Below, one piece after another: positions 1-64,000 of a stretch of DNA of 64,000 bases (its first letter is position 1; every line of letters starts with the position of its first letter). The notes under the pieces were generated by a model that was not told where the DNA came from, did no database searches, and saw nothing but the letters and a program-made list of their open reading frames with translations. The DNA lies in assembly GCA_963692975.2 (NCBI GenBank), contig CAXMMR010000027.1, positions 40,887-104,886 on the forward strand, given 5' to 3'. Position numbers and translations under genes: made by a program. This DNA is from Acetobacteraceae bacterium. GTDB taxonomy: Bacteria > Pseudomonadota > Alphaproteobacteria > Acetobacterales > Acetobacteraceae.

Positions 1-642
1 CCAGGCCGGATCGGAGCGGGAGAGGTCGCGCTCGAAGCTCCATAGGTCGTGCAGCTCGGTAATGCCCTCTGTGCCCGTGACAGGATTGCTGGCCCGGTCC
101 AGCGTCATGTTGACCTGGTCCGAGACGAACCGGACGGCGATCTCGGCTTGGCTGCCGAGCAGGGTGGCCGTCTCGATGGTGGCGGCGGTAATGGCGCGGA
201 TCTCGGTGCGTTGGGTCTCGCCGGCCTCCTCACGAGCCGAGATGGCGGCGGCAAAGGCATCGTAGCTCTCGGGGCTGAGCAAGGGCCGCAGCGTGCCGCG
301 GTCGCCGGCGGCAAATGCCTCGACGATCATCCGGAAGGCGGCCTCGGCGCCGGCGAGGAACTTGCCCGGCTCGAAGCTGCGGTCCACACCCTGCATGCGA
401 GACAAAGCCTGCCCCGTCGGGCTTGCCGGGTCGGGCAGGATGCGGCTGGTCGGCGGCGCCTCCACCTTGACGTCGATCATCGGCGATTGCCGTCCAGCCG
501 GTCGCGGCTTGGGCGCCGCAGCCGGCGCCGGACGGCCGTCAAAGCCGGTGCGCTTGCCCAGGATGCTGCGCAGCCGCAGCACCAGGAAGGCGGCAATGGC
601 GCCGAAGAGCACCAGATCGATCGTAAACCCGCCGTCGCCCAT
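1..642 (-). CDS. Tim44-like domain protein (N-terminal part; ORF runs off the left edge of the window)
   Basis: My own minus-strand translation from the ATG at 642 gives MGDGGFTIDLVLFGAIAAFLVLRLRSILGKRTG... (TM helix), then ...FLAGAEAAFRMIVEAFAAGDRGTLRPLLSPESYDAF... It stays open to position 1, so it is absent from the ORF track. It resembles alphaproteobacterial Tim44-like proteins from memory. Confidence 0.65.
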   Translation of the reverse strand, partial: MGDGGFTIDLVLFGAIAAFLVLRLRSILGKRTGFDGRPAPAAAPKPRPAGRQSPMIDVKVEAPPTSRILPDPASPTGQALSRMQGVDRSFEPGKFLAGAEAAFRMIVEAFAAGDRGTLRPLLSPESYDAFAAAISAREEAGETQRTEIRAITAATIETATLLGSQAEIAVRFVSDQVNMTLDRASNPVTGTEGITELHDLWSFERDLSRSDPAW

Positions 643-790
643 GACTATAGACTCCCTGTTGCTAGACATAGGAGGCCAGTCGTCAAGCGGCAATCGTAGA
701 GGGTCACCGGGTCGCGTGCCTTCAGGCGTTAACGCTTCAGCAACCTGTAGAGCCCACACTACCCGTCGAACTCACAGGTTAAGAAGCGCG

Positions 791-2035
791 ATGGCCGGGA
801 GACGTTTTGAACAGCTCCGGGTCCGAGACATCCGGCAGGACCGGCGTGCGACGGTGTCGATCATTACGGCATTTCTCGGCACGGCTCTCATCGGGTTTAG
901 CGCGCTCGCGGTCGATGTCGGCATCTGGAAGACGAATCAGGCCGCCATGCAGGGGGCCGCGGATCAGGCGGCCTATGCGGCCAGCTACAATATTTCCTAC
1001 GGCGTCAGCTCGGCGCGAAAGGAGGGAATGGGTACTGCTGCGGCGAACGGCTTCGTTGGCGGCGTCAACGGCATCGCAGTCGCTATCAACGTCCCGCCTC
1101 TGACCGGCCCCAATACGGCAACGGCCAACGCGATCGAGGCCATCATCACCCAGCCTCAAGCCTCGTTTTTGCGTGGCGTTATCAGCAGCAGCCCGGTGAA
1201 CGCGTCCGGTCGGGCCGTCGTCGTTCCGGTGACTGGTCCCACATGCGTCATGGCACTTCAATCGAGCGGCTACGGGATCAACGTCACGGGTGCGGGCGCC
1301 ATCACCGCCACCAACTGCGACGTCTTCGACGATTCCGTCAGCTCGTCAGCCGATTGCGACGTCGGCGTTGTCGGTGCAGCAACCATCGCCGCCTATGACG
1401 TCTTCCTGGGACAACCCGCCTGTCCCCTGGTGGCCATCGTGGCCACTGACAAGTTCAAGGCGCCTGCAGCAGCGGCAATCGATCCCTACGCAGGCTACAC
1501 TCCGCCTGCTGCGGCATCATCCTGTAAAAGCACGGGTATCGGCCTCATCGCGCTGCTCCCGGTCACGCTCTCAACGCCAGGCACCTATTGCGGCTTTACA
1601 ACAGCGGGCGCTTTGACGCTGAACCTGGGTTCGCCCGGCGTCTACATTTTCGCGGGCAGCATCACTGTCGCTGGCGCCTTCTCCTTCTCCGGAGGATCAA
1701 ACGACGTCACCGTCGTCATGGCGCCTGGCGCAACGATGAACCTGCTCGGCGCTACTTCGGTAAACTTGCATTGTCTCACGACCGGGCCGACGGCAGGGAT
1801 TGCTTTGTGGCTGGAGGGAGACCAGCCGTTCAGCCTGACGGGCGCATCGGCTCTGACCATTGGCGGCGCTTTCTACGCGCCAAGCTCGGCCGTAACCCTA
1901 ACCGGAGCGGCAAGCAGTCCCTGCACTCAGCTTATCGTTTCTTCGCTCTCCGTGACCGGCGCCATAAACCTGCAGCACAATTGCGCGGGTTACGGCGTGC
2001 TGGACGCGACCATTGGCTACAAGCTCGCAGAGTGA
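791..2035 (+). CDS. TadG-like Flp-pilus assembly protein / pseudopilin
   Basis: In-frame ATG at 791 inside ORF 293..2035. The N-terminus RRDRRATVSIITAFLGTALIGFSALAVDVGIWKTNQAAMQGAADQAAYAA is typical of the TadG/TadE N-terminal segment. The rest is a Gly/Ala/Thr-rich region. Confidence 0.6.
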   Translation: MAGRRFEQLRVRDIRQDRRATVSIITAFLGTALIGFSALAVDVGIWKTNQAAMQGAADQAAYAASYNISYGVSSARKEGMGTAAANGFVGGVNGIAVAINVPPLTGPNTATANAIEAIITQPQASFLRGVISSSPVNASGRAVVVPVTGPTCVMALQSSGYGINVTGAGAITATNCDVFDDSVSSSADCDVGVVGAATIAAYDVFLGQPACPLVAIVATDKFKAPAAAAIDPYAGYTPPAAASSCKSTGIGLIALLPVTLSTPGTYCGFTTAGALTLNLGSPGVYIFAGSITVAGAFSFSGGSNDVTVVMAPGATMNLLGATSVNLHCLTTGPTAGIALWLEGDQPFSLTGASALTIGGAFYAPSSAVTLTGAASSPCTQLIVSSLSVTGAINLQHNCAGYGVLDATIGYKLAE

Positions 2036-2517
2036 GGCACTCGTCAAAAGACAGCCTTACGTGCATCAAGGCGTTGCTCCGTGCGCGCGATGGCGTTGCA
2101 GCGGTTGAGTTCGCGCTGCTGGCGCCGACGCTTGTTCTACTGCTTGCCGGTGCGGTTAGCTTCGGCGACGCGCTCCGGGTCAAGGTGGAAGTCGGCAATG
2201 CGGCGCGTGCCGGCGCGGATTGGGCTGCTCTTCAAGGCTATAACATCCTGAAAATCCAGGCTGCAGCACAGGGCGCCACCAATCTCGGCGCCAACGTGAC
2301 AGTGGCCCCTGTGCTCTCGTTAGCTGAGTGCATGGATCCAAGCAGCTCGACGCCGGTCCTGGACCCGTTGTTGACGCCATGCACGAGCACGGGCGCGCCG
2401 CCAGGTCTTTACGTGACGGTAACGACAAGCACCGTCTACCGATACATCATGCCGCTGGCCGGGTTCAACATGGGCGCGGTCACGCTGAGCGGCGTGGCCA
2501 TCGCCCGGGTACAATAG
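2032..2517 (+). CDS. TadE-like pilus assembly protein
   Basis: GTG at 2032 overlaps the TadG stop (GTGA). The motif RDGVAAVEFALLAPTLVLLLAGAVSFG is TadE-type. The start codon is uncertain; a TTG at 2074 is the alternative. Confidence 0.6.
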   Translation: MRHSSKDSLTCIKALLRARDGVAAVEFALLAPTLVLLLAGAVSFGDALRVKVEVGNAARAGADWAALQGYNILKIQAAAQGATNLGANVTVAPVLSLAECMDPSSSTPVLDPLLTPCTSTGAPPGLYVTVTTSTVYRYIMPLAGFNMGAVTLSGVAIARVQ

Positions 2518-2572
2518 TCATCGTGAGGAATGCTGCGGTGCAAGAAATTGCTGACTGGCCGATGGTGAGACC

Positions 2573-2941
2573 ATGACGCTCTATGGCGTCGCCCGCAGGC
2601 TGCAGTCGCGCGCCGGCACCACAGCGGTGGAGTTCGCCCTGCTGGCGCTGCCGTTCCTGCTCCTCGTCACCGGGATAATGGATGCTAGCCGACTAGTCTG
2701 GACCAACTTCTCGCTCCAATTCGCCGTCGAGGCGGCAGCGCGGTGCGCGGCAGTCACCTCGACGACCTGCGGGCCACAGTCGATGACGGCGCCCGGCGCC
2801 GCAAGCTTCACCTACAACGCCACCGCGTCTTGCAACGGCGTCGCCGGCAGTCAAGTATCGGGGACAATGCCGTTCTTTTTCACGGTGCCGGGGTTCCCCG
2901 TGTCAGTCACGCTGAACGCCATGTCGTGCCGACCCACCTAG
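2573..2941 (+). CDS. TadE-like pilus assembly protein
   Basis: ORF 2573..2941. The N-terminal motif SRAGTTAVEFALLALPFLLLVTGIMD is TadE-type. Confidence 0.65.
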   Translation: MTLYGVARRLQSRAGTTAVEFALLALPFLLLVTGIMDASRLVWTNFSLQFAVEAAARCAAVTSTTCGPQSMTAPGAASFTYNATASCNGVAGSQVSGTMPFFFTVPGFPVSVTLNAMSCRPT

Positions 2942-3150
2942 TGGGTCGGTCAAGTTGACGCCGGCACGCTCATGTTTGGAGGAGATGTCGCCTGCAATCA
3001 GGCTGAGCCTGAGACTTCGCGTGTCCAGGTGGGATAAGGGTCACGCCTGGCGTTGACGGAGAATCTGTTTCAGGCGGGTATGGAGCTGACTTTCCACCAC
3101 GCCCGCCACGCGCTAGATCCGGTGCCTCCGGTTCCGGACCCGCTTACGCC

Positions 3151-3705
3151 ATGATCCTGCTGCGCCACGGCCAGAGCGAGTTCAACCGCCAGTTCACCCT
3201 GACCCGGCGCGATCCGGGCATCGAGGATCCCGACCTCACCGAGCTCGGCCAAACCCAGGCCCTGCAAGCCGCCGAGCGCCTCGCCGAGCTCGACCTGCGC
3301 CGCTGCATCGTCTCGCCCTACACCCGAGCCCTGCAGACCGCCGCCCCGATCGTGGCCAGACGCGGCTTGCCGGTGAGCGTCGATCCGCGCGTGCGCGAGC
3401 GCTATGCCTTCGTCTGCGACGTCGGCAGCCCACGCGCCCGGCTTGAGGCAAGCTGGCCAGGGCACGACTTCGCCGCCATCGACGAGGTCTGGTGGCCGAG
3501 CGCCCGCGAGGCCGAGGACGGAGTGATCGCGCGCGCCGGCGCCTTCCGCCGCGACATGGCCGCGCGCGACGATTGGCAGCACACGCTGGTCGTCAGCCAC
3601 TGGGGCTTCCTGCTGGCGCTGAGCGGCACCAGCCTGCAAAACGGCGCCTCTATGCGCTACGACCCGAACACGCCGGCGCCCAGCGAGATCATCTGGCGCC
3701 CATGA
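3151..3705 (+). CDS. Histidine phosphatase (phosphoglycerate mutase) family protein
   Basis: MILLRHGQSEFN... carries the RHG catalytic motif, followed by VSPYTRALQTA and SHWGF. Confidence 0.75.
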   Translation: MILLRHGQSEFNRQFTLTRRDPGIEDPDLTELGQTQALQAAERLAELDLRRCIVSPYTRALQTAAPIVARRGLPVSVDPRVRERYAFVCDVGSPRARLEASWPGHDFAAIDEVWWPSAREAEDGVIARAGAFRRDMAARDDWQHTLVVSHWGFLLALSGTSLQNGASMRYDPNTPAPSEIIWRP

Positions 3706-3834
3706 CCGCCCGCATGACCGCCCGCTGGAACGCCCGCATCACCGCCCGCGCCGGGGCGGCAACCGCACGCCGGTAGCGCCCCGGCGGTCGGCATGCTACC
3801 CGCGCCGCCATCACCGAGCGAGGAAGCCAACGCG

Positions 3835-4347
3835 ATGTCCGAAAGCACCCCGGCGCCGAGCGCGCCTGCCGCCGAGGGACAGCCGCTCCCGCCGCTCACC
3901 GTCAACGTGCAATACGTCAAGGACCTCTCCTTCGAGGTCCCGTCCGGCCCAGAGATCTTCGCCAGCCTGCGCAGCGCCCCGCAGGTCCAGATCAACCTCG
4001 ACGTCCAAGCGCGCCGGCTGCAGGAAGGCCAGAACGTCTTCGAGGTGGTGCTGTCGGTGCGCGCCGAAGCCACCGAGCCGCCCAGCAACGGCACAGCCGG
4101 TCGCCCGGTGTTCATCGCCGAGCTCGCCTATGCCGGCATCTTCACCATCGCCAACGTGCCGGACGATACGGTCGAGCCGATGCTGCTGATCGAATGCCCA
4201 CGGCTGCTGTTCCCCTTCGCCCGCAGCATCATCTCCGACGTCACGCGCGAGGGCGGCTTCCCCGCCGTGCTGCTGCAGCCCATCGACTTCATCGCACTAT
4301 GGCAACAGCGCCGGCAGCAGCAGGCGGCCAGCAGTGCGGTTAACTAA
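3835..4347 (+). CDS. secB: Protein-export chaperone SecB
   Basis: Internal ATG at 3835 preceded by GAGCGAGGAAG. LTVNVQYVKDLSFEVP...ELAYAGIFTI...LLIECPRLLFPFARSIISDVTREGGFP is SecB-like. Confidence 0.85.
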   Translation: MSESTPAPSAPAAEGQPLPPLTVNVQYVKDLSFEVPSGPEIFASLRSAPQVQINLDVQARRLQEGQNVFEVVLSVRAEATEPPSNGTAGRPVFIAELAYAGIFTIANVPDDTVEPMLLIECPRLLFPFARSIISDVTREGGFPAVLLQPIDFIALWQQRRQQQAASSAVN

Positions 4348-4350
4348 GTA

Positions 4351-4552
4351 AGGAAGGCCAGGGGCGTTGCCCCTGGACCCCATTAAAGGCGAAGCCTTTA
4401 AAATCCGTTTACTCGTCGACGCTACGGCGAGGTCAGTGGCGCCGGATACGGGATGAAGAGGCTTCGCCAAGCAAGAAAGCGCTCGTCCAATCTCCAAACA
4501 AATGGGGTCTGGGGCCGCGGGCCCCAGCGGGTCGAGGGCAGAGCCCTCGCCT
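4351..4552. repeat. Family-A composite palindromic REP/MITE-like element
   Basis: AGGAAGGCCAGGGGCGTTGCCCCTGGACCCCATTAAAGGCGAAGCCTTTAAAATCC ... GGCTTCGCCAAGCAAG ... GGGGTCTGGGGCC..GGCCCCAGCGGGTCGAGGGCAGAGCCCTCGCC. The same modules recur throughout the window. Confidence 0.9.
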
Positions 4553-4560
4553 GACTTGCC

Positions 4561-5838
4561 CTACCGCTGAACCAAAGCCGGCACGACGGCAGCCCGCGGC
4601 GTCCCCGTCCACTCGATCCGCCCCGGAGTATGGCAGGCGACGCAGGCCGGCGCCCACGCGCTACTCGTGGCGCCGCACTGGCCACAGCGCCAGCTCGGGT
4701 CGGGCGCGGCGGCCGCGGCATCGCGCAGCGCGCCGCGGGTGTCGCCGCCATCCGCCTCGGCGATGTCGGCGAGCAGCACGTGCAGCCGCCGCTGGTCGAG
4801 CCCGGCGGCCAGCGCCCGGCTCGCATGCCGCCGCGCCTCCCCGGTCAGCCCCGCCTCCAGCGACAGCCTTCCCAGCAGCAGCTGGCTTTCCGGATGGTCC
4901 TCGTTCGGCTTCACGAAGTCCTGGGCGCTGCGCAGACGGGCGATCGGGCTCGCGATCTCGGCCAAGGCGAGCGTCGCAAGGTCCGGCTGCGGCGCCCGCG
5001 ACCAGGCCTCGGCCAGCGCGGCGCGGGCGCGGCGGGCGCGGCCGCCAGTGCGCAGCCGCCGCGCATACAGCAGCGACGCAGGCGAAAACGCCGGGTCGAT
5101 CGCGACCGCCTGCTTGGCCAGCGCCAGCGAACGGCGTCCATCCGGCTCAGCCTCCGCCGCGGCCACCGCATAGGCGGCGCGCACCGGCGCCGGCGCGTCG
5201 GGTGCCGCGCGTGTGAGCTGCAGCGCCTCGTCCCAATGCTGATTGCGCGCGGCGAGGCGGGCCCGCTCCTCGGCCAGCCACGGCGTGCCCGGGCGCGCGG
5301 CCTCGGCGCGCCGGGCCAGCACGGCGGCCTCCTGCCAGTCCTCCCGCGCCACCGCCCGGGCAAACAGCCCGCGCAGGCCGATGAAGGCGGCATCGCGCCG
5401 CTCGGCCAGCAAGGCGTAGGCGCCGGCAACCTCGTCGTCGCGCTCGGCCACCTGGCCGGCCGAGGCGGCGAGCAGCAGCGTCTGCGGCGTGTCGCCCAGC
5501 AGGCGGCGGGCGCGTGCCGCCTCCAGCCGGCTCGCATCGGCATCGCGCGCCGCCAGCGCCACCAGCGCACCGGTCACCGCCTGGTCGCCGCGCCGCCGGA
5601 CCCGCGCCGCCGCCTGCCGCCGCAGCCGCCGCGGCAAACCGATCAGCAGCGCGACGAGGCGGCCGAGCCCGGCGAGCAGGCCGACCAGGATCACCAGCGA
5701 CAGCACGGCGAGCGGCATCGGCATCTGCACCGTAACGCCCTGCACCTCGAGCGCGAAGCTGCCCGGCAGGCTGGCCACCAGCCAGGCAAGCGCCAGCACG
5801 AGCGCCCCGACGACCAGGGCGGCGAGCACGCGGACCAT
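4561..5838 (-). CDS. hemY: HemY-like protein (N-terminal membrane anchor, TPR-like repeats, C-terminal Cys4 ribbon)
   Basis: ATG at 5838 overlaps the upstream stop (ATGA). It begins MVRVLAALVVGALVLALAWLVASLPG, then has two TM segments and Ala/Arg-rich TPR-like repeats, and ends WRCGQCG...CVAC. It sits downstream of hemC-hemD. Confidence 0.7.
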   Translation of the reverse strand: MVRVLAALVVGALVLALAWLVASLPGSFALEVQGVTVQMPMPLAVLSLVILVGLLAGLGRLVALLIGLPRRLRRQAAARVRRRGDQAVTGALVALAARDADASRLEAARARRLLGDTPQTLLLAASAGQVAERDDEVAGAYALLAERRDAAFIGLRGLFARAVAREDWQEAAVLARRAEAARPGTPWLAEERARLAARNQHWDEALQLTRAAPDAPAPVRAAYAVAAAEAEPDGRRSLALAKQAVAIDPAFSPASLLYARRLRTGGRARRARAALAEAWSRAPQPDLATLALAEIASPIARLRSAQDFVKPNEDHPESQLLLGRLSLEAGLTGEARRHASRALAAGLDQRRLHVLLADIAEADGGDTRGALRDAAAAAPDPSWRCGQCGATSSAWAPACVACHTPGRIEWTGTPRAAVVPALVQR

Positions 5839-7106
5839 CAGCCTTGCGCCTCCAGCCCGGTCAGCGCGGCGCGGGCGCCAAGCAGGCCGCGCGCCTGCGC
5901 CAGCCAATCCTGCAGGGGTGCGGCGGCCTCCGGCGGCAATTGCGACAGCGTGGCGACGGTGCCGGTCAGGTCGCCCGCGTCCAGCGTCGCCTGGGCATGC
6001 GCCAGCAGCCCCGCCGCGGGGTTGCCGACGATCACGTGGTCGCCCTGCCGTATGGTGATCACGCCCTGCATGCGCGCCCAGATGCGGCGCCAGAAGCCGC
6101 GACCGTCAGCCGCCGGCCGCGCCGCCTGGTTCGCCGCCTCCGCCAACGCCGGAAACGCCAGCCGCAGCCCGGCCTCGCTCGGCGGCGCGACGCTGGCGTA
6201 GCGGGCCAGCGCCGGCGGCGCGCCGTCGATCGCGCCCACCGGCTGACCCAGCCTGAGCGACGCCGACGCCTCCTGCAAGCGCGCCAGCCGCTCGGTCCGG
6301 CCGGCGAGCCCGGCGAGCGCCGCCTGCGCCTGCTCGGCCTTGGCCAGCCGGTCGGTCAGAGCCGCGATGGCGCCCTTCTGCGCGTCGATCAGCCGTGTGG
6401 TCTCCAGGCTGCTGGCGCTGCTCTCGCTCTGCTGCCGGGCGGCCAACGCATCCTGGCGGGCGGCCACCTGGTCAAGCCGGGTCGCGATCACCGCCAGGTC
6501 GGCGCTGCTGACGGCCGGCGGCGCGGGTGGAACGGGCGGCTGCGGGACAGGCGGCGGTGAGGCGGGCGGCGGCGGGTTGGGCGGCGATGGGGCGGCGGCC
6601 GGCGCCGGCATCGGCGATGCAGCAGCGACAGGCGCGGCGGCAGGCGCCTGCTCCAGCTTGGCGACCCGGCCGGTCAGGCTGGCGACGGTGCCGTCGAGCC
6701 CGGCGAGGCGGCCGGCGAGCTCCGGGTTCGGCGTCGCCCACACATAGGCGAGCCCCGCCGCCAGCAGCCCCGACAGCAGCAGCGTCAGCACCAGCGCCGC
6801 AACGCCGGCGCGCGAGCCCGCCCCAGCCCCGGCGGCCTGCCCCTTGGCGACCGCCTCCCGATCCGACCGCGCACCGACACCGCCCGCGCCGCCCGCCGGC
6901 GTGGACGAGGGACGCGGCGGCTGCCGCATCCGCCCGGCCGCCGTGGCCGACGATGCGGCCGACGACTCAGGCAATACGAACGGCTCCGACATCGAAGGCG
7001 CGGGCACGGACGGCGGCGCGACGGAGGGCGGCGCTGCGGCAGGCGCCGGCACGTCCGAGGCCGGCGAGACCGGCGGGAGGGGCGGCTCGGCGTCGGTGTC
7101 GCTCAT
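5838..7106 (-). CDS. Mitofilin/Mic60-like (HemX-position) membrane protein
   Basis: ATG at 7106 overlaps the hemD stop (ATGA). It has a Pro/Ala-rich N-terminus, a TM helix (AALVLTLLLSGLLAAGLAYVW), a coiled-coil-like middle and a C-terminal segment ...ITIRQGDHVIVGNPAAGLLAHAQATLDAGDLTGTVATLSQLP...WLAQARGLLGARAAL. It lies between hemD and hemY. Confidence 0.6.
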   Translation of the reverse strand: MSDTDAEPPLPPVSPASDVPAPAAAPPSVAPPSVPAPSMSEPFVLPESSAASSATAAGRMRQPPRPSSTPAGGAGGVGARSDREAVAKGQAAGAGAGSRAGVAALVLTLLLSGLLAAGLAYVWATPNPELAGRLAGLDGTVASLTGRVAKLEQAPAAAPVAAASPMPAPAAAPSPPNPPPPASPPPVPQPPVPPAPPAVSSADLAVIATRLDQVAARQDALAARQQSESSASSLETTRLIDAQKGAIAALTDRLAKAEQAQAALAGLAGRTERLARLQEASASLRLGQPVGAIDGAPPALARYASVAPPSEAGLRLAFPALAEAANQAARPAADGRGFWRRIWARMQGVITIRQGDHVIVGNPAAGLLAHAQATLDAGDLTGTVATLSQLPPEAAAPLQDWLAQARGLLGARAALTGLEAQG

Positions 7107-7780
7107 AGCAGGCTCAGCACCTCGTCCAGGGTCGGATGGCGCGCGACGCTGAGGCGGCGCCAGGGCAGCCCATGTAGCGCCTGACCAGCCGATGCGCCAA
7201 TCGCCACCGCAATACTCGAGGCAAGACGCGGCGCCAGCGACGCCGGCAGCAGGCGCCCGAACGCCCGCGCCGTCTCGGCCGACAGGAACAGCGCCGCATG
7301 CAGCCCCGCCGCGATCGCCGCCGCCGCCGCCTCGGGCAGCGCCTCGACCGGCTCGGCGACATAGGCGTCCTGCCGCCGCACGTCGAACCCGGCAGCGGCG
7401 AGTGCCGCGGCCAGGCCCGCCCCCTGCCCCGCCCCGCTCGCCAGCAGCAGCGGGCCGCCGGCCGGATCGCACACCCGGCAGGCCAGACGCACCAGCGCCC
7501 CGGCGTCGCCCGACGCGCTCAGCACGTCGGCGTGTCCGGCCGCGCGCGCCTCGCTGGCGGTCGCATCCCCCACCGCCAGCAGCCGCGGCCCGCCCGCCGG
7601 CCAAGTCCGAAGCGCCGGCAGCGCGTTGGCGCTGGCGACCAGCACCGCCTGGGTGCCGGCCGGCACCGCGACCAGCCCGGTCCTCACCCGCAACAGCGGC
7701 GCGACCACCGGCCGGAACCCGCGCGCGGCCAGCGCCGCCGCCGTGCGCGCCGCCGCCGGCGCCGAGCGGGTCACCAGCAC
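7103..7780 (-). CDS. hemD: Uroporphyrinogen-III synthase
   Basis: [30 protein letters not shown]... is HemD-like and lies directly downstream of hemC. The GTG start at 7780 is inferred because there is no in-frame ATG nearby. Confidence 0.7.
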
Positions 7781-7790
7781 CGCAGGCCGC

Positions 7791-8828
7791 TCAGCTCGGA
7801 TCGACCGCCTCGAACATGTCGGCGGCAAAGATGTCGTCGGGGCTGTCGGCCCGCAGCGAGTGCCCCAGTGCAAGCCCCAGCGGCCCGGCATCCGCGGCCT
7901 GCCCGCGCAGCGAGCGCTTGAGCAGGAACGAGCCGTCCTCGCGCGCCACCAGCCCCACCAAATGCAGCGACCCGTCCGCCAGCACCCGCGCATAGCCGCC
8001 GATCGGCGTCCGGCACGAGCCGTCCAACGCCGCCAGCATCGCCCGCTCCGCCGTCGCCACCGCGCGCGACATCGGGTCCTCGATCCCCGCCAGCAGCTCG
8101 TGCAGCTCGACATCGTCCTCGCGCACCGTCACGCCGACGATCCCCTGGCACGCCGACGGCACCATCGATTCCGGGTCGAGCACCGCCGCGGCATGATCCG
8201 CCAGCCCCAGCCGCTTCAGCCCGGCCAGCGCCAGCAACGTCGCGTCGCACTGCCCGGCGGCCAGCCGCGCCAGCCGCGTCTGCACGTTGCCGCGCATCAG
8301 CACCATGCGCAGGTCCGGCCGCGCATGCAGCAGCTGCGCCTGGCGCCGCATCGAGGCGGTGCCGATCACCGCGCCGTCGGGCAGTGCCGCCAGCGGATTG
8401 CCCGGGTCGAGCGGCGGCGCCCCCGGCGCCAGCACGATCACGTCGCGCGCATCCTCGCGCTGCAATGTGCAGGCGAGCACGATGCCGGGCGGCAGCGCCG
8501 TCTCCAGGTCCTTCAGGCTGTGCACCGCGAAGTCGATCCGCCGCTCGCGCAACGCCTGATGGATCTCCTTGGCGAACAGCCCCTTGCCGCCGATCTCGGA
8601 GAGCGGGCGATCCTGCACCACGTCGCCGGTGGTGCGGATCAGATGCTCCTCGAACACCTCCATGCCGCGCAGCACCGGGCAGAAGCCGCGCAGCCGCTCC
8701 AGGAAGTGCCGGGTCTGCCACAGCGCCAGCGGCGAGCCGCGCGTGCCCACGCGCAGCGGCAAGGCGCGCCGATGCGGCGGCAGCCGCGGCGCCGGACAAG
8801 CGGGCGCGGGAGTGGGCATGTCGGCCAT
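7791..8828 (-). CDS. hemC: Porphobilinogen deaminase (hydroxymethylbilane synthase)
   Basis: [18 protein letters not shown]...FAVHSLKDL...[12 protein letters not shown]... is HemC-like. The ATG at 8828 (or 8819) was chosen because the longer ORF start lies inside a repeat element. Confidence 0.9.
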
Positions 8829-8858
8829 CGGGCCGTAGGTATTACCGCAGTGCGCAAA

Positions 8859-9069
8859 AAGGAAGGCAAGGGGCTTTACCCCCTTGACCCCATCAAAGGC
8901 GGAGCCTTTGAAATCCATTCGTTATCCGTTTTCGACGGCGAGCTCAGTGCCCGCTTGGAGCAGAATGACTGGCTTCGCCAAGCAAGGAACAGGGCGTTTG
9001 AACTCCAAACGAACGGGGTCTGGGGCCTCCCGGCCCCAGCGGGTCGAGGGCAGAGCCCTCGCCTTCCTT
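8859..9069. repeat. Family-A composite REP/MITE-like element
   Basis: AAGGAAGGCAAGGGGCTTTACCCCCTTGACCCCATCAAAGGCGGAGCCTTTGAAATCC...GGCTTCGCCAAGCAAGG...GGGGTCTGGGGCCTCCCGGCCCCAGCGGGTCGAGGGCAGAGCCCTCGCCTTCCTT. It fills the divergent hemC/tsaD spacer. Confidence 0.9.
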
Positions 9070-9071
9070 CA

Positions 9072-10241
9072 ATGCCAATCCTAGGCATCGAGACCTCCTG
9101 CGACGAGACCGCCGCCGCAATCCTGTCGGACGACGGCGCGATCCTCGCCGAGGCGGTGCTGAGCCAGCAGGAGCACGCGGCCTTCGGCGGCGTGGTGCCC
9201 GAGATCGCCGCGCGCGCCCATCTCGCCCACCTGCCGCGCCTGGTGGCGCAGGTGCGCGAGCAAGCGGCCGTGCCGCTCACCGCCATCGCCGCGACCACCG
9301 GTCCCGGGCTGATCGGCGGCCTGATCGTCGGCAGCGGCTTTGCCCGCGGCCTGGCGCTCGCCACCGGCCTGCCCTTCGTCGCCGTGAACCACCTGGAGGC
9401 GCACGCGCTGACGGCGCGGCTGCCCAGCCTGACAAACGGCCTGACAAACGGCCTGGCGGGCGGCCCGGTCGAGTTCCCCTACCTGCTGTTGCTGGTCTCC
9501 GGCGGCCACTGCCAATGCGTGCTGGTGGAGGCGGTGGGCCGCTACCGCCGCCTCGGCGGCACCATCGACGACGCGGTGGGAGAGGCCTTCGACAAGGTTG
9601 CCAAAATGCTCGGCCTCGGCTGGCCGGGCGGCCCGGCGCTGGAGCGGCTGGCGCTCTCTGGCGACCCCGCCCGGCACGCCCTGCCGCGGCCCCTGTTCGG
9701 CAGGCCCGGCTGCGACTTCAGCTTCTCGGGCTTGAAGACGGCGGTCGCGCAGCTGATCGGCCCGCAAGCCGGCGCCCTGAGGGTCCAGGCGGCGGCCGAC
9801 ATCGCGGCGTCGTTCCAGGCCGCGGTCGCCGCGGTGCTCGCCGACCGGGTCTCGCACGCGCTCGATATGTGCCAAGGTGCGAGGCCGAGTGCGACGCCGA
9901 GTGCGACGCCGAGCGTCGCGGGGTGCCAGGGTGCGACGCCGAGCGTCGCGGGGTGCCAGGATGCGACGCCGAGCGTCGCGGGGATGCAGGTGGACACGCT
10001 GGTGGTCGCCGGCGGCGTCGCGGCGAACGGCGCCGTCCGCACAGCGCTCGCGAGCCTGGCCGCCGCCCGCAGCGTGCGGCTCGTGGCGCCGCCGATCCGG
10101 CTGTGCGGCGACAACGCGGTGATGGTGGCCTGGGCCGGCATCGAGCGGCTGCGCCTCGGCCTCACCAGCGGGCTGGACACGGCGCCTCGCCCGCGCTGGC
10201 CGCTCGAAGCGCTCAGCATCCACCCGGCGACGCCGGGATGA
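9072..10241 (+). CDS. tsaD: tRNA N6-adenosine threonylcarbamoyltransferase TsaD
   Basis: [18 protein letters not shown]...[13 protein letters not shown]...LLLVSGGHC... is TsaD-like. It contains in-frame tandem-repeat insertions (listed separately). Confidence 0.9.
9877..9990 (+). repeat. In-frame tandem repeat inside tsaD (12-bp x2, then 30-bp x3)
   Basis: GTGCGA(G/C)GCCGA x2, then GTGCGACGCCGAGCGTCGCGGGGTGCCAGG x3 (the third copy has diverged). It encodes [34 protein letters not shown]. Each unit contains the inverted repeat GCGACG-CCGAG-CGTCGC. Confidence 0.9.
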
Positions 10242-11051
10242 ACTACCGCCACGCCTACCACGCCGGCAACGCCGCCGACTGCCTGAAACACGCGCTGCTG
10301 CACTGGCTCGTGCTGGCGATGGCACGCAAGCCGACGCCGTTCCTGGTGCTGGACACGCATGCCGGCGCCGGCCGCACCGACCTCGCCGGCGCCGAGGCGC
10401 TGCGCACCGGTGAGGCCGCCGGCGGCATCCTGCGCCTGCTCGACGACCCGCCATCGGCGCTCATGCCCTATGTCGAGACGGTGCGCTCGCTCGGCCTCTA
10501 TCCCGGCTCACCGGCGCTCATCCGCGCCTGGCTCCGGCCCGGCGACCGCCTCGTCGCCACCGAGCTGCACCAGGCCGAGCACGCCGCACTCCGCCGGCTG
10601 TTCGCCGCCGACCGCCAGGTGGCCGTGCACAGGCGAGACGGCTACGCGTCCCTGCCCGCCTTCCTGCCGCCGCCGGAGCGTCGCGGCCTCATCCTGCTCG
10701 ACCCGCCCTACGAGCAGCCCGACGAGCTCGCCACCCTGGCAAGCGCGCTGCGCAACCGGCCTCGCCCGCTTTCGCACCGGCGTATTCGCCGCCTGGTATC
10801 CGATCAAGGGCCGCGCCCCGATCCGCGCCTTCGAGGCGGCGCTCGCCGGCCTGCCCGACATCGTCGCCGCCGAGCTGCTGGTGCGCGCGCCGACCGACCC
10901 GGCGCGGCTGAACGGCAGCGGCCTGCTGGTGATCAACCCGCCCTACGGCTTCGAGGCCGCCGCCTCGGCCATCCTGGCCGCGCTGCTAAGCCGGCTCGGC
11001 GAGGACAAGCGCGGCGCCGGCATCGAGCTGCGCCGCGTGGCCGGCGAGTAA
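10238..11051 (+). pseudogene. rlmJ: 23S rRNA (adenine2030-N6)-methyltransferase RlmJ, split by an apparent 1-nt frameshift near 10757
   Basis: Frame A (ATG 10238, ATGA overlap with tsaD) reads [18 protein letters not shown]...LILLDPPYEQPDELATLASALRN. RlmJ-like sequence then continues in the +1 frame as GLARFRTGVFAAWYPIKGR...LLVINPPYGFE... to the stop at 11051. The junction is CGC AAC (C) GGC CTC. Confidence 0.7.
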
Positions 11052-11272
11052 AGGAAGAAAGGCCAGAGGCTCTGCCTCTGGACACCGCTGGGGCCTGAGG
11101 CCCCAGGCCCCCATCCGCTTAGCCAACAGGCGGGCGCCTCCTTGCTTTGGGAAAGCCGTTCAATCCAGCCTTCATCGCCAACGACTAAGCCCTTCGTAAA
11201 TGAATAAACAAAGGGGTTTTAAAGGCTTCGCCTTAAATGGGGTCCAGGGTCGAAGCCCATGGCCTTTCTTTC
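11052..11272. repeat. Family-A composite REP/MITE-like element (inverted orientation)
   Basis: AGGAAGAAAGGCCAGAGGCTCTGCCTCTGGACACCGCTGGGGCCTGAGGCCCCAGGCCCC ... TTTTAAAGGCTTCGCCTTAAATGGGGTCCAGGGTCGAAGCCCATGGCCTTTCTT. Confidence 0.85.
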
Positions 11273-11300
11273 TGTCGCAGCCGTTCTAAGAGCATGACGC

Positions 11301-12317
11301 ATGCCATCGGTCGTCGTCATCACCGGCGCCTCCTCCGGCCTCGGTCGGGCGACGGCGCGGCACTTCGCCGCCCAGGGCTGGCGCGTCGGCTTGATCGCCC
11401 GCGGCGCCGCCGTGCTCGCCGCCGCCGCCGCCGAGTGCGCCACCCGCAGCGCGATCGAGTGCGTCGACGTCGTGGATGCCGAGGCCCTGCAGGCCGCGGC
11501 GATACGCCTCGAGGCGGCGCTCGGCCCGATCGCGGTCTGGATCAACTGCGCCGCCGCCGGCGTGTTCGCCCCTTTCGAGCAGGTCAGCGACGCCGAGTTC
11601 CGCCGCGTCGTCGACGTCACCTTTCTCGGCACGGTGAACGGCACCCGCGCCGCCCTCGGCCTCATGCGCCCGCGCAATCACGGCCGGATCCTCAACGTCT
11701 GCTCGGGCACCGCCTATCGCGGCATCGGCCTGCTCTCCTCCTACGTCGCGGCCAAGGCGGCGGTGCGCGGCTTCACCCAGTCGGTGCGCGCCGAGCTCCG
11801 CCACGAACGCAGCGCGGTCAGCATCGGCAGCGCCTTTCCGCCAGCGGTCAACACGCCGTTCTTCCAGCACGCCGCGAACCACATGGGCCGCCCGCCCCGC
11901 CCCGCCCCGCCGGTCTACCAGCCGGCCCCGATCGCCCGCGGCCTCTATCTGGCAGCGCTCAGCCGGCGCGGCGAGCTCCCGCTCGGCGGCATCACCGTGC
12001 TGTTCGAATGGGCCACCCGCCTCGCCCCGTGGCTCACCGACGCGGCGATCGCCCGCCTCGGTTACGAGGGCCAGCTCGTCGACACCCGCGCGGCCACAGC
12101 CCCAACCGAGATGATCCTGTTCGAGCCGACCTTGTTCGAGCCCAGCCGGCGCGATTTCGGCGCCGAAGGCTCGTTCACCGCCGAGGCGCGCCGCCGCAGC
12201 CTGCACATCGCCTGGCGCGCCCTGCTCAGCCGCCGCCCGGGCCGTCGAGCAGCCGCGCCGTCGCCTCCAGCACCCGCCGCCGCAATGCCGCATCCCTCGC
12301 AAGCGGGTTCGCCCTAA
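11301..12317 (+). CDS. SDR family oxidoreductase
   Basis: VVVITGASSGLGRATARHFAAQGWRV is the TGxxxGxG motif, and ...SSYVAAKAAVRGF is the YxxxK motif. Confidence 0.75.
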   Translation: MPSVVVITGASSGLGRATARHFAAQGWRVGLIARGAAVLAAAAAECATRSAIECVDVVDAEALQAAAIRLEAALGPIAVWINCAAAGVFAPFEQVSDAEFRRVVDVTFLGTVNGTRAALGLMRPRNHGRILNVCSGTAYRGIGLLSSYVAAKAAVRGFTQSVRAELRHERSAVSIGSAFPPAVNTPFFQHAANHMGRPPRPAPPVYQPAPIARGLYLAALSRRGELPLGGITVLFEWATRLAPWLTDAAIARLGYEGQLVDTRAATAPTEMILFEPTLFEPSRRDFGAEGSFTAEARRRSLHIAWRALLSRRPGRRAAAPSPPAPAAAMPHPSQAGSP

Positions 12318-13053
12318 CCTCGGCGCAGTCCTTCCAGTAGCGCCCGCTCGGCGCCGTGACGCCCAGCCGCGCGACGTGCAGCGGCGTCTCCGCCCCCTGC
12401 TGCGGGCTGCGCCCGAACCGGCCGATCACCGACCAGGCAAGCCCGACGACCCCGGGCTTGGCCGCCAATCCCGTCCGCACCAGCCCCGGATGCACCACGT
12501 TCGCCACTCCCGGCAGGCGCTCCGCCCAGTCGAACGTCGCCATCATCACCGCCAGCTTGGAGCGGGCATACGCGCCCTGGATGCTCCAACGCCGACGCAT
12601 CTCCAGATCATCCGGATCAATCCGCGCCCGGTCGGAGGTCGAGGAGCCGACGGTGACGATCGCCCCACCGCCCGGCGCCGCAGCCAAAGCCGGCGCTAGC
12701 GTCTCCACCAGCACCGCCGGCGACAAATGGTTCACCGCCAGCACCCGCTCATGCCCCTCCGCCGTCACCTGGCGCTGCGTATCGAGCACGCCGGCGTTCA
12801 GCACCAGCAGATCCACCGCACCCCATCGCGCCGCCGCCGCCCGCCCAGCCCGGCGCGTCTCAGCCAGCAGCGACAAGTCGGCGCTCTCCGCCAGCACCAC
12901 CGCCCCCGGCACCAGCCCCGCCACCCAGCCGCAGCACGCGTCAAGCCGAGCCCGGTCGCGCCCGATCAACACCACCCGGTAGCCGTCCTGCGCCAGGCCT
13001 AACGCGATAAACCGGCCAATGCCGCCGGTGGCGCCGGTCACGACGGCCGTCAA
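12226..13053 (-). CDS. SDR family oxidoreductase
   Basis: TAVVTGATGGIGRFIALGLAQDGYRVVLIGRD...LLVLNAGV...YARSKLAV is SDR-like. The TTG start at 13053 is inferred because the longer ORF start lies in a repeat element. Its 3' end overlaps the convergent SDR gene. Confidence 0.7.
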   Translation of the reverse strand: MTAVVTGATGGIGRFIALGLAQDGYRVVLIGRDRARLDACCGWVAGLVPGAVVLAESADLSLLAETRRAGRAAAARWGAVDLLVLNAGVLDTQRQVTAEGHERVLAVNHLSPAVLVETLAPALAAAPGGGAIVTVGSSTSDRARIDPDDLEMRRRWSIQGAYARSKLAVMMATFDWAERLPGVANVVHPGLVRTGLAAKPGVVGLAWSVIGRFGRSPQQGAETPLHVARLGVTAPSGRYWKDCAEVRANPLARDAALRRRVLEATARLLDGPGGG

Positions 13054-13262
13054 GCAAGGCCAGGGTCCTGCCCTGGACCCGCTGGGGACCGCGCCCCCAG
13101 ACCCGCAACCGTTTGGAGTCAAACACGCAGCTTTCTTGCTTGGCGAAGCCAATCAATCCTCATGCGACAGCACCAGCCGCGCCGTATGGCACGACAGCCA
13201 AATGGATTTTTAAGGCTTCGCCTTTAATCGGGTCCAGGGCTGACAGCCCTGGCCTTCCTTGC
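13054..13262. repeat. Family-A composite REP/MITE-like element (inverted orientation)
   Basis: AAGGCCAGGGTCCTGCCCTGGACCCGCTGGGGACCGCGCCCCCAGACCC...TTGGCGAAGCC...GGATTTTTAAGGCTTCGCCTTTAATCGGGTCCAGGGCTGACAGCCCTGGCCTTCCTTGC. Confidence 0.9.
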
Positions 13263-13294
13263 TTTTTGCCTTTCCGTGAGCCAAGCAGCCGAGC

Positions 13295-14839
13295 ATGCTC
13301 AAGGGCCTGCTCACCGTCGGCGGCTGGACGATGGCCAGCCGGGTGCTGGGCTTCGCGCGCGACATGCTGATCGCCGCCCTGCTCGGCGCCGGCCCGGCGG
13401 CGGACGCCTTCTTCATGGCCAACCGCCTGCCGAACCTGTTCCGCCGGCTGTTCGGCGAGGGCGCCTTCAACGCCGCCTTCATTCCCGTCTTCTCCGGCCT
13501 GCTCGCCCGCGAGGGCCCGGTCACCGCCCGCCGCTTCGCCGAGGAGGCGATCGCCGCGCTGGCCTTCTGGCTGATGGGGCTGACGGTGCTGGGCGAGCTG
13601 TTCATGCCGCAGCTGATGGGCCTGCTCGCCTATGGCTTCACCAACGACCCGCCGAAATTCGCCCTCGCGGTCGAGCTCGGCCGCATCACCTTCCCCTATC
13701 TGTTCCTGATCTGCCTGGCGGCCCTGCTGTCCGGCGTGTTGAATGGGCTCGACCGCTTCGCCGCCGCCGCCGCAGCACCCCTGCTCTACAACGTGTTCTC
13801 CATCGCCGCGATGCTGCTGCTCGCGCCTTATGTGCCGACCGAGGGCCATGCGCTGGCCTGGGGCGTCTCCACCTCGGGCGTCGCCCAGTTGGCGCTGCTC
13901 TACTGGGCGGTCCGTCGCGCCGGCATGACGCTGCACATCCCCCGCCCGCGGATGACGCCGCAGATGCGCCTGCTGCTGCGCCGCATGGCGCCTGGCCTGG
14001 TCGGCGCCGGCGTCACCCAGATCAGCCTCGCGGTCGACGCCTTCGTCGCCTCGCTGCTCCCGCCCGGCTCGGTGTCGCTGCTCTACTACGCCGACCGGGT
14101 GAACCAGCTGCCGCTCGGCGTGCTCGGCACCGCGATGGGCACGGCGCTGCTGCCGCTGCTCTCCCGCCAGGTCGGCGCCGGCGACATGGTGCGCGCCCGC
14201 GAGACGCAGAACCGCGCCATCGAATACGCCCTGGTGCTGACCGTGCCCGCCGCCCTCGCTCTGGCGGTGATCGCCACCCCGATCATGCAGGTGCTGTTCG
14301 CCCGCGGCGCCTTTTCGGTGCATGACGCGACTCTGAGCGCCCAATCCCTCTCGGCCTACGCGCTCGGCCTGCCCGCCTTCGTGCTGGTGAAAGTGCTCGC
14401 CCCCGGCTTCTTCGCCCGCGGCGACATGGCGACCCCGATCCGCGTCGGCGTCGGCGTGCTGGTGCTCAACCTGGCGCTGAACTTCGCCTTTCTTGCGCCG
14501 CTCAAGCATGTCGGCCCGCCGCTCGCCACCACCATCTCCTCCTGCTGCAACGTCGCCGCCCTCACCGTCCTGCTCCGCCGCGCCGGCTATCTCGCCCCCG
14601 ACCGCCGCCTCTGGACCCGCATCGCCCGCATCGCGCTCGCCGCCGCCGCCATGGCCGCCCTGCTCGCCCTCGCCCAACACCCGGTGCTGCAAGCCACCCA
14701 CCACCTACGCTTCGGCGGCCTGATCGGCCTGTCCACGCTGATCACCGGCGGCGTGGCCGTTTACGCCGCCCTTGCACAGGCGATGGGACTCATCGACGTC
14801 AGGCTTGTCACAAGCAAGTTCAGGAAGCGGTTAGCATAA
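13295..14839 (+). CDS. murJ: Lipid II flippase MurJ (MviN)
   Basis: MLKGLLTVGGWTMASRVLGFARDMLIAALLGAGPAADAFFMANRLPNLFRRLFGEGAFNAAFIPVF is MurJ-like, and the protein is multi-TM throughout. Confidence 0.9.
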   Translation: MLKGLLTVGGWTMASRVLGFARDMLIAALLGAGPAADAFFMANRLPNLFRRLFGEGAFNAAFIPVFSGLLAREGPVTARRFAEEAIAALAFWLMGLTVLGELFMPQLMGLLAYGFTNDPPKFALAVELGRITFPYLFLICLAALLSGVLNGLDRFAAAAAAPLLYNVFSIAAMLLLAPYVPTEGHALAWGVSTSGVAQLALLYWAVRRAGMTLHIPRPRMTPQMRLLLRRMAPGLVGAGVTQISLAVDAFVASLLPPGSVSLLYYADRVNQLPLGVLGTAMGTALLPLLSRQVGAGDMVRARETQNRAIEYALVLTVPAALALAVIATPIMQVLFARGAFSVHDATLSAQSLSAYALGLPAFVLVKVLAPGFFARGDMATPIRVGVGVLVLNLALNFAFLAPLKHVGPPLATTISSCCNVAALTVLLRRAGYLAPDRRLWTRIARIALAAAAMAALLALAQHPVLQATHHLRFGGLIGLSTLITGGVAVYAALAQAMGLIDVRLVTSKFRKRLA

Positions 14840-15036
14840 GGCCAGGGCTCTGCCCTGGACCCGCTGGGGCCGTGAGGCCCCAGACCCCTGTTATTTGGAG
14901 TCTCATTTCGTTCTTCCTTGTTTGGCGAAGCCATTCGACTCCTGCTTCGGCCAAACCGAATTATCCGTGTGGAATGAACAACAGAATGGATTTCAAAGGC
15001 TCCGCCTTTGATGGGGTCAAGGGGCAAAGCCCCTTG
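14838..15036. repeat. Family-A composite REP/MITE-like element (inverted orientation)
   Basis: It starts within the murJ stop codon: AAGGCCAGGGCTCTGCCCTGGACCCGCTGGGGCCGTGAGGCCCCAGACCCC...TTGGCGAAGCC...GGATTTCAAAGGCTCCGCCTTTGATGGGGTCAAGGGGCAAAGCCCCTTGCC. Confidence 0.9.
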
Positions 15037-15108
15037 CCTTGCTTGCCTTGCTTGCCTTGCTTGCCTTGCTTGCCTTGCTTGCCTTGCTTGCCTTGCTTGC
15101 CTTGCTTG
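15037..15108. repeat. 9-bp microsatellite (CCTTGCTTG) x8 with partial flanking units
   Basis: Read directly from the sequence. It continues the terminal CCTTGCCTTGC motif of the adjacent family-A element and ends 33 nt before the trpS ATG. Confidence 0.95.
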
Positions 15109-15140
15109 CCTTGCCTTCGCTCCAGTGAGACCTATCCCCC

Positions 15141-16133
15141 ATGCAGCGCGTCCTCTCCGGCATCCAGCCCTCCGGCATCCTCACGCTCGGCAACTATCTC
15201 GGCGCGATCCGCAACTGGGTGGCCTTGCAGCGCGACCATGAGTGCCTGTTCTGCATGGTCGACCTGCATGCCATCACCACCTTCCAGGACCCCGCCGCCC
15301 TGCGCGCCCAGACCCGCGAGAACGCCGCCACCGTGATCGCCTGCGGCATCGACCCTGCGGCGCACATCCTGTTCGTGCAATCCGCCGTCTCGGCGCACGC
15401 CCGCCTCGCCTGGATCTTCAACTGCGTCGCCCGCCTCGGCTGGCTGAGCCGGATGACCCAGTTCAAGGACAAAGCCGGCAAAGACCGCGAAGCCTCCAGT
15501 GCCGGCCTCTACGTCTATCCAAACCTTATGGCCGCTGACATCCACGCCTACCACGCGACACGGGTGCCGGTCGGCGACGACCAGCGCCAGCATCTCGAGC
15601 TCGCCAACGACATCGCCGAGAAGTTCAACCACGATTACGGCGTCGACTTCTTCCCCCGCATCGAGCCGGTGATCCTCGGCCCGGGCGCCCGCGTGATGAG
15701 CCTGCGTGACGGCACCAAGAAGATGTCGAAATCCGATCCCTCGGACCAGAGCCGCATCAACCTCTCCGACGACGCCGACACCATCGCGCAAAAAATCCGC
15801 CGCGCCCGCACCGACCCCGAGCCGCTTCCCTCCGAGCCGGCCGGCCTCGAGGGACGCGCCGAAGCGCGCAACCTGGTCGGCATCTACGCGGCGCTGACCA
15901 ACGCCAGCGTCGAGGCAGTGCTGGCCGAGCACGGCGGCACCGGCTTCAGCACCTTCAAGGACGTGCTGGCCGGCGCCCTCACCGAGATCATCGCGCCGAT
16001 CGCCAGCGACACCCGCCGGCTACTGGACGATCCGGCCCATCTGGACAGCCTGCTGTCAGCAGGTGCGGCGAGCGCCGCCGCGATCGCCGACCCGATCGTG
16101 CGCGAGGCGGAACGTCTCGTCGGCTTGGGATAA
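15141..16133 (+). CDS. trpS: Tryptophan--tRNA ligase
   Basis: [24 protein letters not shown]...[16 protein letters not shown]...KKMSKSD carries the HIGH-like and KMSKS motifs. Confidence 0.92.
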
Positions 16134-16147
16134 AGCCGCAACGGAGC

Positions 16148-16357
16148 AAGGCCAGGGCCGTCTGCCCTGGACCCGATTAAAGGCGAAGCCTTTAAAATCC
16201 ATTTATCAGCTGTGCCGCACAGCAAAATCTGGTGCCGGTTAGAGATAAATTGTCCGGCTTCGCCAAGCAGAAACAGCCGCCTCCGCCTTTAACAGATCGG
16301 GGGTCTGGGGCCTCAGGCCCCAGCGGTGTCCAGAGGCAGAGCCTCTGGCCTTTCTTC
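16148..16357. repeat. Family-A composite REP/MITE-like element
   Basis: AAGGCCAGGGCCGTCTGCCCTGGACCCGATTAAAGGCGAAGCCTTTAAAATCC...GGCTTCGCCAAGCAG...GGGGTCTGGGGCCTCAGGCCCCAGCGGTGTCCAGAGGCAGAGCCTCTGGCCTTTCTT. Confidence 0.9.
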
Positions 16358-16359
16358 CC

Positions 16360-17505
16360 TTACGAGACGCTCACAGTCACAGTGCGCACCGCCAACGCCA
16401 GCCGGCGATGGTCGCCGCCGCCGCTCACCGCCGCCGGCGCAGCGGCGTCCGGATGGCGCAGACGCAGCAGGTTGAGCCCGTCAGCCCGCCAAAGACCGGT
16501 CGGCACGGTGAACCCCACCGTGCCCTCCTGGCGCAGCTCGACCTCGCCGAGCGGCACGTCGTTGGCCAGCACAGCGAGGCGCTGCACCGCCAGCCGCTCG
16601 CCCCAGACATGCGGCATCAGCGTCAGCGTCACCACGCTCGCGCGCTCGGGCGGCATCGGCGGCAGGCTCAGCGTGCTCTCGTCGTCCACCATCCAGCACA
16701 TGTCGGCCTCGGGGTATGACCAGCCGATGCCCAGCGCGAGCCCGAGGCTGCCACCCTCGCCGAACCGAAACACCAGGTCGGCTCCGCTCGGAGCGGCCAT
16801 CGGCGCCTCATCGTCATCGTCGCGCAGCCACCAGTAATATGACGGTTCGCGCTGGCTCGGCACCTGCGTCGCATAATCGGCGTCGCGCGGGACCGGGTCC
16901 GCCGACTCGCCGTAGCGCTCGCCGATGAGCCCGCGCTCGATATGCGTCGGCGTGAACAGCGGCTCGTGCACGCGGTGGCGCATCACCGCATACGGCCTGG
17001 CGGCAAACGCGGCGAACGCCGCCATCTGGTCCGGCCCGACGAGCTGGATCGCGATCTCCGGAAACTTGTAGCGTTCCGACCAGGGAATGACCCAGCCGCT
17101 CCGATGCGCATCCACCAGCCGGCGCATCCGACGGGAGACCAGAAACGCGTCGGATTCGAGATGCACCACCTTGTCGAAGCCGTGCGCCTGCGCATACAGC
17201 GCGCCGAACGCGAACGAGCGGTGCCAGCCCGGAAAGTCGAACAGCGCCGCCCGGCCAAGCCGGAACTCGTGATGATACAGCACCACCGCCGCGTCGCTCC
17301 GCGCCTCCTGCGGGCTCGGCGCGTCGAACTCGCGAACGATCGCCACATCGTCCCAGTCCGGCAACACCGGCGAGCCGTCATCGACGATCAGCAACTGGTC
17401 CCACTGAATGCCCGGCCGCGACTGCGCCTCGATCCAGGCCCGGTAGCGCGATTGCCAGGCCGCCTGCGTGTCGGCATAGGCGGTGCAGTAGACAAGGGTG
17501 CGCAT
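16360..17505 (-). CDS. Hypothetical protein (possible GT-A-like N-terminal half, unknown C-terminal half)
   Basis: Long ORF with coding-like composition. LLIVDDGSP and HLESDAF are reminiscent of GT-A glycosyltransferase motifs. I recognise no confident family. Confidence 0.45.
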   Translation of the reverse strand: MRTLVYCTAYADTQAAWQSRYRAWIEAQSRPGIQWDQLLIVDDGSPVLPDWDDVAIVREFDAPSPQEARSDAAVVLYHHEFRLGRAALFDFPGWHRSFAFGALYAQAHGFDKVVHLESDAFLVSRRMRRLVDAHRSGWVIPWSERYKFPEIAIQLVGPDQMAAFAAFAARPYAVMRHRVHEPLFTPTHIERGLIGERYGESADPVPRDADYATQVPSQREPSYYWWLRDDDDEAPMAAPSGADLVFRFGEGGSLGLALGIGWSYPEADMCWMVDDESTLSLPPMPPERASVVTLTLMPHVWGERLAVQRLAVLANDVPLGEVELRQEGTVGFTVPTGLWRADGLNLLRLRHPDAAAPAAVSGGGDHRRLALAVRTVTVSVS

Positions 17506-17524
17506 TCAGTGAAATATCGTAATG

Positions 17525-17732
17525 AAGGCCAGGGCTCTGCCCTGGACCCGCTGGGGCCGAAAGGCCCCAGACCCCATCCGATTGGAGCCTAGAGATTGCC
17601 GTTCCAATCTGGCGAAACCACTCGGTTCTCGTATCGACCGCACCGTCCCGGCCCGTCCCGCATGGATGAATAAATGGATTTTAAAGGCTCCGCCTTTAAT
17701 CGGGTCCAGGGCAGACAGCCCTGGCCTTTCCT
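17525..17732. repeat. Family-A composite REP/MITE-like element (inverted orientation)
   Basis: AAGGCCAGGGCTCTGCCCTGGACCCGCTGGGGCCGAAAGGCCCCAGACCCC...CTGGCGAAACC...GGATTTTAAAGGCTCCGCCTTTAATCGGGTCCAGGGCAGACAGCCCTGGCCTTTCC. Confidence 0.9.
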
Positions 17733-17741
17733 GCCGTACCC

Positions 17742-20700
17742 TCAATACTCGAATTGATACGTCAGCCCAACGGAGCTCCCCGGATCGTTCTCCGGCGTCG
17801 CCCCCTGCGTCGTGCCACCCCCGGTGCCGACCGTGGTCTGCAGCTTCAGCCGCCGCGTAAGATCGACCTGCACCTGCGCCTGGGTGCCGCCCGAAGTGCC
17901 CTGCTTGGCGCCGACATAGACGCCCTTGGCGACGTAGCGTCCCGCCTGCACCGAGGCGCCCGAGCCCGACGTGCCGCCGCCCACCGAGAGCCGGTCCAGC
18001 CCGAGCCGCTTGCGCACGCTGCCGAGCACGTCCCCGCCGCCGCCGCCCACGCCGCTGATCTCGGCCAGCGCGCCGGCGATCTCGGCGATCTGGAAGGCCG
18101 ACAGCTTCGAGGTCGAGGTGTGGAACAGCAGGTAGGCCAGCACCTCGTCCTGCGGCAGCTCGGGCGTGGAGGACAGGCTGATCTTCGGCGCGTCGGCATA
18201 GCCGGTGATCTTCAGCGTCGCGGTGGTGCTGCCCGAGGTGCTGTCGGCCTCGAAATCCAGCGTCGGGTCGATCTTGCCGGCAACCCCGGTGCCGTCGAAG
18301 CCGACCCGCCCCTTGGTGAAGGTGAGCGTCGTGCCGGCGAGCGAGAAGCTGCCTTGCCGCAGATCAAACCCGCCGCCGATCTGCGGCGTCGCGGTGGTGC
18401 CGCCGACGGTGAGCTTGCCGCCGAGCTCGGCATCGAGCCCGTGGCCGCGCACGAACACCTGCCCCGGCGCGTCGACGTCGAGCGCCAGCCCGATCAGCAG
18501 CGCCGGGCCGGTGGCGGCAGCCGGCGGCTTGTCGCCAGGGCGCCGGACATCGAGCTTGGCGACCGAGGGCGGAAAGCTGTTGGGGATGTTGATGTCGGCC
18601 CGCTCGATCGTGATCTTGCCGCCGGCATCGACCCGGCTCTTCGCCTGGCCGCGCACGTAGAGGTCGGCGTCGAGCGTGGCGGTGAGCAGGTCCGAGGCGA
18701 GCGGGCGGGCATGGTGCATGGTCAGCACGATGTCGACCGGGATGGTGGGTGCCAGCGCGCCGACCGTGCCATGCGCCTCGATCGTGCCCGGCCCCGCGGT
18801 CGCGGTCAGCGAAGCCAGCGTGATCGTCTGCCCGCTCGCCTCGATCAGCGCCGCGACGTCGGTCAGCCGCAGCCCCTGCGCGTAGTCCTGCACGTCGCCG
18901 CCGGTCAGCCGCACCGTGCCGGCGAGCTGCGGCGCCGCCACCGTGCCGCGGGCGGCGAGGTCGAGCGCCAGCATGCCGCGCACCCGCCGGCCGCCGGCCT
19001 CCAGGATCGGGTTGAACAAGGCAAGGTCGAGGCTGCCGGTGGTCCTGACATCCAGCGCCCCGGCGGCCGCCAGCGGCACGGTGCCGGCGGCGACGAGGCG
19101 CAGCTTCGGCCCGGCATCGACATGCGCATCCAGCCGCGCCGTGTGGCCGTTCAGCGCCACGGTGGCGAGCGCGTTGGCGGCCGGCAGGGCGGCGGCGTTG
19201 CCGCTGCGATCGCGCAGGTCTCGGGCGACGACGCGAACGGTGCCATCGGGCGCGGCGATGCTGCCGGCGAGCCGGGCATCGGCGCTGATCGACCCGTCCG
19301 CCTGCAACCCGGGCGAAAACGGTTTTGCCAGCGCCGGCGTAACGTTGCGCAGCTGCGCCGTCAGGTCGAGCTTCGGGGTGATGGAGCCCGCCAGCGCCAG
19401 GCTCGCCTGCTGGAGCGACAGCCGCAAATGGTCCACCGAAACCCCGTCGCCGAAGCTGATCCGCGCCGGCGCGACAAGGCGCAGCGGCAGCGTCTTGTAG
19501 TCCGCGGCCAGGCTGGCGAGGGTCAGCGTCTTGCCCTTGGCATCGAGCCTGGCGGCTGCCGTGACGTTGGCGTCCGCGCCCGCGACGTGCAGCAGCGCGC
19601 CGAGCTTGAGCGCCAGCGCCGTCTGCGGCCCGTCCGCCGAGAGCGTCGCGTTGCCGGTAATGCCGTTGGCGGCGATCCCGTCGGCGTGGAGCGCCAGCGT
19701 GACAATGGGGTCGGTCGTCGCCTCGCGCACCGTGCCGGCGAGCGTCAGGTGGCCGACCCGCTCGGCCGCGAGCCCGGCATCCCGCGCATCGAGCTGCACC
19801 TTGACCACGTCGGCCAACCGGACATCGGCGTCGAGCGCGCCGGTGATCGGTTGATGCACCAGCCCCGCAAGGTCGGCCAGCCGCGGCGCCCGCAGACTGA
19901 CGCTGCCGGTCGGCAATGTCGCGCCCTTGGCCAGCGACACATCGGCCCTCGCTGCGATCGACTTCCAGTCCGCGCGGTCAAGCACGACGTGCAGCGTGCC
20001 GTCATCGCCGCGGTCGGCCTTGGCAGCCAGGGTGAGCGCCGCCCCTTCGAGCGTCGCCGCGGCGTTCAGCGTGCCGGCCGGCTTGCCCGGCAGCCCGACC
20101 ACATGGGCGGCGAGCGTGAGCGGCGCCGGCGCGAACCCGGTCGTGCCGAGCACGCCGTGAGCCGTCGCGTCCACCCCCAGCGTCGTCGGCGGCCCCGCCA
20201 CGTGCCCGGCCGCGTCCACATGCCCGGACACGCCCGGCGCCAGCACCGCCAAGTCCGACAGCGCCACCGTCCAGTCGATGTCGAGCGCCCCCGCATCGTC
20301 CGAGCCGCTCGCGCCCACGTGCAGCGTCCGCCCGGCAACATCGACCCGGTGGATCACGATGTTGCCGTCATCGAGGCTGACCGCGGCCGCGATCTTGGCG
20401 TCGTCGCCGATCAGCCCGGGCACCGGCTTGAGCCCGCCGGTGACGCTGGCCAGCCCCGCGATCGTCACGTCGATCCGCCGCCCGACCTCGGCCAGCGTCG
20501 CGTCCACGCTCGCATGCCCGTCCAGCGCAATGCCGCCGACCGCCGCCAGCGGCGTCATGTCCGGGATCACCGCATGCGCGTGCCCAGCCAGCGCGCCGCC
20601 GGTGTCGACCGTGCCGGCAAGCTGCAGCAGCGGATGCGCCAGCGTAAAGGCGACCGGTCGCGCCGCCGCGTCGAGCTGAACATGCGCGGTGAGCTTCACC

Positions 20701-21773
20701 GGGTCCGCCGCCAGCACGTCCGGCTTCGGCCCCGGTATCGTCAGCGCAACGAGCGAGGCGGCGAGGTCGACCACCCCCTTGTTGCCGCTCACCTCCGCCC
20801 GCAGCGTGCCGACCCCCGCCCCGCCCGCGGCAAGGCGGTCGATCAGTACATGCGCGACCGCGTCCGGCGCGCTGAACGGCCCGTGCACATGCGCCGCGAC
20901 GTCGATCTTCTGCCAGGCGACGTCCGGCCTCGGCGTCATCGCCGGCGCGCTCGCCGCCAGGTCGACGTCGGCCTGGCTGCCCGGGATGTCGACGCTGCCA
21001 TGCGCGTCCGCGTGCAGCGGCCCGGCCGCCAGCGCCAGCTTCAGCCGCTCGGCGCTGCGCGGCCCGGCCACATCAAGCCGCAGCGTCAACGGCCCGCCCA
21101 GCGCCGGCAGCTTGCCGAGCGAAGCGATCAGCCCCGCCGGCGGCTCGTCCGCCGTCACATGCGCGTCGATCCGCGCCTCGTTCACCACCCCATCCACCCG
21201 ATACGTGCCCGTCGCATCCAGCCGGTCGGCAGCGATCTCGGCGCTGCCAATGGTGAGCGTGTCCAGATGCGCCCGCCCGGCGAGCTTCAGCACCGCCGCC
21301 ACGCCCGCGACCGGCTGCCCAAGGCTGAACCGCGCCACCGCCAAGTGCTCCACCGTCACCCGCACCGGCAGATGAAACGGTTTGGACGACGCCGGCGCCG
21401 GCTTGCCAGTCGCCGGCGCAGGCGCCGCGACCGGCAGGCGGAGAAACGCCGCGCCGGACGCCGTCAGCGACTGGATGCTCGCCGAGCGGCCCAGCAGCGC
21501 CAACGGCGACCAGTCGAGCGCCAGATCGTCCGCGCTCGCATAAACCCCCTGCGCGTCGGCCACCGCCAGGTGGCGCACCCGCAACGCGTCTGGAAACCGC
21601 CCACCCAGCCCCTCGATCGTCACCATCCCACCGGTCAGCGACCGCGCCTCACGCTCGATCAGCCGCCGGCCGGGATCGACATTCACCAGCACCAGTATCG
21701 CAATGACAAGCAGCAAAGGCAGCGCGATCAGCGCTGCTACGATCCATAAGCAAACTTTGAGAAAGCGACGCAT
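17742..21773 (-). CDS. tamB: Translocation and assembly module protein TamB
   Basis: ATG at 21773 (MRRFLKVCLWIVAALIALPLLLVIAILVL signal anchor). It is a very long beta-rich protein with a C-terminal DUF490-like end ...RYVAKGVYVGAKQG...LTRRLKLQTTVG...GLTYQFEY, and it lies downstream of tamA. Confidence 0.85.
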   Translation of the reverse strand: MRRFLKVCLWIVAALIALPLLLVIAILVLVNVDPGRRLIEREARSLTGGMVTIEGLGGRFPDALRVRHLAVADAQGVYASADDLALDWSPLALLGRSASIQSLTASGAAFLRLPVAAPAPATGKPAPASSKPFHLPVRVTVEHLAVARFSLGQPVAGVAAVLKLAGRAHLDTLTIGSAEIAADRLDATGTYRVDGVVNEARIDAHVTADEPPAGLIASLGKLPALGGPLTLRLDVAGPRSAERLKLALAAGPLHADAHGSVDIPGSQADVDLAASAPAMTPRPDVAWQKIDVAAHVHGPFSAPDAVAHVLIDRLAAGGAGVGTLRAEVSGNKGVVDLAASLVALTIPGPKPDVLAADPVKLTAHVQLDAAARPVAFTLAHPLLQLAGTVDTGGALAGHAHAVIPDMTPLAAVGGIALDGHASVDATLAEVGRRIDVTIAGLASVTGGLKPVPGLIGDDAKIAAAVSLDDGNIVIHRVDVAGRTLHVGASGSDDAGALDIDWTVALSDLAVLAPGVSGHVDAAGHVAGPPTTLGVDATAHGVLGTTGFAPAPLTLAAHVVGLPGKPAGTLNAAATLEGAALTLAAKADRGDDGTLHVVLDRADWKSIAARADVSLAKGATLPTGSVSLRAPRLADLAGLVHQPITGALDADVRLADVVKVQLDARDAGLAAERVGHLTLAGTVREATTDPIVTLALHADGIAANGITGNATLSADGPQTALALKLGALLHVAGADANVTAAARLDAKGKTLTLASLAADYKTLPLRLVAPARISFGDGVSVDHLRLSLQQASLALAGSITPKLDLTAQLRNVTPALAKPFSPGLQADGSISADARLAGSIAAPDGTVRVVARDLRDRSGNAAALPAANALATVALNGHTARLDAHVDAGPKLRLVAAGTVPLAAAGALDVRTTGSLDLALFNPILEAGGRRVRGMLALDLAARGTVAAPQLAGTVRLTGGDVQDYAQGLRLTDVAALIEASGQTITLASLTATAGPGTIEAHGTVGALAPTIPVDIVLTMHHARPLASDLLTATLDADLYVRGQAKSRVDAGGKITIERADINIPNSFPPSVAKLDVRRPGDKPPAAATGPALLIGLALDVDAPGQVFVRGHGLDAELGGKLTVGGTTATPQIGGGFDLRQGSFSLAGTTLTFTKGRVGFDGTGVAGKIDPTLDFEADSTSGSTTATLKITGYADAPKISLSSTPELPQDEVLAYLLFHTSTSKLSAFQIAEIAGALAEISGVGGGGGDVLGSVRKRLGLDRLSVGGGTSGSGASVQAGRYVAKGVYVGAKQGTSGGTQAQVQVDLTRRLKLQTTVGTGGGTTQGATPENDPGSSVGLTYQFEY

Positions 21774-21780
21774 CAGAGGA

Positions 21781-21960
21781 AGGAAGGCCAGAGGCTCTGC
21801 CTCTGGACGGGCACCCATCGCACTCGTGCGATGGGAACCCGGCCGCTGGGGCCCGAGGCCCCAGACCCCATTCGAGTGGGATCCAAGGGCCTCGGGCCGT
21901 CGTGCGCAGCACGCCTTCGCGTGACGTTGGGTCCAGGGCAAAGCCTTGGCCTTCCTTGCT
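21781..21960. repeat. Family-A REP/MITE-like element (variant)
   Basis: AGGAAGGCCAGAGGCTCTGCCTCTGGAC...GCTGGGGCCCGAGGCCCCAGACCCC...GGGTCCAGGGCAAAGCCTTGGCCTTCCTTGC. It lies between tamA and tamB. Confidence 0.85.
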
Positions 21961-21966
21961 TCTCCA

Positions 21967-23847
21967 CTAAAACGCCTGCCCTAGCCCAATATAAATTTCA
22001 TAAGCATCCGTATCCGGCCCTGTGGGCCGGTTCACCGGGACGGCGATGTCGAGCCGGATCGGCCCGATCGGCGTGTAATAGCGCGCGCCGAGTCCGATGC
22101 CGACTCTAAGCGGTCCCTCGAATGGCGCGCTCTGCGCTCCCACCTGCCCGGCATCGGCGAACGCCGCGATCCCCACCGGCCCATACACCCGCTGCCGCAG
22201 CTCGACCGTCGCCGCGTCGATCGAAGCGCCGCCGATCGGCTTGCCGTCCGGGAAGAGCGGGCTGACCGATTGGTAGCGGAAGCCCCGCACCGTCGCCGAC
22301 CCGCCGCCATAGAAGCGTTGGTCGGGCGGCAGCTCGAACTCCGCCGCCCCCTGCGCCGAGCCGACCAGGGCGCGCAGCGCGATCACGGTGTGGCCGGGCT
22401 TGGTCAGGCCGATGCGGGCGACGTCCAGATAGGTCGAGGCGGTGCCCTGCAGGATGGTGAAGAACGCGTCGCCGTCCGAGCCGCCGAGGCTCTCCGTCGG
22501 CGTCGCGATCAGGTTGGCGCGAATGCCGTGCAGCGGGTCGTCGAGCGGGTTGGAGAGCTGCGTGCTGTCGTATTTGGCGGTGAACGGGATGGCGGCCAGC
22601 GTGTAGTTGCGCGTCACCCCCTCCTGGATGATCTGCTCCTGCTCGCCGCTCAGCCCGACGCTGCCGGTCCAGTAACGCGAGAACTTGCGGCTGAGCGAGA
22701 CGCCGGCGGTAAACGCGGTCTGGTCGTAGGCGTCCAGGTTCTGCTTGAGCGCGCCGAGATCGGCCTCGAACTGCTGGTCGCGGCGCAGGAAATCCGGCTT
22801 CAGGAACTGCGCGGTGACGTCGTAGCCCAGCCCCTGGGTCGCGTTGCCGCCGAGCCCCGTCGCAACCGCGCCCAGGTTGAGCTGCTCCGCCTCGCCGAAC
22901 ACGTCGCGGTCCGACCAGGTAACGCCGAGGCTGCCGCCGAGGTCGGTCGAGTAGGCGGCGGTGATCCCGACCACATGGCGCGGCCGCTCGGCGAACACGA
23001 AGTCGAGCGGAAGTTCCCCATTCGGCTGCAGGCTGGCTCCAGGCCGCGCCTGCACCGAGGCGAACACGCCGATCGAGGCGAGGTCCTGCCGCGCCGCCTC
23101 GATCTTGCTCGGCTGGAACTCCTGCCCGGTATGCACCAGCAGCCGCCGCCGGATGAAGCCCGCCCGCACCCGCCCGAGCCCGGCCAGGTGGATGGCGCCG
23201 ATGTCGACGAACGGCCCCGTCGTCGCCGCATAGGCGATGTCGAGCGTGGCGTGCGCGCTGTCCAGCGTCGCGATGGGCGTGGCGACCTTGGCCAGCGCGT
23301 AGCCGTGCTCCTGCAGCGCCGTCTGCAGCCGCCCGCCGGCGGCGAGCACGTCCGAGGCGATCGCCGGCGCCCCCGGCGTCAGCCCCAGCGTCCCGCGCAG
23401 CTCCGGCGGCACGTTGCCGGTAAGCTGCACGCCGCCGATGCGATAGAGCGGCCCGAGCGTGATCCCGACCGCCACCGCCACGCTCTGCCCGCCCGGCACC
23501 GCCGCCAGCTCGCTCGCCAGCGCCGGGTCGTCGACCGGATGCCCGGCGATCGTGATCGCGACCGTGGCGCCATACCGGCCAAAACTCTGCAGCGCGAGCT
23601 GCAGCCGGCCGACATCCTGCTGGGCGCGGCCGATCAGCGCGAAAGGCGGCGCCGGCGCGGTCTTGCGCAACGACACCAGCTGAGCGCTGCCGCTCAGCGC
23701 CGCGTCCAGCCCGGCGTCGCCGGTCTTGGCGATGCTGACGGTGTAAGGCTGCGGATCAGCCGCCCGGGCGCGCCCGCCCAGCGATGCCACCACAGCCATC
23801 AGCACGACGCGCGGGATGAGAGCGCGTCCAGGTCGAGCGGCGAACAT
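21967..23847 (-). CDS. tamA: Outer-membrane Omp85-family translocation and assembly module protein TamA
   Basis: ATG at 23847 (MFAARPGRALIPRVVLMAVVASLGGRARA signal peptide). It has POTRA-like repeats and a surface-antigen barrel ending ...YEIYIGLGQAF. Confidence 0.85.
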   Translation of the reverse strand: MFAARPGRALIPRVVLMAVVASLGGRARAADPQPYTVSIAKTGDAGLDAALSGSAQLVSLRKTAPAPPFALIGRAQQDVGRLQLALQSFGRYGATVAITIAGHPVDDPALASELAAVPGGQSVAVAVGITLGPLYRIGGVQLTGNVPPELRGTLGLTPGAPAIASDVLAAGGRLQTALQEHGYALAKVATPIATLDSAHATLDIAYAATTGPFVDIGAIHLAGLGRVRAGFIRRRLLVHTGQEFQPSKIEAARQDLASIGVFASVQARPGASLQPNGELPLDFVFAERPRHVVGITAAYSTDLGGSLGVTWSDRDVFGEAEQLNLGAVATGLGGNATQGLGYDVTAQFLKPDFLRRDQQFEADLGALKQNLDAYDQTAFTAGVSLSRKFSRYWTGSVGLSGEQEQIIQEGVTRNYTLAAIPFTAKYDSTQLSNPLDDPLHGIRANLIATPTESLGGSDGDAFFTILQGTASTYLDVARIGLTKPGHTVIALRALVGSAQGAAEFELPPDQRFYGGGSATVRGFRYQSVSPLFPDGKPIGGASIDAATVELRQRVYGPVGIAAFADAGQVGAQSAPFEGPLRVGIGLGARYYTPIGPIRLDIAVPVNRPTGPDTDAYEIYIGLGQAF

Positions 23848-23886
23848 GGCCGCAGTCCCTAGCAGCCCGCGGGAAAAGACTGAAGC

Positions 23887-23942
23887 AAGGGAAGGCCAGG
23901 GCTCTGCCCTGGACCCGCTGGGGCCGGAAGGCCCCAGACCCC
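23887..23942. repeat. Family-A half-element (terminal module only)
   Basis: AAGGGAAGGCCAGGGCTCTGCCCTGGACCCGCTGGGGCCGGAAGGCCCCAGACCCC. It is the inverted partner of 24179..24233. Confidence 0.85.
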
Positions 23943-24013
23943 GACACGATCGGGACGACACCCGGATTGTGCTAACAATTCTCTGGGCTGAGGCCATCCC
24001 CGAGCCGCGCCGA

Positions 24014-24037
24014 AAATCTTGCCTTTAGGCAAGATTT
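24014..24037. terminator. Orphan AT-rich hairpin (10-bp stem) with T-runs on both strands
   Basis: AAATCTTGCC-TTTA-GGCAAGATTT is followed by ATATAA on the + strand and by TTCGG on the - strand. It sits between the divergent tamA and plsC-like genes, so no annotated gene ends here. Confidence 0.35.
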
Positions 24038-24178
24038 ATATAACCCATTGATTTCACGACGCTACGCTGGGAAAAATGGGGCGACAGTACCATACGCTCG
24101 GTTGCTAACCACCCCGTAAATCTTGCGGTATTTCACCTCAGACCAACCACGTAGCTATGTAGAACATCCGTCATGATC

Positions 24179-24233
24179 GGGGTCTGGGGCCTCCCGGCCC
24201 CAGCGGGTCGAGGGCAGAGCCCTCGCCTTCCTT
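24179..24233. repeat. Family-A half-element (terminal module only)
   Basis: GGGGTCTGGGGCCTCCCGGCCCCAGCGGGTCGAGGGCAGAGCCCTCGCCTTCCTTCC. It is the inverted partner of 23887..23942. Confidence 0.85.
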
Positions 24234-24321
24234 CCCTCCTGCTCTTCCCTGGCCAAGCGTGATCATTGATGCGCAATGTTACACGCGGTATCGAGGTCGG
24301 GCGTGGAGCTTGCAGGAGCCG

Positions 24322-25359
24322 ATGGACACTCAGCCCGCCCTGATCGACCTGCGCGGCCCGGCTTGCGGCTCGCCGCTGAAAGCCGACTCGGCCTGCCCGG
24401 GCTCGGCCCGGCCCCGCCTGGTGCCTGCTGCGGACGCCCCCGAAGCCTGGCCGGCCAGGCACCGCCAGATCGTGCGCCGCCTGCGCGCCGCGCGCCGCAT
24501 CGCCTTCGTGCTGCTGCTGACGCCGGCCGCCTGCGTCGTCCAATGGCTGCTGCTGCGTCTGCCCGGCCAGGGCCCACGCGCCCCCAAGGTGCGCTTCGCC
24601 CGCTTCTACTGGTCGATGATCTGCCGCATCATCGGCTTGCGGGTGCGCGTCGTCGGCGAGCCCGCGTCCGGCGGCGGCCGCCCGGTGGTGTTCGCTATCA
24701 ATCACACCTCCTGGCTCGACATCCCCGCGGTCGGCGGCATCCTGCCCGGCTGCTTCGTCTCCAAGGACGACGTCGCGACCTGGCCCGCGGTCGGCACCGT
24801 CGCCCGCCTCGGCCGCAGCGTCTTCGTCAGCCGCCAGCGCTCGGCCACCGGGCGCGAGCGCGCCGACATGCGCCAGCGCCTCGCCGACGGCGACAACCTG
24901 GTGCTGTTCCCCGAGGGCACCAGCTCGGACGGCTCGCGCGTGCTGCCGTTCCGCTCCTCGTTCTTCGCCGTGACCGACGGCGACAACCCGCCTCTCGTCC
25001 AGCCGGCCTCGCTGGTCTACGACCGCCTGGCCGGTCTGCCGGTCGGCCGGGCCAGCCGCTCGGCCTTCGCCTGGTATGGCGACATGGACCTCGCGCCGCA
25101 TGTCTGGCGGCTGGTGCAGTGGCGCGGCCTGCGCGCGACCCTGCTGCTGCACGCGCCGCTGGAGCCGGCGGCGTTCGAGGACCGCAAGGCGCTCGCCGCC
25201 GCCTGCCACGCCGCGGTCGCCGAGGGCGCGGCGTCGCTGCGCCAGAACCGCCCGGCCACGGTGCTCCCCTGCCCGCCCGCCTGCGCGCCGGCGCGCGTGC
25301 CATCCGCCTGCCCCGCCGCCAGCCTGCCCGAATGCGCGCTGACCACCGCTTTCGCCTGA
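24322..25359 (+). CDS. Lysophospholipid (1-acyl-sn-glycerol-3-phosphate) acyltransferase family protein
   Basis: ATG at 24322 after GGAG. VVFAINHTSWLDIPAV carries the HX4D motif, and ...NLVLFPEGTSSDG carries the EGT motif. Confidence 0.8.
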   Translation: MDTQPALIDLRGPACGSPLKADSACPGSARPRLVPAADAPEAWPARHRQIVRRLRAARRIAFVLLLTPAACVVQWLLLRLPGQGPRAPKVRFARFYWSMICRIIGLRVRVVGEPASGGGRPVVFAINHTSWLDIPAVGGILPGCFVSKDDVATWPAVGTVARLGRSVFVSRQRSATGRERADMRQRLADGDNLVLFPEGTSSDGSRVLPFRSSFFAVTDGDNPPLVQPASLVYDRLAGLPVGRASRSAFAWYGDMDLAPHVWRLVQWRGLRATLLLHAPLEPAAFEDRKALAAACHAAVAEGAASLRQNRPATVLPCPPACAPARVPSACPAASLPECALTTAFA

Positions 25360-25404
25360 CCTCTTTCGCTTGACCTCTTTCGCTTGACCTCTTTCGCTTG
25401 ACTC
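25357..25404. repeat. 14-bp tandem repeat (TGACCTCTTTCGCT) x3 plus a partial unit
   Basis: Read directly from the sequence. The first unit contains the acyltransferase stop codon. Confidence 0.9.
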
Positions 25405-25629
25405 TGGGCCGCCGCAGTCCGGACACTCCGAACCGGCACCGCATAGGGACCAGGGCACTGGAGTCGAGCACGCCGACCACCGCCGGATCCCGGCCCGCTT
25501 GACCACCCTGGCTTACGCCCGCCCGGCGGTCGGATCATCGTCTCGGGCTCGCGGGCCTTGACGCCTCGCCTGCGCCGCCCCTCCTGCACGGACAGCGCCG
25601 ATGCCGCTCGGCGCGCGGAGCCGATCGCC

Positions 25630-27051
25630 ATGCCGAAGCGCCTGCACGTGGTCACCTGGGGCTGCCAGATGAACGTGTACGACAGCGGCCGGATGGCCGA
25701 CGTGCTGGGGCCGCTCGGCTATGCTCCGGCCGATGGCGTCGAGGACGCCGACATGGTGATCCTCAACACTTGCCACATCCGCGAGCGCGCCGCCGAGAAG
25801 TTGTTCTCTGAGCTCGGCCGCCTGCGCCTGGTCAAGCAGGCCCGCGCCGAGGCCGGCCAGGCGACCATTCTTGCCGTCGCCGGCTGCGTCGCCCAGGCGG
25901 AGGGTGCGGAGATCATCGCCCGCGCCCCCTATGTCGACATCGTGCTCGGCCCGCAGACCTACCACCGCCTGCCGCAAATGGTCGCCGAGGCGTCGCGCGC
26001 GGCGGGAGCCGTCATCGACACCGACTTCCCGCTCGAGAGCAAGTTCGACCACCTGCCCGAAGCGACCGCGGCGCCGGCGGGCCTCACCGCCTTCCTCTCC
26101 ATCCAGGAGGGCTGCGACAAGTTCTGCTCGTTCTGCGTGGTGCCGTTCACCCGCGGCGCCGAGATGAGCCGCCCGGCGGCGGCGGTGCTGGCCGAGGCGC
26201 GCCGCCTGGTCGCCGCCGGCGCCCGCGAGCTCACCCTGCTCGGCCAGAACGTCAACGCCTGGCACGGCGCAGCCCCCGCTGGCGCAAGCGCTGGCGCCAG
26301 CGGGGGCGGCGCCTGGAGCCTCGGCCGGCTGGTCCACGCCCTGGCCGCCATACCGAACCTGCTGCGCATCCGCTACACCACCTCGCACCCGCGCGACATG
26401 GATGACGACCTGATCACCGCCCATCGCGACGTGCCCCAGCTGATGCCCTTCCTGCACCTCCCAGTGCAGTCCGGCTCGGACGCGGTGCTCGCCCGAATGA
26501 ACCGCCGCCACACCGCCGACGACTACCGCCGCCTGGTCGACCGCCTGCGCGCCGCCCGCCCCGACCTCGCGCTGTCGTCGGACTTCATCGTCGGCCACCC
26601 CGGCGAGACCGACGCCGACCACGCGGCGAGCCTCGCCTTGATCCGCGAGGTCGGCTTCGCCCAGGCCTTCAGCTTCAAATACTCGCCCCGCCCGGGCACC
26701 GTCGCCGCCGGCGCGCCGCGCCAGGTCGCGGAGGCGGTCAAGGACGAGCGCCTGCAGTCGCTGCAGGCACTGCTGCGCGAGCAGCAGCACGCCTTCAATC
26801 GCGCCTGCGAAGGCGTCGTCATGCCGGTGCTGTTCACCGGCGCGGGCCGCCGGCCGAACCAGGCGGGCGGCCGCTCGCCCTACCTCCAGCCCGTGCATAT
26901 CGAGCTGCCGCCCGGCCTGCCCGCCGCCGCGCTCGCCGGGCGCGAGACGCCGGTGACGATCCTCGCCGGACACCCCAATTCACTGTCGGCCACCCTCGAT
27001 CCCGCACAGGATCGGCCGGCCGGCCATCTTCAGGAGAGAGCCTGCGCTTGA
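25630..27051 (+). CDS. miaB: tRNA-2-methylthio-N6-dimethylallyladenosine synthase MiaB
   Basis: [22 protein letters not shown]...ILNTCHIRE...[19 protein letters not shown] carries the radical-SAM CxxxCxxC motif. Confidence 0.92.
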
Positions 27052-28097
27052 CCATCCTCGCCCCGCCCCGGCCCGCCAGTCCCGATGCCGCGCCCGGCCG
27101 CGCGACCCTGCACTTCGCCGACAATGCCCTGCTGGGGCTTCTGCTCGGCGACCATGACCGCCACCTGGTCCGCATCGAGCAGGGTTTTGGCGTGCGGGTG
27201 TCGTGTCGCGGCAACCGGGTTGCGATCAGCGGCGACCCGGCTCGCGTCGAGGCGGCGCAACAGGCGCTGACCAACCTCTACCAGCGCCTGCAGGGCGGCC
27301 AAAGCGTCCAGCTCGGCGACGTCGATGCGGCGATCCGGATGGCCGAGGCGGCCGACGGCGACCCCCGCCTGCCGCTCTCCGACCTGCCCGCGATCCGCAC
27401 CCGCCGCGGCGCCGTCGGCCCGCGCAGCCCTGGCCAGCACGCCTACATGGAGCTGCTCGGCCGCGCCGAAATGGTGTTCGCCCTCGGCCCCGCCGGCACC
27501 GGCAAGACCTACCTCGCGGTCGCCCAGGCCGTCGCCATGCTGCTCGCCGGCCGCGTCGACCGCATCGTGCTGTCCCGCCCCGCCGTCGAGGCCGGCGAGC
27601 GCCTCGGCTTCCTGCCCGGCGACCTCAAGGAGAAGGTCGACCCCTATCTCCGCCCGCTCTACGACGCGCTGAACGACATGCTGCCCGGCGAGCAGGTGAT
27701 CCGCCGCATGGGCGCCGGCGAGATCGAGGTCGCCCCGCTCGCTTTTATGCGCGGCAGAACGCTGGCCCATGCCTTCGTCATCCTCGACGAGGCGCAGAAC
27801 ACCACCCCGGCGCAGATGAAGATGTTCCTCACCCGTATGGGCGAGGGCACCCGCATGGTGATCACCGGCGACCTCACCCAGGTCGACCTGCCGCCCGGCG
27901 CCCGCTCCGGCCTGCGTGACGCCATCGACACGGTGGAGGGCGTCGCCGGCATCGGCGTCGCCCGCTTCGACGTCCGCGACGTCGTGCGCCATCCGCTGGT
28001 CGGACGCATCGTCGACGCCTATGATCAGCGCGCGGCGGCCGAGCGGGACACCTCCCGCCACAGGACGCGCCCGGAGACAGATGGAACCTCGAAGTAG
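27048..28097 (+). CDS. phoH: PhoH-family ATPase (YbeZ)
   Basis: TTG start overlapping the miaB stop. It has [12 protein letters not shown] (Walker A), ...[32 protein letters not shown] and ILDEAQN. Confidence 0.9.
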
Positions 28098-28668
28098 TCA
28101 GACCGCCATCGCCGACGACAGGCTGGCGGAAATCTGGAACGAAGCGGCGCCTGACATCATCCCAGAGGTCATGGTCGAGTGCCGCCTCTGGCGCCGCCTG
28201 GTGCCGCAGGCCGAACGCCTCACCAGCCGCGCCGCCCGCCTCGCCGGCGGCGTCGCCACCGTGGTCCTGAGCAGCGATCGCGCCGTGCGCCGCCTCAACG
28301 CCCGCCATCGCGGCCGCAACAAGCCGACCAACGTGCTGACCTTCGCCGCCACGCCCGGCGAGCCCGGCGGCGGCATCGTGCTCGCCCTCGGTACCGTCCG
28401 CCGCGAGGCCCTCGCGCAGCGCCGCCGCCCGGCCCACCACCTCGCCCACCTGGTCGTGCACGGCGCCCTGCACCTCGCCGGCCACGACCATCACGGCCCC
28501 GGCGAGGCGCGCCGCATGGAAATGGCCGAGGCGCGGCTGCTGCACCGCCTCGGCGTGCCGAACCCCTGGCGCCCGCCGCTGCACGCCGCGCCCCAGTCTC
28601 CCCGCGGGGCCACGCCCCGACCTTCCGGCAGAGCCGCGCCCCAACCTTCGGGCAGAGCCGCGACATGA
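28081..28668 (+). CDS. ybeY: rRNA maturation RNase YbeY
   Basis: It has NKPTNVLTF...[15 protein letters not shown] (the HGxLHLxGxDH zinc motif). The ATG at 28081 overlaps the end of phoH. Confidence 0.85.
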
Positions 28669-29564
28669 GCGGCGCCGCGCCCGGCCCCAAACCGCCGCTG
28701 TTCCGCCTGCCGCTGATGCGGCCGCTCGTCGGCCTGCTCGGCCGCCGCCGCCGCAGCGAAGGCCTGCGCCGCTCCATCGCCGAGCTGATGGAGGAGGCGG
28801 AGATCCCGCACACCGCCGGCCATGCCCCGGAGCTCGACCGCCAGGAACGCCTGCTGATCGACAACGTCCTGCGCCTGTCCGGCAAGACCGCCGACGACGT
28901 CATGATCCCGCGCGCCGACATCGTCGCCATGCAGGCCGACGTGACGCTGGACGGCGCGCTCGAGCAGATCCGCCGCGAAGGCCACTCGCGCCTGCCGGTG
29001 TTCGGCGAGCAGCTCGACGACGTCCTCGGCATGATCCACATCAAGGACGTCTACAGCTATCGCGGCCGGCCGGAGACCTTCCAGCTGCGTACCATCCTGC
29101 GCCGCCCGCTGATGGTCGCCCCGCAAGTCCCGGTCCTCGACCTGCTGCTGCAGATGCGCCAGGCCCGCATGCACCTCGCCCTCGTGGTCGACGAATACGG
29201 CGGCATCGACGGCCTGCTCACCATCGAGGACCTCGTCGAGACCATCGTCGGCGACATCGCCGACGAGCACGACGAGCTCGCCGGCTCGATGCTGACCGAG
29301 CGCGCCGACGGCACCCTCGACCTCGACGCCCGGCTGCCGATCACCGAGTTCGAAACCCGCCTCGGCCGCCCGCTCGCCCAGGACGACGCCGATTTCGACA
29401 CCGTCGGCGGCCTCGTCTTCACCCTGGTCGGCCGCGTCCCCGCCCGCGGCGAAGTCATCAGCCACCCGTCGGGGATCGAGTTCCGCGTGCTGGACGCCGA
29501 CGCTCGCCGCATCCGCCGGTTACGCGCCCGGCTGCCGGCAGCAAGTAAGGAAGCGGCAGAGTAA
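28665..29564 (+). CDS. corC: CBS-domain hemolysin/CorC-family protein (TlyC/YbeX)
   Basis: ATGA overlap with ybeY. It reads ...[11 protein letters not shown]...HSRLPVF...[25 protein letters not shown]... Confidence 0.85.
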
Positions 29565-29580
29565 GACCAGGAAAGTAAGC

Positions 29581-29634
29581 AAGGCCAGGAGCTCTGCTCC
29601 TGGACCTCGCTGGGGCCGTGAGGCCCCAGACCCC
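29581..29634. repeat. Family-A half-element (left terminal inverted repeat of the cargo unit)
   Basis: AAGGCCAGGAGCTCTGCTCCTGGACCTCGCTGGGGCCGTGAGGCCCCAGACCCC. Confidence 0.9.
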
Positions 29635-29652
29635 TTAACTTAAGAGGATCGC

Positions 29653-30222
29653 ATGGCTCTGGCAGCGGAACACGTGGTCGCCGAATGGATGTTTCGGAAG
29701 GGCTTTATGACGGTGCGAGGGGCAAGGCTCGGTAACACCGAGCTCGATCTACTCGGTGTTCGGCCTAAAAACGGTGGCGTCGAGGGCTGGCACGTAGAAG
29801 TTCAGGTCAGTTTTAGGCCGGTGGATCACCTGGGGCCAAAACTCAAAGAAAAGGAAAAATCAGCGATCTCACAGGACCTGAGTCAGCCCGACGCAAAACG
29901 AGCCGTGATCACGAGCAGAGCCGAGAAGTTTGTGGAGAAGAAGTTTACAAGCGAGAACGTCAACAAGCTGCGCGACAGCTGCTGGCCAGGCATCGAGTGG
30001 CGCAGGTTATTTGTCCATGGGCGACTAGTTGCGCATCAGCTGGAGCTGGAGGTCGTCCAAAGACATGTCGAGACGATCTCGTTTGAGGACGTCCTTGATC
30101 ATCTTCTCAAGCGTGATCCAAAAGAAGAGAGGGTTTCGGCGTCCGCGACGGACATTGCGGAGATTGTAGCGTTCTATGAAGAGCGCGTCCGAAGCACACC
30201 GACTGCGGCGAAACCCGTCTAA
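29653..30222 (+). CDS. Hypothetical protein with a PD-(D/E)xK-like (YraN/Mrr-like) nuclease core at the N-terminus
   Basis: AEHVVAEWMFRKGFMTVRGARLGNTELDLLGVRPKNGGVEGWHVEVQVSF resembles the E...(G)ExDL...VEV(K/Q) pattern of UPF0102/Mrr-type nuclease folds. The C-terminal 130 aa are Lys/Glu-rich and of unknown function. I see no H-hydrophobic-H (HUH) motif. Confidence 0.55.
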   Translation: MALAAEHVVAEWMFRKGFMTVRGARLGNTELDLLGVRPKNGGVEGWHVEVQVSFRPVDHLGPKLKEKEKSAISQDLSQPDAKRAVITSRAEKFVEKKFTSENVNKLRDSCWPGIEWRRLFVHGRLVAHQLELEVVQRHVETISFEDVLDHLLKRDPKEERVSASATDIAEIVAFYEERVRSTPTAAKPV

Positions 30223-30228
30223 TCTGAT

Positions 30229-30282
30229 GGGGGTCTGGGGCCTCAGGCTTCAGCGGGTCCAGGGCAGAGCCCTGGCCTTGCT
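30229..30282. repeat. Family-A half-element (right terminal inverted repeat of the cargo unit)
   Basis: GGGGGTCTGGGGCCTCAGGCTTCAGCGGGTCCAGGGCAGAGCCCTGGCCTTGC. Confidence 0.9.
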
Positions 30283-30301
30283 TCTAAAGGATCATCCCCG
30301 C

Positions 30302-30637
30302 GTGGGCTATCTCATTCCGACTCTGCTGCTGATCCTGGCCACGAGCCTGGAGGCCGGCGGAGACGCCGTGATCCGGATCGGGCTCAAGCCGCATGACCTG
30401 GCCGCGCGGGCCGGCCTGATGCTGGCGGGCGGCGCGATCCTCTACGGCTACGGCCTGACGCTCAATCTCGCCCCACTCGACTGGGGCCGCCTTATCGGCG
30501 CCTACGTCGCGACATTCTTCGTCGTCGCGCAGCTCATCAACCTGATCGTCTTCAAGACCGCGCCGACCCTGCCGATCGTCGTCGGCGGTCTGCTCATCGT
30601 CGCCGGCGGCGGGGTCATGACCGTATGGCAGCGCTAG
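30302..30637 (+). CDS. YnfA-family (UPF0060) small membrane protein
   Basis: GTG at 30302. It has four predicted TM helices, with ...ATSLEAGGDAVIRIGL...YGYGLTL...GAYVATFFVVAQLINLIVFK...LLIVAGGGVM. Size and pattern resemble YnfA. Confidence 0.6.
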   Translation: MGYLIPTLLLILATSLEAGGDAVIRIGLKPHDLAARAGLMLAGGAILYGYGLTLNLAPLDWGRLIGAYVATFFVVAQLINLIVFKTAPTLPIVVGGLLIVAGGGVMTVWQR

Positions 30638-30716
30638 AGGCGCACGGGGCCGTCCTTGCGACGACCGCGGGTCTCGGACGATGTTCGGTGATGCCTCGAG
30701 CGCCCATATAGCTTGG

Positions 30717-31490
30717 ATGGACTTCACCGAGGACGAGATCCAGCGCTACTCGCGCCACATCCTGCTCGACGAGATCGGCGGGACGGGCCAGGCGCGGCTG
30801 CGCGCGGCGCGGGTGCTGATCGTCGGCGCCGGCGGGTTGGGCTGTCCGCTGGCGCTCTATCTGGCGGCGGCCGGCATCGGCACACTCGGCCTGGTGGATG
30901 ACGACGTAGTGGAGCTGTCGAACCTGCAGCGCCAGGTCGCGCACCGCACCGACGGCCTCGGGCGGCGCAAGGTCGACAGCCTGGCCGACGCCATCGCGGC
31001 GCTCAACCCGCTTGTCCAGGTCGAGCGGCACGCCGTGCGGTTGGACGCGGCGAACGCCGCCGACCTGGCGCGGCGATACGACCTGGTCTGCGACGCGAGC
31101 GACAACTTCGCCGCCCGCTACGCCGTGGCCGACGCCTGTCTTGCGGTATTTCGCCCTCTCGTCAGCGCCGCGGTGCTCCGCTTCGAGGGCCAGCTCTCGA
31201 CGTTCAAGCCGCATGAGGGCCCCGAGCACCCGTGCTACCGCTGCCTCTACCCCGAGCCGCCGCCCGCGGGCGCCGTGCCGTCCTGCGGCGAGGCCGGCGT
31301 GTTCGGCGCGGTGACCGGGGTGATGGGCACGCTGCAGGCGAACGAGGTGATCAAGGAGCTGCTGGCCCTGGGCGAGAGCCTGTCCGGCCGGCTGCTGACC
31401 TGGGACGCGCTGCAAGCACGCTTTCGTGTGATCCGGTTGCGTCCCGACCCGGCCTGCGCAGTATGCGGCCGTGTCGGTGCGGAGACGTGA
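30717..31490 (+). CDS. moeB: ThiF/MoeB-family adenylyltransferase (molybdopterin-synthase adenylyltransferase-like)
   Basis: MDFTEDEIQRYSRHILLDEIGGTGQARLRAARVLIVGAGGLGCP...LVDDDVVELSNLQRQ... is ThiF/MoeB-like, with CYRC...CAVC zinc motifs. The alternative ATG is at 30681. There is no rhodanese domain. Confidence 0.8.
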   Translation: MDFTEDEIQRYSRHILLDEIGGTGQARLRAARVLIVGAGGLGCPLALYLAAAGIGTLGLVDDDVVELSNLQRQVAHRTDGLGRRKVDSLADAIAALNPLVQVERHAVRLDAANAADLARRYDLVCDASDNFAARYAVADACLAVFRPLVSAAVLRFEGQLSTFKPHEGPEHPCYRCLYPEPPPAGAVPSCGEAGVFGAVTGVMGTLQANEVIKELLALGESLSGRLLTWDALQARFRVIRLRPDPACAVCGRVGAET

Positions 31491-31493
31491 CCC

Positions 31494-31874
31494 ATGATGT
31501 CTAAGCCTCTCGGCGTCCTGCTGCTCTCCGGAGCCCACGACCGCGCGCACTACGCCCTGGTGCTGGCGGCAGGCGCCGCGGCGCTCGGCCGCGCCGTCAC
31601 TTTGTTCGCCACCAATGGCGGCTGCCGCGCGCTGTGCGCCGACTGGTCCGGGCTCGACGATGTCGGCCGGGACGCGGCGCTGCGCCGGCGCGGCGTGGTC
31701 GGCTTCGGCGAGCTGCGCGATGCGGCGCGCGACGCCGGGGTCGCCTTCATTTGCTGCGAGACCGGGCTGCATTCGGAAGACATCGCGCCCGAGGAGCTCT
31801 GGGAGCCGGCGCTGGTCGCCGGCGTCGCGACCTTTCTTGAGGCCGTGGGCGACGGGCAGATGATCTCGATCTGA
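31494..31874 (+). CDS. DsrE/DsrF-like family protein (putative sulfur-relay or peroxiredoxin-like fold)
   Basis: LGVLLLSGAHDRAHYALVLAAGAAALGRAVTLFATNGG...AFICCETGL. The size and pattern resemble DsrE-like proteins. It starts 4 nt after the moeB-like stop. Confidence 0.5.
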   Translation: MMSKPLGVLLLSGAHDRAHYALVLAAGAAALGRAVTLFATNGGCRALCADWSGLDDVGRDAALRRRGVVGFGELRDAARDAGVAFICCETGLHSEDIAPEELWEPALVAGVATFLEAVGDGQMISI

Positions 31875-31982
31875 CGACCTGCGCATGTTGCCCGACCTGC
31901 GCATGTTGCCCGACCTGCGCATGTTGCCCGACCTGCGCATGTTGCCCGACCTGCGCATGTTGCCCGACCTGCGCATGTTGCC
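31875..31982. repeat. 18-bp perfect direct repeat (CGACCTGCGCATGTTGCC) x6
   Basis: Read directly from the sequence. It starts immediately after the DsrE-like stop codon and ends 35 nt upstream of the next gene. Confidence 0.95.
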
Positions 31983-32017
31983 TTGACGCTGCGGACGGCG
32001 CGCGGCACCCACGCTGC

Positions 32018-32827
32018 ATGCCTCGTTTTCTCGTGTCGGCCGTGTTCTGCCTTGCCGCCTCGGCTGCCGCCGCCCAACCTGCCACGCAGGCGCCGCCGCC
32101 GCCCAACTGGAGCCAGGCGCTGCGGGTGCATCCGGTCTCGCGCCCCGGCCACACCACCTCGCAGCTTGGCCTGCCAGCGCTGCATCACGGCCTGCCGCAT
32201 CGGCCGCCGCTGCACCACGCGGTGATCACCCACCCCGCGCACCACGCGCTGCCGCCAACACGCAAGCCGCCGGCACGGCCCGAGTCGCACCCGGTCATAC
32301 CCGCCCGCACGCACCATCCCGAACCAGTCGCTGCGCCGCGGGTCGCGCCTCCACCCCCCTCGCCTCCGGCGCCCCCGCCCGAGCCGCCGAAGGGCACGGT
32401 GACCGGCCTGCCGCTGCCGCGCTTCGCGTCGCTGCGCTCGGACGACATCAACCTGCGCAGCGGCCCCGGCGCGCGCTACCCGATCGACTGGGTCTACAAG
32501 CGCCGCGAGCTGCCGGTGATGATCGAGCGCGAGTTCGACGTCTGGCGGCTGATCGAGATGCCGGACGGCACCAAGGGCTGGGTGCACCAGGCGACGCTGA
32601 CCGGCCGCCGCACCTTCGTGGTCACCGGCGCCGACGCGACGCTGCGCGCCAGCGCCAGCCAAACGGCCGAGGCGGTCGCGGTGCTGCGCGTCGGCGTGGT
32701 CGGCCGCATCCGAGCCTGCGATGCGGCGTCCGACTGGTGCCAGGTGCAGGCCGCCGACCAGCACGGCTGGCTGCCGCGCAGCGCGTTCTGGGGCACCGCG
32801 CCGAACGAGCCGGTGGCGCCGCCATAG
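32018..32827 (+). CDS. Secreted SH3-like domain protein
   Basis: Signal peptide MPRFLVSAVFCLAASAAAAQ, a Pro-rich linker, then LPLPRFASLRSDDINLRSGPGARYPIDWVYKRRELPVMIEREFDVWRLIEMPDGTKGWVH (bacterial SH3-like). Confidence 0.7.
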   Translation: MPRFLVSAVFCLAASAAAAQPATQAPPPPNWSQALRVHPVSRPGHTTSQLGLPALHHGLPHRPPLHHAVITHPAHHALPPTRKPPARPESHPVIPARTHHPEPVAAPRVAPPPPSPPAPPPEPPKGTVTGLPLPRFASLRSDDINLRSGPGARYPIDWVYKRRELPVMIEREFDVWRLIEMPDGTKGWVHQATLTGRRTFVVTGADATLRASASQTAEAVAVLRVGVVGRIRACDAASDWCQVQAADQHGWLPRSAFWGTAPNEPVAPP

Positions 32828-32830
32828 GGC

Positions 32831-32937
32831 AAGCGCTTCTTTTTTGAAAAAAGAAGCAAAAAACTTTCATCCGTTGATTACGAACATCAATCGGTCAGAA
32901 GTTTTTTGGTCCTTTTTTTCAAAAAAGGACCGCTTCC
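32831..32937. repeat. Family-B AT-rich palindromic MITE-like element
   Basis: AAGCGCTTCTTTTTTGAAAAAAGAAGCAAAAAACTTT...GAAGTTTTTTGGTCCTTTTTTTCAAAAAAGGACCGCTTCC. It has terminal inverted repeats made of perfect palindromes. Confidence 0.9.
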
Positions 32938-32940
32938 TTT

Positions 32941-33957
32941 TTACGTCGCCCTGAAGTTCACCACCGCCGCAAATCCGGTCTCGGTGCCGATCGCCAGCCG
33001 CGTTCCATCCGGGCTCCACGCCAGCGCCGACACCGCGCCGCGTCCCGGCCCGGCGACCCGCAGCAGCTTCTGCTCGCTGATCTCGGCCAGGATCACGCTG
33101 CCGTCGGCGTGCCCGGCGGCGACCGTCTCCTGCTCGGGGTGGCAGGCGACGCGGGTGACCATGGCGCTGCCGCCGCCGAGCTCGCGCGGCGCCTTGCCCA
33201 TCGGCCCGCCGCCGAAGAACGGCCACAGCACGATCACCTCGGCGCCCGAGCTCGCCAGCCACCGGCCGCTGCGGCTGAAGCCGAGCGAGGCCGTCTTGGC
33301 CGGATAGCCGGACATCCGCATGTGCTGCCCGTCGGCCAGCCGCCAGCCATGCAGCGCGTTGTCCTGCATGGTGGTCATCACGGCATCGGCGCTCGGATGG
33401 ATGGCGACGCCGGTGTGGCTGCCCTTCCACTCGAGCAGCCGCGGCTTGTCCTCGCGCGCGGCGACGAAGCGCAGCGAGGCGCCGTTATAGTGCGAGGCCG
33501 CCAGCCGCTTGCCGCGCGCGTCGAACGCGAGCCCGGTCACCGTCGTTGCATGCTCGTAGCGCCGCTGCGCGATCCCCGCGCCGTCGAACAGCTCGACGCG
33601 CTTGCCGGCGGCCGCGGCAATCAGGCCGCTGCCGCCCCGCCAGCTCGCCACCTGCTCGACCCAGCGCCCGCCGAAGCTCGCCACCTCCCTTGTCGCCCCG
33701 TCCACGCCGGTGCGCATCAGCCGCCCGTCATCGCCGCCGCTGACAAACCCGCCGGCCGGGTGCGCGGCAAGACACAGCGTGCCGCCATCATGCGCCTCGA
33801 CCGCCCGGAACGACTCGCCAAGCCGCAGCGTCCCGTCGCCGAGCGCAAATGCGACGACGCCCCCAGCGTCAAAGACGACCGCAACGACAAAGGCGTCCAG
33901 CTCGGCGGTGATGCCGCGTGTGCGTAGCACCAGGTCGGCGTCCAGCGTCGCGCTCAT
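32941..33957 (-). CDS. WD40-repeat protein
   Basis: It has repeated ...GDGTLRL..., ...GGDDGRLM... and ...WSPDGTRLAIGTETG... blades. Confidence 0.7.
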   Translation of the reverse strand: MSATLDADLVLRTRGITAELDAFVVAVVFDAGGVVAFALGDGTLRLGESFRAVEAHDGGTLCLAAHPAGGFVSGGDDGRLMRTGVDGATREVASFGGRWVEQVASWRGGSGLIAAAAGKRVELFDGAGIAQRRYEHATTVTGLAFDARGKRLAASHYNGASLRFVAAREDKPRLLEWKGSHTGVAIHPSADAVMTTMQDNALHGWRLADGQHMRMSGYPAKTASLGFSRSGRWLASSGAEVIVLWPFFGGGPMGKAPRELGGGSAMVTRVACHPEQETVAAGHADGSVILAEISEQKLLRVAGPGRGAVSALAWSPDGTRLAIGTETGFAAVVNFRAT

Positions 33958-33972
33958 CCCGCCGCGTCCCGC

Positions 33973-34935
33973 TCAGGCGGCACGGCAGCTTTCCAGCCCG
34001 CGCCGCAACTGCGGCCGGTTGAGGTTGCGGCCGATAAACACCACGCGGGAGGTGTGCGCCTCGCCATGCTTCCACGGCCCGATGAAGTCGCCATCCGCCA
34101 TCATGTGCACCGCCTGGAAGGCGAAGCGCCGCTCCTCGCCGGCATAGGCCAGGATGCCCTTGGTGCGCAGCATGTCCGCCCCGCGCTCGGCCAGCAGCGC
34201 GCCGATCCAGGCCTGGAAGCGCGACGCATCCAGCGGCTCGGCCACCTCGACGCTCACCGAGGCGATCTCGTCGTCATGCGAGTGCTCGGTGTCGGTGAGA
34301 AAAGTCGGGTCGAAGTCGAGCACCCGCGACAGCTCGAACGCGCCACGCTCGAGGATCTGCTCGACCGGCACCTGCGAGCGCGTCGCATGATGCAGCCGCG
34401 CCGTGCGGTTGATCCGCCGAACCGACGCCTCGACCGCGGCGAGTTCGTCGGCCGAGACCAGGTCGACCTTGTTCAGCACGATCACGTCGGCGAACGCGAT
34501 CTGGGCCGCCGCCTCGGCGCTGTCGGCCAGCCGGTCCGGCAGCGTTTTCGCGTCGACCACGGTGACGATGGCGTCGAGCCGCGTCTTGCCCCGCACGTCC
34601 TCGTCGACAAAGAAGGTCTGCGCCACCGGCGCCGGGTTCGCGAGCCCCGTGGTCTCGACGATGATGCCGTCGAACCGCCCCTTGCGCCGCATCAGCCCGC
34701 CGAGGATGCGGATCAGGTCGCCGCGCACGGTGCAGCAGATGCAGCCATTGTTCATCTCGAACACCTCCTCGTCGGCATCGACCACCAGGTCGTTGTCGAC
34801 GCCGAGCTCGCCGAACTCGTTGATCACCACCGCATAGCGCTTGCCGTGGCTGCCGGTGAGAATGTGATTGAGTAGCGTGGTCTTGCCCGCGCCGAGATAG
34901 CCGGTCAGCACGGTAACCGGAACGAGGTCAGCCAT
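33973..34935 (-). CDS. CobW/YjiA-type G3E-family metallochaperone GTPase
   Basis: ATG at 34935. VTVLTGYLGAGKTTLLNHIL is the P-loop, followed by ...NNGCICCTVRGDL (the CxCC motif). Confidence 0.85.
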   Translation of the reverse strand: MADLVPVTVLTGYLGAGKTTLLNHILTGSHGKRYAVVINEFGELGVDNDLVVDADEEVFEMNNGCICCTVRGDLIRILGGLMRRKGRFDGIIVETTGLANPAPVAQTFFVDEDVRGKTRLDAIVTVVDAKTLPDRLADSAEAAAQIAFADVIVLNKVDLVSADELAAVEASVRRINRTARLHHATRSQVPVEQILERGAFELSRVLDFDPTFLTDTEHSHDDEIASVSVEVAEPLDASRFQAWIGALLAERGADMLRTKGILAYAGEERRFAFQAVHMMADGDFIGPWKHGEAHTSRVVFIGRNLNRPQLRRGLESCRAA

Positions 34936-34954
34936 TCGACGCTCCTTTAAGAAA

Positions 34955-35064
34955 GCGGTTTTTTTTGAAAAAAAGAACCAAAAAACTTCTATCCGTAAAG
35001 ACGCCTTCGGCCGACATAGATAATCGGATAAAAGTTTTTTGCTTCTTTTTTTCAAAAAAGAAGC
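34955..35064. repeat. Family-B AT-rich palindromic MITE-like element
   Basis: GCGGTTTTTTTTGAAAAAAAGAACCAAAAAACTTC...AAAAGTTTTTTGCTTCTTTTTTTCAAAAAAGAAGC. The right hairpin supplies the last codons and the stop of the upstream glycosyltransferase ORF. Confidence 0.9.
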
Positions 35065-36134
35065 CCTTCTCTGACCTTCAGCAGCCGCTCCCGCGCCGGC
35101 CCGACGTCGAACTGCCTCGCTCGCGCCAGCCCGCGTACCGCCAGCGCCGTCCGCAGCCCGGCATCCGCCGCCAGCCGCCGCAGCGCCTCGGCCAGCGCAC
35201 CCGGCTGATCCGGGTCGACGATCAGCGCCGCGTCGCCGACCAGCTCGGCCAGGCCGCCACGGCCCGAGCAGACCAGCACCGCGCCGCTCGCCATCGCCTC
35301 CAGCGCCACCAGCCCGAACGGCTCCGGCCAGCGGCTCGGCACCGCCACGATCGCCGCTGCCGCCATCGCCGCCAGCACCGCCTCGTGCGGCCGGTAGCCA
35401 TCGAGCACGATCCCCGCCGCCGCAGCCTGCGGCCGCAGCCTAGCCAGGAACGGCGTGTCCGGCGAGCCTGGCCCGAACCGATCGGCGCCGATCATCCGCG
35501 CCCGCCAGCCCGGCAGGTCCGGCAGCGCCGCGGCGCAGGCCGCAACGAACGCGTCCGCCCCCTTGTCGGCCACGATCCGCCCAGCAAACAGGATCTCCGG
35601 CGTCCGCACGGCCGCCGACGGCGGCAGCGCCGCCAAGTCCACGCAGTTCGGCAGCACAGCCGGCGGCGGCGCGTCGCCGACCCCTTCCATAAAGCGTTCG
35701 GCGAGCCAGCCGGACACGGTCGCCACCCGCACCACCGCCAGCAACCGCCGCCGCGCCGCCGGGTCGGCCGCGCCGCGCATGCCCTGTGGATCATTGTGCA
35801 GCACCAGCAGCACCGGCGTGTCCGGCATCGCCCGCCGCACCGCCAGCGCGATCGCCGGCCGGTTATGCACCTCCACCAGCCCCGGCCGCAGCCGCCGCAG
35901 CGCCCGCACGACCCCGTTGGCATAGCGGCCAACATGGCTTGATGGCGGCCAGAACGGTAGCCGCACCGGCTCGAACCGCCGGGAGGCAAACGCCGCACCC
36001 TCGAACGCCCGCCCCAGCACCACCTCGCCGCCGCTCGCCAGCCGCTCCACCAGCAGCCCGATCGCCCCGGCATGGCCCGGACCAAACCCCTCGCGCGGCG
36101 GCAGCACCACCGCGACCGAAGAGCCGCCGCTCAC
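35052..36134 (-). CDS. Glycosyltransferase family 4/GT-B
   Basis: It has ...VPSRWPEPFGLVALEAMASGAVLVCSGRGGLAELV (the GT-B EX7E region). The GTG at 36134 overlaps the upstream GST stop (GTGA). Confidence 0.75.
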   Translation of the reverse strand: MSGGSSVAVVLPPREGFGPGHAGAIGLLVERLASGGEVVLGRAFEGAAFASRRFEPVRLPFWPPSSHVGRYANGVVRALRRLRPGLVEVHNRPAIALAVRRAMPDTPVLLVLHNDPQGMRGAADPAARRRLLAVVRVATVSGWLAERFMEGVGDAPPPAVLPNCVDLAALPPSAAVRTPEILFAGRIVADKGADAFVAACAAALPDLPGWRARMIGADRFGPGSPDTPFLARLRPQAAAAGIVLDGYRPHEAVLAAMAAAAIVAVPSRWPEPFGLVALEAMASGAVLVCSGRGGLAELVGDAALIVDPDQPGALAEALRRLAADAGLRTALAVRGLARARQFDVGPARERLLKVREGLLF

Positions 36135-36787
36135 GCCTGCTCGTACTTGTCGAGCCTCCACGCCACGGGCTCCGCCGCCGCCTCACCATACCAGCGATCC
36201 ACAAGCGGATGCGCCCGCACCGCCGCGCAATACGCTGAGCTCACCTCGCCCAACGCCGGCCCATACGTCAGGAACCGCGCCACCACCGGCGCGAACATCG
36301 CATCCGCCAGCCCCATCGACTCGCCGAACAGGAACCCGCCGCCCGCGCCAAACCGCCGCCGCGTCTCGCCCCAGATCGCCTCGATCCTGGCGATGTCCGC
36401 CGCCACCTCCGGCGCCGGCACCCGCGGCGCGACCTCGCGCCCCAGCACCATCGGCATCGCCATCCGCAGCGGGCGAAACCCGGCATGCATCTCCGCCGCG
36501 ATCGCCCGCGCCCAGCTCCGCGCCACCCGTTCCGCCGGCCACAACCCCGGCGCCAGCTCGGCGCAATACTCGCCGATCGCCAAGCTCTCCCAGATCACCG
36601 CGCCATCATGGTGCAACGCCGGAACCAGCCCGGACGGCGTCGCGTCCCGCACCGCCGACGGCCCATCGCCCGCCAGCGGAATGACCTCGTCCGTGACCTC
36701 AAGCCCCGCCAGGCGAACCGCCAGCCAGCCGCGCATCGACCAGGAGGAGTAGCGCCTGGTGCCGAGGATCAGACGATTGTCAGTCAA
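36131..36787 (-). CDS. Glutathione S-transferase family protein
   Basis: LILGTRRYSSWSMRGWLAVRLAGLEV...GLVPALHHDGAVIWESLAIGEY is GST-like. It has an apparent TTG start at 36787 directly abutting a repeat element. Confidence 0.75.
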   Translation of the reverse strand: MTDNRLILGTRRYSSWSMRGWLAVRLAGLEVTDEVIPLAGDGPSAVRDATPSGLVPALHHDGAVIWESLAIGEYCAELAPGLWPAERVARSWARAIAAEMHAGFRPLRMAMPMVLGREVAPRVPAPEVAADIARIEAIWGETRRRFGAGGGFLFGESMGLADAMFAPVVARFLTYGPALGEVSSAYCAAVRAHPLVDRWYGEAAAEPVAWRLDKYEQA

Positions 36788-36996
36788 GGAAGGCCAGAGG
36801 CTCTGCCTCTGGACTCCGCTGGGGCCGTGAGGCCCCAGACCCCAAGCGTTTGGAGTTCAAGCCCGCTTCTTCCTTGCTTGGCAAAGCCATTCAAATCCTC
36901 TCCGACACTCCAAACTCACCGTTGGAACATCAATAACAAATGGATTTCAAAGGCTCCGCCTTTGATGGGGTCAAGGGGCAAAGCCCCTTGCCTTGC
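36788..36996. repeat. Family-A composite REP/MITE-like element (inverted orientation)
   Basis: GGAAGGCCAGAGGCTCTGCCTCTGGACTCCGCTGGGGCCGTGAGGCCCCAGACCCC...TTGGCAAAGCC...GGATTTCAAAGGCTCCGCCTTTGATGGGGTCAAGGGGCAAAGCCCCTTGCCTTGC. Confidence 0.9.
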
Positions 36997-37815
36997 CTAA
37001 ACCGCCGCCGCCTCGAACTGCCGGCGCTTGCGCTGCATCACCGTCCAAAACAGCTTGGTCGCAACGGCCGAGAGCCGTCCGCGCGGCGGCAGACCGACGG
37101 CCTTAAGGATCATGCCGATGCTGCGTTCGATGTGGCGCAGCCGGTAGAACCCCATCGCGCGGCTCATGTAGCCGGCGATCGAGCGCTTATGCTGGTAGGT
37201 GGCGCCGGCGGGTTCGTTGCTGACGTGGAAGGCGAAGGCGAGCTCGTCATCTTCGGTTTCGGTGATCCGTCCGGCGGCGATGCGCAGCCGCGACAGCATG
37301 CCGAGCTTCTCGCGCCCGAGGTATCGCTTCATGTGGTCGTAGAACAGCTTGAAGTGTCGGAACTCGTCGGCGGCGATGAGCCGGCAGATCTGCTCGAGCA
37401 CCGGCTCGCGGGTCGCGTCGGCCAGGGCGGAGTAGTAGCTGGAGGTGCCGGTCTCGACCATGCAGCGCGCGATCAGCTCGCCAGTGCGTGAGCCGCGGAT
37501 CGAGGTGTCGATATCAAGCGGCAGCTTGTAGCCGTCCTGATAGCGCCGGAAGCAATCGGCATAGTCCCAGCCCGGATCGGCGAGCATCGCCCAGCGGCCG
37601 AGCGCATCGCCGTGCTGCACCTCCTCGACCGCCCAGTTATCGGCCGCCTGCTTGAAGTCCGGATCGTCGTTGAAGACGTTCTTGAGGTAGACCGCGTAGT
37701 CGGTGCCGTTGCGCTCGACCATGGCGGCGGCTTTGACGAGCTTGATCTGGTCCGGATCGAGCTGCGTCGCGTCGAAGCTGTTCCAGGCAACGTCGTCGAT
37801 ACGCCAATGCTTCAT
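36997..37815 (-). CDS. Ferritin-like di-iron carboxylate protein (acyl-ACP-desaturase-like)
   Basis: It has two E...ExxH-type motifs: WAVEEVQHGD and IAADEFRHFKLF. Confidence 0.6.
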   Translation of the reverse strand: MKHWRIDDVAWNSFDATQLDPDQIKLVKAAAMVERNGTDYAVYLKNVFNDDPDFKQAADNWAVEEVQHGDALGRWAMLADPGWDYADCFRRYQDGYKLPLDIDTSIRGSRTGELIARCMVETGTSSYYSALADATREPVLEQICRLIAADEFRHFKLFYDHMKRYLGREKLGMLSRLRIAAGRITETEDDELAFAFHVSNEPAGATYQHKRSIAGYMSRAMGFYRLRHIERSIGMILKAVGLPPRGRLSAVATKLFWTVMQRKRRQFEAAAV

Positions 37816-38024
37816 CTACCTGCCTGTCCGCTACTGAGGATCGGCAATTATGACAGCCGCGGACAGGCGCCGGAAGGGGTGGCGCGCCCCTGTGGCCGCA
37901 GCGACACAGCGCATCGCTGCGCAAATGTAAGTGCCTCCAATGCATAGGCAGGTGCCCGCACAGCTGCTCAGTTGAGCCTCGTTATATCCAAAGAGATATT
38001 ACGTGACCTGTCAGGACCATCATC

Positions 38025-39041
38025 ATGCGCGCATCCATCGGGCTTTCGACATTGCTCTGCCTGCTGCCGCTGGCCGCCCAGGCCCAGAGCGCGAATGTCG
38101 GTGACATATCGGTCACGCCCGGCACGATCGCGCTGGCCGGTGGCGCCGACAGCAGCATGCCCGCGCCGCTGAACATGGCCCCGCCGCCAACTAGCGCCGC
38201 CGCGCCGCTGGCGGCCCAGGCGGCGCCGGTGCCGGATGACAGCGGCCTCGGCGGCTACTTCGCCAATTGGTTCAACCGGGTGGCGGTGGCGCAGGCGACC
38301 CAGCCGCACTGGATGACGCCGCTGGTGACGGTGACGCCACGGCTGGAGGAAGAGGTTCGCTACGACCAGTTCTGGGAAACCCGCGGCAACACCTCTACGC
38401 TGGACGTGTTCGACGGCGGCAAAGGTCTCGAGCTGATTCCGACGGAGACCAACGAGGTTCTGATCAATCCGCCCGCCTACCAGTACAAGCAACACACCGG
38501 GTCGCCAGCGAATGGCTGGCTGGACGACCAGTTTCTGGTGGTCAAGCAACGCCTGCTGAGCGCCAATGAGGAAAACGGTAACTACATCGTCACCGCCTTT
38601 CTCGGCGTGACCGCAGGGTCCGGCAACGAGGCTTTCACCAACAACACCTGGGTGGTCACGCCGACGCTCGCCGGCGGCAAGGGCTGGGGCGACTTCGATA
38701 TCCAGGCGACCGTCGGCGCGCCGCTGCCGCTGCAGCATCAGCACGAGATCGGCATCTCCATCGCCACCAACGTCGCCCTGCAGTATCACCTGCTGCGCTA
38801 TCTCTGGCCCGAGCTGGAGATGAACGACACCTGGTGGGTGGACGGCAAGCAGCGCGGCGGCAAGAACCAGGTGTTCCTGACGCCAGGCATCATCCTCGGG
38901 CGTTTCGAGATCTACAAGCGCGTGCGCTTCATCATCGGTGGCGGCTACCAGTCCGCCATCACGCCGAAATACGTCGTCACCTCGGAGCAGACGCCCGCCT
39001 ACAATCACGCCTGGATCCTGACCGCGCGCGTCGCCTTCTAG
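38025..39041 (+). CDS. Outer-membrane beta-barrel protein (putative porin/transport channel)
   Basis: Signal peptide MRASIGLSTLLCLLPLAAQAQS, alternating beta-strand pattern, and a C-terminal ...LTARVAF ending in an aromatic residue. Confidence 0.6.
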   Translation: MRASIGLSTLLCLLPLAAQAQSANVGDISVTPGTIALAGGADSSMPAPLNMAPPPTSAAAPLAAQAAPVPDDSGLGGYFANWFNRVAVAQATQPHWMTPLVTVTPRLEEEVRYDQFWETRGNTSTLDVFDGGKGLELIPTETNEVLINPPAYQYKQHTGSPANGWLDDQFLVVKQRLLSANEENGNYIVTAFLGVTAGSGNEAFTNNTWVVTPTLAGGKGWGDFDIQATVGAPLPLQHQHEIGISIATNVALQYHLLRYLWPELEMNDTWWVDGKQRGGKNQVFLTPGIILGRFEIYKRVRFIIGGGYQSAITPKYVVTSEQTPAYNHAWILTARVAF

Positions 39042-39132
39042 ACACCATCCGGCCTGCGCCGGCCGGACGCTTCAGCTCGCTCCCATTCGGCGTTATCGTC
39101 GCGGCCGGCTTGATCACGGAGCGCCGACCGGC

Positions 39133-39510
39133 ATGCGCAGTCCAACTTCGAAGCTCCGCCACCCCGAGCGCGCCGGGCTGCATCTTCGCGTGGTGCTGGA
39201 GCAGGGCGTGGCAGTCGGCCCAGGACGCGCCGACCTACTCGAGGGCATTCAGGAGCTCGGCAGCATCGCCGCCGCCGGCCGCGCGATGGGGATGAGCTAC
39301 CGCCGCGCCTGGCTGCTGGTGGAGGATACCCGTGCAGCCTTCGGCGCGCCCATCGTGGTCGCCCGGCCGGGCGGGGTCGCAGGCGGTCACGCGGAGCTGA
39401 CGGAGCTCGGCGCCGCCGTGGTGGCGCTCTATCGATCGATCGAGATCAAAGCAGCAAACGCGGTCAGCAGCGAGCTGACGGCGCTGCAGCAGCTCCGCCG
39501 GACCGGCTAG
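39133..39510 (+). CDS. ModE-N-terminal-like winged-helix transcriptional regulator
   Basis: GPGRADLLEGIQELGSIAAAGRAMGMSYRRAWLLVEDT resembles the ModE/LysR-type HTH. It has no Mop domains. Confidence 0.6.
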   Translation: MRSPTSKLRHPERAGLHLRVVLEQGVAVGPGRADLLEGIQELGSIAAAGRAMGMSYRRAWLLVEDTRAAFGAPIVVARPGGVAGGHAELTELGAAVVALYRSIEIKAANAVSSELTALQQLRRTG

Positions 39511-39914
39511 GCCGCTCCGGCAGCCTCCACCTCGGCCCTGGCCGACTGCAGCGCGTCCATGCTGGCGTCGATCGCGTCCACATTCATCTTGTCGGCGTCG
39601 TCATAGGCCTTCTGCGCCGCCGCCAGCCGCTGCTCGGCCGCCGCACGGCTGAGCTCGCCCACCGGCACGGCCGTGTCGGCGAGAATGGTGCAGCGCTCCG
39701 GCGTTAGCTCGGCAAATCCGCCGGCGACAAAGAAGCGGTCGGTCACACGGCCGCCCTCGTGCAATGCAATCACGCCGCCACGCAGCGTCGTGATCATCGG
39801 CGCGTGGTTCTCCATCGCCGCCAGGTCGCCCTCGCTGGCCGGCATCACCACCATGTCGACGGCACGCGACAGCAGCAGGCGCTCAGGGCTGACGATCTCG
39901 ACTTCTACGGGCAT
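39507..39914 (-). CDS. atpC: F0F1 ATP synthase subunit epsilon
   Basis: MPVEVEIVSPERLLLSRAVDMVVMPASEGDLAAMENHAPMITTLRGGVI is epsilon-like. It lies downstream of atpD. Confidence 0.9.
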   Translation of the reverse strand: MPVEVEIVSPERLLLSRAVDMVVMPASEGDLAAMENHAPMITTLRGGVIALHEGGRVTDRFFVAGGFAELTPERCTILADTAVPVGELSRAAAEQRLAAAQKAYDDADKMNVDAIDASMDALQSARAEVEAAGAA

Positions 39915-39931
39915 GTTGGTCCTCAAGAAGA

Positions 39932-40030
39932 GGTTCTTTTTTGAAAAAAAGAACCAAAAAACTTTTTTTCGATAAAAGTAATAGCTAGTCTGATAGAGGT
40001 TTTTTGCTTCTTTTTTGCAAAAAAGAAGCG
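39932..40030. repeat. Family-B AT-rich palindromic MITE-like element in the atpD-atpC spacer
   Basis: GGTTCTTTTTTGAAAAAAAGAACCAAAAAACTTTTT...GAGGTTTTTTGCTTCTTTTTTGCAAAAAAGAAGC. Confidence 0.9.
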
Positions 40031-40040
40031 CTCGCTTCCT

Positions 40041-42390
<2,350 letters not shown>

Positions 42391-43929
42391 TTACGCCACG
42401 AACCGCTTGGTGAAGCCGTCGAGGAAGCCGGCGAGCTTGCTCTCCGTCTCCTTCTTCAGCTCGCGATCGTTGCGTATGCTCTCCAGGATCGACGGCTCGG
42501 ACGACTTCATCTCCGACAGCAGCGCGTGCTCGTAACGCCCCACCTTGCCGACGTCCACGCGGTCGAGATAGCCACGTGTGCCGGCGAAGATCACCACCAC
42601 CTGGTCTTCGACCGGATAGGGCGTGAACTGCGGCTGTTTGAGCAGCTCGGTGAGCCGCGAGCCGCGCGCCAGCAACTGCTGGGTCGAGGCGTCGAGGTCC
42701 GAGGAAAACTGCGAGAATGCCTGCATCTCGCGATACTGCGCGAGGTCCAGCTTGATCTTGCCGGCCACCTGCTTCATCGCCTTGATCTGCGCCGCCGAGC
42801 CCACGCGCGAAACCGACAAACCGACATTCACCGCCGGGCGAATGCCGCGGAAGAACAGTTCCGTCTCCAGAAAGATCTGGCCGTCGGTAATCGAGATGAC
42901 GTTCGTCGGAATATAGGCCGAGACGTCGCCCGCCTGCGTCTCGATCACCGGCAGCGCGGTGAGCGAGCCGGCGCCATGCGCGTCCGACATCTTCGCCGCC
43001 CGCTCGAGCAGGCGCGAGTGCAGGTAGAACACGTCGCCGGGATACGCCTCGCGGCCGGGCGGCCGGCGCAGCAGCAGCGACATCTGGCGATAGGCCACCG
43101 CCTGCTTGGACAGGTCGTCATAGACGATCAGCGCATGGGTGCCGCTGTCACGGAAGAACTCGCCCATCGTGCAGCCGGTGTACGGCGCGAGGAACTGCAT
43201 CGGCGCCGGGTCCGACGCGGTCGCAGCGACGACGATGGAGTATTCCATCGCGCCGTTCTCCTCCAGCGTCCGCACGATCTGTGCGACAGTGGAACGCTTC
43301 TGCCCGATCGCGACGTAGATCGTGTAGAGCTTCTTGCTCTCGTCCGTGCCGGCGTTGATTGTCTTCTGGTTAATGATGGTGTCGATCAGCACCGCGGTCT
43401 TGCCGGTCTGCCGATCGCCAATCACGAGCTCCCGCTGGCCCCGCCCGATTGGGATCAGCGCGTCGATCGCCTTGATGCCCGTCTGCATCGGCTCATGCAC
43501 CGACTTGCGCGGCACGATGCCCGGCGCCTTCACCTCGACGCGCGTGCGCTTCACGTCGGTGAGCGGCCCCTTGCCGTCGATCGGGTTGCCCAGCCCGTCG
43601 ACCACCCGGCCGAGCAGCCCGCGCCCGACAGGGACGTCGACGATCGAGCCGGTGCGGTTGACGGTGTCGCCCTCGCGGATCTGCGTGTCGTCGCCGAACA
43701 CCACGATGCCGACATTGTCGGTCTCGAGGTTGAGCGCCATCCCGCGCACCCCGGCGCCGGGGAACTCCACCATCTCGCCGGCCATCACGTTCTGCAGGCC
43801 GAAGACGCGCGCGATTCCGTCGCCGACGCTGAGCACCTGCCCGGTCTCGGAGACGTTCGCCGCGGTGTCGAACGAGGCGATCTGCTGCTTGAGGATCTCG
43901 GAAATTTCGGCGGGACGGATTTCCATCAC
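42391..43929 (-). CDS. atpA: F0F1 ATP synthase subunit alpha
   Basis: It has [18 protein letters not shown] (P-loop) and ...[23 protein letters not shown]. Confidence 0.97.
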
Positions 43930-44495
43930 GCGGCTCCCTTCATGGCGTATTGCAGGCGCTGCAGACGGGATTTGATCGAACTGTCGAATAGCCGCGCGCC
44001 GATGCGCACGACCAGGCCGCCGAGCAGCGACGGATCGACCTGCTCCTCGATGTCGACCTTGCCGTAGCCGGCCTCGATCAGCCGCGCGCGGAGCTGCTCG
44101 CGCTGCACCGCCGAGAGCGGATGCGCCGTGACGACCTTCGCCACCACGACGCCGCGCTTCTGCGCCGCCAGGCTCGCAAACGCCGCGACGATCTCGCGCA
44201 AGGCCGGCAGCCGGCGGTTATTGACAATGACGCCGACGAAGTCCTGCACCAGCTTGCCGAAGCCCTGGCTGGCCAGGATGTCGCTCAGTGCCGCACGCGC
44301 CTGGTTGATGTCCACCAGCGGGCTGCCCAGCAGCCGGCGAAGCGGCGCGCTCTCGTCGATCAGCCGCCCCAAAGCCGCGACCTGCTCCACCGTGCGGTCG
44401 AGGTCGCGATGGTCGTCGGCCAGTGAATACAGCGCTGCCGCGTAGCGATCCGTCAGGCCGCCGCCGGAAGAAATCGTCGAGCCGCCAGAGGCCAC
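43926..44495 (-). CDS. atpH: F0F1 ATP synthase subunit delta (OSCP)
   Basis: [31 protein letters not shown]...[22 protein letters not shown] is delta-like. It has an ATGA overlap with atpA. Confidence 0.9.
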
Positions 44496-44575
44496 TGGAT
44501 CAGGGTTCCGTTGCAGGGTGGATCGGTTGTAACCGGCGCGCCGCGTCTAGCATTGGAGGGGGCCGGAGGCAACAC

Positions 44576-44705
44576 AAGGGCGAGGCTTTGCCTCGCGCTC
44601 CACCAGGGGGACGAGCCATCCCCCTGGACCCCGGCATCACCTAACTAGCGGGATCCAAGGGCCTCCCGGCCCTTGGTGGGTCAAGGGCAAAGCCCTTGCC
44701 TCGCC
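44576..44705. repeat. Family-A-related REP-like element (divergent short variant)
   Basis: AAGGGCGAGGCTTTGCCTCGC...CCAGGGGGACGAGCCATCCCCCTGGACCCC...CCAAGGGCCTCCCGGCCCTTGG..GGTCAAGGGCAAAGCCCTTGCCTCGCC. Confidence 0.7.
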
Positions 44706-47090
44706 TCATAGAAACGAAACCGGGTCCACGTCCACGTCCACCCGCACCCCCCGCCTCGTTTCCACCGCCGCCAGCCAAGCCCGCAGCAGCGGCTGCACCG
44801 CAACGTCGCGCCGCGTCTTGAGCAGCAGCCGCCGCCGGTGCCGCCCGCGCAGGATGGCGAGCGGCGCCGGCGCCGGGCCGAGCACGCTCACCCCCTCGCC
44901 ATACGGCGCCGCCCGGCCGAGGTCGCGCGCCGCCGCATCGGCCGAGGCGGCGTCGTCGGCGCTGACGATCAGCGCCGCGAGCCGGCCGTAGGGCGGCCAG
45001 TGCCCGGGCCGCCGCGCCTCGGACTCGCGCGCCATGAAGGTCGGCAGGTCGCCCGCGACCAGCGCCTGCATCACCGGATGCTCGGGCGAGAAGGTCTGCA
45101 GCAGCACCTGCCCCGGCGCCTCCGCCCGCCCCGCCCGCCCGGCGACCTGGTGCAGCAGCTGCACCGTGCGCTCGGCCGCCCGCAAGTCGCCGCCGGCAAG
45201 CCCCAGATCGGCATCGACCACGCCGACCAGGGTGAGGTGCGGGAAGTGCCAGCCCTTGGCGACGATCTGGGTGCCGATGATGAGGTCGACTTCGCGCCGC
45301 GCGATCGCCTGGCCGGCCAGTCCCGCGGCGTGCGGCCCCGGCATGGTGTCGGACGCCATCACCAGGGTGCGCGCGTCCGGGAACAGCGCGGCGGCCTCCT
45401 CGCTGATCCGCTCGACGCCGGGGCCGACCGGCACGAAGCTCGCCTCGGCCGAGCAGTGCGGGCAGACCGGCGGCACCGGCTCCTGATGGCCGCAATGATG
45501 GCAGGCGAGAACCCGCCGGGCGCGATGCTCGACCAGCCAGGCGGTGCAGTTCGGGCATTGCAGCCGGTGGCCGCAGGCGCGGCACAGGGTCAGCGGCGCG
45601 TAGCCGCGGCGATTGAGGAACAGCATCGCCTGCTCGCCGCGCGCCAGCGTCTCCTGCACCGCCTGCACCAGCACGGGGCTGAGAAACCGGCCGCGCTCCG
45701 GCGGATGGCCGCGCAGGTCGATCGCGGCGACGCTCGGCAGGCTCGCCCCGCCATGCCGGGCGGCGAGCGTCAGGCGCGTGTAGCGCCCCGCCTCGACATT
45801 GGCGATCGTCTCCAGGCTGGGCGTAGCGGAGACCAGCACGCACGCCGCCTCGGCCAGCCGCGCCCGCACCACCGCCATGTCGCGGGCATGGTAGTTGACC
45901 CCGTCCTCCTGCTTGAACGCCGTCTCGTGCTCCTCGTCGACGATGACGAGCCCGAGGTCGGGGAACGGCAGGAACAGCGCCGAGCGGGCGCCGACCAGCA
46001 CCCGCGCCGAGCCGTCGGCAACGGCGCGCCAGGTGATCCGCCGCGTGCGCGAGGACAAGTCGGAGTGCCAGACCGCCGGCGCGGTGCCGAACCGCTCGAC
46101 GAAGCGCTCGAGCCACTGGGTGGAGAGCGCGATCTCCGGCAGCAGCACCAGCGCCTGGCGCCCGGCCGCCAGGCACTCGGCGACCGCCTCCAGGTAGCAC
46201 TCGGTCTTGCCCGAGCCGGTGACGCCGTCGAGCAGGCTGACCGAGAAGCGCTGCGCCGCGGTCGCCGAGCGCAGCGCCGCCGCCGCCGCCGCCTGCGCCG
46301 GCGAGAGCGTCGGTCCGGGATGCTCGGGATCCGGGTCGCTGAACGGCGCCGCGACCGGCAGCGCGGTCGCCAGCAGCAGCCCGGCATCGGCCATGGCGCG
46401 CACCACGGCGACCGACGTGCCGGCCGCCCGGGCGAGTTCGCCGGAGGATTGCGGCGCCTGGGCGGTCAGGGCCGCGATCACCCGCCGTCGCGGCTCGGTG
46501 AGACGCACGCCCCCTGCCTGCTCGCCCATGCCCGACGCGTCTGGCGACGCCAGGCTCCAGCCCGGCGCCGGCGCCGGCGGCCGCAGCGCGTTGACCCGCA
46601 GCGCCATCGCCAGCACCTCGCCCGGCATCGCCAGCGTGTAGCCGGCAACCCAATCGACGAAGCGCCGCAGCGACGCCGGCAGCGGTTCGGCGGCGATCAG
46701 CGCCGTGATCGGCCGCAGCCGGTTGTCGCCCACCTCACGCAGGCCAAACGGCGCCTCGCTGCCCGGGTCCGGCCGCGACTCCGGCGGCGTTTGGGGCCGC
46801 GCCTCGGCCGCGTCGCGCCCCGCCTCGCCCCCTCCTTGGCGAGGATCCCACACGACGCCGACCTCCTCGCGACGGTTGAGCGGCACCAGCACGAGGTCGC
46901 CGGGCGAAACCTTCATGCCCTCCGGCACCGCGTAGTCGAGCGGCCCGGCGAACGGGTAGGGCAGCAGCACGGCGATCCGGCGCCGGCCCGGCGCAGGGCC
47001 AAGCTCCTCGCGCGGGACCGTTTCAAGCAGGTCGGGCGCGTGTATCCTGCGTGCGTGGTCCCGGCGTGCGGGCGGACCCATGGTGTGCAT
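44706..47090 (-). CDS. priA: Primosomal protein N' (replication restart helicase PriA)
   Basis: It has [18 protein letters not shown] (Walker A), ...VIVDEEHE..., Cys-rich zinc motifs ([17 protein letters not shown]...CHHCGH...CPHC) and ...[15 protein letters not shown]. Confidence 0.9.
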
Positions 47091-47174
47091 GTCGATGAGG
47101 ATCAGGGGTTCGCAGCTGTTGGGCTCGGAACATCAGGCCGTGGCGCCGCCTCAGCAACCCCATGCGGCCACGTC

Positions 47175-47963
47175 ATGACCGACGAGCCGGCCGCCGACCT
47201 GCCCGCCGACGGGCCAGCCGGCCCGATCACCGATGCGGCGCTCGACACCCTGCTGCGCGCCCGGCCAGGCTTCCTCGCCGGCCGGCCGGAGCTCTACGCC
47301 GTGCTGCAGCCGCCGCGCCGGGTGCATGGCGAGCGCCTGGCCGACCACATGGCGGCGATGCTCACCGCCGCCCGCGAGGCCGTCCGGCTCGCCGAGCAGC
47401 GCACCGAGGCGGTGCTGGCCGCCGGCCGCGCCGCAACGTCGCTCGCCGAGCGCGTCCAAGGCGCGGTGCTGGCGCTGCTCGCCGCCGCCGACCCGCTCGA
47501 CTGCGTGGCGGCCGAGCTGCCTGCCCTGCTCGGCGTCGACGCGGCCTCGCTCTGCATCGAGCCCCGCCGCCGCGGTCCCGCCGGCGACCTCGCCGGCCAG
47601 CGTGCTACCGTCGGCGGCCTTGCCGGCCAGCGCGCCGACATCCGCACCCTGCCGCCCGGCGCCGTCGCCGCCCTGCTCGGCGGCCGCGACGTGGTGCTGC
47701 GCGACCAGCCCGCCGATGCCGGGCTGCTGCACGCCGAAGCGGCGATGCTGGCGACGCGCGACGCGCTGATCCGGGTGCCCTGCCCCCCCGGCGCGCTGCT
47801 CGCCGGCGCCCCCGGCGCGCTGCTGGCCGACGCCCCAGGCGTCCTGCTTGCATTGGTCAGCCGCGACGAGCGGGCGCTCGCGCCGAGCCAGGGCGTCGGC
47901 AGCCTCGCCTTTCTCGGCCGCGTACTGGCGCTGCTGCTGACCCGCCCGGCAACGCCGGCTTGA
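47175..47963 (+). CDS. DUF484-family protein
   Basis: ATG at 47175. It reads ITDAALDTLLRARPGFLAGRPELYAVL... and lies immediately upstream of xerC, the usual DUF484 position. It contains in-frame imperfect duplications. Confidence 0.65.
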   Translation: MTDEPAADLPADGPAGPITDAALDTLLRARPGFLAGRPELYAVLQPPRRVHGERLADHMAAMLTAAREAVRLAEQRTEAVLAAGRAATSLAERVQGAVLALLAAADPLDCVAAELPALLGVDAASLCIEPRRRGPAGDLAGQRATVGGLAGQRADIRTLPPGAVAALLGGRDVVLRDQPADAGLLHAEAAMLATRDALIRVPCPPGALLAGAPGALLADAPGVLLALVSRDERALAPSQGVGSLAFLGRVLALLLTRPATPA

Positions 47964-47971
47964 CGCAGGTG

Positions 47972-49969
<1,998 letters not shown>

Positions 49970-50010
49970 AAATCACCGCCGCCTGGCCCAGCTTGCGGCT
50001 TCAACCAACT

Positions 50011-50024
50011 GAAAGGAGGTGATC
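50011..50024 (+). promoter_or_regulatory. Extended Shine-Dalgarno-like sequence AAAGGAGGTGATCC
   Basis: This 14-nt run is, from memory, the reverse complement of the conserved 16S rRNA 3' end (GGATCACCTCCTTT). It lies 1 nt upstream of an in-frame GTG at 50026. Confidence 0.5.
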
Positions 50025-50025
50025 C

Positions 50026-50097
50026 AGTGTCTCATTGTTCACTGCATGCGCACTGCGCCGTGACCTGGACTGCCGACGCGAGGCTCGCGACGGCCTG
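50026..50097 (+). CDS. Candidate 23-codon small ORF (MSHCSLHAHCAVTWTADARLATA)
   Basis: GTG start right after the very strong SD-like run, stop TGA at 50095..50097, and an intrinsic terminator about 45 nt downstream. There is no homology evidence. Confidence 0.3.
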
Positions 50098-50140
50098 ACG
50101 CTCCTCGTCTGGCGGCGCAACTGCGCTCACGGACAATGGA

Positions 50141-50175
50141 AGGCCCCGGGAGGACGCTCCCGGGGCCTTTTTGTT
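50141..50175 (+). terminator. Rho-independent terminator
   Basis: GGCCCCGGGA-GGACGC-TCCCGGGGCC (10-bp GC stem) is followed by TTTTTGTTT. Confidence 0.75.
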
Positions 50176-50179
50176 TGGA

Positions 50180-50235
50180 GAAAGGCCAGAGACGCCGCCT
50201 CTAGCCTCCGCCGGGGCCTGAAGCCCCGGGACCCC
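50180..50235. repeat. Degenerate family-A-like half-element
   Basis: AAAGGCCAGAGACGCCGCCTCTAGCCTCCGCCGGGGCCTGAAGCCCCGGGACCCCC. Confidence 0.5.
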
Positions 50236-50243
50236 CGCCTCGC

Positions 50244-50867
50244 TTAAATGCCGCCGCCCCGTGTGGTCGTCGTGTTCGGGATCGCCGTCTCGCCAAGCGC
50301 CGGATCAGCCGGCTGCACCGTCGTGTCATCGAAACGGCTCCAGCCCGTCGCCTGGTAGTCGCTTCGGCGCGCCGCCGTGTCGATCGAGTTCACATGCAGC
50401 GTCTGGTCGATCATAGCGGCGTTCGACTCGTCGGCCCGCACCGTCACCAGCGTGCCGCCGCGGCGGACGCTCTCGGCGTAGACATGCGCGTCGTCCTCGC
50501 TGACGCCGGCACCGGTCAACGAGCCGACGAGGCCGCCGGCACCGCCACCGACAGCAGCACCCACACCGGCGCCGGTCAACGTCGCGATCAGCCAGCCGGC
50601 CGCAACGACCGGGCCGACGCCCGGGATCGCCAGCGAGCCGAGCCCGGCGAGCAACCCGGCGCCACCGCCGAGCACGGTGCCGATGGTCGCCCCGGTGCCC
50701 GCGGCCGGCGCCGCCTCACCCGTGGTGTCAGCCGCCGTGCCGGTCGCCGGATGGCCGCCGATCAGGCTGATGTCGTCATGCGGAACGCCGGCCGCCTCAA
50801 GCCGCGTCACGGCCGCGGCGGCATCGGCATGGTTATCATAAAGACGTGTGATGGTACGCGTTGCCAT
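50244..50867 (-). CDS. General-stress-protein-like membrane protein (YflT/GSP17M-like N-domain plus glycine-zipper segment)
   Basis: It has ITRLYDNHADAAAAVTRLEAAGVPHDDISLIG, a Gly-rich TM region (GGGAGLLAGLGSLAIPGVGPVVAAGWL...) and then EDDAHVYAESVRRGGTLVTVRAD. Confidence 0.6.
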   Translation of the reverse strand: MATRTITRLYDNHADAAAAVTRLEAAGVPHDDISLIGGHPATGTAADTTGEAAPAAGTGATIGTVLGGGAGLLAGLGSLAIPGVGPVVAAGWLIATLTGAGVGAAVGGGAGGLVGSLTGAGVSEDDAHVYAESVRRGGTLVTVRADESNAAMIDQTLHVNSIDTAARRSDYQATGWSRFDDTTVQPADPALGETAIPNTTTTRGGGI

Positions 50868-50930
50868 AGGAATGAACTCCGGTTGGGTGGCCGCCTGAAC
50901 AGCGGGCCGAGTGCGGCGGAGGCGAGCGGC

Positions 50931-51410
50931 TCAGCGCGTGCCGACATTGCCCTTGAAGTCGAGCCAGGCGGTGACGGGCGAGCCGTCCTTCATCGCACTG
51001 GCGTTCCACACGCCATGGGTATCCTTCTTCAGCCCGGACACGTTGCTGAACCCGTGCCGCATCAGGCGCCGGCGGGCCTCCTTCATGGTGAAGCTGTTGG
51101 CGCCGCTGGCCGGCTTGGTCGCCGCCGTGCTGTCGGTGTGCACAGCCGGATTACCGGTGGCGGTCGAGCTCTGGCCCATCGGCGTGCTCGGCGTGACGAC
51201 CGGCGCGCCGGCCGGCATGCCGGCGGTGGAGCTCGGCGGCACCACGGCGCTGCCCGGAGCGGTCGCGGCGCCGGTGGCGACACCGGGCGCCGCCGGTGTT
51301 GCGCCTGTCGCCGTGCCGTCGCCGCCAGCCGACTGCGCGATCGCGAGCGGCGCGAAGGCGAGGGTGGCGAGCAGCGCCGTGGCTGCGAGACGTGTGGGCG
51401 TAGTCCTCAT
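50931..51410 (-). CDS. Secreted low-complexity protein with a C-terminal PepSY-like domain
   Basis: ATG at 51410. It has the signal peptide MRTTPTRLAATALLATLAFAPLAIAQ, an Ala/Thr/Pro-rich linker, and then ...MKEARRRLMRHGFSNVSGLKKDTHGVWNASAMKDGSPVTAWLDFKGNV. Confidence 0.55.
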   Translation of the reverse strand: MRTTPTRLAATALLATLAFAPLAIAQSAGGDGTATGATPAAPGVATGAATAPGSAVVPPSSTAGMPAGAPVVTPSTPMGQSSTATGNPAVHTDSTAATKPASGANSFTMKEARRRLMRHGFSNVSGLKKDTHGVWNASAMKDGSPVTAWLDFKGNVGTR

Positions 51411-51441
51411 AGGAGCGATCCTTGGTTGCCGGCCGCGTGGC

Positions 51442-53127
51442 TCATGCGGCTCTAGACGCTGCGAACGCCCCAACGCCATCGGGGTTCGGGGCGCCAAGCC
51501 AGGCAGGCGTCTTTCGCGAGGTAACGATCGCGAATGGGATCGACAGGATCAGCCCTGCCAGCGCCGGCAGCGCCAGCAGCAGCGCCGTCCAGCTGCCGGC
51601 CGCGAACAGCCCGGCGATCACCAGCCCGGCCAGGCTGTGCGGCCAGAACTGGCGCGCCGCCGCGCCCGCCTCAAGCCGCCCGCCGCCGCGCTCCGAGCGG
51701 CCCCAGCCCGCTCCGCGGCGACGGATGCCGGCCAACAGCCACAGCACCGCCGCGGCCTTGCCGAGCGCGAGCAGCGTGTCGAGCAGCGCCGTGAAGGCGA
51801 GCTCCGCCGCCGCTGCCCGCAGCACCGCCCGCCGGCCGCCCAGCGCACCGCCCACCGCAGGCCGCAGCAGCGCCTCCAGCGTGCCCAGCAGCTTGGGCGC
51901 GTGCAGTTGCGCCGCCCCGCAGCACAGCAGCGCCAGCAGCGGCCCGAGCCGCACCGCCGCCGCACCACCGCTCGCGCACAGCAGCGCCGAAAGCGGCAGC
52001 ATCGCGAACCAGAACGGCGTCAGCGCATAATGCAGGATCGCCTGCAGCATCTGCAGCCGGCCGACCCGCCCCAGGCTGCGGTCGCGCAGCAGGAAGCGGT
52101 ATTGCAGGTTACCCGCCGCCCAGCGCACGTCGCGCCGGATGAACTCGGGCAGGCTCGGCGGCTGCTCCTCGTGCGAGCCCGTGTCGTCCGGCAGCACCCG
52201 CACCGCCCAGCCCGCCGCCTGCAGCCGCGCCGCCTCGATATGGTCGTGCGAGAGGATGCTCTGGCCGTCCGGCAGCAAGCCAAGCCGGCAGCAGGCGCGA
52301 AACGGCGCGATCCGCACGATCGCGTTGTGCCCCCAATACGGCCCCTGATCGGCCTGCCACCACGCCTGCCCGGTCGCCCAGACGCGCAATCCCTGGCGAT
52401 GGCCGACCTGCAGCAGCCGGGCGAACAGGTCGCCGGCGGGATGGCCGGCAAACGTCGCCTGCACGATCGCCAGGCGCGGCTCGGCCTGCATGATCCCGAC
52501 CAGCCGCAGCACCGCCGCAGGGCTCATGTCGGAATCGGCGTCCAGGCACAGCATGAGTTCGAATCGGCCCGCCCCCGCCTCCGCCTGGGCGTCCAGGAAG
52601 CTCATGACGTTGCCGGCCTTGAAGCCGATATTCTCCTCGCGTCGCCGATAATACACCCGCGCCGCGCCAAACCGCACCGCCAGCACCGCCGCCGCCCGCC
52701 GCTCCTCGGCCGCCAGCTCCGGCTCGGTCGTATCGGAGAGCAGGCAGGCGACGAACCCCTCCGCCTGCCCCGCCGCCGCCAGCCCGGCCAGCAGCCCGGC
52801 CAGCCGCGCCGCCACCGGCGCCACCGCCTCGTCGCGCAGGCAGACGGCAATCGCCGTCCGCGGCAGCGGCGCTTGACCCATCCCCATACGGCGCAGCGCC
52901 GGCAGCACCGCCGCCACCGGGTCCGCCGCGCCAAGCCGGATCGCCGCCCCCACCAGCCCGGTCGCCGCGGACAAGCCGAGCCACGGCGCGTTGAGCACGA
53001 TGCACGCCGCCAGCGCGATCTTCAGCGCACCAGGCCTCCCGGGCGCCAGCGTCAGCCACGCAAGCCCGAGCAGCACCGCCACATTGCCGCCGATCAGCCC
53101 GAGCAGCGCCGCCCGCCGCCAGCCCAC
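51442..53127 (-). CDS. opgH: Glucans biosynthesis glucosyltransferase H (OpgH/MdoH, GT2)
   Basis: It has ...NIGFKAGNVMSFL...LCLDADSDM...GPYWGHNAIVRIAPF...ILSHDHIEAARLQAAGWAVRVLP...PPSLPEFIRRDVRWAAGNLQY. The start is uncertain. I chose the GTG at 53127, just past the YcaO stop. In-frame ATGs at 53280 and 53313 would overlap the YcaO gene. Confidence 0.8.
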   Translation of the reverse strand: MGWRRAALLGLIGGNVAVLLGLAWLTLAPGRPGALKIALAACIVLNAPWLGLSAATGLVGAAIRLGAADPVAAVLPALRRMGMGQAPLPRTAIAVCLRDEAVAPVAARLAGLLAGLAAAGQAEGFVACLLSDTTEPELAAEERRAAAVLAVRFGAARVYYRRREENIGFKAGNVMSFLDAQAEAGAGRFELMLCLDADSDMSPAAVLRLVGIMQAEPRLAIVQATFAGHPAGDLFARLLQVGHRQGLRVWATGQAWWQADQGPYWGHNAIVRIAPFRACCRLGLLPDGQSILSHDHIEAARLQAAGWAVRVLPDDTGSHEEQPPSLPEFIRRDVRWAAGNLQYRFLLRDRSLGRVGRLQMLQAILHYALTPFWFAMLPLSALLCASGGAAAVRLGPLLALLCCGAAQLHAPKLLGTLEALLRPAVGGALGGRRAVLRAAAAELAFTALLDTLLALGKAAAVLWLLAGIRRRGAGWGRSERGGGRLEAGAAARQFWPHSLAGLVIAGLFAAGSWTALLLALPALAGLILSIPFAIVTSRKTPAWLGAPNPDGVGAFAASRAA

Positions 53128-53176
53128 CCGCTCGGCCGGCCAGGCGCGCGACGTCTCCAGCCCTGCGGCGACCGCA

Positions 53177-54646
53177 TCAGGCAGCGCGGCGGCGCCTGAG
53201 CAGCAGCTGCGCCGAAAACGGCCCGCACTCCCGATACATCGGATACAGCAGCGACACCTGCCGCTCGGCGAGCGCCGCATCGAACCAGGCCGGCCCACCC
53301 GCCCTCGCCTCATCCTCCGGCCGCAGCATCACCCGCAGCAGCCCCGGCCCCGGCGCGTCGCGCAGCAGCGGGCTGCCCGCCTCGCGCAGCCGCCGCACCC
53401 CGCGCCGGCCGATCCGATGATAGCTCATCGTCTCGCTCTCCAGCCCCGGCACGATCACCTTCACCACCTTGACCGCACCCCCGGCCGGCGAGCAGTCGAC
53501 CCAGAGCAGCGGCAGCCCCTCGGCCGCCAGCCGCCCGGCCAGCAGCGCCAGCCGCTCCGACGAGCCGGCGATCGCCTCCGGCGCCACGGTCGGCAGCTCC
53601 GACAGCCGCACCCGCCGCGTCTCGCCGAACACCCCTGCCAGGCGCCGCCGCAAAGTCGAAGCATCCTGTGAGATCCACTCGGCCATCGCCTCGAGCGCCC
53701 GGCCCTCCTCCTCCTCGCCGAGGGCCGCGGCGAGCTGCGGCTCGGCATACTCGGCCGGCACCGCCGCCCGGATCATCTCGATCGGCCCATGCGTCGACGT
53801 CTTGCGGGCGCGCGAGCCGACGAACTCGAGCAGCGCCTTGCGCAGCGCCCGCTCGCGATCCGGATGCGACGCCTCGCCGCACGCCGTCACCTGGATCGGC
53901 AGCGCTCCCGCCGCGTCGTCGCCGACGACATACAGGTCGGCAATACCAAGCTCGATCCCCGAGAGCTTGACCGTGACCCCGATGCCAAGCCCGCGCAGCC
54001 GCGCCAGCAGCGCCTCCACCGCCGGCTCCAGCGACGTGTCCAGCTCCACCACCACGCCCTGATCCAGCGCCCGGAAGCTGGTGACGTTGCCGTCCCGCTG
54101 GGTCAACTCCATCACCCCGTGCGCGATCGCATAGGCCGGGTCCAGCCCGGCGCCGAGCCCGTTGGTGATCGGCGTGATCAACCGCGGCACCCGCCCGCCA
54201 AGCTGATACGGATACGCCGCCACCCACTCCCGCGGCACCAGCACCGCCTCCGGCTCCGGCCAGCGCTGCGCCGGCACCCAGTCCAGCTCCGTGTCGTCGT
54301 CGTAGTTGCAGCCCGCCGGTAGGCACAGCGTCAACGGGTCAACCACCCCCTCCGGCCCGAGCTCGCGCCGCAGCGCGGCGTAGGACGCCGTCCGATACGG
54401 CGTGCGGGCGACCCAGTCGCCGACATGCACCTCCTCGCACAGCTCGCCCAGCGCCCCGAGCTCCGCCTCAATCGTCTCGAAGCCATAGCCGTAGCCGATC
54501 GTCGCATGCTGCCCCGGCATCAGCAGCGTCGCCTGCACAACCGGGATGCCGACCCTGTCGAGCCCATCGATCCGAAACACGAGCACCCGCCCCTGCGGCG
54601 GCAGGGCGGCCCGAAACGCGTCGGCGACGGCATGCAAATCGGGCAT
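53177..54646 (-). CDS. ycaO: YcaO-like family protein (stand-alone)
   Basis: It has ...DRVGIPVVQATLL...GYGYGFETIEAELGALGELCEEVH..., ITPITNGLGAGLDPAYAIAHGVMELTQRDG..., ...ACGEASHPDRERALRKALLEF... and ...VVKVIVPGLE, which match the YcaO ATP-binding and proline-rich-end pattern from memory. Confidence 0.75.
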   Translation of the reverse strand: MPDLHAVADAFRAALPPQGRVLVFRIDGLDRVGIPVVQATLLMPGQHATIGYGYGFETIEAELGALGELCEEVHVGDWVARTPYRTASYAALRRELGPEGVVDPLTLCLPAGCNYDDDTELDWVPAQRWPEPEAVLVPREWVAAYPYQLGGRVPRLITPITNGLGAGLDPAYAIAHGVMELTQRDGNVTSFRALDQGVVVELDTSLEPAVEALLARLRGLGIGVTVKLSGIELGIADLYVVGDDAAGALPIQVTACGEASHPDRERALRKALLEFVGSRARKTSTHGPIEMIRAAVPAEYAEPQLAAALGEEEEGRALEAMAEWISQDASTLRRRLAGVFGETRRVRLSELPTVAPEAIAGSSERLALLAGRLAAEGLPLLWVDCSPAGGAVKVVKVIVPGLESETMSYHRIGRRGVRRLREAGSPLLRDAPGPGLLRVMLRPEDEARAGGPAWFDAALAERQVSLLYPMYRECGPFSAQLLLRRRRAA

Positions 54647-54655
54647 TAGGGCTCC

Positions 54656-54756
54656 AAGCGCTTCTTTTTTGAAAAAAGAAGCAAAAAACTTCTATCAGCG
54701 CTGTCGCGTCCTCAAACGAGCAGATGTGTTTTGGTTCTTTTTTTCAAAAAAGAACC
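54656..54756. repeat. Family-B AT-rich palindromic MITE-like element
   Basis: AAGCGCTTCTTTTTTGAAAAAAGAAGCAAAAAACTTC...GTGTTTTGGTTCTTTTTTTCAAAAAAGAACC. It lies between the fhs stop and the YcaO start. Confidence 0.9.
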
Positions 54757-54763
54757 TCTCCCT

Positions 54764-56446
54764 TTAATACAGCCCCTGAATTTGCCCCATCGCATCCACG
54801 TCGATCCGCTCCGCCGCCGGCGAGAGCGGCAACCCCGGCATCGTGCTCACCGCCCCGCACACCGCCACCACGAAACCGGCACCTGCCGAGAGCCGCACCT
54901 CGCGCACCGGCAGCACGTGCCCCTCCGGCGCGCCGAGCCGCGTCGGGTCGGCGCTGAAGCTGTACGGCGTCTTGGCAATGCAGACCGGCAGCCCGCCGCG
55001 CCCCTCCGCCTCAAAGGCAACCAACCGCCGCTCCACCGCCGCCGGCAATGATACGTCCGCCGCACCGTAGATCCGTCGAGCCACCTCGCGCAGCTTGCCG
55101 GCGAACGGCATGTCGTCCGGATACAGAAACGCCGGCGCCGGCGCCGGCCCCTCCAGCATCCCCGCCACCGCCTCGGCCAGCGCCGCCGCACCAGGCGCCC
55201 CCTCCGCCCAGTGCCGGCAGCCGATCACCGGCACGGACGCGGCCTCCCGCACCGCCGCCGCCTCCTCGGCGGTGTCGCCGTCAAACGCGTTGAGCGCCAC
55301 CACCACCGGCAGCCCGAAACCCTGCATGTTGCGCACGTGCCGCGCCAGGTTGGCCCCGCCCCGCCGCACCGCCGCCACGTCCGGCGTGCCCAATGCCGCG
55401 CGCTTCACACCGCCATGCATCTTCAGCGCCCTGACCGTCGCCACCACCACCGCCGCCGACGGCCACAGCCCGGCGGCCCGGCACTTGATGTCGAGGAACT
55501 TCTCCGCCCCCAAATCGGCGCCGAACCCCGCCTCGGTCACCACGATGTCGGCCAGCCCGAGCCCGAGCCGCGTCGCCACCACCGAGTTGCAGCCATGCGC
55601 GATGTTGGCGAACGGCCCGCCATGCACCAGCGCCGGCGTGCCCGCCAGCGTCTGCACCAGGTTCGGCGCCAGCGCGTCCGCCAGCAGCGCCGTCATCGCC
55701 CCGGCCGCGCCCAGATCCTCCGCCGTCACCGCGCTGTCGTCCGCCCGCCGCGCCACCACCATCCGCCCCAGCCGAACCCGCAAATCCGCCAGGTCGCGCG
55801 CCAGGCAGAACACCGCCATCACCTCGGAGGCGACGGTGATGTCGAACCCGTCCTGCCGCACCGGCCCGTTGCCACCAAGACCGGGGCCACCAAGACCGGG
55901 GCCGCCCAACCCCAGCGCCACGTCGCGCAACGCCCGGTCGTTCATGTCCAGGCACCGCCGCCAACTCACCCGCCGCGGGTCGATCCCCAGCGCATTGCCG
56001 CGATTCAGGTGGTTGTCCAGCATCGCCGCGAGCAGGTTGTTGGCGCTGGTGATGGCGTGAAAATCGCCGGTGAAGTGCAGGTTGATCTGCTCCATCGGCG
56101 CCACCTGCGCCCGCCCGCCGCCGGTCGCCCCACCCTTGACGCCAAAGCACGGCCCCAATGACGGCTCGCGCAAACACACCACCACCCGCCGGCCCGCGGC
56201 ACTCAGCGCGTCGCCCAACCCGATCGTCGTCGTGGTCTTCCCCTCGCCCGCCCGCGTCGGACTGATGCCCGTCACCAGCACCAGCCGTCCCGCCGGCCGC
56301 GCCGACGCCACCGCCACGAAGCCCAGCCCGATCTTCGCCTTCAACCGCCCATACGGCTCCAGCGCACTCTCCGGCACGCCTGCCCTCGCCGCGATCTCGC
56401 CGATCGGGCGCAAGGCCGTGGCGCGGGCGATCTCTAGGTCAGTCAA
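54764..56446 (-). CDS. fhs: Formate--tetrahydrofolate ligase
   Basis: [18 protein letters not shown]...[21 protein letters not shown]...[18 protein letters not shown]...[12 protein letters not shown]...[15 protein letters not shown] is FTHFS-like. It has an apparent TTG start. Confidence 0.95.
55871..55915 (-). repeat. In-frame 15-bp tandem duplication inside fhs (encodes [17 protein letters not shown])
   Basis: GCCACCAAGACCGGG x2 is followed by a diverged third unit GCCGCCCAACCCCAG (+ strand as written). Confidence 0.85.
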
Positions 56447-56453
56447 GTGAGAG

Positions 56454-56659
56454 AAAGGCCAGAGGCTCTGCCTCTGGACTCCGCTGGGGCCGTAAGGCCC
56501 CAGACCCCTACCGTTGGAGTCACATCACGCTCTTTCTGACTTGGCGAAGCCATCCAAATCTGTCTCCCACACCACCGCCCAGGCCGTTTGAAGGACAATA
56601 AACGGATTTCAAAGGCTCCGCCTTTGATGGGGTCAAGGGGCAAAGCCCCTTGCCTTGCC
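56454..56659. repeat. Family-A composite REP/MITE-like element (inverted orientation)
   Basis: AAAGGCCAGAGGCTCTGCCTCTGGACTCCGCTGGGGCCGTAAGGCCCCAGACCCC...TTGGCGAAGCC...GGATTTCAAAGGCTCCGCCTTTGATGGGGTCAAGGGGCAAAGCCCCTTGCCTTGCC. Confidence 0.9.
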
Positions 56660-57343
56660 TTACGCCGTCGCCGGGAACAGCGCCCGCCGCGCCTCGTCGT
56701 CGAGGGTCGACTTGAACTTGTGCCGCTCGCGCAGCGCCTCGGCGCGCCCGCTTGCCGGCCGCGCCGCAATCGCGTCCATCAGCCGCTTGAGGTTCGGGAA
56801 CGCGTCCCAGGCCGACGCGTCGGTGCGCGAGGCGCCCAGGATGAACGGCACCATGCGCGCCCAGCCCCACACCGCCATGTCGACGATCGAGTAGCTGTCC
56901 CCGACCATCCAGTCGCGTTCGGCGAGGTGCGCATCGAGCAGCCCGTAATGCCGGCGCGCCTCAAACAGGTAGCGCGTCAGGAAGTAGTCCTTCGGCTCGG
57001 GCGCGTAGTGCCGGGTGTGCACCGCCTGGCCGGAGAACGGGCCGACGCCGGTGGCGACGAGCATCAGCCAGGAGAGCAGCGCCCCGCGCTCGGCCGGCGG
57101 CGGCAGGAACTGACCAATTTTCTCGGCCAGGTAGAGCAGGATGGCGTTGCTGTCGAATACCACGACGCCGTCATCGACGATCAACGGCACCTTGGCGTTG
57201 GGGTTCAGCGCGGTGAACGCCGCCGCGTGCTGCTCGCCCTTCATGGTGTCGACCGCCACCGCCTCGTAGTCGAGCCCGGCTTCTTCGAGAAACAGCGCCA
57301 CCTTCATCGGGTTGGGCGCCAGGTTATAGTAGAACGTCAGCAT
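56660..57343 (-). CDS. Glutathione S-transferase
   Basis: ATG at 57343 after GAGGAG. MLTFYYNLAPNPMKVALFLEEAGLDYEAVAVD...NPNAKVPLIVDDGVVVFDSNAILLYLAEK is GST-like. Confidence 0.85.
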   Translation of the reverse strand: MLTFYYNLAPNPMKVALFLEEAGLDYEAVAVDTMKGEQHAAAFTALNPNAKVPLIVDDGVVVFDSNAILLYLAEKIGQFLPPPAERGALLSWLMLVATGVGPFSGQAVHTRHYAPEPKDYFLTRYLFEARRHYGLLDAHLAERDWMVGDSYSIVDMAVWGWARMVPFILGASRTDASAWDAFPNLKRLMDAIAARPASGRAEALRERHKFKSTLDDEARRALFPATA

Positions 57344-57442
57344 CGCGTTCTCCTCGTTGTCCGCCGACCGTTGTATGCCGGCCGTTATATGCCGGCCGTT
57401 GTATGCCGAGCCATGCTCAGCCGCCATCCTGGAAGGACGCCG

Positions 57443-58330
57443 ATGGACGAGCCGCCGGCCGCCAACGCAGCGCAGATCGCCTACTGGAACGACAAGGCGG
57501 CGGCCACCTGGACCGCGTTCCAGCCGCGCATCGACAGCGTGTTCGCGCCGTTGACCGAGCTGGCGCTTCAGGCCGCCGCGGCGCAGCCCGGCGAGCACGT
57601 GCTCGATGTCGGCTGCGGCTGCGGCGAGACAGTGCTGGCGCTGGCGTGCGCGGTCGGCGCCGCCGGCCGCGTCACCGGCCTCGACGTCTCGGCGCCGATG
57701 GCCGGGCGCGCCCGCGAACGGATCATCGCCGCCGGGCTCGACCAGGCCGCCATCCTGCTCGGCGACGCCCAGTTGGCGCCGCTGCCCCCGGCGGGCGCCG
57801 ATTTGCTGTTCTCCCGCTTCGGCGTGATGTTCTTTGAAGACCCCGCTGCGGCCTTCGCCAACCTGCGCGGCGCCATGCGGCCAGGCGGCCGGCTGCTCTG
57901 CCTCGCCTGGCGCGCACTGTCCGAAAACCCCTGGTTCGCCGTCCCGCTCGAAGCCGGCACACCGCTGCTACCGCCCGAGCCCTCACCCGACTTGGTCGCA
58001 CCCGACTTGGACGCATCCGGGCCGGCCGCACCCGGCCCGTTCGCCTTCGCCGATCCCGCCCGCGTGCACCGGATCCTCGCCGCCGCCGGCTGGCGCGAGG
58101 TCACGCTGAGCCCGCGCGAGGCGCTGCTGCCGCTCGCCCCCGCCGGCGGCCTCGCCGAGGCCCTCGAGTTCGTAACCCACGTCGGCCCCCTCGCCCGCGC
58201 ACTCGCCGGCCTCGATCCAGCCCTGCAAGCCAAAATCCGCTTAGCCGTCGAAGCAGCCCTACGCCCGCACGAGACCGCCGCCGGCATAGCCCTCACCGGC
58301 GCCGTCTGGCTCATCACGGCGTCAGCGTAG
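57443..58330 (+). CDS. Class I SAM-dependent methyltransferase
   Basis: ATG at 57443. VLDVGCGCGETVLALA is motif I, followed by ...DLLFSRFGVMFF...GGRLLCLAW. Confidence 0.8.
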   Translation: MDEPPAANAAQIAYWNDKAAATWTAFQPRIDSVFAPLTELALQAAAAQPGEHVLDVGCGCGETVLALACAVGAAGRVTGLDVSAPMAGRARERIIAAGLDQAAILLGDAQLAPLPPAGADLLFSRFGVMFFEDPAAAFANLRGAMRPGGRLLCLAWRALSENPWFAVPLEAGTPLLPPEPSPDLVAPDLDASGPAAPGPFAFADPARVHRILAAAGWREVTLSPREALLPLAPAGGLAEALEFVTHVGPLARALAGLDPALQAKIRLAVEAALRPHETAAGIALTGAVWLITASA

Positions 58331-58333
58331 AGC

Positions 58334-58543
58334 AAGCAAGGCCAGGGGCGTCGCCCCTGGACCCGATTAAAGGCGGAGCCTTTTAAAATCCGTCTGTTGT
58401 CCGGGTGTTCATGGCCGGGGTGGTGCCGTGAGAAGCGGGGTTGACTGGCTTCGCCAAAGCAAGAGAGCCAGTGCGAACGCCGAGAATGCGGGTCTGGGGG
58501 CGCCGCCCCCAGCGGGTCCAGGGCAGCGCCCTGGCCTTCCTTC
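58334..58543. repeat. Family-A composite REP/MITE-like element
   Basis: AAGCAAGGCCAGGGGCGTCGCCCCTGGACCCGATTAAAGGCGGAGCCTTTTAAAATCC...GGCTTCGCCAAAGCAAG...GGGTCTGGGGGCGCCGCCCCCAGCGGGTCCAGGGCAGCGCCCTGGCCTTCCTT. Confidence 0.9.
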
Positions 58544-58555
58544 GCCACGGGCTCT

Positions 58556-58765
58556 CTAGACGAGATCTTCTTCCAAAATCGTTATATGAACCGAGTACGA
58601 AACCTCGCCGTCCTCGTCGTCGCGGTGCAGCGTGCCCAGGAACTCGTCGCCGACCAGCACCTCGACGGAGGCGCCGCGCTTCTTGGGCGCATCGATGCGC
58701 AGCCGATCGGTCTGCAAGGTCCGCCTCAGATAGGCCTGCACGCGGGCAATCTCGGTCGGCGTCAT
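58556..58765 (-). CDS. DUF3126-family small protein
   Basis: MTPTEIARVQAYLRRTLQTDRLRIDAPKKRGASVEVLVGDEFLGTLHRDDEDGEVSYSVHITILEEDL matches my recollection of DUF3126. Confidence 0.65.
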   Translation of the reverse strand: MTPTEIARVQAYLRRTLQTDRLRIDAPKKRGASVEVLVGDEFLGTLHRDDEDGEVSYSVHITILEEDLV

Positions 58766-58864
58766 CGCAGCATCCTTGGCGCTATGAGAGACAGAAACGC
58801 CGTCAGGACGTGAACGCGTCCGGGCGGCGCGGTTGCACGCAGACGTGATGCCGCGCTGCGTGGA

Positions 58865-61081
58865 TCAGCCGACAAGGCAACGGGCGAGCTGTTCGCGCCG
58901 ATACGGCTTGGCCAGCATCCGCACCGTCGGCGGCATCCCGCCCAGCACCGAGGCCGCCCCGGAGGTGAGCACGATGCGCAGCTCGGGCCGCTGCCGCCGC
59001 GCGGTCTGCATCAGCTGCAGCCCGTCGACGCCGCCGGGCATCATCACGTCGGAGAACAGCACGTCGATCTGCCGGCCGCTGTCGAGCTCGGCGAGCGCCG
59101 CGCGTCCGTCGGCGACCGCGATCACGGTATAGCCGAGCTCGGCCAGGTTCTCGACGACGACCTCGCGCAACGCCGCCTCGTCCTCGGCCACCAGCACGAC
59201 CTTGCCGGCCCCCGCCTTGCTGAGCTGGTCGTCGATCAGGCGCGCTGTCGGCCGCGCGGCCGCCGCCGGCGGCGCCGCGCCCGCGATGTCCGTCGAGGCG
59301 GCCGGCAGCAGCATCTCTACCGTCGCGCCGGTCGCCGATCCCGTGGCGATCCCCTGGCGGCTCAGGATACGGGCGAGCCCGCCGGCCGAGCGGCAGAAGC
59401 CATAGACCTGCGACAAGCCGAGCCCGGTGCCGCGCCCGACCTCCTTGGAGGTGAAGAACGGCTCGAAGGCGCGCGCCGCCACCGCCGCCGACATGCCCGG
59501 CCCGGTGTCGGCCACCGCGACGCGCACGTAGCAGCCCGCCTTGAGCCCCAGCCCGGCAAGCTCGCCCGCCGCCACCAGTGCGGTCGACACGAGGATGCGC
59601 GGCGGCGCCGTCGCCCGTGCCGTCCGGTCCGCGCCGGCCGCCGCGTCGAGCATCGCGTCGCGCGCGTTAGTGACCAGGTTGAGCACCGCCGCCTCGAGCT
59701 CGCCCGGGTCGAGGCTGAGCGGCGGCAGCGCCGGCGCCAGCTCCAGCGTCAGGTCGACGGCGCTGCCCGCCCCGCCGCGCAGCACCGGAGCGAACTCGCC
59801 GAGCACCCGGCTCGCATCGACCGGCTCGGGCCGCACCGCCTCGCGTCGCGAGAACGCCAGCATCCTGCTGGTGAGCTCGGCGCCCCGGCCGGTCGCGTTC
59901 AGCCCGATGCGCGCCATCTCGCGCAGCCGCGTCGAGGCCGTCGGCTCGCGCCCGATCAGCTCGAGCTGCCCGGTCAGGATGCTCAGCAGGTTGTTGAAGT
60001 CATGCGCGATGCCGCTGGTCAGCTGGCCCATGACCTCCAGCCGCTGGGCGCGCACCAGCGCCGCCTCCGCCACCTCGCGCCGCGCCATCTCGCCGCGCAG
60101 CCGCGCCAGCGCCGCCGCCTCGCGCCGCGCCCGCCCAAGTGCTGCCAGGCTCGCCGCGACCAGCAGCAGCATCGCCGGCACGCCGAACAGCATGTCGCGC
60201 CCGACATGCAGCCGCCAGCGCGCGACGATCGAGGCGCGACTCCGCCCGACCACGATGCTCAGCGGGTAGCCGGCCAGCCGATGCCCGACGAACAGGATCG
60301 GCGCCGGCGCCCCGGCCGCGTTCGTCCGGCTGACGAACCGGCCCTCCAGCCCCGCCGGCAGGCTCGCCGCGAGCAGCGCCCCGCCATCCTGCGCGGCCGG
60401 ATAGCCGGCCAGCACCGCCCCATCGTCGCGCAACAGCAGCACGCACTTGTCGGTGCTTTCCGAGACCGGCTCGCCGATCAGCGTCTGCCAGAACGTCTCG
60501 AAGAAGCTAGGCGACGAGCCCACGGCGATCGCCCCGGCAAAGGCGTGCCCGGCCGCCTCGCGCCGCAGCACCAGCCCGAACACCGGCCGCTGCAGCACCA
60601 GCCCGACATGGGTGCGGCTCACCGCCAGCATCGCGCCGCCCCTCAGCGGGCCCGCCCGCACCGCCTGGAAGGACGGCCGGCCGGCGATGCTGAGCGGCGG
60701 CTGCCCGCGCCGCAACGGCGGCAGCGGCTGCGACGCCACGATGATCCGCCCGGTCGCGTCGGTCACCACCGTCGTGCTCACCTGCGGCAACGCCTCGATC
60801 ATGCGCTCAAGCATCTGCGTCAGCGCCTGGTCCAGCCCCGCCGGTGCGCCGCCGGCCGCAGGCGAGCGGTCGAGCCGCGTCATCAGGTCGGCCACCCGCT
60901 CGGCGACCAGCCGCTCGCTGTCGAACACCTTGGTCGCGTGCTCCACCGCCACCTCGTCGGTGCGCACGAGGTCGCGCCAGGCGATGTCCATCGTGGCGCG
61001 CCAGTCCAGCCACGCCACGATGCAGAACAGCCCCAGCGGGGTCGCCAAGGTGACCGCCAAGGTGGCGCGCGCAGTGTTCAT
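58865..61081 (-). CDS. Hybrid sensor histidine kinase/response regulator
   Basis: It has an N-terminal TM and sensor region, HisKA (LTSGIAHDFNNLLSIL), HATPase (..DTGPGM..GTGLGLSQVYG..), and a C-terminal receiver (VLVAEDEAALREV...DVLFSDVMMPGG...AKPY). Confidence 0.85.
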   Translation of the reverse strand: MNTARATLAVTLATPLGLFCIVAWLDWRATMDIAWRDLVRTDEVAVEHATKVFDSERLVAERVADLMTRLDRSPAAGGAPAGLDQALTQMLERMIEALPQVSTTVVTDATGRIIVASQPLPPLRRGQPPLSIAGRPSFQAVRAGPLRGGAMLAVSRTHVGLVLQRPVFGLVLRREAAGHAFAGAIAVGSSPSFFETFWQTLIGEPVSESTDKCVLLLRDDGAVLAGYPAAQDGGALLAASLPAGLEGRFVSRTNAAGAPAPILFVGHRLAGYPLSIVVGRSRASIVARWRLHVGRDMLFGVPAMLLLVAASLAALGRARREAAALARLRGEMARREVAEAALVRAQRLEVMGQLTSGIAHDFNNLLSILTGQLELIGREPTASTRLREMARIGLNATGRGAELTSRMLAFSRREAVRPEPVDASRVLGEFAPVLRGGAGSAVDLTLELAPALPPLSLDPGELEAAVLNLVTNARDAMLDAAAGADRTARATAPPRILVSTALVAAGELAGLGLKAGCYVRVAVADTGPGMSAAVAARAFEPFFTSKEVGRGTGLGLSQVYGFCRSAGGLARILSRQGIATGSATGATVEMLLPAASTDIAGAAPPAAAARPTARLIDDQLSKAGAGKVVLVAEDEAALREVVVENLAELGYTVIAVADGRAALAELDSGRQIDVLFSDVMMPGGVDGLQLMQTARRQRPELRIVLTSGAASVLGGMPPTVRMLAKPYRREQLARCLVG

Positions 61082-61228
61082 TCACCCTCTCGGCGGCAAA
61101 GGGGCAACGTGCCCCGCTCGCCCCGATCGGCCCAAGCATCCTCGTGCCGCCGCATCGCCGCCCGCATCGCCGCCCGCATGTCCACGGGGCAACTCGGCCG
61201 CCGGCCGCATGTTGATCCTGCAACAAGG

Positions 61229-61615
61229 ATGGTGCCGGCCGTGTGCGACCTTCTGGTGCTGGATGACGACGAGCTGGTGCGGGTGACGCTGGGCGAAGCG
61301 CTGCGCGACGCCGGCTACGTCGTCGCCGAAGCCTCCGGCCCGGCCGAGGCGCTCGCCATCCTGCGCTCCGAGCCGGAGTGTCGCCTGCTGGTCACCGACG
61401 TGCATCTCGCCGGCCCGGCCGGCCCGCCGAGCGGGCTGCGCCTCGCCGAGCAGGCCCGCGGCGCCCATCCCGAGCTGCGCGTCATCTACATCACCGGCCG
61501 CCCCGACACGCTGCCGCCCGCCCCCGTCGCCGCCACCGACCGCGCTCTCAGCAAGCCGTTCCTCCCAGGCACGCTCGTCGAGCTGGTCGGCGAACTGATC
61601 GGCCAGGCGCAGTGA
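61229..61615 (+). CDS. Single-domain response regulator (receiver only)
   Basis: ATG at 61229 after AAGG. It reads LLVLDDDELVRVTLGEALRDAGYVV...LLVTDVHLAG...YITGRPD...LSKPF. It is divergent from the hybrid kinase. Confidence 0.8.
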   Translation: MVPAVCDLLVLDDDELVRVTLGEALRDAGYVVAEASGPAEALAILRSEPECRLLVTDVHLAGPAGPPSGLRLAEQARGAHPELRVIYITGRPDTLPPAPVAATDRALSKPFLPGTLVELVGELIGQAQ

Positions 61616-62031
61616 TGCGCCGCCCGGTCGCCATCGTCTGGATCGTCGGCCTGCTGCTGGCGCTGCTGCTCTATCTGCGCCAGCCCGAATACATCCTCGA
61701 CAGCATCACGGTCGCGCTGTCCGACGTCGAGCAGCGCTTCGACGGCTTCATCATCTCGCTGAGCCACCAGTCGATCCTGATCATCCGCGCGCTGGCGATC
61801 GCCCTGTTCGTCGTCTTCGTCGCCCTGGCTGTCATCGCCGCCCAACGCGGCCTGCCCGCCCGACGCATGCTGCTGGTCGTTGCCTTCCTCTACATCGTGC
61901 TGCTCTGGCACCCGTTCAGCGGCCTCATCCTGGCCCGCGACTGGGTGTTCGCCTTCCTGATCTCCGCCGTCGCCTCGCTGGTGATGACGCGCCGAATCGC
62001 AGCGCCAAGCCTGCGCCGCAGCCTGCGTTAG
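61615..62031 (+). CDS. Hypothetical membrane protein (4 predicted TM helices)
   Basis: The ATG overlaps the response-regulator stop by 1 nt. It has hydrophobic segments IVWIVGLLLALLLYL, IIRALAIALFVVFVALAVIAA, LLVVAFLYIVLLW and VFAFLISAVASLVM. Confidence 0.5.
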   Translation: MRRPVAIVWIVGLLLALLLYLRQPEYILDSITVALSDVEQRFDGFIISLSHQSILIIRALAIALFVVFVALAVIAAQRGLPARRMLLVVAFLYIVLLWHPFSGLILARDWVFAFLISAVASLVMTRRIAAPSLRRSLR

Positions 62032-62244
62032 GAAAGGCAAGGCCAGGGGCGTCGCCCCTGGACCCGATTAAAGGCGAAGCCTTTAAAATCCATTTGTTTT
62101 TCATTCTTTCTTGGCGAGGTCGGGAGCAAGACGCGAGTTGACCGGCTTCGCCGAGTAGCAAAGAAGGGGGTCTAAGCTCCAGACCGATGGGGTCTGGGGC
62201 CTTGGGCCCCAGCGAGGTCCAGGAGCAGAGCTCCTGGCCTTCCT
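62032..62244. repeat. Family-A composite REP/MITE-like element
   Basis: GAAAGGCAAGGCCAGGGGCGTCGCCCCTGGACCCGATTAAAGGCGAAGCCTTTAAAATCC...GGCTTCGCCGAGTAGCAAAG...GGGGTCTGGGGCCTTGGGCCCCAGCGAGGTCCAGGAGCAGAGCTCCTGGCCTTCCT. Confidence 0.9.
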
Positions 62245-62247
62245 ACC

Positions 62248-62868
62248 TCAAGCCCCGCATCGCGGCACCAGCCCATGCAGCCGCAGTCCCACCAGATGCA
62301 GCATCGGCTCGATCGGCAGCCGCTCGCCATGCAGCAGCAGCACGATGGCGCCGATCAGCATCGTGCCCAGCGCCGCGGTCAGCGGCTGCCGGCGCACCAG
62401 CCGCGGCGGCATCGGGCCGGCGAGCCACAGCATCAGCCACAGCCCGAGCACGCCGCAGGCGCCGCCGCTCAGCACGTCGTCGACGCTGTGCACCCCGAGC
62501 AGCAGCCGCGAGGCGCCGATCACCACCGCGGCCAGCCCGCCGAACAGAGCCGCCAGGATCAGGCACGACCACCCCCAGCTCTGCCGCGAGTAGGCGACGA
62601 GCCGGCTCGCCGGCAACGCCAGTGCCCCGCCATAGACGACGGCGGCCGAGGCGGTGTGCCCGCTCGGGCTGCGCAGCAGCGCGTGGCTGCCGCCCGAGCA
62701 GGCGAACAGCGCCAGCTTGCCGAGCAGCACCGCCGCCAGCGCCGCCAGCACCCCGGCGCTCCAGCCCAGCGCGCCGCGCGGCCAGTCGAGCAGCGCCAGC
62801 AGCACCGCCACCGTGAGCGCCACCGGCAGGATCACCGCCGCGTCGGCGAAGTCGGTGACGAAGAACAT
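62248..62868 (-). CDS. PAP2-family phosphatase
   Basis: ATG at 62868. It reads ...RSPSGHTASAAVVYG...RLLLGVHSVDDVLSG, which carries the PSGH and SRxxxxxHxxxD motifs. Confidence 0.75.
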   Translation of the reverse strand: MFFVTDFADAAVILPVALTVAVLLALLDWPRGALGWSAGVLAALAAVLLGKLALFACSGGSHALLRSPSGHTASAAVVYGGALALPASRLVAYSRQSWGWSCLILAALFGGLAAVVIGASRLLLGVHSVDDVLSGGACGVLGLWLMLWLAGPMPPRLVRRQPLTAALGTMLIGAIVLLLHGERLPIEPMLHLVGLRLHGLVPRCGA

Positions 62869-62928
62869 CGTACGGCCGGCAGGCGTGCGGCTTGGCCGCT
62901 CCACCCTTGGCCGCGCCCCGGCTGGCGT

Positions 62929-63105
62929 CTAGTAGCTGCCGCGCAGCAGCAGCACGACGACGATGATGATGAGTAGCACCGGCAGCAGCCCCAGCCCATT
63001 GAAGCCGCCGCCGGCGGGCCCGCCGCCATACCAGCCGGACCGATAACCGTAGCCGCCGCCGCCAAGCGCCAGCACGGCGAGGATGATGATCAGGAGAAGC
63101 AGCAT
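62929..63105 (-). CDS. DUF3309-like small membrane protein (58 aa)
   Basis: ATG at 63105, 8 nt after a perfect AAGGAG. MLLLLIIILAVLALGGGGYGYRSGWYGGGPAGGGFNGLGLLPVLLIIIVVVLLLRGSY has two TM helices with a Gly-rich loop. Confidence 0.6.
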   Translation of the reverse strand: MLLLLIIILAVLALGGGGYGYRSGWYGGGPAGGGFNGLGLLPVLLIIIVVVLLLRGSY

Positions 63106-63205
63106 GGCAGTCGGGCTCCTTGGCTGTGTCCGCGTGGCCCTGCCGCTATGAACCCTGACCAAGCCGTGCCGCAAGTGGAAGAGTTTTCGAGGAGAGACGC
63201 GCGAC

Positions 63206-63553
63206 ATGGATGACCTGCCCGACCGGCTCGCCATCAACCCGGCCAGCCCGCATCACGACGCAGCCAGGCTCGCCCGCGGCGTCGGCATCCGCTTCAACGG
63301 CGTCGAGCGCACCAATGTCGAGGAGTACTGCATCAGCGAAGGCTGGGTGCGCGTCGCCGTGGGCAAGACGCTGGACCGGCGCGGCCAGCCGATGACGATC
63401 CGGCTGAACGGCGTCGTCGAGCCGTTCTGGCTGCCCGCAGCCGAGCCCGAGCCCGAGCCCGGCGCTCCCTCCAGCGCCCCCTCCAGCGCCCCCTCGAGCG
63501 CCCCCTCGAGCGCCCCCTCGAGCGCCCCCTCGAGCGCCCCCTCGAGCGAATGA
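63206..63553 (+). CDS. DUF3297-family protein with a repeat-derived C-terminal extension
   Basis: PDRLAINPASPHHDAARLARGVGIRFNGVERTNVEEYCISEGWVRVAVGKTLDRRGQPMTIRLNGVVEPFW is DUF3297-like from memory. It is followed by EPEPEPG(APSS)x7. Confidence 0.65.
   Translation: MDDLPDRLAINPASPHHDAARLARGVGIRFNGVERTNVEEYCISEGWVRVAVGKTLDRRGQPMTIRLNGVVEPFWLPAAEPEPEPGAPSSAPSSAPSSAPSSAPSSAPSSAPSSE
63464..63547 (+). repeat. 12-bp tandem repeat (GCCCCCTCGAGC-like) x7, in-frame (APSS)x7
   Basis: Read directly from the sequence. The first two units differ by 1-2 nt, and the last five are identical. Confidence 0.95.
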
Positions 63554-63993
63554 CGGCGAGCCTGCGCCACGGCGTCGACCTGCGCGGCGCGGCCGCGACC
63601 GACGCGGCCGGGCTCGCCGCCCTGCTCGGCGCGCCGCCCGAGGCGATGCGCCGCCGGCTCGAGCGGCTGCTGACCGACACGGCAACGACGGTGCTGGTGG
63701 CACTCGATTATGACGGCGCGCTGATCGGCGCCGCGGTGCTGCAGACCCGCCCGACCCTGCTGGACGACGCGCCGACGGCGGAGCTCTCGACCGTGTTCGT
63801 CGCGGCCGCCGAGCGCCGCCGCGGCATCGCCCGGCTGCTGCTCAAGGCCGCCGCCCAGGCCGGCCGGTCCGCCGGCTGCGAGGCGATGGCCATGCTGGCC
63901 GCCGAGGCGCCCGCCCGATGCTTCTGCGAGGCCAGCGGCTTCAAGCCCGACGGTCAAGGCTTCACCCGCCCGCTGCGCCGCCGGCGCGACTAA
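63550..63993 (+). CDS. GNAT-family N-acetyltransferase
   Basis: ATGA overlap with the previous gene. It reads ...VLVALDYDGALIGAAVL...LSTVFVAAAERRRGIARLLLKAAAQAGRSAGCEAMAM, which includes the acetyl-CoA binding R/Q-x-x-G-x-A motif. Confidence 0.75.
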   Translation: MTASLRHGVDLRGAAATDAAGLAALLGAPPEAMRRRLERLLTDTATTVLVALDYDGALIGAAVLQTRPTLLDDAPTAELSTVFVAAAERRRGIARLLLKAAAQAGRSAGCEAMAMLAAEAPARCFCEASGFKPDGQGFTRPLRRRRD

Positions 63994-64000
63994 GCGCCGC

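Follow-up and report, generated by a model that had tools for sequence, protein, structure and literature searches.

A probable RAYT-less REP/BIME-like family of modular palindromic repeats in Acetobacteraceae genomes

In a 64-kb stretch of an Acetobacteraceae genome (GCA_963692975.2, CAXMMR010000027.1:40887-104886; hereafter the window, counted from its first letter), the spacers between genes are occupied again and again by one modular palindromic element. The question raised by this locus is what kind of repeat it is, namely a local duplication, a MITE or a palindrome family of the REP type, and what it might do between genes. The original prediction described a REP/MITE-like, modular and hairpin-ended element that saturates the intergenic space, and this description holds: in occupied spacers the median fraction filled by elements is 88% for convergent, 65% for tandem and 48% for divergent gene pairs.

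The modules P, Q and R quoted at that time recur in the window far above chance, with 10 matches of Q at no more than 3 mismatches, 11 of R2 and 7 of R1, against 0 expected in shuffled sequences. BLAST and nhmmer together place 18 loci between 4346 and 62250 (Table 1), 11 of them full copies of ~205 bp and the rest 3 further composites and several half-elements, on both strands as had been claimed. The modular repeat stands; this count differs somewhat from the earlier tally of 19 loci, with at least 15 full or short copies and 4 halves. The 'family C' composite at 23889..24232 has at least 10 homologous copies across the genome. A spurious 13-residue peptide noticed earlier turns out to be the reverse reading of a P+Q variant, at 14981 and 36935.

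Table 1. Copies of the repeat in the window and modules of the reference copy
Feature	Position	Strand	Description	Basis
Full copy	4353..4556	+		nhmmer, model positions 2-207, 174.6 bits
Full copy	8861..9068	+		nhmmer, model positions 1-207, 178.6 bits
Full copy	11057..11268	-		nhmmer, model positions 1-207
Full copy	13054..13257	-		nhmmer, model positions 2-206
Full copy	14838..15042	-	9-bp tandem array extends from P end (15024-15132)	nhmmer; repeat family D3
Full copy (reference)	16146..16354	+		nhmmer
Module P, reference copy	16148..16174	+	terminal hairpin AAGG-CCAGGGC-loop-GCCCTGG-ACCC; inverted copy of R2	read directly
Module Q, reference copy	16176..16200	+	AT-rich 8-bp hairpin TTAAAGGC-GAA-GCCTTTAA	exact match
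Variable core, reference copy	16201..16299	+	contains conserved small palindrome TGGCTTCGCCA	copies aligned
Module R1, reference copy	16300..16324	+	hairpin CTGGGGCC-loop-GGCCCCAG	
Module R2, reference copy	16325..16358	+	terminal hairpin, then CCTTYCTT tail	
Full copy	17524..17730	-		nhmmer
Composite	21777..21955	+	P-like hairpin, extra hairpin S, inverted R1, spacer, R2	sequence; partial nhmmer match
'Family C' composite	23889..24232		inverted R1R2, AT-richer ~226-nt core, R1R2; no strand	nhmmer
R1R2 half-element	29581..29637	-	left of ORF 29653-30222	sequence, nhmmer
R1R2 half-element	30229..30282	+	right of ORF 29653-30222	sequence, nhmmer
Full copy	36788..36996	-	occupies entire spacer between two same-strand genes	nhmmer
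Short copy	48881..49004	+	P+Q joined straight to R1R2, without core	sequence, nhmmer
Solo degenerate R1R2	50179..50242	-	repeat family D4	BLAST/sequence
Full copy	56453..56658	-		nhmmer
Full copy	58336..58541	+		nhmmer
Full copy	62037..62243	+	G002 carries R1R2 alone there	nhmmer

The ~205-bp repeat is non-coding and consists of four small hairpins in the modular order P-Q-core-R1-R2. Its palindrome unit is a 27-nt hairpin with the consensus feet AAGG... and ...ACCC/GGGT, at which neither a GTAG nor a CGTC tetranucleotide is present. The outer parts of P and R2 are indeed inverted repeats of one another, as predicted; Q in turn is R1 inverted, diverged and shifted towards AT, as cross-genus intermediates reveal, and a covariance model of R1R2 matches the P+Q end in inverted orientation in many genera. 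Since P is inverted R2 and Q inverted R1, the element consists of two double hairpins in inverted arrangement with a variable core between them. Its basic unit is the ~55-nt double hairpin R1+R2, and the left unit (P+Q) has drifted to be AT-richer with its stems retained. Stem variants of P are found with both arms altered. The terminal inverted repeats measure ~27-57 nt and include the P and R2 ends plus AAGNAAGG/CCTTNCTT, and the whole element folds with a single long terminal stem (fold z-score ~ -5.5). As a conserved structure the P:R2 pairing was rejected, because P and R2 variants within one element associate only weakly, and therefore the local hairpins are the conserved units. A long-range helix between Q and core (GGCGRAGCC with GGCTTCGCC) was also discarded, as it lacks covariation and the core motif is retained even where Q differs.

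A genome scan with nhmmer gave 646 matches at 549 loci, with 197 full-length copies, amounting to 2.08% of the 3.69-Mb genome. With these loci spread over 37 of the 39 contigs, a local duplication, which a genome scan had been proposed to reveal, is excluded. Full copies are intergenic in 196 of 197 cases and enriched in convergent spacers (46/194, against 15% of all spacers), divergent ones being depleted, and no orientation bias relative to genes was found (67 vs 58). The closeness to stop codons first seen in the window extends to the whole genome, where, among element edges turned towards a gene 3' end, 43% fall between -5 and +10 nt from the stop codon (median distance 10 nt). At the other side, several same-strand downstream genes begin no more than 20 nt from an element by rough gene calls. 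The claim that copies abut start codons fits about six genes of the window by such calls, the start codons themselves being provisional. It is reasonable, judging from these positions, that promoters, RBSs and terminators would lie in the elements or read through them. No described family accounts for the repeat: Rfam gave no match at gathering score over the window and none at E<=1 on two copies, literature searches returned no matching family, and no match was found in the plasmid collection searched.

Copies of either orientation stand right behind stop codons and between cistrons, and are therefore most probably transcribed within mRNAs. On balance, we consider that the repeat probably represents an undescribed, RAYT-less REP/BIME-like family of modular palindromes in Acetobacteraceae, old and sedentary, whose copies may serve as hairpins at mRNA 3' ends or between cistrons. 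From their placement a role as 3'-end and inter-cistronic hairpins is the most probable one; there they could act as REP sequences do in E. coli, as barriers and partial terminators. The downstream genes starting within 20 nt imply that the element is not an efficient terminator everywhere. The outward-facing terminal hairpin followed by CCTTYCTT makes up 7 of 8 terminator-like matches in 20 kb, a total not above that of shuffled sequences.

Comparison between species gives the evolutionary side of this picture. In total 54 of 57 mapped element sites are shared between species, 18 of 18 with G002 and 36 of 39 with G003, often with changed module content. The site of the reference copy is full in G003, reduced to R1R2 in G002 and inverted in G001, and the G002 orthologue of the copy at 36788..36996 has a swapped R2 variant. 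The search for clean empty sites between species met only deletions, replacements or decay. Among orthologues, substitutions reach 9.3% in stems vs 25.9% elsewhere in the elements, that is, stems change ~2.8 times more slowly; double-sided stem changes number 39 against 8.6 expected, and 29 of the 39 keep the pair. Across genera 14 of 16 pairs co-vary, including all 8 of R1, and 95.5% of the cells are paired vs ~45% in slid controls, although the alignment had been fitted to the model and is thereby biased towards the structure. Palindromes are also switched with both arms at once: in four aligned orthologues CCAGAGGC/GCCTCTGG is replaced by CCAGGGC/GCCCTGG in two, and by CCAGGAGC/GCTCCTGG or CGAGGGC/GCCCTCG in the other two. 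The spread of the exact R1 motif is patchy: 48 of 201 genomes contain it, and 39 of 143 Acetobacteraceae genera are represented. Within one genus copy numbers vary by as much as ~50-fold, sister species having from 0-3 to >150 copies, and the dominant loop variant differs from genome to genome.

These patterns bear on the idea that the repeat is a functionless fossil, whose hairpins persist only by intra-strand template-switch repair or inter-copy conversion. The switching of whole palindrome variants looks like conversion, and stem mismatches show no strand asymmetry (G:T 68 vs A:C 66 on the sense strand), which thus gives no sign of RNA-level selection; the missing orientation bias also agrees with it. 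However, over the same time span the stems are much better conserved than the neighbouring element sequence, hairpin geometry is retained across dozens of genera with the sequence changing, and sites are kept across species and not lost, so that we regard a mere fossil as unlikely. About equally doubtful is a proposal in which the double hairpin would be the substrate of a RAYT-free multiplication or homogenisation, by a hairpin-recognising enzyme or by templated conversion, and in which the family might also have been recruited throughout the genome as an RNA/DNA hairpin module that works in either orientation at 3' ends or between cistrons.

Another reading follows the MITE side of the original prediction, that is, a still active deletion derivative of an IS, mobilised in trans through recognition of its terminal inverted repeats by a DDE transposase. 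Small size, lack of coding sequence, the terminal inverted repeats, the fold of the whole element into one long terminal stem and the great variation of copy number among species of one genus would all suit it. On the other side, no k-mer of 2-8 nt, such as a target-site duplication would leave, is shared between the flanks more often than in shuffled sequences, whatever the offset; full copies are on median 81% and at most 87.7% identical to their nearest copy, so no pair exceeds 88%; and the sharing of sites between species, the missing clean empty sites and the weak matching of P and R2 variants within an element all speak against such an origin. Nor did a parent IS with the same ends appear in the stretches examined: those bounded by inverted modules in G000 and in G195 contain genes unrelated to one another and no recurrent transposase, and the module pairs lying 0.6-2.4 kb apart in G195, considered as an autonomous parent, enclose ordinary, unrelated genes only. 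A classical, still active MITE is accordingly improbable. With no target-site duplication, no parent IS in the stretches examined and copies so dissimilar, REP/BIME-like is a better label than MITE, although the terminal inverted repeats on a small non-coding element are upheld.

Dedicated mobilisers were sought as well. Y1_Tnp (PF01797) is absent from the genome itself, which is 97% complete and in which positive controls were matched, and from 10 of the 12 other high-copy genomes. The RAYT-like gene of G058 is without flanking modules, and the region examined around the Y1 match of G213 yielded none either; on these results a RAYT/TIRYT link was rejected. The ORF P0001 (29653-30222) has inverted R1R2 on both sides, an arrangement that three genomes of the genus preserve. 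Its fold is PD-(D/E)xK-like, on which a single-sequence structure model (pLDDT 36) was uninformative. As a mobiliser it was rejected, since none of the 11 other high-copy genomes has it and relatives are found in unrelated bacteria; it is cargo.

The hairpins might instead work as DNA, as a hairpin or cruciform site bound by a gyrase-, IHF- or nucleoid-type protein or a nuclease, with a role in supercoiling or recombination and none as RNA. The evolution of the elements, symmetric on the two strands, would suit such a site, and both Q and the core motif TGGCTTCGCCA resemble dimer-binding palindromes. Moreover, the inversion of one orthologous element and a 2-kb cassette flanked by duplicated R1, which splits another orthologous site, indicate that the elements participate in recombination. 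But no binding protein was identified, and the tight link with gene 3' ends fits a role at transcript level, or with selection against promoter disruption, which leaves the DNA-level site a poor candidate. A stand-alone structured small RNA or riboregulator family is very improbable, for the strong covariation in four hairpins and the low fold z-score are opposed by a hypervariable core and by the lack of orientation preference relative to genes, of G:U excess on the sense strand, of promoter-like sites and of any Rfam match.

Returning to the REP/BIME-like family, its history might be pictured as follows. The composite would have multiplied in the ancestor of this genus by a process leaving no target-site duplication and presumably needing no Y1/RAYT transposase in present genomes. 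Copies now seem to be sedentary and retained at the same sites across species, where they would lose internal parts, invert, acquire additional hairpins and exchange one palindrome variant for another. The upkeep of the stems is observed, and purifying selection, inter-copy conversion or both may be its cause.

For annotation, the consequence is direct: this repeat makes up ~2% of the genome and as much as a third of its convergent spacers. In annotating these Acetobacteraceae genomes, many of which are metagenome bins, one will encounter small spurious ORFs and broken contigs, and annotated UTRs can really be copies of the element. What is more, the family offers a well-defined case of how REP-like palindromes without a dedicated tyrosine transposase arise, spread and persist. 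Compensatory upkeep of hairpins across dozens of genera, together with copy-number jumps between sisters, makes this question testable by comparative genomics and reporters, and since copy number differs so widely between sister species, the patchy distribution lends itself to comparisons aimed at finding the responsible gene.

Among known systems, the Rhizobium-specific RIME elements are alphaproteobacterial intergenic mosaics of ~100 bp with two large palindromes; they would differ from the present repeat in sequence and host group. In Neisseria, the Correia/NEMIS elements are 100-250 bp long, non-coding, bounded by terminal inverted repeats and present in both orientations at intergenic and co-transcribed positions, all of which they share with our repeat. 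They carry a TA duplication, however, and many of their copies are nearly identical, whereas our repeat lacks a duplication and any two of its copies differ by at least 12%. The REP/BIME sequences of E. coli, short GC-rich palindromes outside genes, number in the hundreds; they stand alone, pair in inverted orientation or combine with linkers into mosaics, and they lie after stop codons and between cistrons, with no target-site duplication and a locus composition varying between relatives. In palindrome type, arrangements, stop-codon and inter-cistronic placement, absence of target-site duplication and variable locus composition the Acetobacteraceae repeat is alike, whereas it has no GTAG or CGTC tag and no RAYT gene, and differs by the double-hairpin unit, the ~205-bp composite and the long variable core. 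CGTC-type repeats were reported missing in Acetobacteraceae (PMC3733652). REPINs, known with RAYT transposases in Pseudomonas, are inverted doublets of a palindromic unit with long retention in vertical lineages (PMC5581495; 10.1101/119735). Inverted palindrome doublets, spaced by only 40-85 nt in G195, and long persistence in vertical lineages are found here too, although the defining Y1 transposase is absent and inter-unit spacers are not conserved between copies. Finally, moderately abundant double-palindromic TIR families have been described beside 'TIRYT' tyrosine transposases (PMC3733652). Such families are defined by the flanked Y1-type gene, which neither this genome nor 10 of the 12 high-copy genomes have; in both, however, the terminal repeats are themselves double palindromes.

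The original prediction, that one family of palindromic P, Q and R modules recurs through this region, is borne out by counting: at no more than three mismatches the window holds 10 matches to Q, 11 to R2 and 7 to R1, and shuffled sequences hold none. Direct reading, BLAST and a profile HMM together place the element at 18 loci in the window, including 11 full copies of ~205 bp with the layout P-Q-core-R1-R2, one short P+Q+R1R2 form and two other composites; the remaining loci are two R1R2 halves in inverted orientation, one on each side of an ORF, and a solo half. In the source genome (3.69 Mb in 39 contigs, G+C ~69-70%) the HMM gave 646 non-overlapping matches, of which 197 are full-length copies and the others are P+Q ends, R1R2 ends and truncated forms. 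All forms together cover 76.9 kb (2.08% of the genome), and the density in the window is about twice the genome average. The possibility that it is confined to this region was checked by the same whole-genome scan, and since the matches form 549 loci on 37 of the 39 contigs, the element is dispersed and not a local duplication.

The element ends on both sides in a GC-rich hairpin of 7-8 bp whose feet are asymmetric (AAGG...ACCC); the right-hand hairpin is an inverted copy of the left-hand one, and conservation reaches as far as AAGNAAGG (left) and CCTTNCTT (right) and stops beyond them. Inside these lie an AT-rich hairpin on the left (Q) and a GC-rich one on the right (R1). The same layout is found in elements of other Acetobacteraceae genera, where the left inner hairpin varies via intermediates: the series starts in another genus with CTGGGGCC/GGCCCCAG, an exact inverted R1, passes in order through CTGGGGAC/GTCCCCAG, TTAAGGGC/GCCCTTGG and CTAAGGAC/GTCCTTAG, and ends with TTAAAGGC/GCCTTTAA, the form in the source genome. 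In addition, a covariance model built from R1R2 only also matches the P+Q end in many genera, inverted and at a lower score. To judge from these intermediates and model matches, the element is two inverted double hairpins flanking a core.

The double hairpin R1R2 also bounds a second composite, whose core carries a conserved hairpin AAATCTTGCCTATAGGCAAGATTT and whose copies are 68-78% alike. R1R2 itself sometimes has a further hairpin lodged between its two stems. This optional module, seen in some copies here and among the orthologues in the related genomes G001 and G002, is gained or lost among orthologues. In G195, an Acetobacteraceae genome of another genus, the family takes the form of tight doublets of inverted R1R2, 40-85 nt and R1R2 (L167-L171); their outer ends do not vary but are different (GCCTCCGGCGG / CCGCCGGAGGC), whereas their spacers are hypervariable. 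In a sister genome (L131) one element is followed by a GCTTT-rich run similar to the 9-bp tandem array of the window.

Repeat copies and neighbouring features (window positions unless another contig is named)
Feature	Coordinates	Description
Element adjoining 9-bp array	14838-15042	
9-bp tandem array	15024-15132	CTTGCCTTG, ~11 units; grows from the terminal motif of element 14838-15042
Reference copy	16146-16354 (+)	Full element
Optional hairpin module	21808-21840	CCCATCGCGC-N4-GCGCGATGGG type, between R1 and R2
Second composite	23889-24232	Inverted R1R2, AT-richer core of ~220 nt, R1R2; at least 10 copies genome-wide
ORF	29653-30222	189 aa, lower G+C; between inverted R1R2 halves
18-bp tandem array	31857-32000	Six perfect repeats; unrelated to the element
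AT-rich palindromic repeat	32830-32940, 34952-35073, 39927-40038, 54655-54765	GCTTCTTTTTTGAAAAAAGAAGC type
Rfam match	50003-50168	Caulobacter sRNA family CC2171, 81.8 bits, above gathering score; adjoins solo R1R2
Solo R1R2 half	50179-50242	
12-bp tandem array	63462-63548	~5 units; unrelated to the element
Insert in own genome, outside the window	C24:164048-165996	1.95 kb; bounded by duplicated R1

Several lines of evidence bear on whether the hairpins are maintained. Every stem comes in several palindromic versions within this genome, which differ in both arms; in a given element the P version and the R2 version match only weakly, therefore the local hairpins are kept and not a P:R2 stem. Between orthologues, substitutions reach 9.3% in stems against 25.9% in the rest of the element, and 39 double-sided stem changes were observed against 8.6 expected, 29 of which keep the pair. 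Across ~60 genomes 14 of 16 R1R2 pairs co-vary, and 95.5% of the cells of this alignment, which was fitted to the model, are paired, compared with ~45% in controls with a slid partner column. Sense-strand stem mismatches are equal (68 G:T and 66 A:C), which counts against an RNA-level cause.

Comparison of orthologous sites revealed all 18 window sites occupied in a sister species whose genes are 86-90% identical, and 36 of 39 mapped sites in a second one at ~91%; a clean empty site was sought between species and none was found. About 40% of the shared sites differ in content, being full or R1R2 only, or having a deleted core, an extra hairpin or a longer core. An outgroup shows that at least one R1R2-only state was derived by deletion, and there the outgroup carries the element inverted. 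At two orthologous post-stop sites the AT-rich palindromic repeat, a second family in this ~70% G+C genome, stands in the place that a main-family module occupies in a sister species.

As for mobility, no target-site duplication was found at any offset of the element flanks, and full-copy pairs reach at most 87.7% identity (median to the nearest neighbour, 81%). Searches for a Y1/RAYT transposase, the family partnering classical REPs, found none in the 97%-complete source genome, with control searches matching, nor in 10 of 12 other high-copy genomes; in one Acetobacteraceae genome (G058) the module does not flank the RAYT-like gene, and in another (G213) the region fetched around the Y1/RAYT match had no detected module. 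The ORF between the inverted halves has a predicted PD-(D/E)xK-like nuclease fold, with AF1548, MspJI and SfsA as best matches at weak TM-score. Three genomes of the genus have it between inverted R1R2 units, and among the genomes tested it is limited to that genus, its relatives being rare hypothetical proteins in unrelated bacteria, e.g. Bradyrhizobium. Other module-bounded stretches hold unrelated genes, and the ORF is cargo between halves. Elsewhere in the genome, the C24 insert, with PIN/VapC-like, alpha/beta-hydrolase and MerR-like genes, interrupts an element found intact in a sister species, and its duplicated R1 suggests recombination between elements.

With regard to genes, which are our own rough calls (3083, start codons uncertain), all but one of the 197 full copies lie between genes, and element sites are over-represented in convergent spacers and under-represented in divergent ones; spacers between same-strand genes show no preference for either orientation (67 vs 58). 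Where present, the element fills a median 88% of convergent, 65% of tandem and 48% of divergent spacers. The median distance from element edge to neighbouring stop codon is 10 nt and to neighbouring start 77 nt; 43% of the edges that face a gene 3' end fall between -5 and +10 nt relative to the stop, and a TAA stop is often formed with the element's own terminal AA. An outward-facing end hairpin with a CCTTYCTT tail makes up 7 of 8 terminator-like matches in 20 kb, a total not above shuffles. By the same rough calls several downstream genes begin less than 20 nt from an element, therefore efficient termination cannot be general.

In a scan of species representatives most of the matching records came from Acetobacteraceae, with many metagenome bins among them; Acidiphilium, Acidocella, Acidisphaera, Lichenicola and Lichenicoccus matched as well. 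Of 201 sampled genomes of the family, 48 carry the exact R1 motif, which is present in 39 of 143 genera (reversed control pattern, 0); about 13 of the 201 hold 30-200 copies, counts vary up to ~50-fold within a genus, and the loop variant that dominates is a different one in each high-copy genome. No Rfam match to the element and no description of the family in our literature searches were found. CGTC-type REPs are reported missing in Acetobacteraceae by an overview that also lies behind our comparison with E. coli REPs (PMC3733652).

In layout the element resembles both MITEs and the REP/RAYT system, but it lacks what defines either: it has no duplication, parent found or recent copies in the case of the former, and no tag or transposase in the case of the latter. 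All this fits an old REP/BIME-like family with actively kept hairpins, which would have multiplied without a duplication-making transposase and would now be fixed in place. E. coli REPs serve as barriers at RNA 3' ends and as partial terminators. Like them, the element is found immediately downstream of stop codons and in inter-cistronic spacers, whichever way it points, and by this analogy we infer that it may play a similar role.

Follow-up and report, generated by a model that had tools for sequence, protein, structure and literature searches.

The locus and its repeat modules

In the 64-kb stretch of Acetobacteraceae DNA analyzed here (the window), a single ORF follows the conserved miaB-phoH-ybeY-corC gene block and is placed between two inverted modules of a palindromic repeat, family A. 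The features of the locus are as follows:

28671..29564, + strand: corC/hlyC-family gene (homologs with PF03471 and PF00571), which marks the upstream side of the insertion site
29577..29634, − strand: left repeat module, a reversed copy of the family-A right-end module, with two GC-rich hairpins
29635..29652, + strand: 18-nt leader, TTAACTTAAGAGGATCGC, containing the Shine-Dalgarno-like AAGAGGA
29653..30222, + strand: 189-aa ORF with an ATG start, coding for a predicted stand-alone PD-(D/E)xK-fold protein
30230..30283, + strand: right repeat module, a forward copy of the family-A right-end module
30302..30637, + strand: downstream neighbor, coding for a small membrane protein that matches YnfA/UPF0060 weakly (E = 3.8e-4, below the Pfam cut-off)

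The 189-codon ORF claimed in a preliminary description of this DNA is a real gene: the Shine-Dalgarno-like AAGAGGA lies 6 nt 5' of its start, and its dN/dS of 0.08–0.10 marks it as a functional gene under purifying selection. The A+T-richness ascribed to it there is equally evident, with a G+C content of 0.535–0.555 against 0.69–0.74 in the flanks and a GC3 of 0.63 against 0.90–0.93 in miaB, phoH, corC, the ynfA-like gene and thiF. Its homologs, too, are mostly below their own hosts in G+C. Judged by its composition, the ORF is a foreign gene, evidently acquired by horizontal transfer. No promoter was found at the feature in a sigma-70 scan, and neither Rfam nor ARAGORN gave a match in or adjoining it.

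The modules on its two sides are indeed inverted and are, as had been claimed, terminal modules only, i.e., the same right-end module facing outward on each side: the reverse complement of 29577–29634 and 30230–30283 align over 58 columns, of which 52 are identical, four are 1-nt gaps and two are mismatches, and they share perfect inverted arms of 16 nt (29619–29634/30230–30245) and 13 nt (29577–29589/30271–30283). The left-module stem is a compensated variant (GGAGC...GCTCC in place of GGGC...GCCC), and the right module carries a distal hairpin, CCAGGGCAGAGCCCTGG, followed by CCTTGCTTCT, that was flagged as terminator-like. Non-coding family-A elements are ~210 bp long, have the ends AAGGCCAGGG...CCCTGGCCTT, and the repeats often occur as symmetric inverted doublets with a spacer of ~97 bp; the loop adjoining GGCCCC is variable (e.g., CGTGAGG, CGGAGG, CTGAGG and CGTAGG), with no fixed tetranucleotide. 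The reported abundance of the family also holds, as its 16-mer core has 20 matches at ≤3 mismatches in the window (1.16 expected), which correspond to 15 distinct modules, and metagenome contigs that carry the repeat number at least 120, their median G+C being 0.65 (range 0.59–0.72). The modules flanking the ORF are probably ordinary members of this palindromic REP-doublet/MITE-like family, which fills the intergenic regions of the lineage. The leader is weakly similar to the inner boundary of the symmetric doublet (ATTCATTAAGAATCG) and, likewise weakly, to the left end of an integron cassette (TTRRRY).

Of the conserved block, corC is the last gene. In the two nearest relatives without the ORF (L081 and L082) the block is syntenic through corC and synteny breaks directly past it; the genes that follow corC there are other than lnt, so the earlier claim that the ORF sits where lnt usually follows corC is not borne out here. 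The repeat-ORF-repeat unit is present in four genomes (the window, L001, L002 and L210), with the left module at the same place, and close homologs of the ORF are confined to these four. Synteny with L001, L002 and L210 extends to the 30302..30637 gene, which lies outside the feature itself. The ORF alleles of the window and L001 on one hand and of L002 and L210 on the other are ~80% identical, the flanks are 85–96% identical among the four genomes, and the topology of the flanks differs from that of the alleles. This discordance suggests that two divergent alleles have probably been moved between lineages by recombination.

A PD-(D/E)xK-like protein family

Searches of Pfam, NCBIfam, PADLOC and PDB sequences with the single sequence and with a profile gave no usable match for the ORF protein, and PHROGs gave no significant one. 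The defense models of PADLOC-DB 2.0 remained empty at E ≤ 10, as did Y1_Tnp and REP_Tyr_transpos in Pfam and NCBIfam, in keeping with the earlier observation that the protein has no H-hydrophobic-H motif of the HUH/Y1 type. The AlphaFold (AF2) model of the 189-aa protein has a pLDDT of 81.6 (>90 across the core), a pTM of 0.77 and secondary-structure elements in the order alpha-beta-beta-beta-(helices)-beta-alpha-beta. Its best Foldseek match in PDB/BFVD is AF1548/1Y88 (E = 7e-4), followed by MspJI, SfsA, the R2 restriction-like endonuclease (RLE), Cdn1, FokI, herpesvirus UL24 and phage proteins annotated as 'PD-(D/E)XK' or 'restriction endonuclease'. Every informative match is thus a PD-(D/E)xK nuclease, as the preliminary description had proposed for the fold, with TM-scores that are weak throughout (0.3–0.4); the N-terminal motif quoted there proved to be the conserved core of the family. 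The family is PD-(D/E)xK-like and has no description in any of the curated libraries searched (Pfam, NCBIfam, PADLOC).

The conserved residues of the ORF protein are E6, D32, E49, Q51, R55, K97, R107 and W116. Across the family of roughly 600 diverged clusters, E49, Q51, K97, R107 and W116 are invariant in the alignment, E6 is nearly so and D32 is at least 90% conserved. E6 lies on helix 1, D32 is where strand 2 begins, and strand 3 carries E49-x-Q51; the position of the motif lysine is occupied by Q51 in all members, an invariant lysine (K97) is found on the following helix, and a Lys/Glu-rich helical insert of ~60 residues separates strands 3 and 4. The alpha-beta-beta-beta-alpha-beta order of the core and the placement of E6, D32 and E49-x-Q51 are shared with the PD-(D/E)xK superfamily at large, within which the protein comes nearest to minimal stand-alone or modular domains, such as AF1548/1Y88, the cleavage domains of MspJI and FokI, SfsA, Mrr-like proteins and UL24. 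It differs from the superfamily in the glutamine for the motif lysine, the helical insert, the lack of any profile match and the lack of a fused recognition or sensor domain.

The joint conservation of the acidic residues E6, D32 and E49 with K97 and R55 over ~600 clusters is the pattern that would be expected of an active site. The protein may be modeled as a putative metal-dependent DNA endonuclease with E6/D32/E49 as its acidic residues, Q51 at the lysine position and K97 possibly giving the lysine. Since Q51 occupies the canonical lysine position, catalysis is not assured, and one could instead envisage a protein that retains the fold as a non-nuclease, for example with a role in DNA binding or regulation, or as an inactivated domain. 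The presence of Q51 at that position in every member, the merely moderate structural similarity and the lack of a conserved adjoining methylase, antitoxin or sensor to control toxicity would fit such a protein, but the almost strict retention of E6, D32, E49, K97 and R55 across so many diverged clusters argues against it, as does the occurrence of E-x-Q variants in active restriction enzymes such as BglII. Overall, a non-nuclease appears unlikely.

Homologs in integrons and other settings

Many homologs are integron cassettes. One homolog (L037) is situated in an array of ~125-nt attC sites (R'' ATCTAAC, R' GTTAGAT), and another (L015) between perfect 64-nt copies of attC, with a divergent integron integrase gene (TIGR02249, E = 2e-131) 2.2 kb upstream, i.e., in a complete integron. 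Cassette bounds in the form of a GTTRRRY core site together with an attC are present at these two loci and at L004, L007 and L206. The only plasmid match lies in a cassette array from Vibrio, in which DUF3265 ORFs are interspersed. A scan for attC that required ungapped arms yielded hardly any sites and was set aside, and a fold-based scanner is still conservative; the informative test is the count of GTTRRRY upstream of the homologs with a random-position control. By this measure, the motif lies ≤45 nt upstream of the start in 20 of 83 loci, against 3.2% at random positions, and in many of the loci the attC R'' box GCCTAAC overlaps the stop codon. The repeats at one locus (L079) were also considered as attC arrays; they are the repeated 3' ends of an hsdS-like coding sequence (...LDRAFKGEL*), so this locus was not counted among the cassettes.

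The homologs thus resemble integron cassettes of unknown function in being promoter-less single ORFs of ~160–190 aa, with GTTRRRY 13–20 nt upstream and the stop codon inside the R'' box of attC, and in occurring in arrays, one of them with intI. The window copy differs in that it is without an attC, and no named cassette system was matched. No GTTRRRY is found within 45 nt upstream of it, and no attC-like hairpin anywhere in the 64-kb window. Its last codons end in GTCTAA followed by T, close to the R'' box (GTCTAAC or GCCTAAC) at the stop codons of the cassette-borne homologs, and its leader begins with TTAACT, one mismatch from TTRRRY. Elsewhere in the window, near 48.9 kb, there is an Xer-like recombinase motif.

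Beyond integrons, homologs are encountered in a resolvase/DDE island, in a toxin-antitoxin islet and inside a methylcrotonyl-CoA carboxylase operon. When the ORFs within 4 kb were clustered across 81 homologous loci, no neighbor family recurred in more than four, so that no conserved partner gene was found; the Pfam families of the neighbors are correspondingly heterogeneous. Only about 6–7 of 132 immediate neighbors are restriction-modification or defense-like genes, and a search of a phage collection recovered no homolog of the ORF. The association with defense is thus thin, comprising few defense-like neighbors, no PADLOC match and no phage homolog. By analogy with other small nuclease cassettes, the cellular role would most plausibly be defense against foreign DNA or selfish maintenance; small single-gene defense cassettes with nuclease domains have been described in both sedentary chromosomal and mobile integrons (bioRxiv 10.1101/2024.07.02.601686, 10.1101/2024.07.02.601719).

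The repeat bracket and the origin of the locus

The bracket of inverted modules is shared with genes that have nothing to do with the ORF. Within the window, trpS also lies between inverted copies of the repeat, and in metagenome contigs inverted modules surround three unknown small genes as well as a fumarylacetoacetase gene and an ExoIII-like gene, these last two in a geometry as tight as that at the ORF. The minus-plus orientation at gene-sized spacing shows no enrichment among adjacent pairs of modules (7 of 20). Thus, the bracket is a property of the repeat family rather than of the ORF, and the premise of the preliminary description, that a single gene between inverted REPs is the diagnostic context of REP-associated tyrosine transposases (RAYTs), fails: where a REP family is dense, such flanks are not diagnostic of a REP-mobilizing enzyme. 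This leaves current views of REP biology in place. Nor does inverted-repeat flanking recur at the homologs. The family-A repeat is absent from about 78–80 other homologous loci drawn from many phyla, and inverted flanks of any kind are absent from all of these except one in Variovorax (L029), where the homolog is at the center of a 170-bp palindrome whose long inverted repeats are unrelated in sequence to family A.

As the same repeats bracket unrelated genes and the relatives of the ORF travel as cassettes, the ORF is best seen as imported cargo and not as the mover of the repeats, which favors the cargo-gene alternative that the preliminary description had mentioned beside mobilization. In full, the locus is likely to be a horizontally acquired, one-gene accessory locus with nuclease-fold cargo and a generic repeat bracket. 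The family would move across bacteria as a self-contained one-gene unit, often as an integron gene cassette, and its other members would reside in small accessory islets or be inserted, in the same direction, within or behind operons of housekeeping genes. The ORF would have been fixed just after ybeY-corC in one clade of Acetobacteraceae and then kept by purifying selection, with subsequent exchange of its two alleles between lineages.

The principal rival holds that the ORF protein is a trans-acting nuclease or mobilization factor of the family-A REP/MITE, a non-RAYT analog of RAYTs, with the repeat-ORF-repeat unit as the parent, either autonomous or domesticated, from which the ~210-bp non-coding elements derive. 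Several features agree with it: the ORF occupies the place of the ~97-bp doublet spacer between outward-facing terminal modules, this arrangement is kept in four genomes, the protein has a nuclease fold and a second homolog (L029) is flanked by inverted repeats. Moreover, the two ORF-less relatives have no repeats in 4.5 and 10.9 kb (15 kb together), whereas the ORF-bearing clade is repeat-rich, a single-clade coincidence that nonetheless fits the idea of mobilization. Against these stand the unrelated genes bracketed alike and the ~78 homologous loci without the repeat. Many homologs, furthermore, are flanked by attC, so that their mobility is explained by IntI. The repeat is known from at least 120 contigs, while a search of 5.8 billion proteins found only two clusters more than 48% identical to the ORF, 429 kb of repeat-bearing contigs contain no homolog of it and, in a genome where the repeats thrive, its codon usage stands out as foreign. 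One repeat-bearing contig (L097) also encodes a fragment of a RAYT (NF047646, E = 1.7e-11), though beside a different, GTAG-type hairpin and not a family-A module; since neither the window nor the other loci contain that hairpin, the fragment neither confirms nor refutes a RAYT origin of family A. A tblastn search of the window for a RAYT, with E. coli YafM as the query, gave no match, which carries little weight for 64 kb of sequence. Taken together, these observations make a non-RAYT nuclease that mobilizes the repeats very unlikely.

Comparison with known systems points the same way. As in RAYT/REP-REPIN systems (Bertels and Rainey 2011, PMC3116915; PMC3337134; Di Nocera et al. 2013, PMC3733652), the ORF is a single-copy gene (one copy in the window) that lies between inverted modules of a palindromic repeat abundant in extragenic DNA, and the repeats are often inverted doublets with a ~97-bp spacer, as are REPINs. 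In contrast to these systems, the protein is predicted to be of the PD-(D/E)xK fold and not an HUH/Y1 transposase, the repeat flanks are not conserved across its homologs and the repeats also bracket unrelated genes; the conserved GTAG/CGTC head of REPs (PMC3733652) is lacking from family A. With parent-derivative pairs of IS elements and MITEs, the locus shares terminal modules that are common to non-coding elements and an ORF-containing unit. It differs from them in having but one ORF-containing copy in the window, whose chromosomal site is the same in all four genomes, in a codon usage unlike that of the host of the repeats and in a protein with no transposase fold or family match.

Two further readings involve folded DNA. 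In one, an integron integrase would have inserted a cassette into the folded hairpin of a REP doublet that was already present and acted as an attC-like secondary site; later loss of the attC would have left the gene at the center of the doublet. The frequent carriage of the ORF family in cassettes, the likeness of the GTCTAA at the stop codon and the TTAACT leader to cassette edges and the homolog at the center of the L029 palindrome would suit such ectopic capture, but neither an attC nor a GTTRRRY is near the window copy, the motif relics are only 6–7 nt long and could be due to chance, and housekeeping genes that are unable to be cassettes are bracketed alike, so the bracket can be accounted for without a special insertion event. 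We regard it as quite improbable. The other, for which the odds are slimmer still and indeed the slimmest of all the readings considered, takes the protein for a structure-specific nuclease linked to palindromic DNA in its folded form, such that the placements at the center of a REP doublet, at the center of the L029 palindrome and abutting attC sites would not be coincidental. They might then reflect homing, in which the gene inserts itself into DNA folded as a hairpin or cruciform, or else the processing and mobilization of such repeats, and if this were true, there would be a REP/MITE enzyme class distinct from RAYTs. If, on the other hand, the reading of the ORF as imported cargo is correct, a hitherto unmodeled family of ~600 clusters can be described as a recurrent integron cassette or accessory gene with an E-x-Q variant of the active site, and becomes a reasonable candidate for screens of single-gene defense systems or selfish nucleases.

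A nuclease-fold family frequently borne as integron cassettes

The gene bracketed by the repeats lies between corC and a ynfA-like gene:

29653-30222, + strand: open reading frame with an ATG start, coding for 189 aa, with AAGAGGA 6 nt upstream of the start

The A+T-rich character attributed to it in the preliminary description is real: its G+C content is 0.535-0.555 against 0.69-0.74 in the surroundings, and its codon usage is foreign, as seen in a GC3 of 0.63 against 0.90-0.93 in miaB, phoH, corC, the ynfA-like gene and thiF.

No match to the protein was recovered in Pfam, NCBIfam, PADLOC, PHROGs or the PDB sequences. A word-indexed search of 5.8 billion proteins returned 64 relatives, two of them close (97% and 85% identity) and the others at 48% or less, and a profile search run exhaustively over 1.84 billion representatives gave 594 with E <= 1e-3, 128 of them with E <= 1e-30; almost all are 160-190 aa long and unannotated. 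Invariant in the alignment are E49, Q51, V52, S53, F54, R55, P56, K97, F98, R107 and W116, with E6, W12, N14, D32 and H47 conserved at 90% or more. The AlphaFold2 model (pLDDT 81.6, pTM 0.77) runs from a helix (2-15) through three strands (19-26, 29-39, 42-51) and a helical insert (66-110) to a further strand (116-122) and an alpha-beta-alpha-alpha stretch. Foldseek matched it in the PDB to AF1548 (E = 7e-4), MspJI, SfsA, the R2 restriction-like endonuclease, Cdn1, FokI, VC1899, AspBHI, MunI, BamHI and AddAB, and in BFVD to herpesvirus UL24, Mrr-like and VRR-NUC proteins and entries named 'PD-(D/E)XK nuclease' or 'restriction endonuclease'; the TM-scores are only 0.3-0.4, yet the matches are unanimous. 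The conserved residues fall at the places predicted by the fold: helix 1 carries E6, strand 2 has D32 at its start and strand 3 contains E49-x-Q51. Thus, the PD-(D/E)xK fold proposed from the sequence alone is supported by model, matches and residue placement, with a glutamine in place of the motif lysine. The gene represents a new, unannotated family within this superfamily, one whose members are frequently integron cassettes.

A scan with one genome per species found homologues in 144 species, including Acetobacteraceae, Beta-/Gammaproteobacteria, Verrucomicrobiota, Planctomycetota, Acidobacteriota, Armatimonadota, Chloroflexota, Actinomycetota and Elusimicrobiota. No phage homologues were found. 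Among the neighbouring genes of 81 loci no family is common to more than four; the immediate neighbours comprise tRNA synthetases, GatB, type I and type ISP restriction-modification genes and Mrr, and copies occur in a resolvase/DDE island and a HEPN-MNT/BrnT islet. Many of the homologues are integron cassettes: one (L037) belongs to an array whose attC sites measure ~125 nt (R'' ATCTAAC, R' GTTAGAT), another (L015) lies between perfect 64-nt attC copies with a divergent integron integrase (TIGR02249, E = 2e-131) 2.2 kb away, and three more (L004, L007, L206) have attC-like sites directly downstream. Of 83 loci, 20 have the motif GTTRRRY ahead of the start codon (mostly GTTAGGC/T, at -13 to -20), as against 3.2% of random positions, and the R'' box GCCTAAC often contains the homologue's stop codon. 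The sole plasmid match lies in a Vibrio alginolyticus array and is taken for a cassette from the DUF3265 ORFs that punctuate this array; in Vibrio, DUF3265 ORFs are read across attC repeats. In a Rhodocyclaceae MAG (L209:3001-3549) the homologue is inserted in the liu operon (methylcrotonyl-CoA carboxylase/HMG-CoA lyase), co-directional with it, and separates the gene for enoyl-CoA hydratase from that for the biotin carboxylase subunit, with no recognisable attC or repeats flanking it. The most plausible role of the protein would be defensive or selfish, as a DNA endonuclease, in part because small nuclease-domain cassettes in integrons have been reported to act in phage defence (bioRxiv 10.1101/2024.07.02.601686, 10.1101/2024.07.02.601719).

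In an Anaerolineales MAG (L079:1-3200) a homologue lies among six ~140-bp direct repeats, which are conserved 3' ends of hsdS-like coding sequence (...LDRAFKGEL*) and suggest a shuffling type I specificity locus.

The repeat family and the genes it brackets

The inverted repeats described around the gene were confirmed, with perfect arms of 16 nt and 13 nt and, over the whole module, 52 of 58 aligned positions identical between the reverse complement of 29577-29634 and 30230-30283. The family-A element to which they belong is usually ~210 bp long in the window and has three parts:

Left end: AAGGCCAGGGGC..GCCCCTGGACCC, then the hairpin AAAGGCGAAGCCTTT
Middle, semi-conserved: GGCTTCGCCAAGCAAGGAA ... 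CTCCAAAC
Right end: the right-end module, GGGGTCTGGGGCCTCAcGGCCCCAGCGGGTCCAGGGCAGAGCCCTGGCCTT

Both ends share the same outermost hairpin, which gives the element terminal inverted repeats; usually the element begins right behind a stop codon. The right-end module, with two GC-rich hairpins, is present in 15 copies in the 64-kb window, where 1.16 matches to its 16-mer core would be expected and 20 occur. Among metagenome contigs scanned for it, at least 120 contain the module, the dominant form there being a symmetric doublet (right-end module reversed, ~97-bp spacer, right-end module forward), which is a REPIN- or MITE-like palindrome. The G+C content of those of the matched contigs that reach 3 kb (median 0.65, range 0.59-0.72) shows the repeat to be present in various lineages.

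The distal hairpin of the left module (29585-29606) has the stem GGAGC...GCTCC, where the relatives L001 (5934-5955) and L002 and most copies have GGGC...GCCC; this compensated one-pair extension, shared by the copy near 62.2 kb (62189 region) and by the relative L210, suggests hairpin selection or gene conversion among copies. Some modules (21854-21951; L002:4330-4370; L210:2415-2470) hold a nested extra hairpin of ~32 nt between their two hairpins (CCGGGTTCCCATCGCACGAGTGCGATGGGTGCCC; variant GTCGTGCG...CGTGACGG), and thus the repeat is itself a target of secondary insertions.

The inverted bracket is not special to this gene. In the window, trpS (15141-16133; TIGR00233, E = 5e-83) is flanked by inverted full elements (14840-16350), and another pair of inverted solo modules (reversed at 23892-23942, forward at 24179-24230), kept in L001, encloses 236 bp of divergent promoter region (G+C 0.50-0.52) between an Omp85/TamA-like gene (-) and an acyltransferase gene (+), with no ORF, tRNA or Rfam match within it. 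On metagenome contigs, solo inverted modules enclose a fumarylacetoacetase gene (L096), whose start codon is 18 nt from the module exactly as in the window, an ExoIII-like gene (L109), and three small genes or gene pairs, all different and none with a Pfam match (L132, L093, L102). Adjacent module pairs 300-2000 bp apart are oriented -+ in 7 cases, -- in 8, +- in 4 and ++ in 1. Given these unrelated bracketed genes and orientation counts, a RAYT-like context is routinely produced by repeat density.

Near trpS, a perfect 9-bp x 9.1 tandem repeat, CTTGCCTTG (15033-15114), adjoins the left-end hairpin of the upstream element.

History at the corC locus and the proposed link between gene and repeat

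The gene between its inverted modules directly follows corC in four genomes (the window, L001, L002, L210). The next relatives by CorC identity, L081 (83%) and L082 (77%), share the upstream order (phoH-ybeY-corC and Omp85-acyltransferase-miaB-phoH-ybeY-corC, respectively) and have other genes after corC; neither gene nor repeat occurs in the available 4.5 and 10.9 kb, and lnt, which had been expected behind corC, is found there in neither. The gene is under purifying selection (dN/dS 0.08-0.10) and falls into two allele classes, {window, L001} and {L002, L210}, with ~80% nucleotide identity between them (dS ~1), whereas identity in the flanking genes is 85-96% (dS ~0.15-0.3) and their grouping is another one, with the window nearest L002; the step in divergence coincides with the repeat modules. 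Thus, recombination at one fixed site has transferred two old alleles between lineages, which fits a maintained, exchanged accessory gene and says nothing specific about repeat mobilisation.

The earlier proposal that the nuclease mobilises the family-A elements is not supported and appears very improbable. The central position of the gene within a doublet, its retention there in four genomes, the joint absence of gene and repeat from the two near relatives and the nuclease fold speak for it, as does a parallel in Variovorax sp. PCZ-1 (L029), where a homologue is also flanked by inverted repeats. However, the bracket is generic, the codon usage is foreign to a host in which the repeats thrive, and for many homologues mobility is accounted for by IntI. 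The repeat is also far more widely spread than the gene, occurring on at least 120 contigs of varied G+C as against two protein clusters above 48% identity among 5.8 billion proteins, and no homologue lies in 429 kb of repeat-bearing DNA. Nor does the repeat-flanked arrangement recur: close relatives L001 and L002 aside, the window's repeat is absent from the homologue loci (about 78), and only L029 has inverted flanks, with unrelated arms. One family-A-bearing contig encodes a RAYT N-terminus (L097:2074-2399; NF047646, E = 1.7e-11; cut by the contig end) with no family-A module adjacent; the hairpin in front of it, GTAGCCCGGGTGAAACCCGGG, is of the GTAG type and has no relation to family A, so that this RAYT speaks neither for nor against a RAYT origin of the family. 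A cassette inserted ectopically into a hairpin-forming doublet, leaving a scar around the gene, is also unlikely: the gene's end (GTCTAA, followed by T) is comparable with the R'' box that cassette homologues have (GTCTAAC or GCCTAAC) and its leader start TTAACT with TTRRRY, but these motifs are short, the window gene lacks an attC, and the same kind of bracket surrounds housekeeping genes. A cargo gene lying between two elements, offered originally as the alternative, is the better reading.

In L029 the homologue (6001-6549) is central in a ~1-kb unit (5736-6755) bordered by genes for a dienelactone hydrolase and a glyoxalase; the ~170-bp inverted repeats that bound the unit (92-94% complementary) occur in no other locus examined and are unrelated to the window's repeat. 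In the window, a perfect 18-bp x 6 tandem repeat, CGACCTGCGCATGTTGCC (31875-31982), occupies the intergenic space that separates a DrsE-like gene from an SH3-domain gene, at a distance of 1.7 kb downstream from the repeat-bracketed gene. The 96-nt 'tRNA-His (atg)' called by ARAGORN antisense within miaB (26838-26933) is probably a false positive, and an Rfam match at 50003-50168, to the Caulobacter sRNA CC2171, exceeds the gathering score (81.8 bits).
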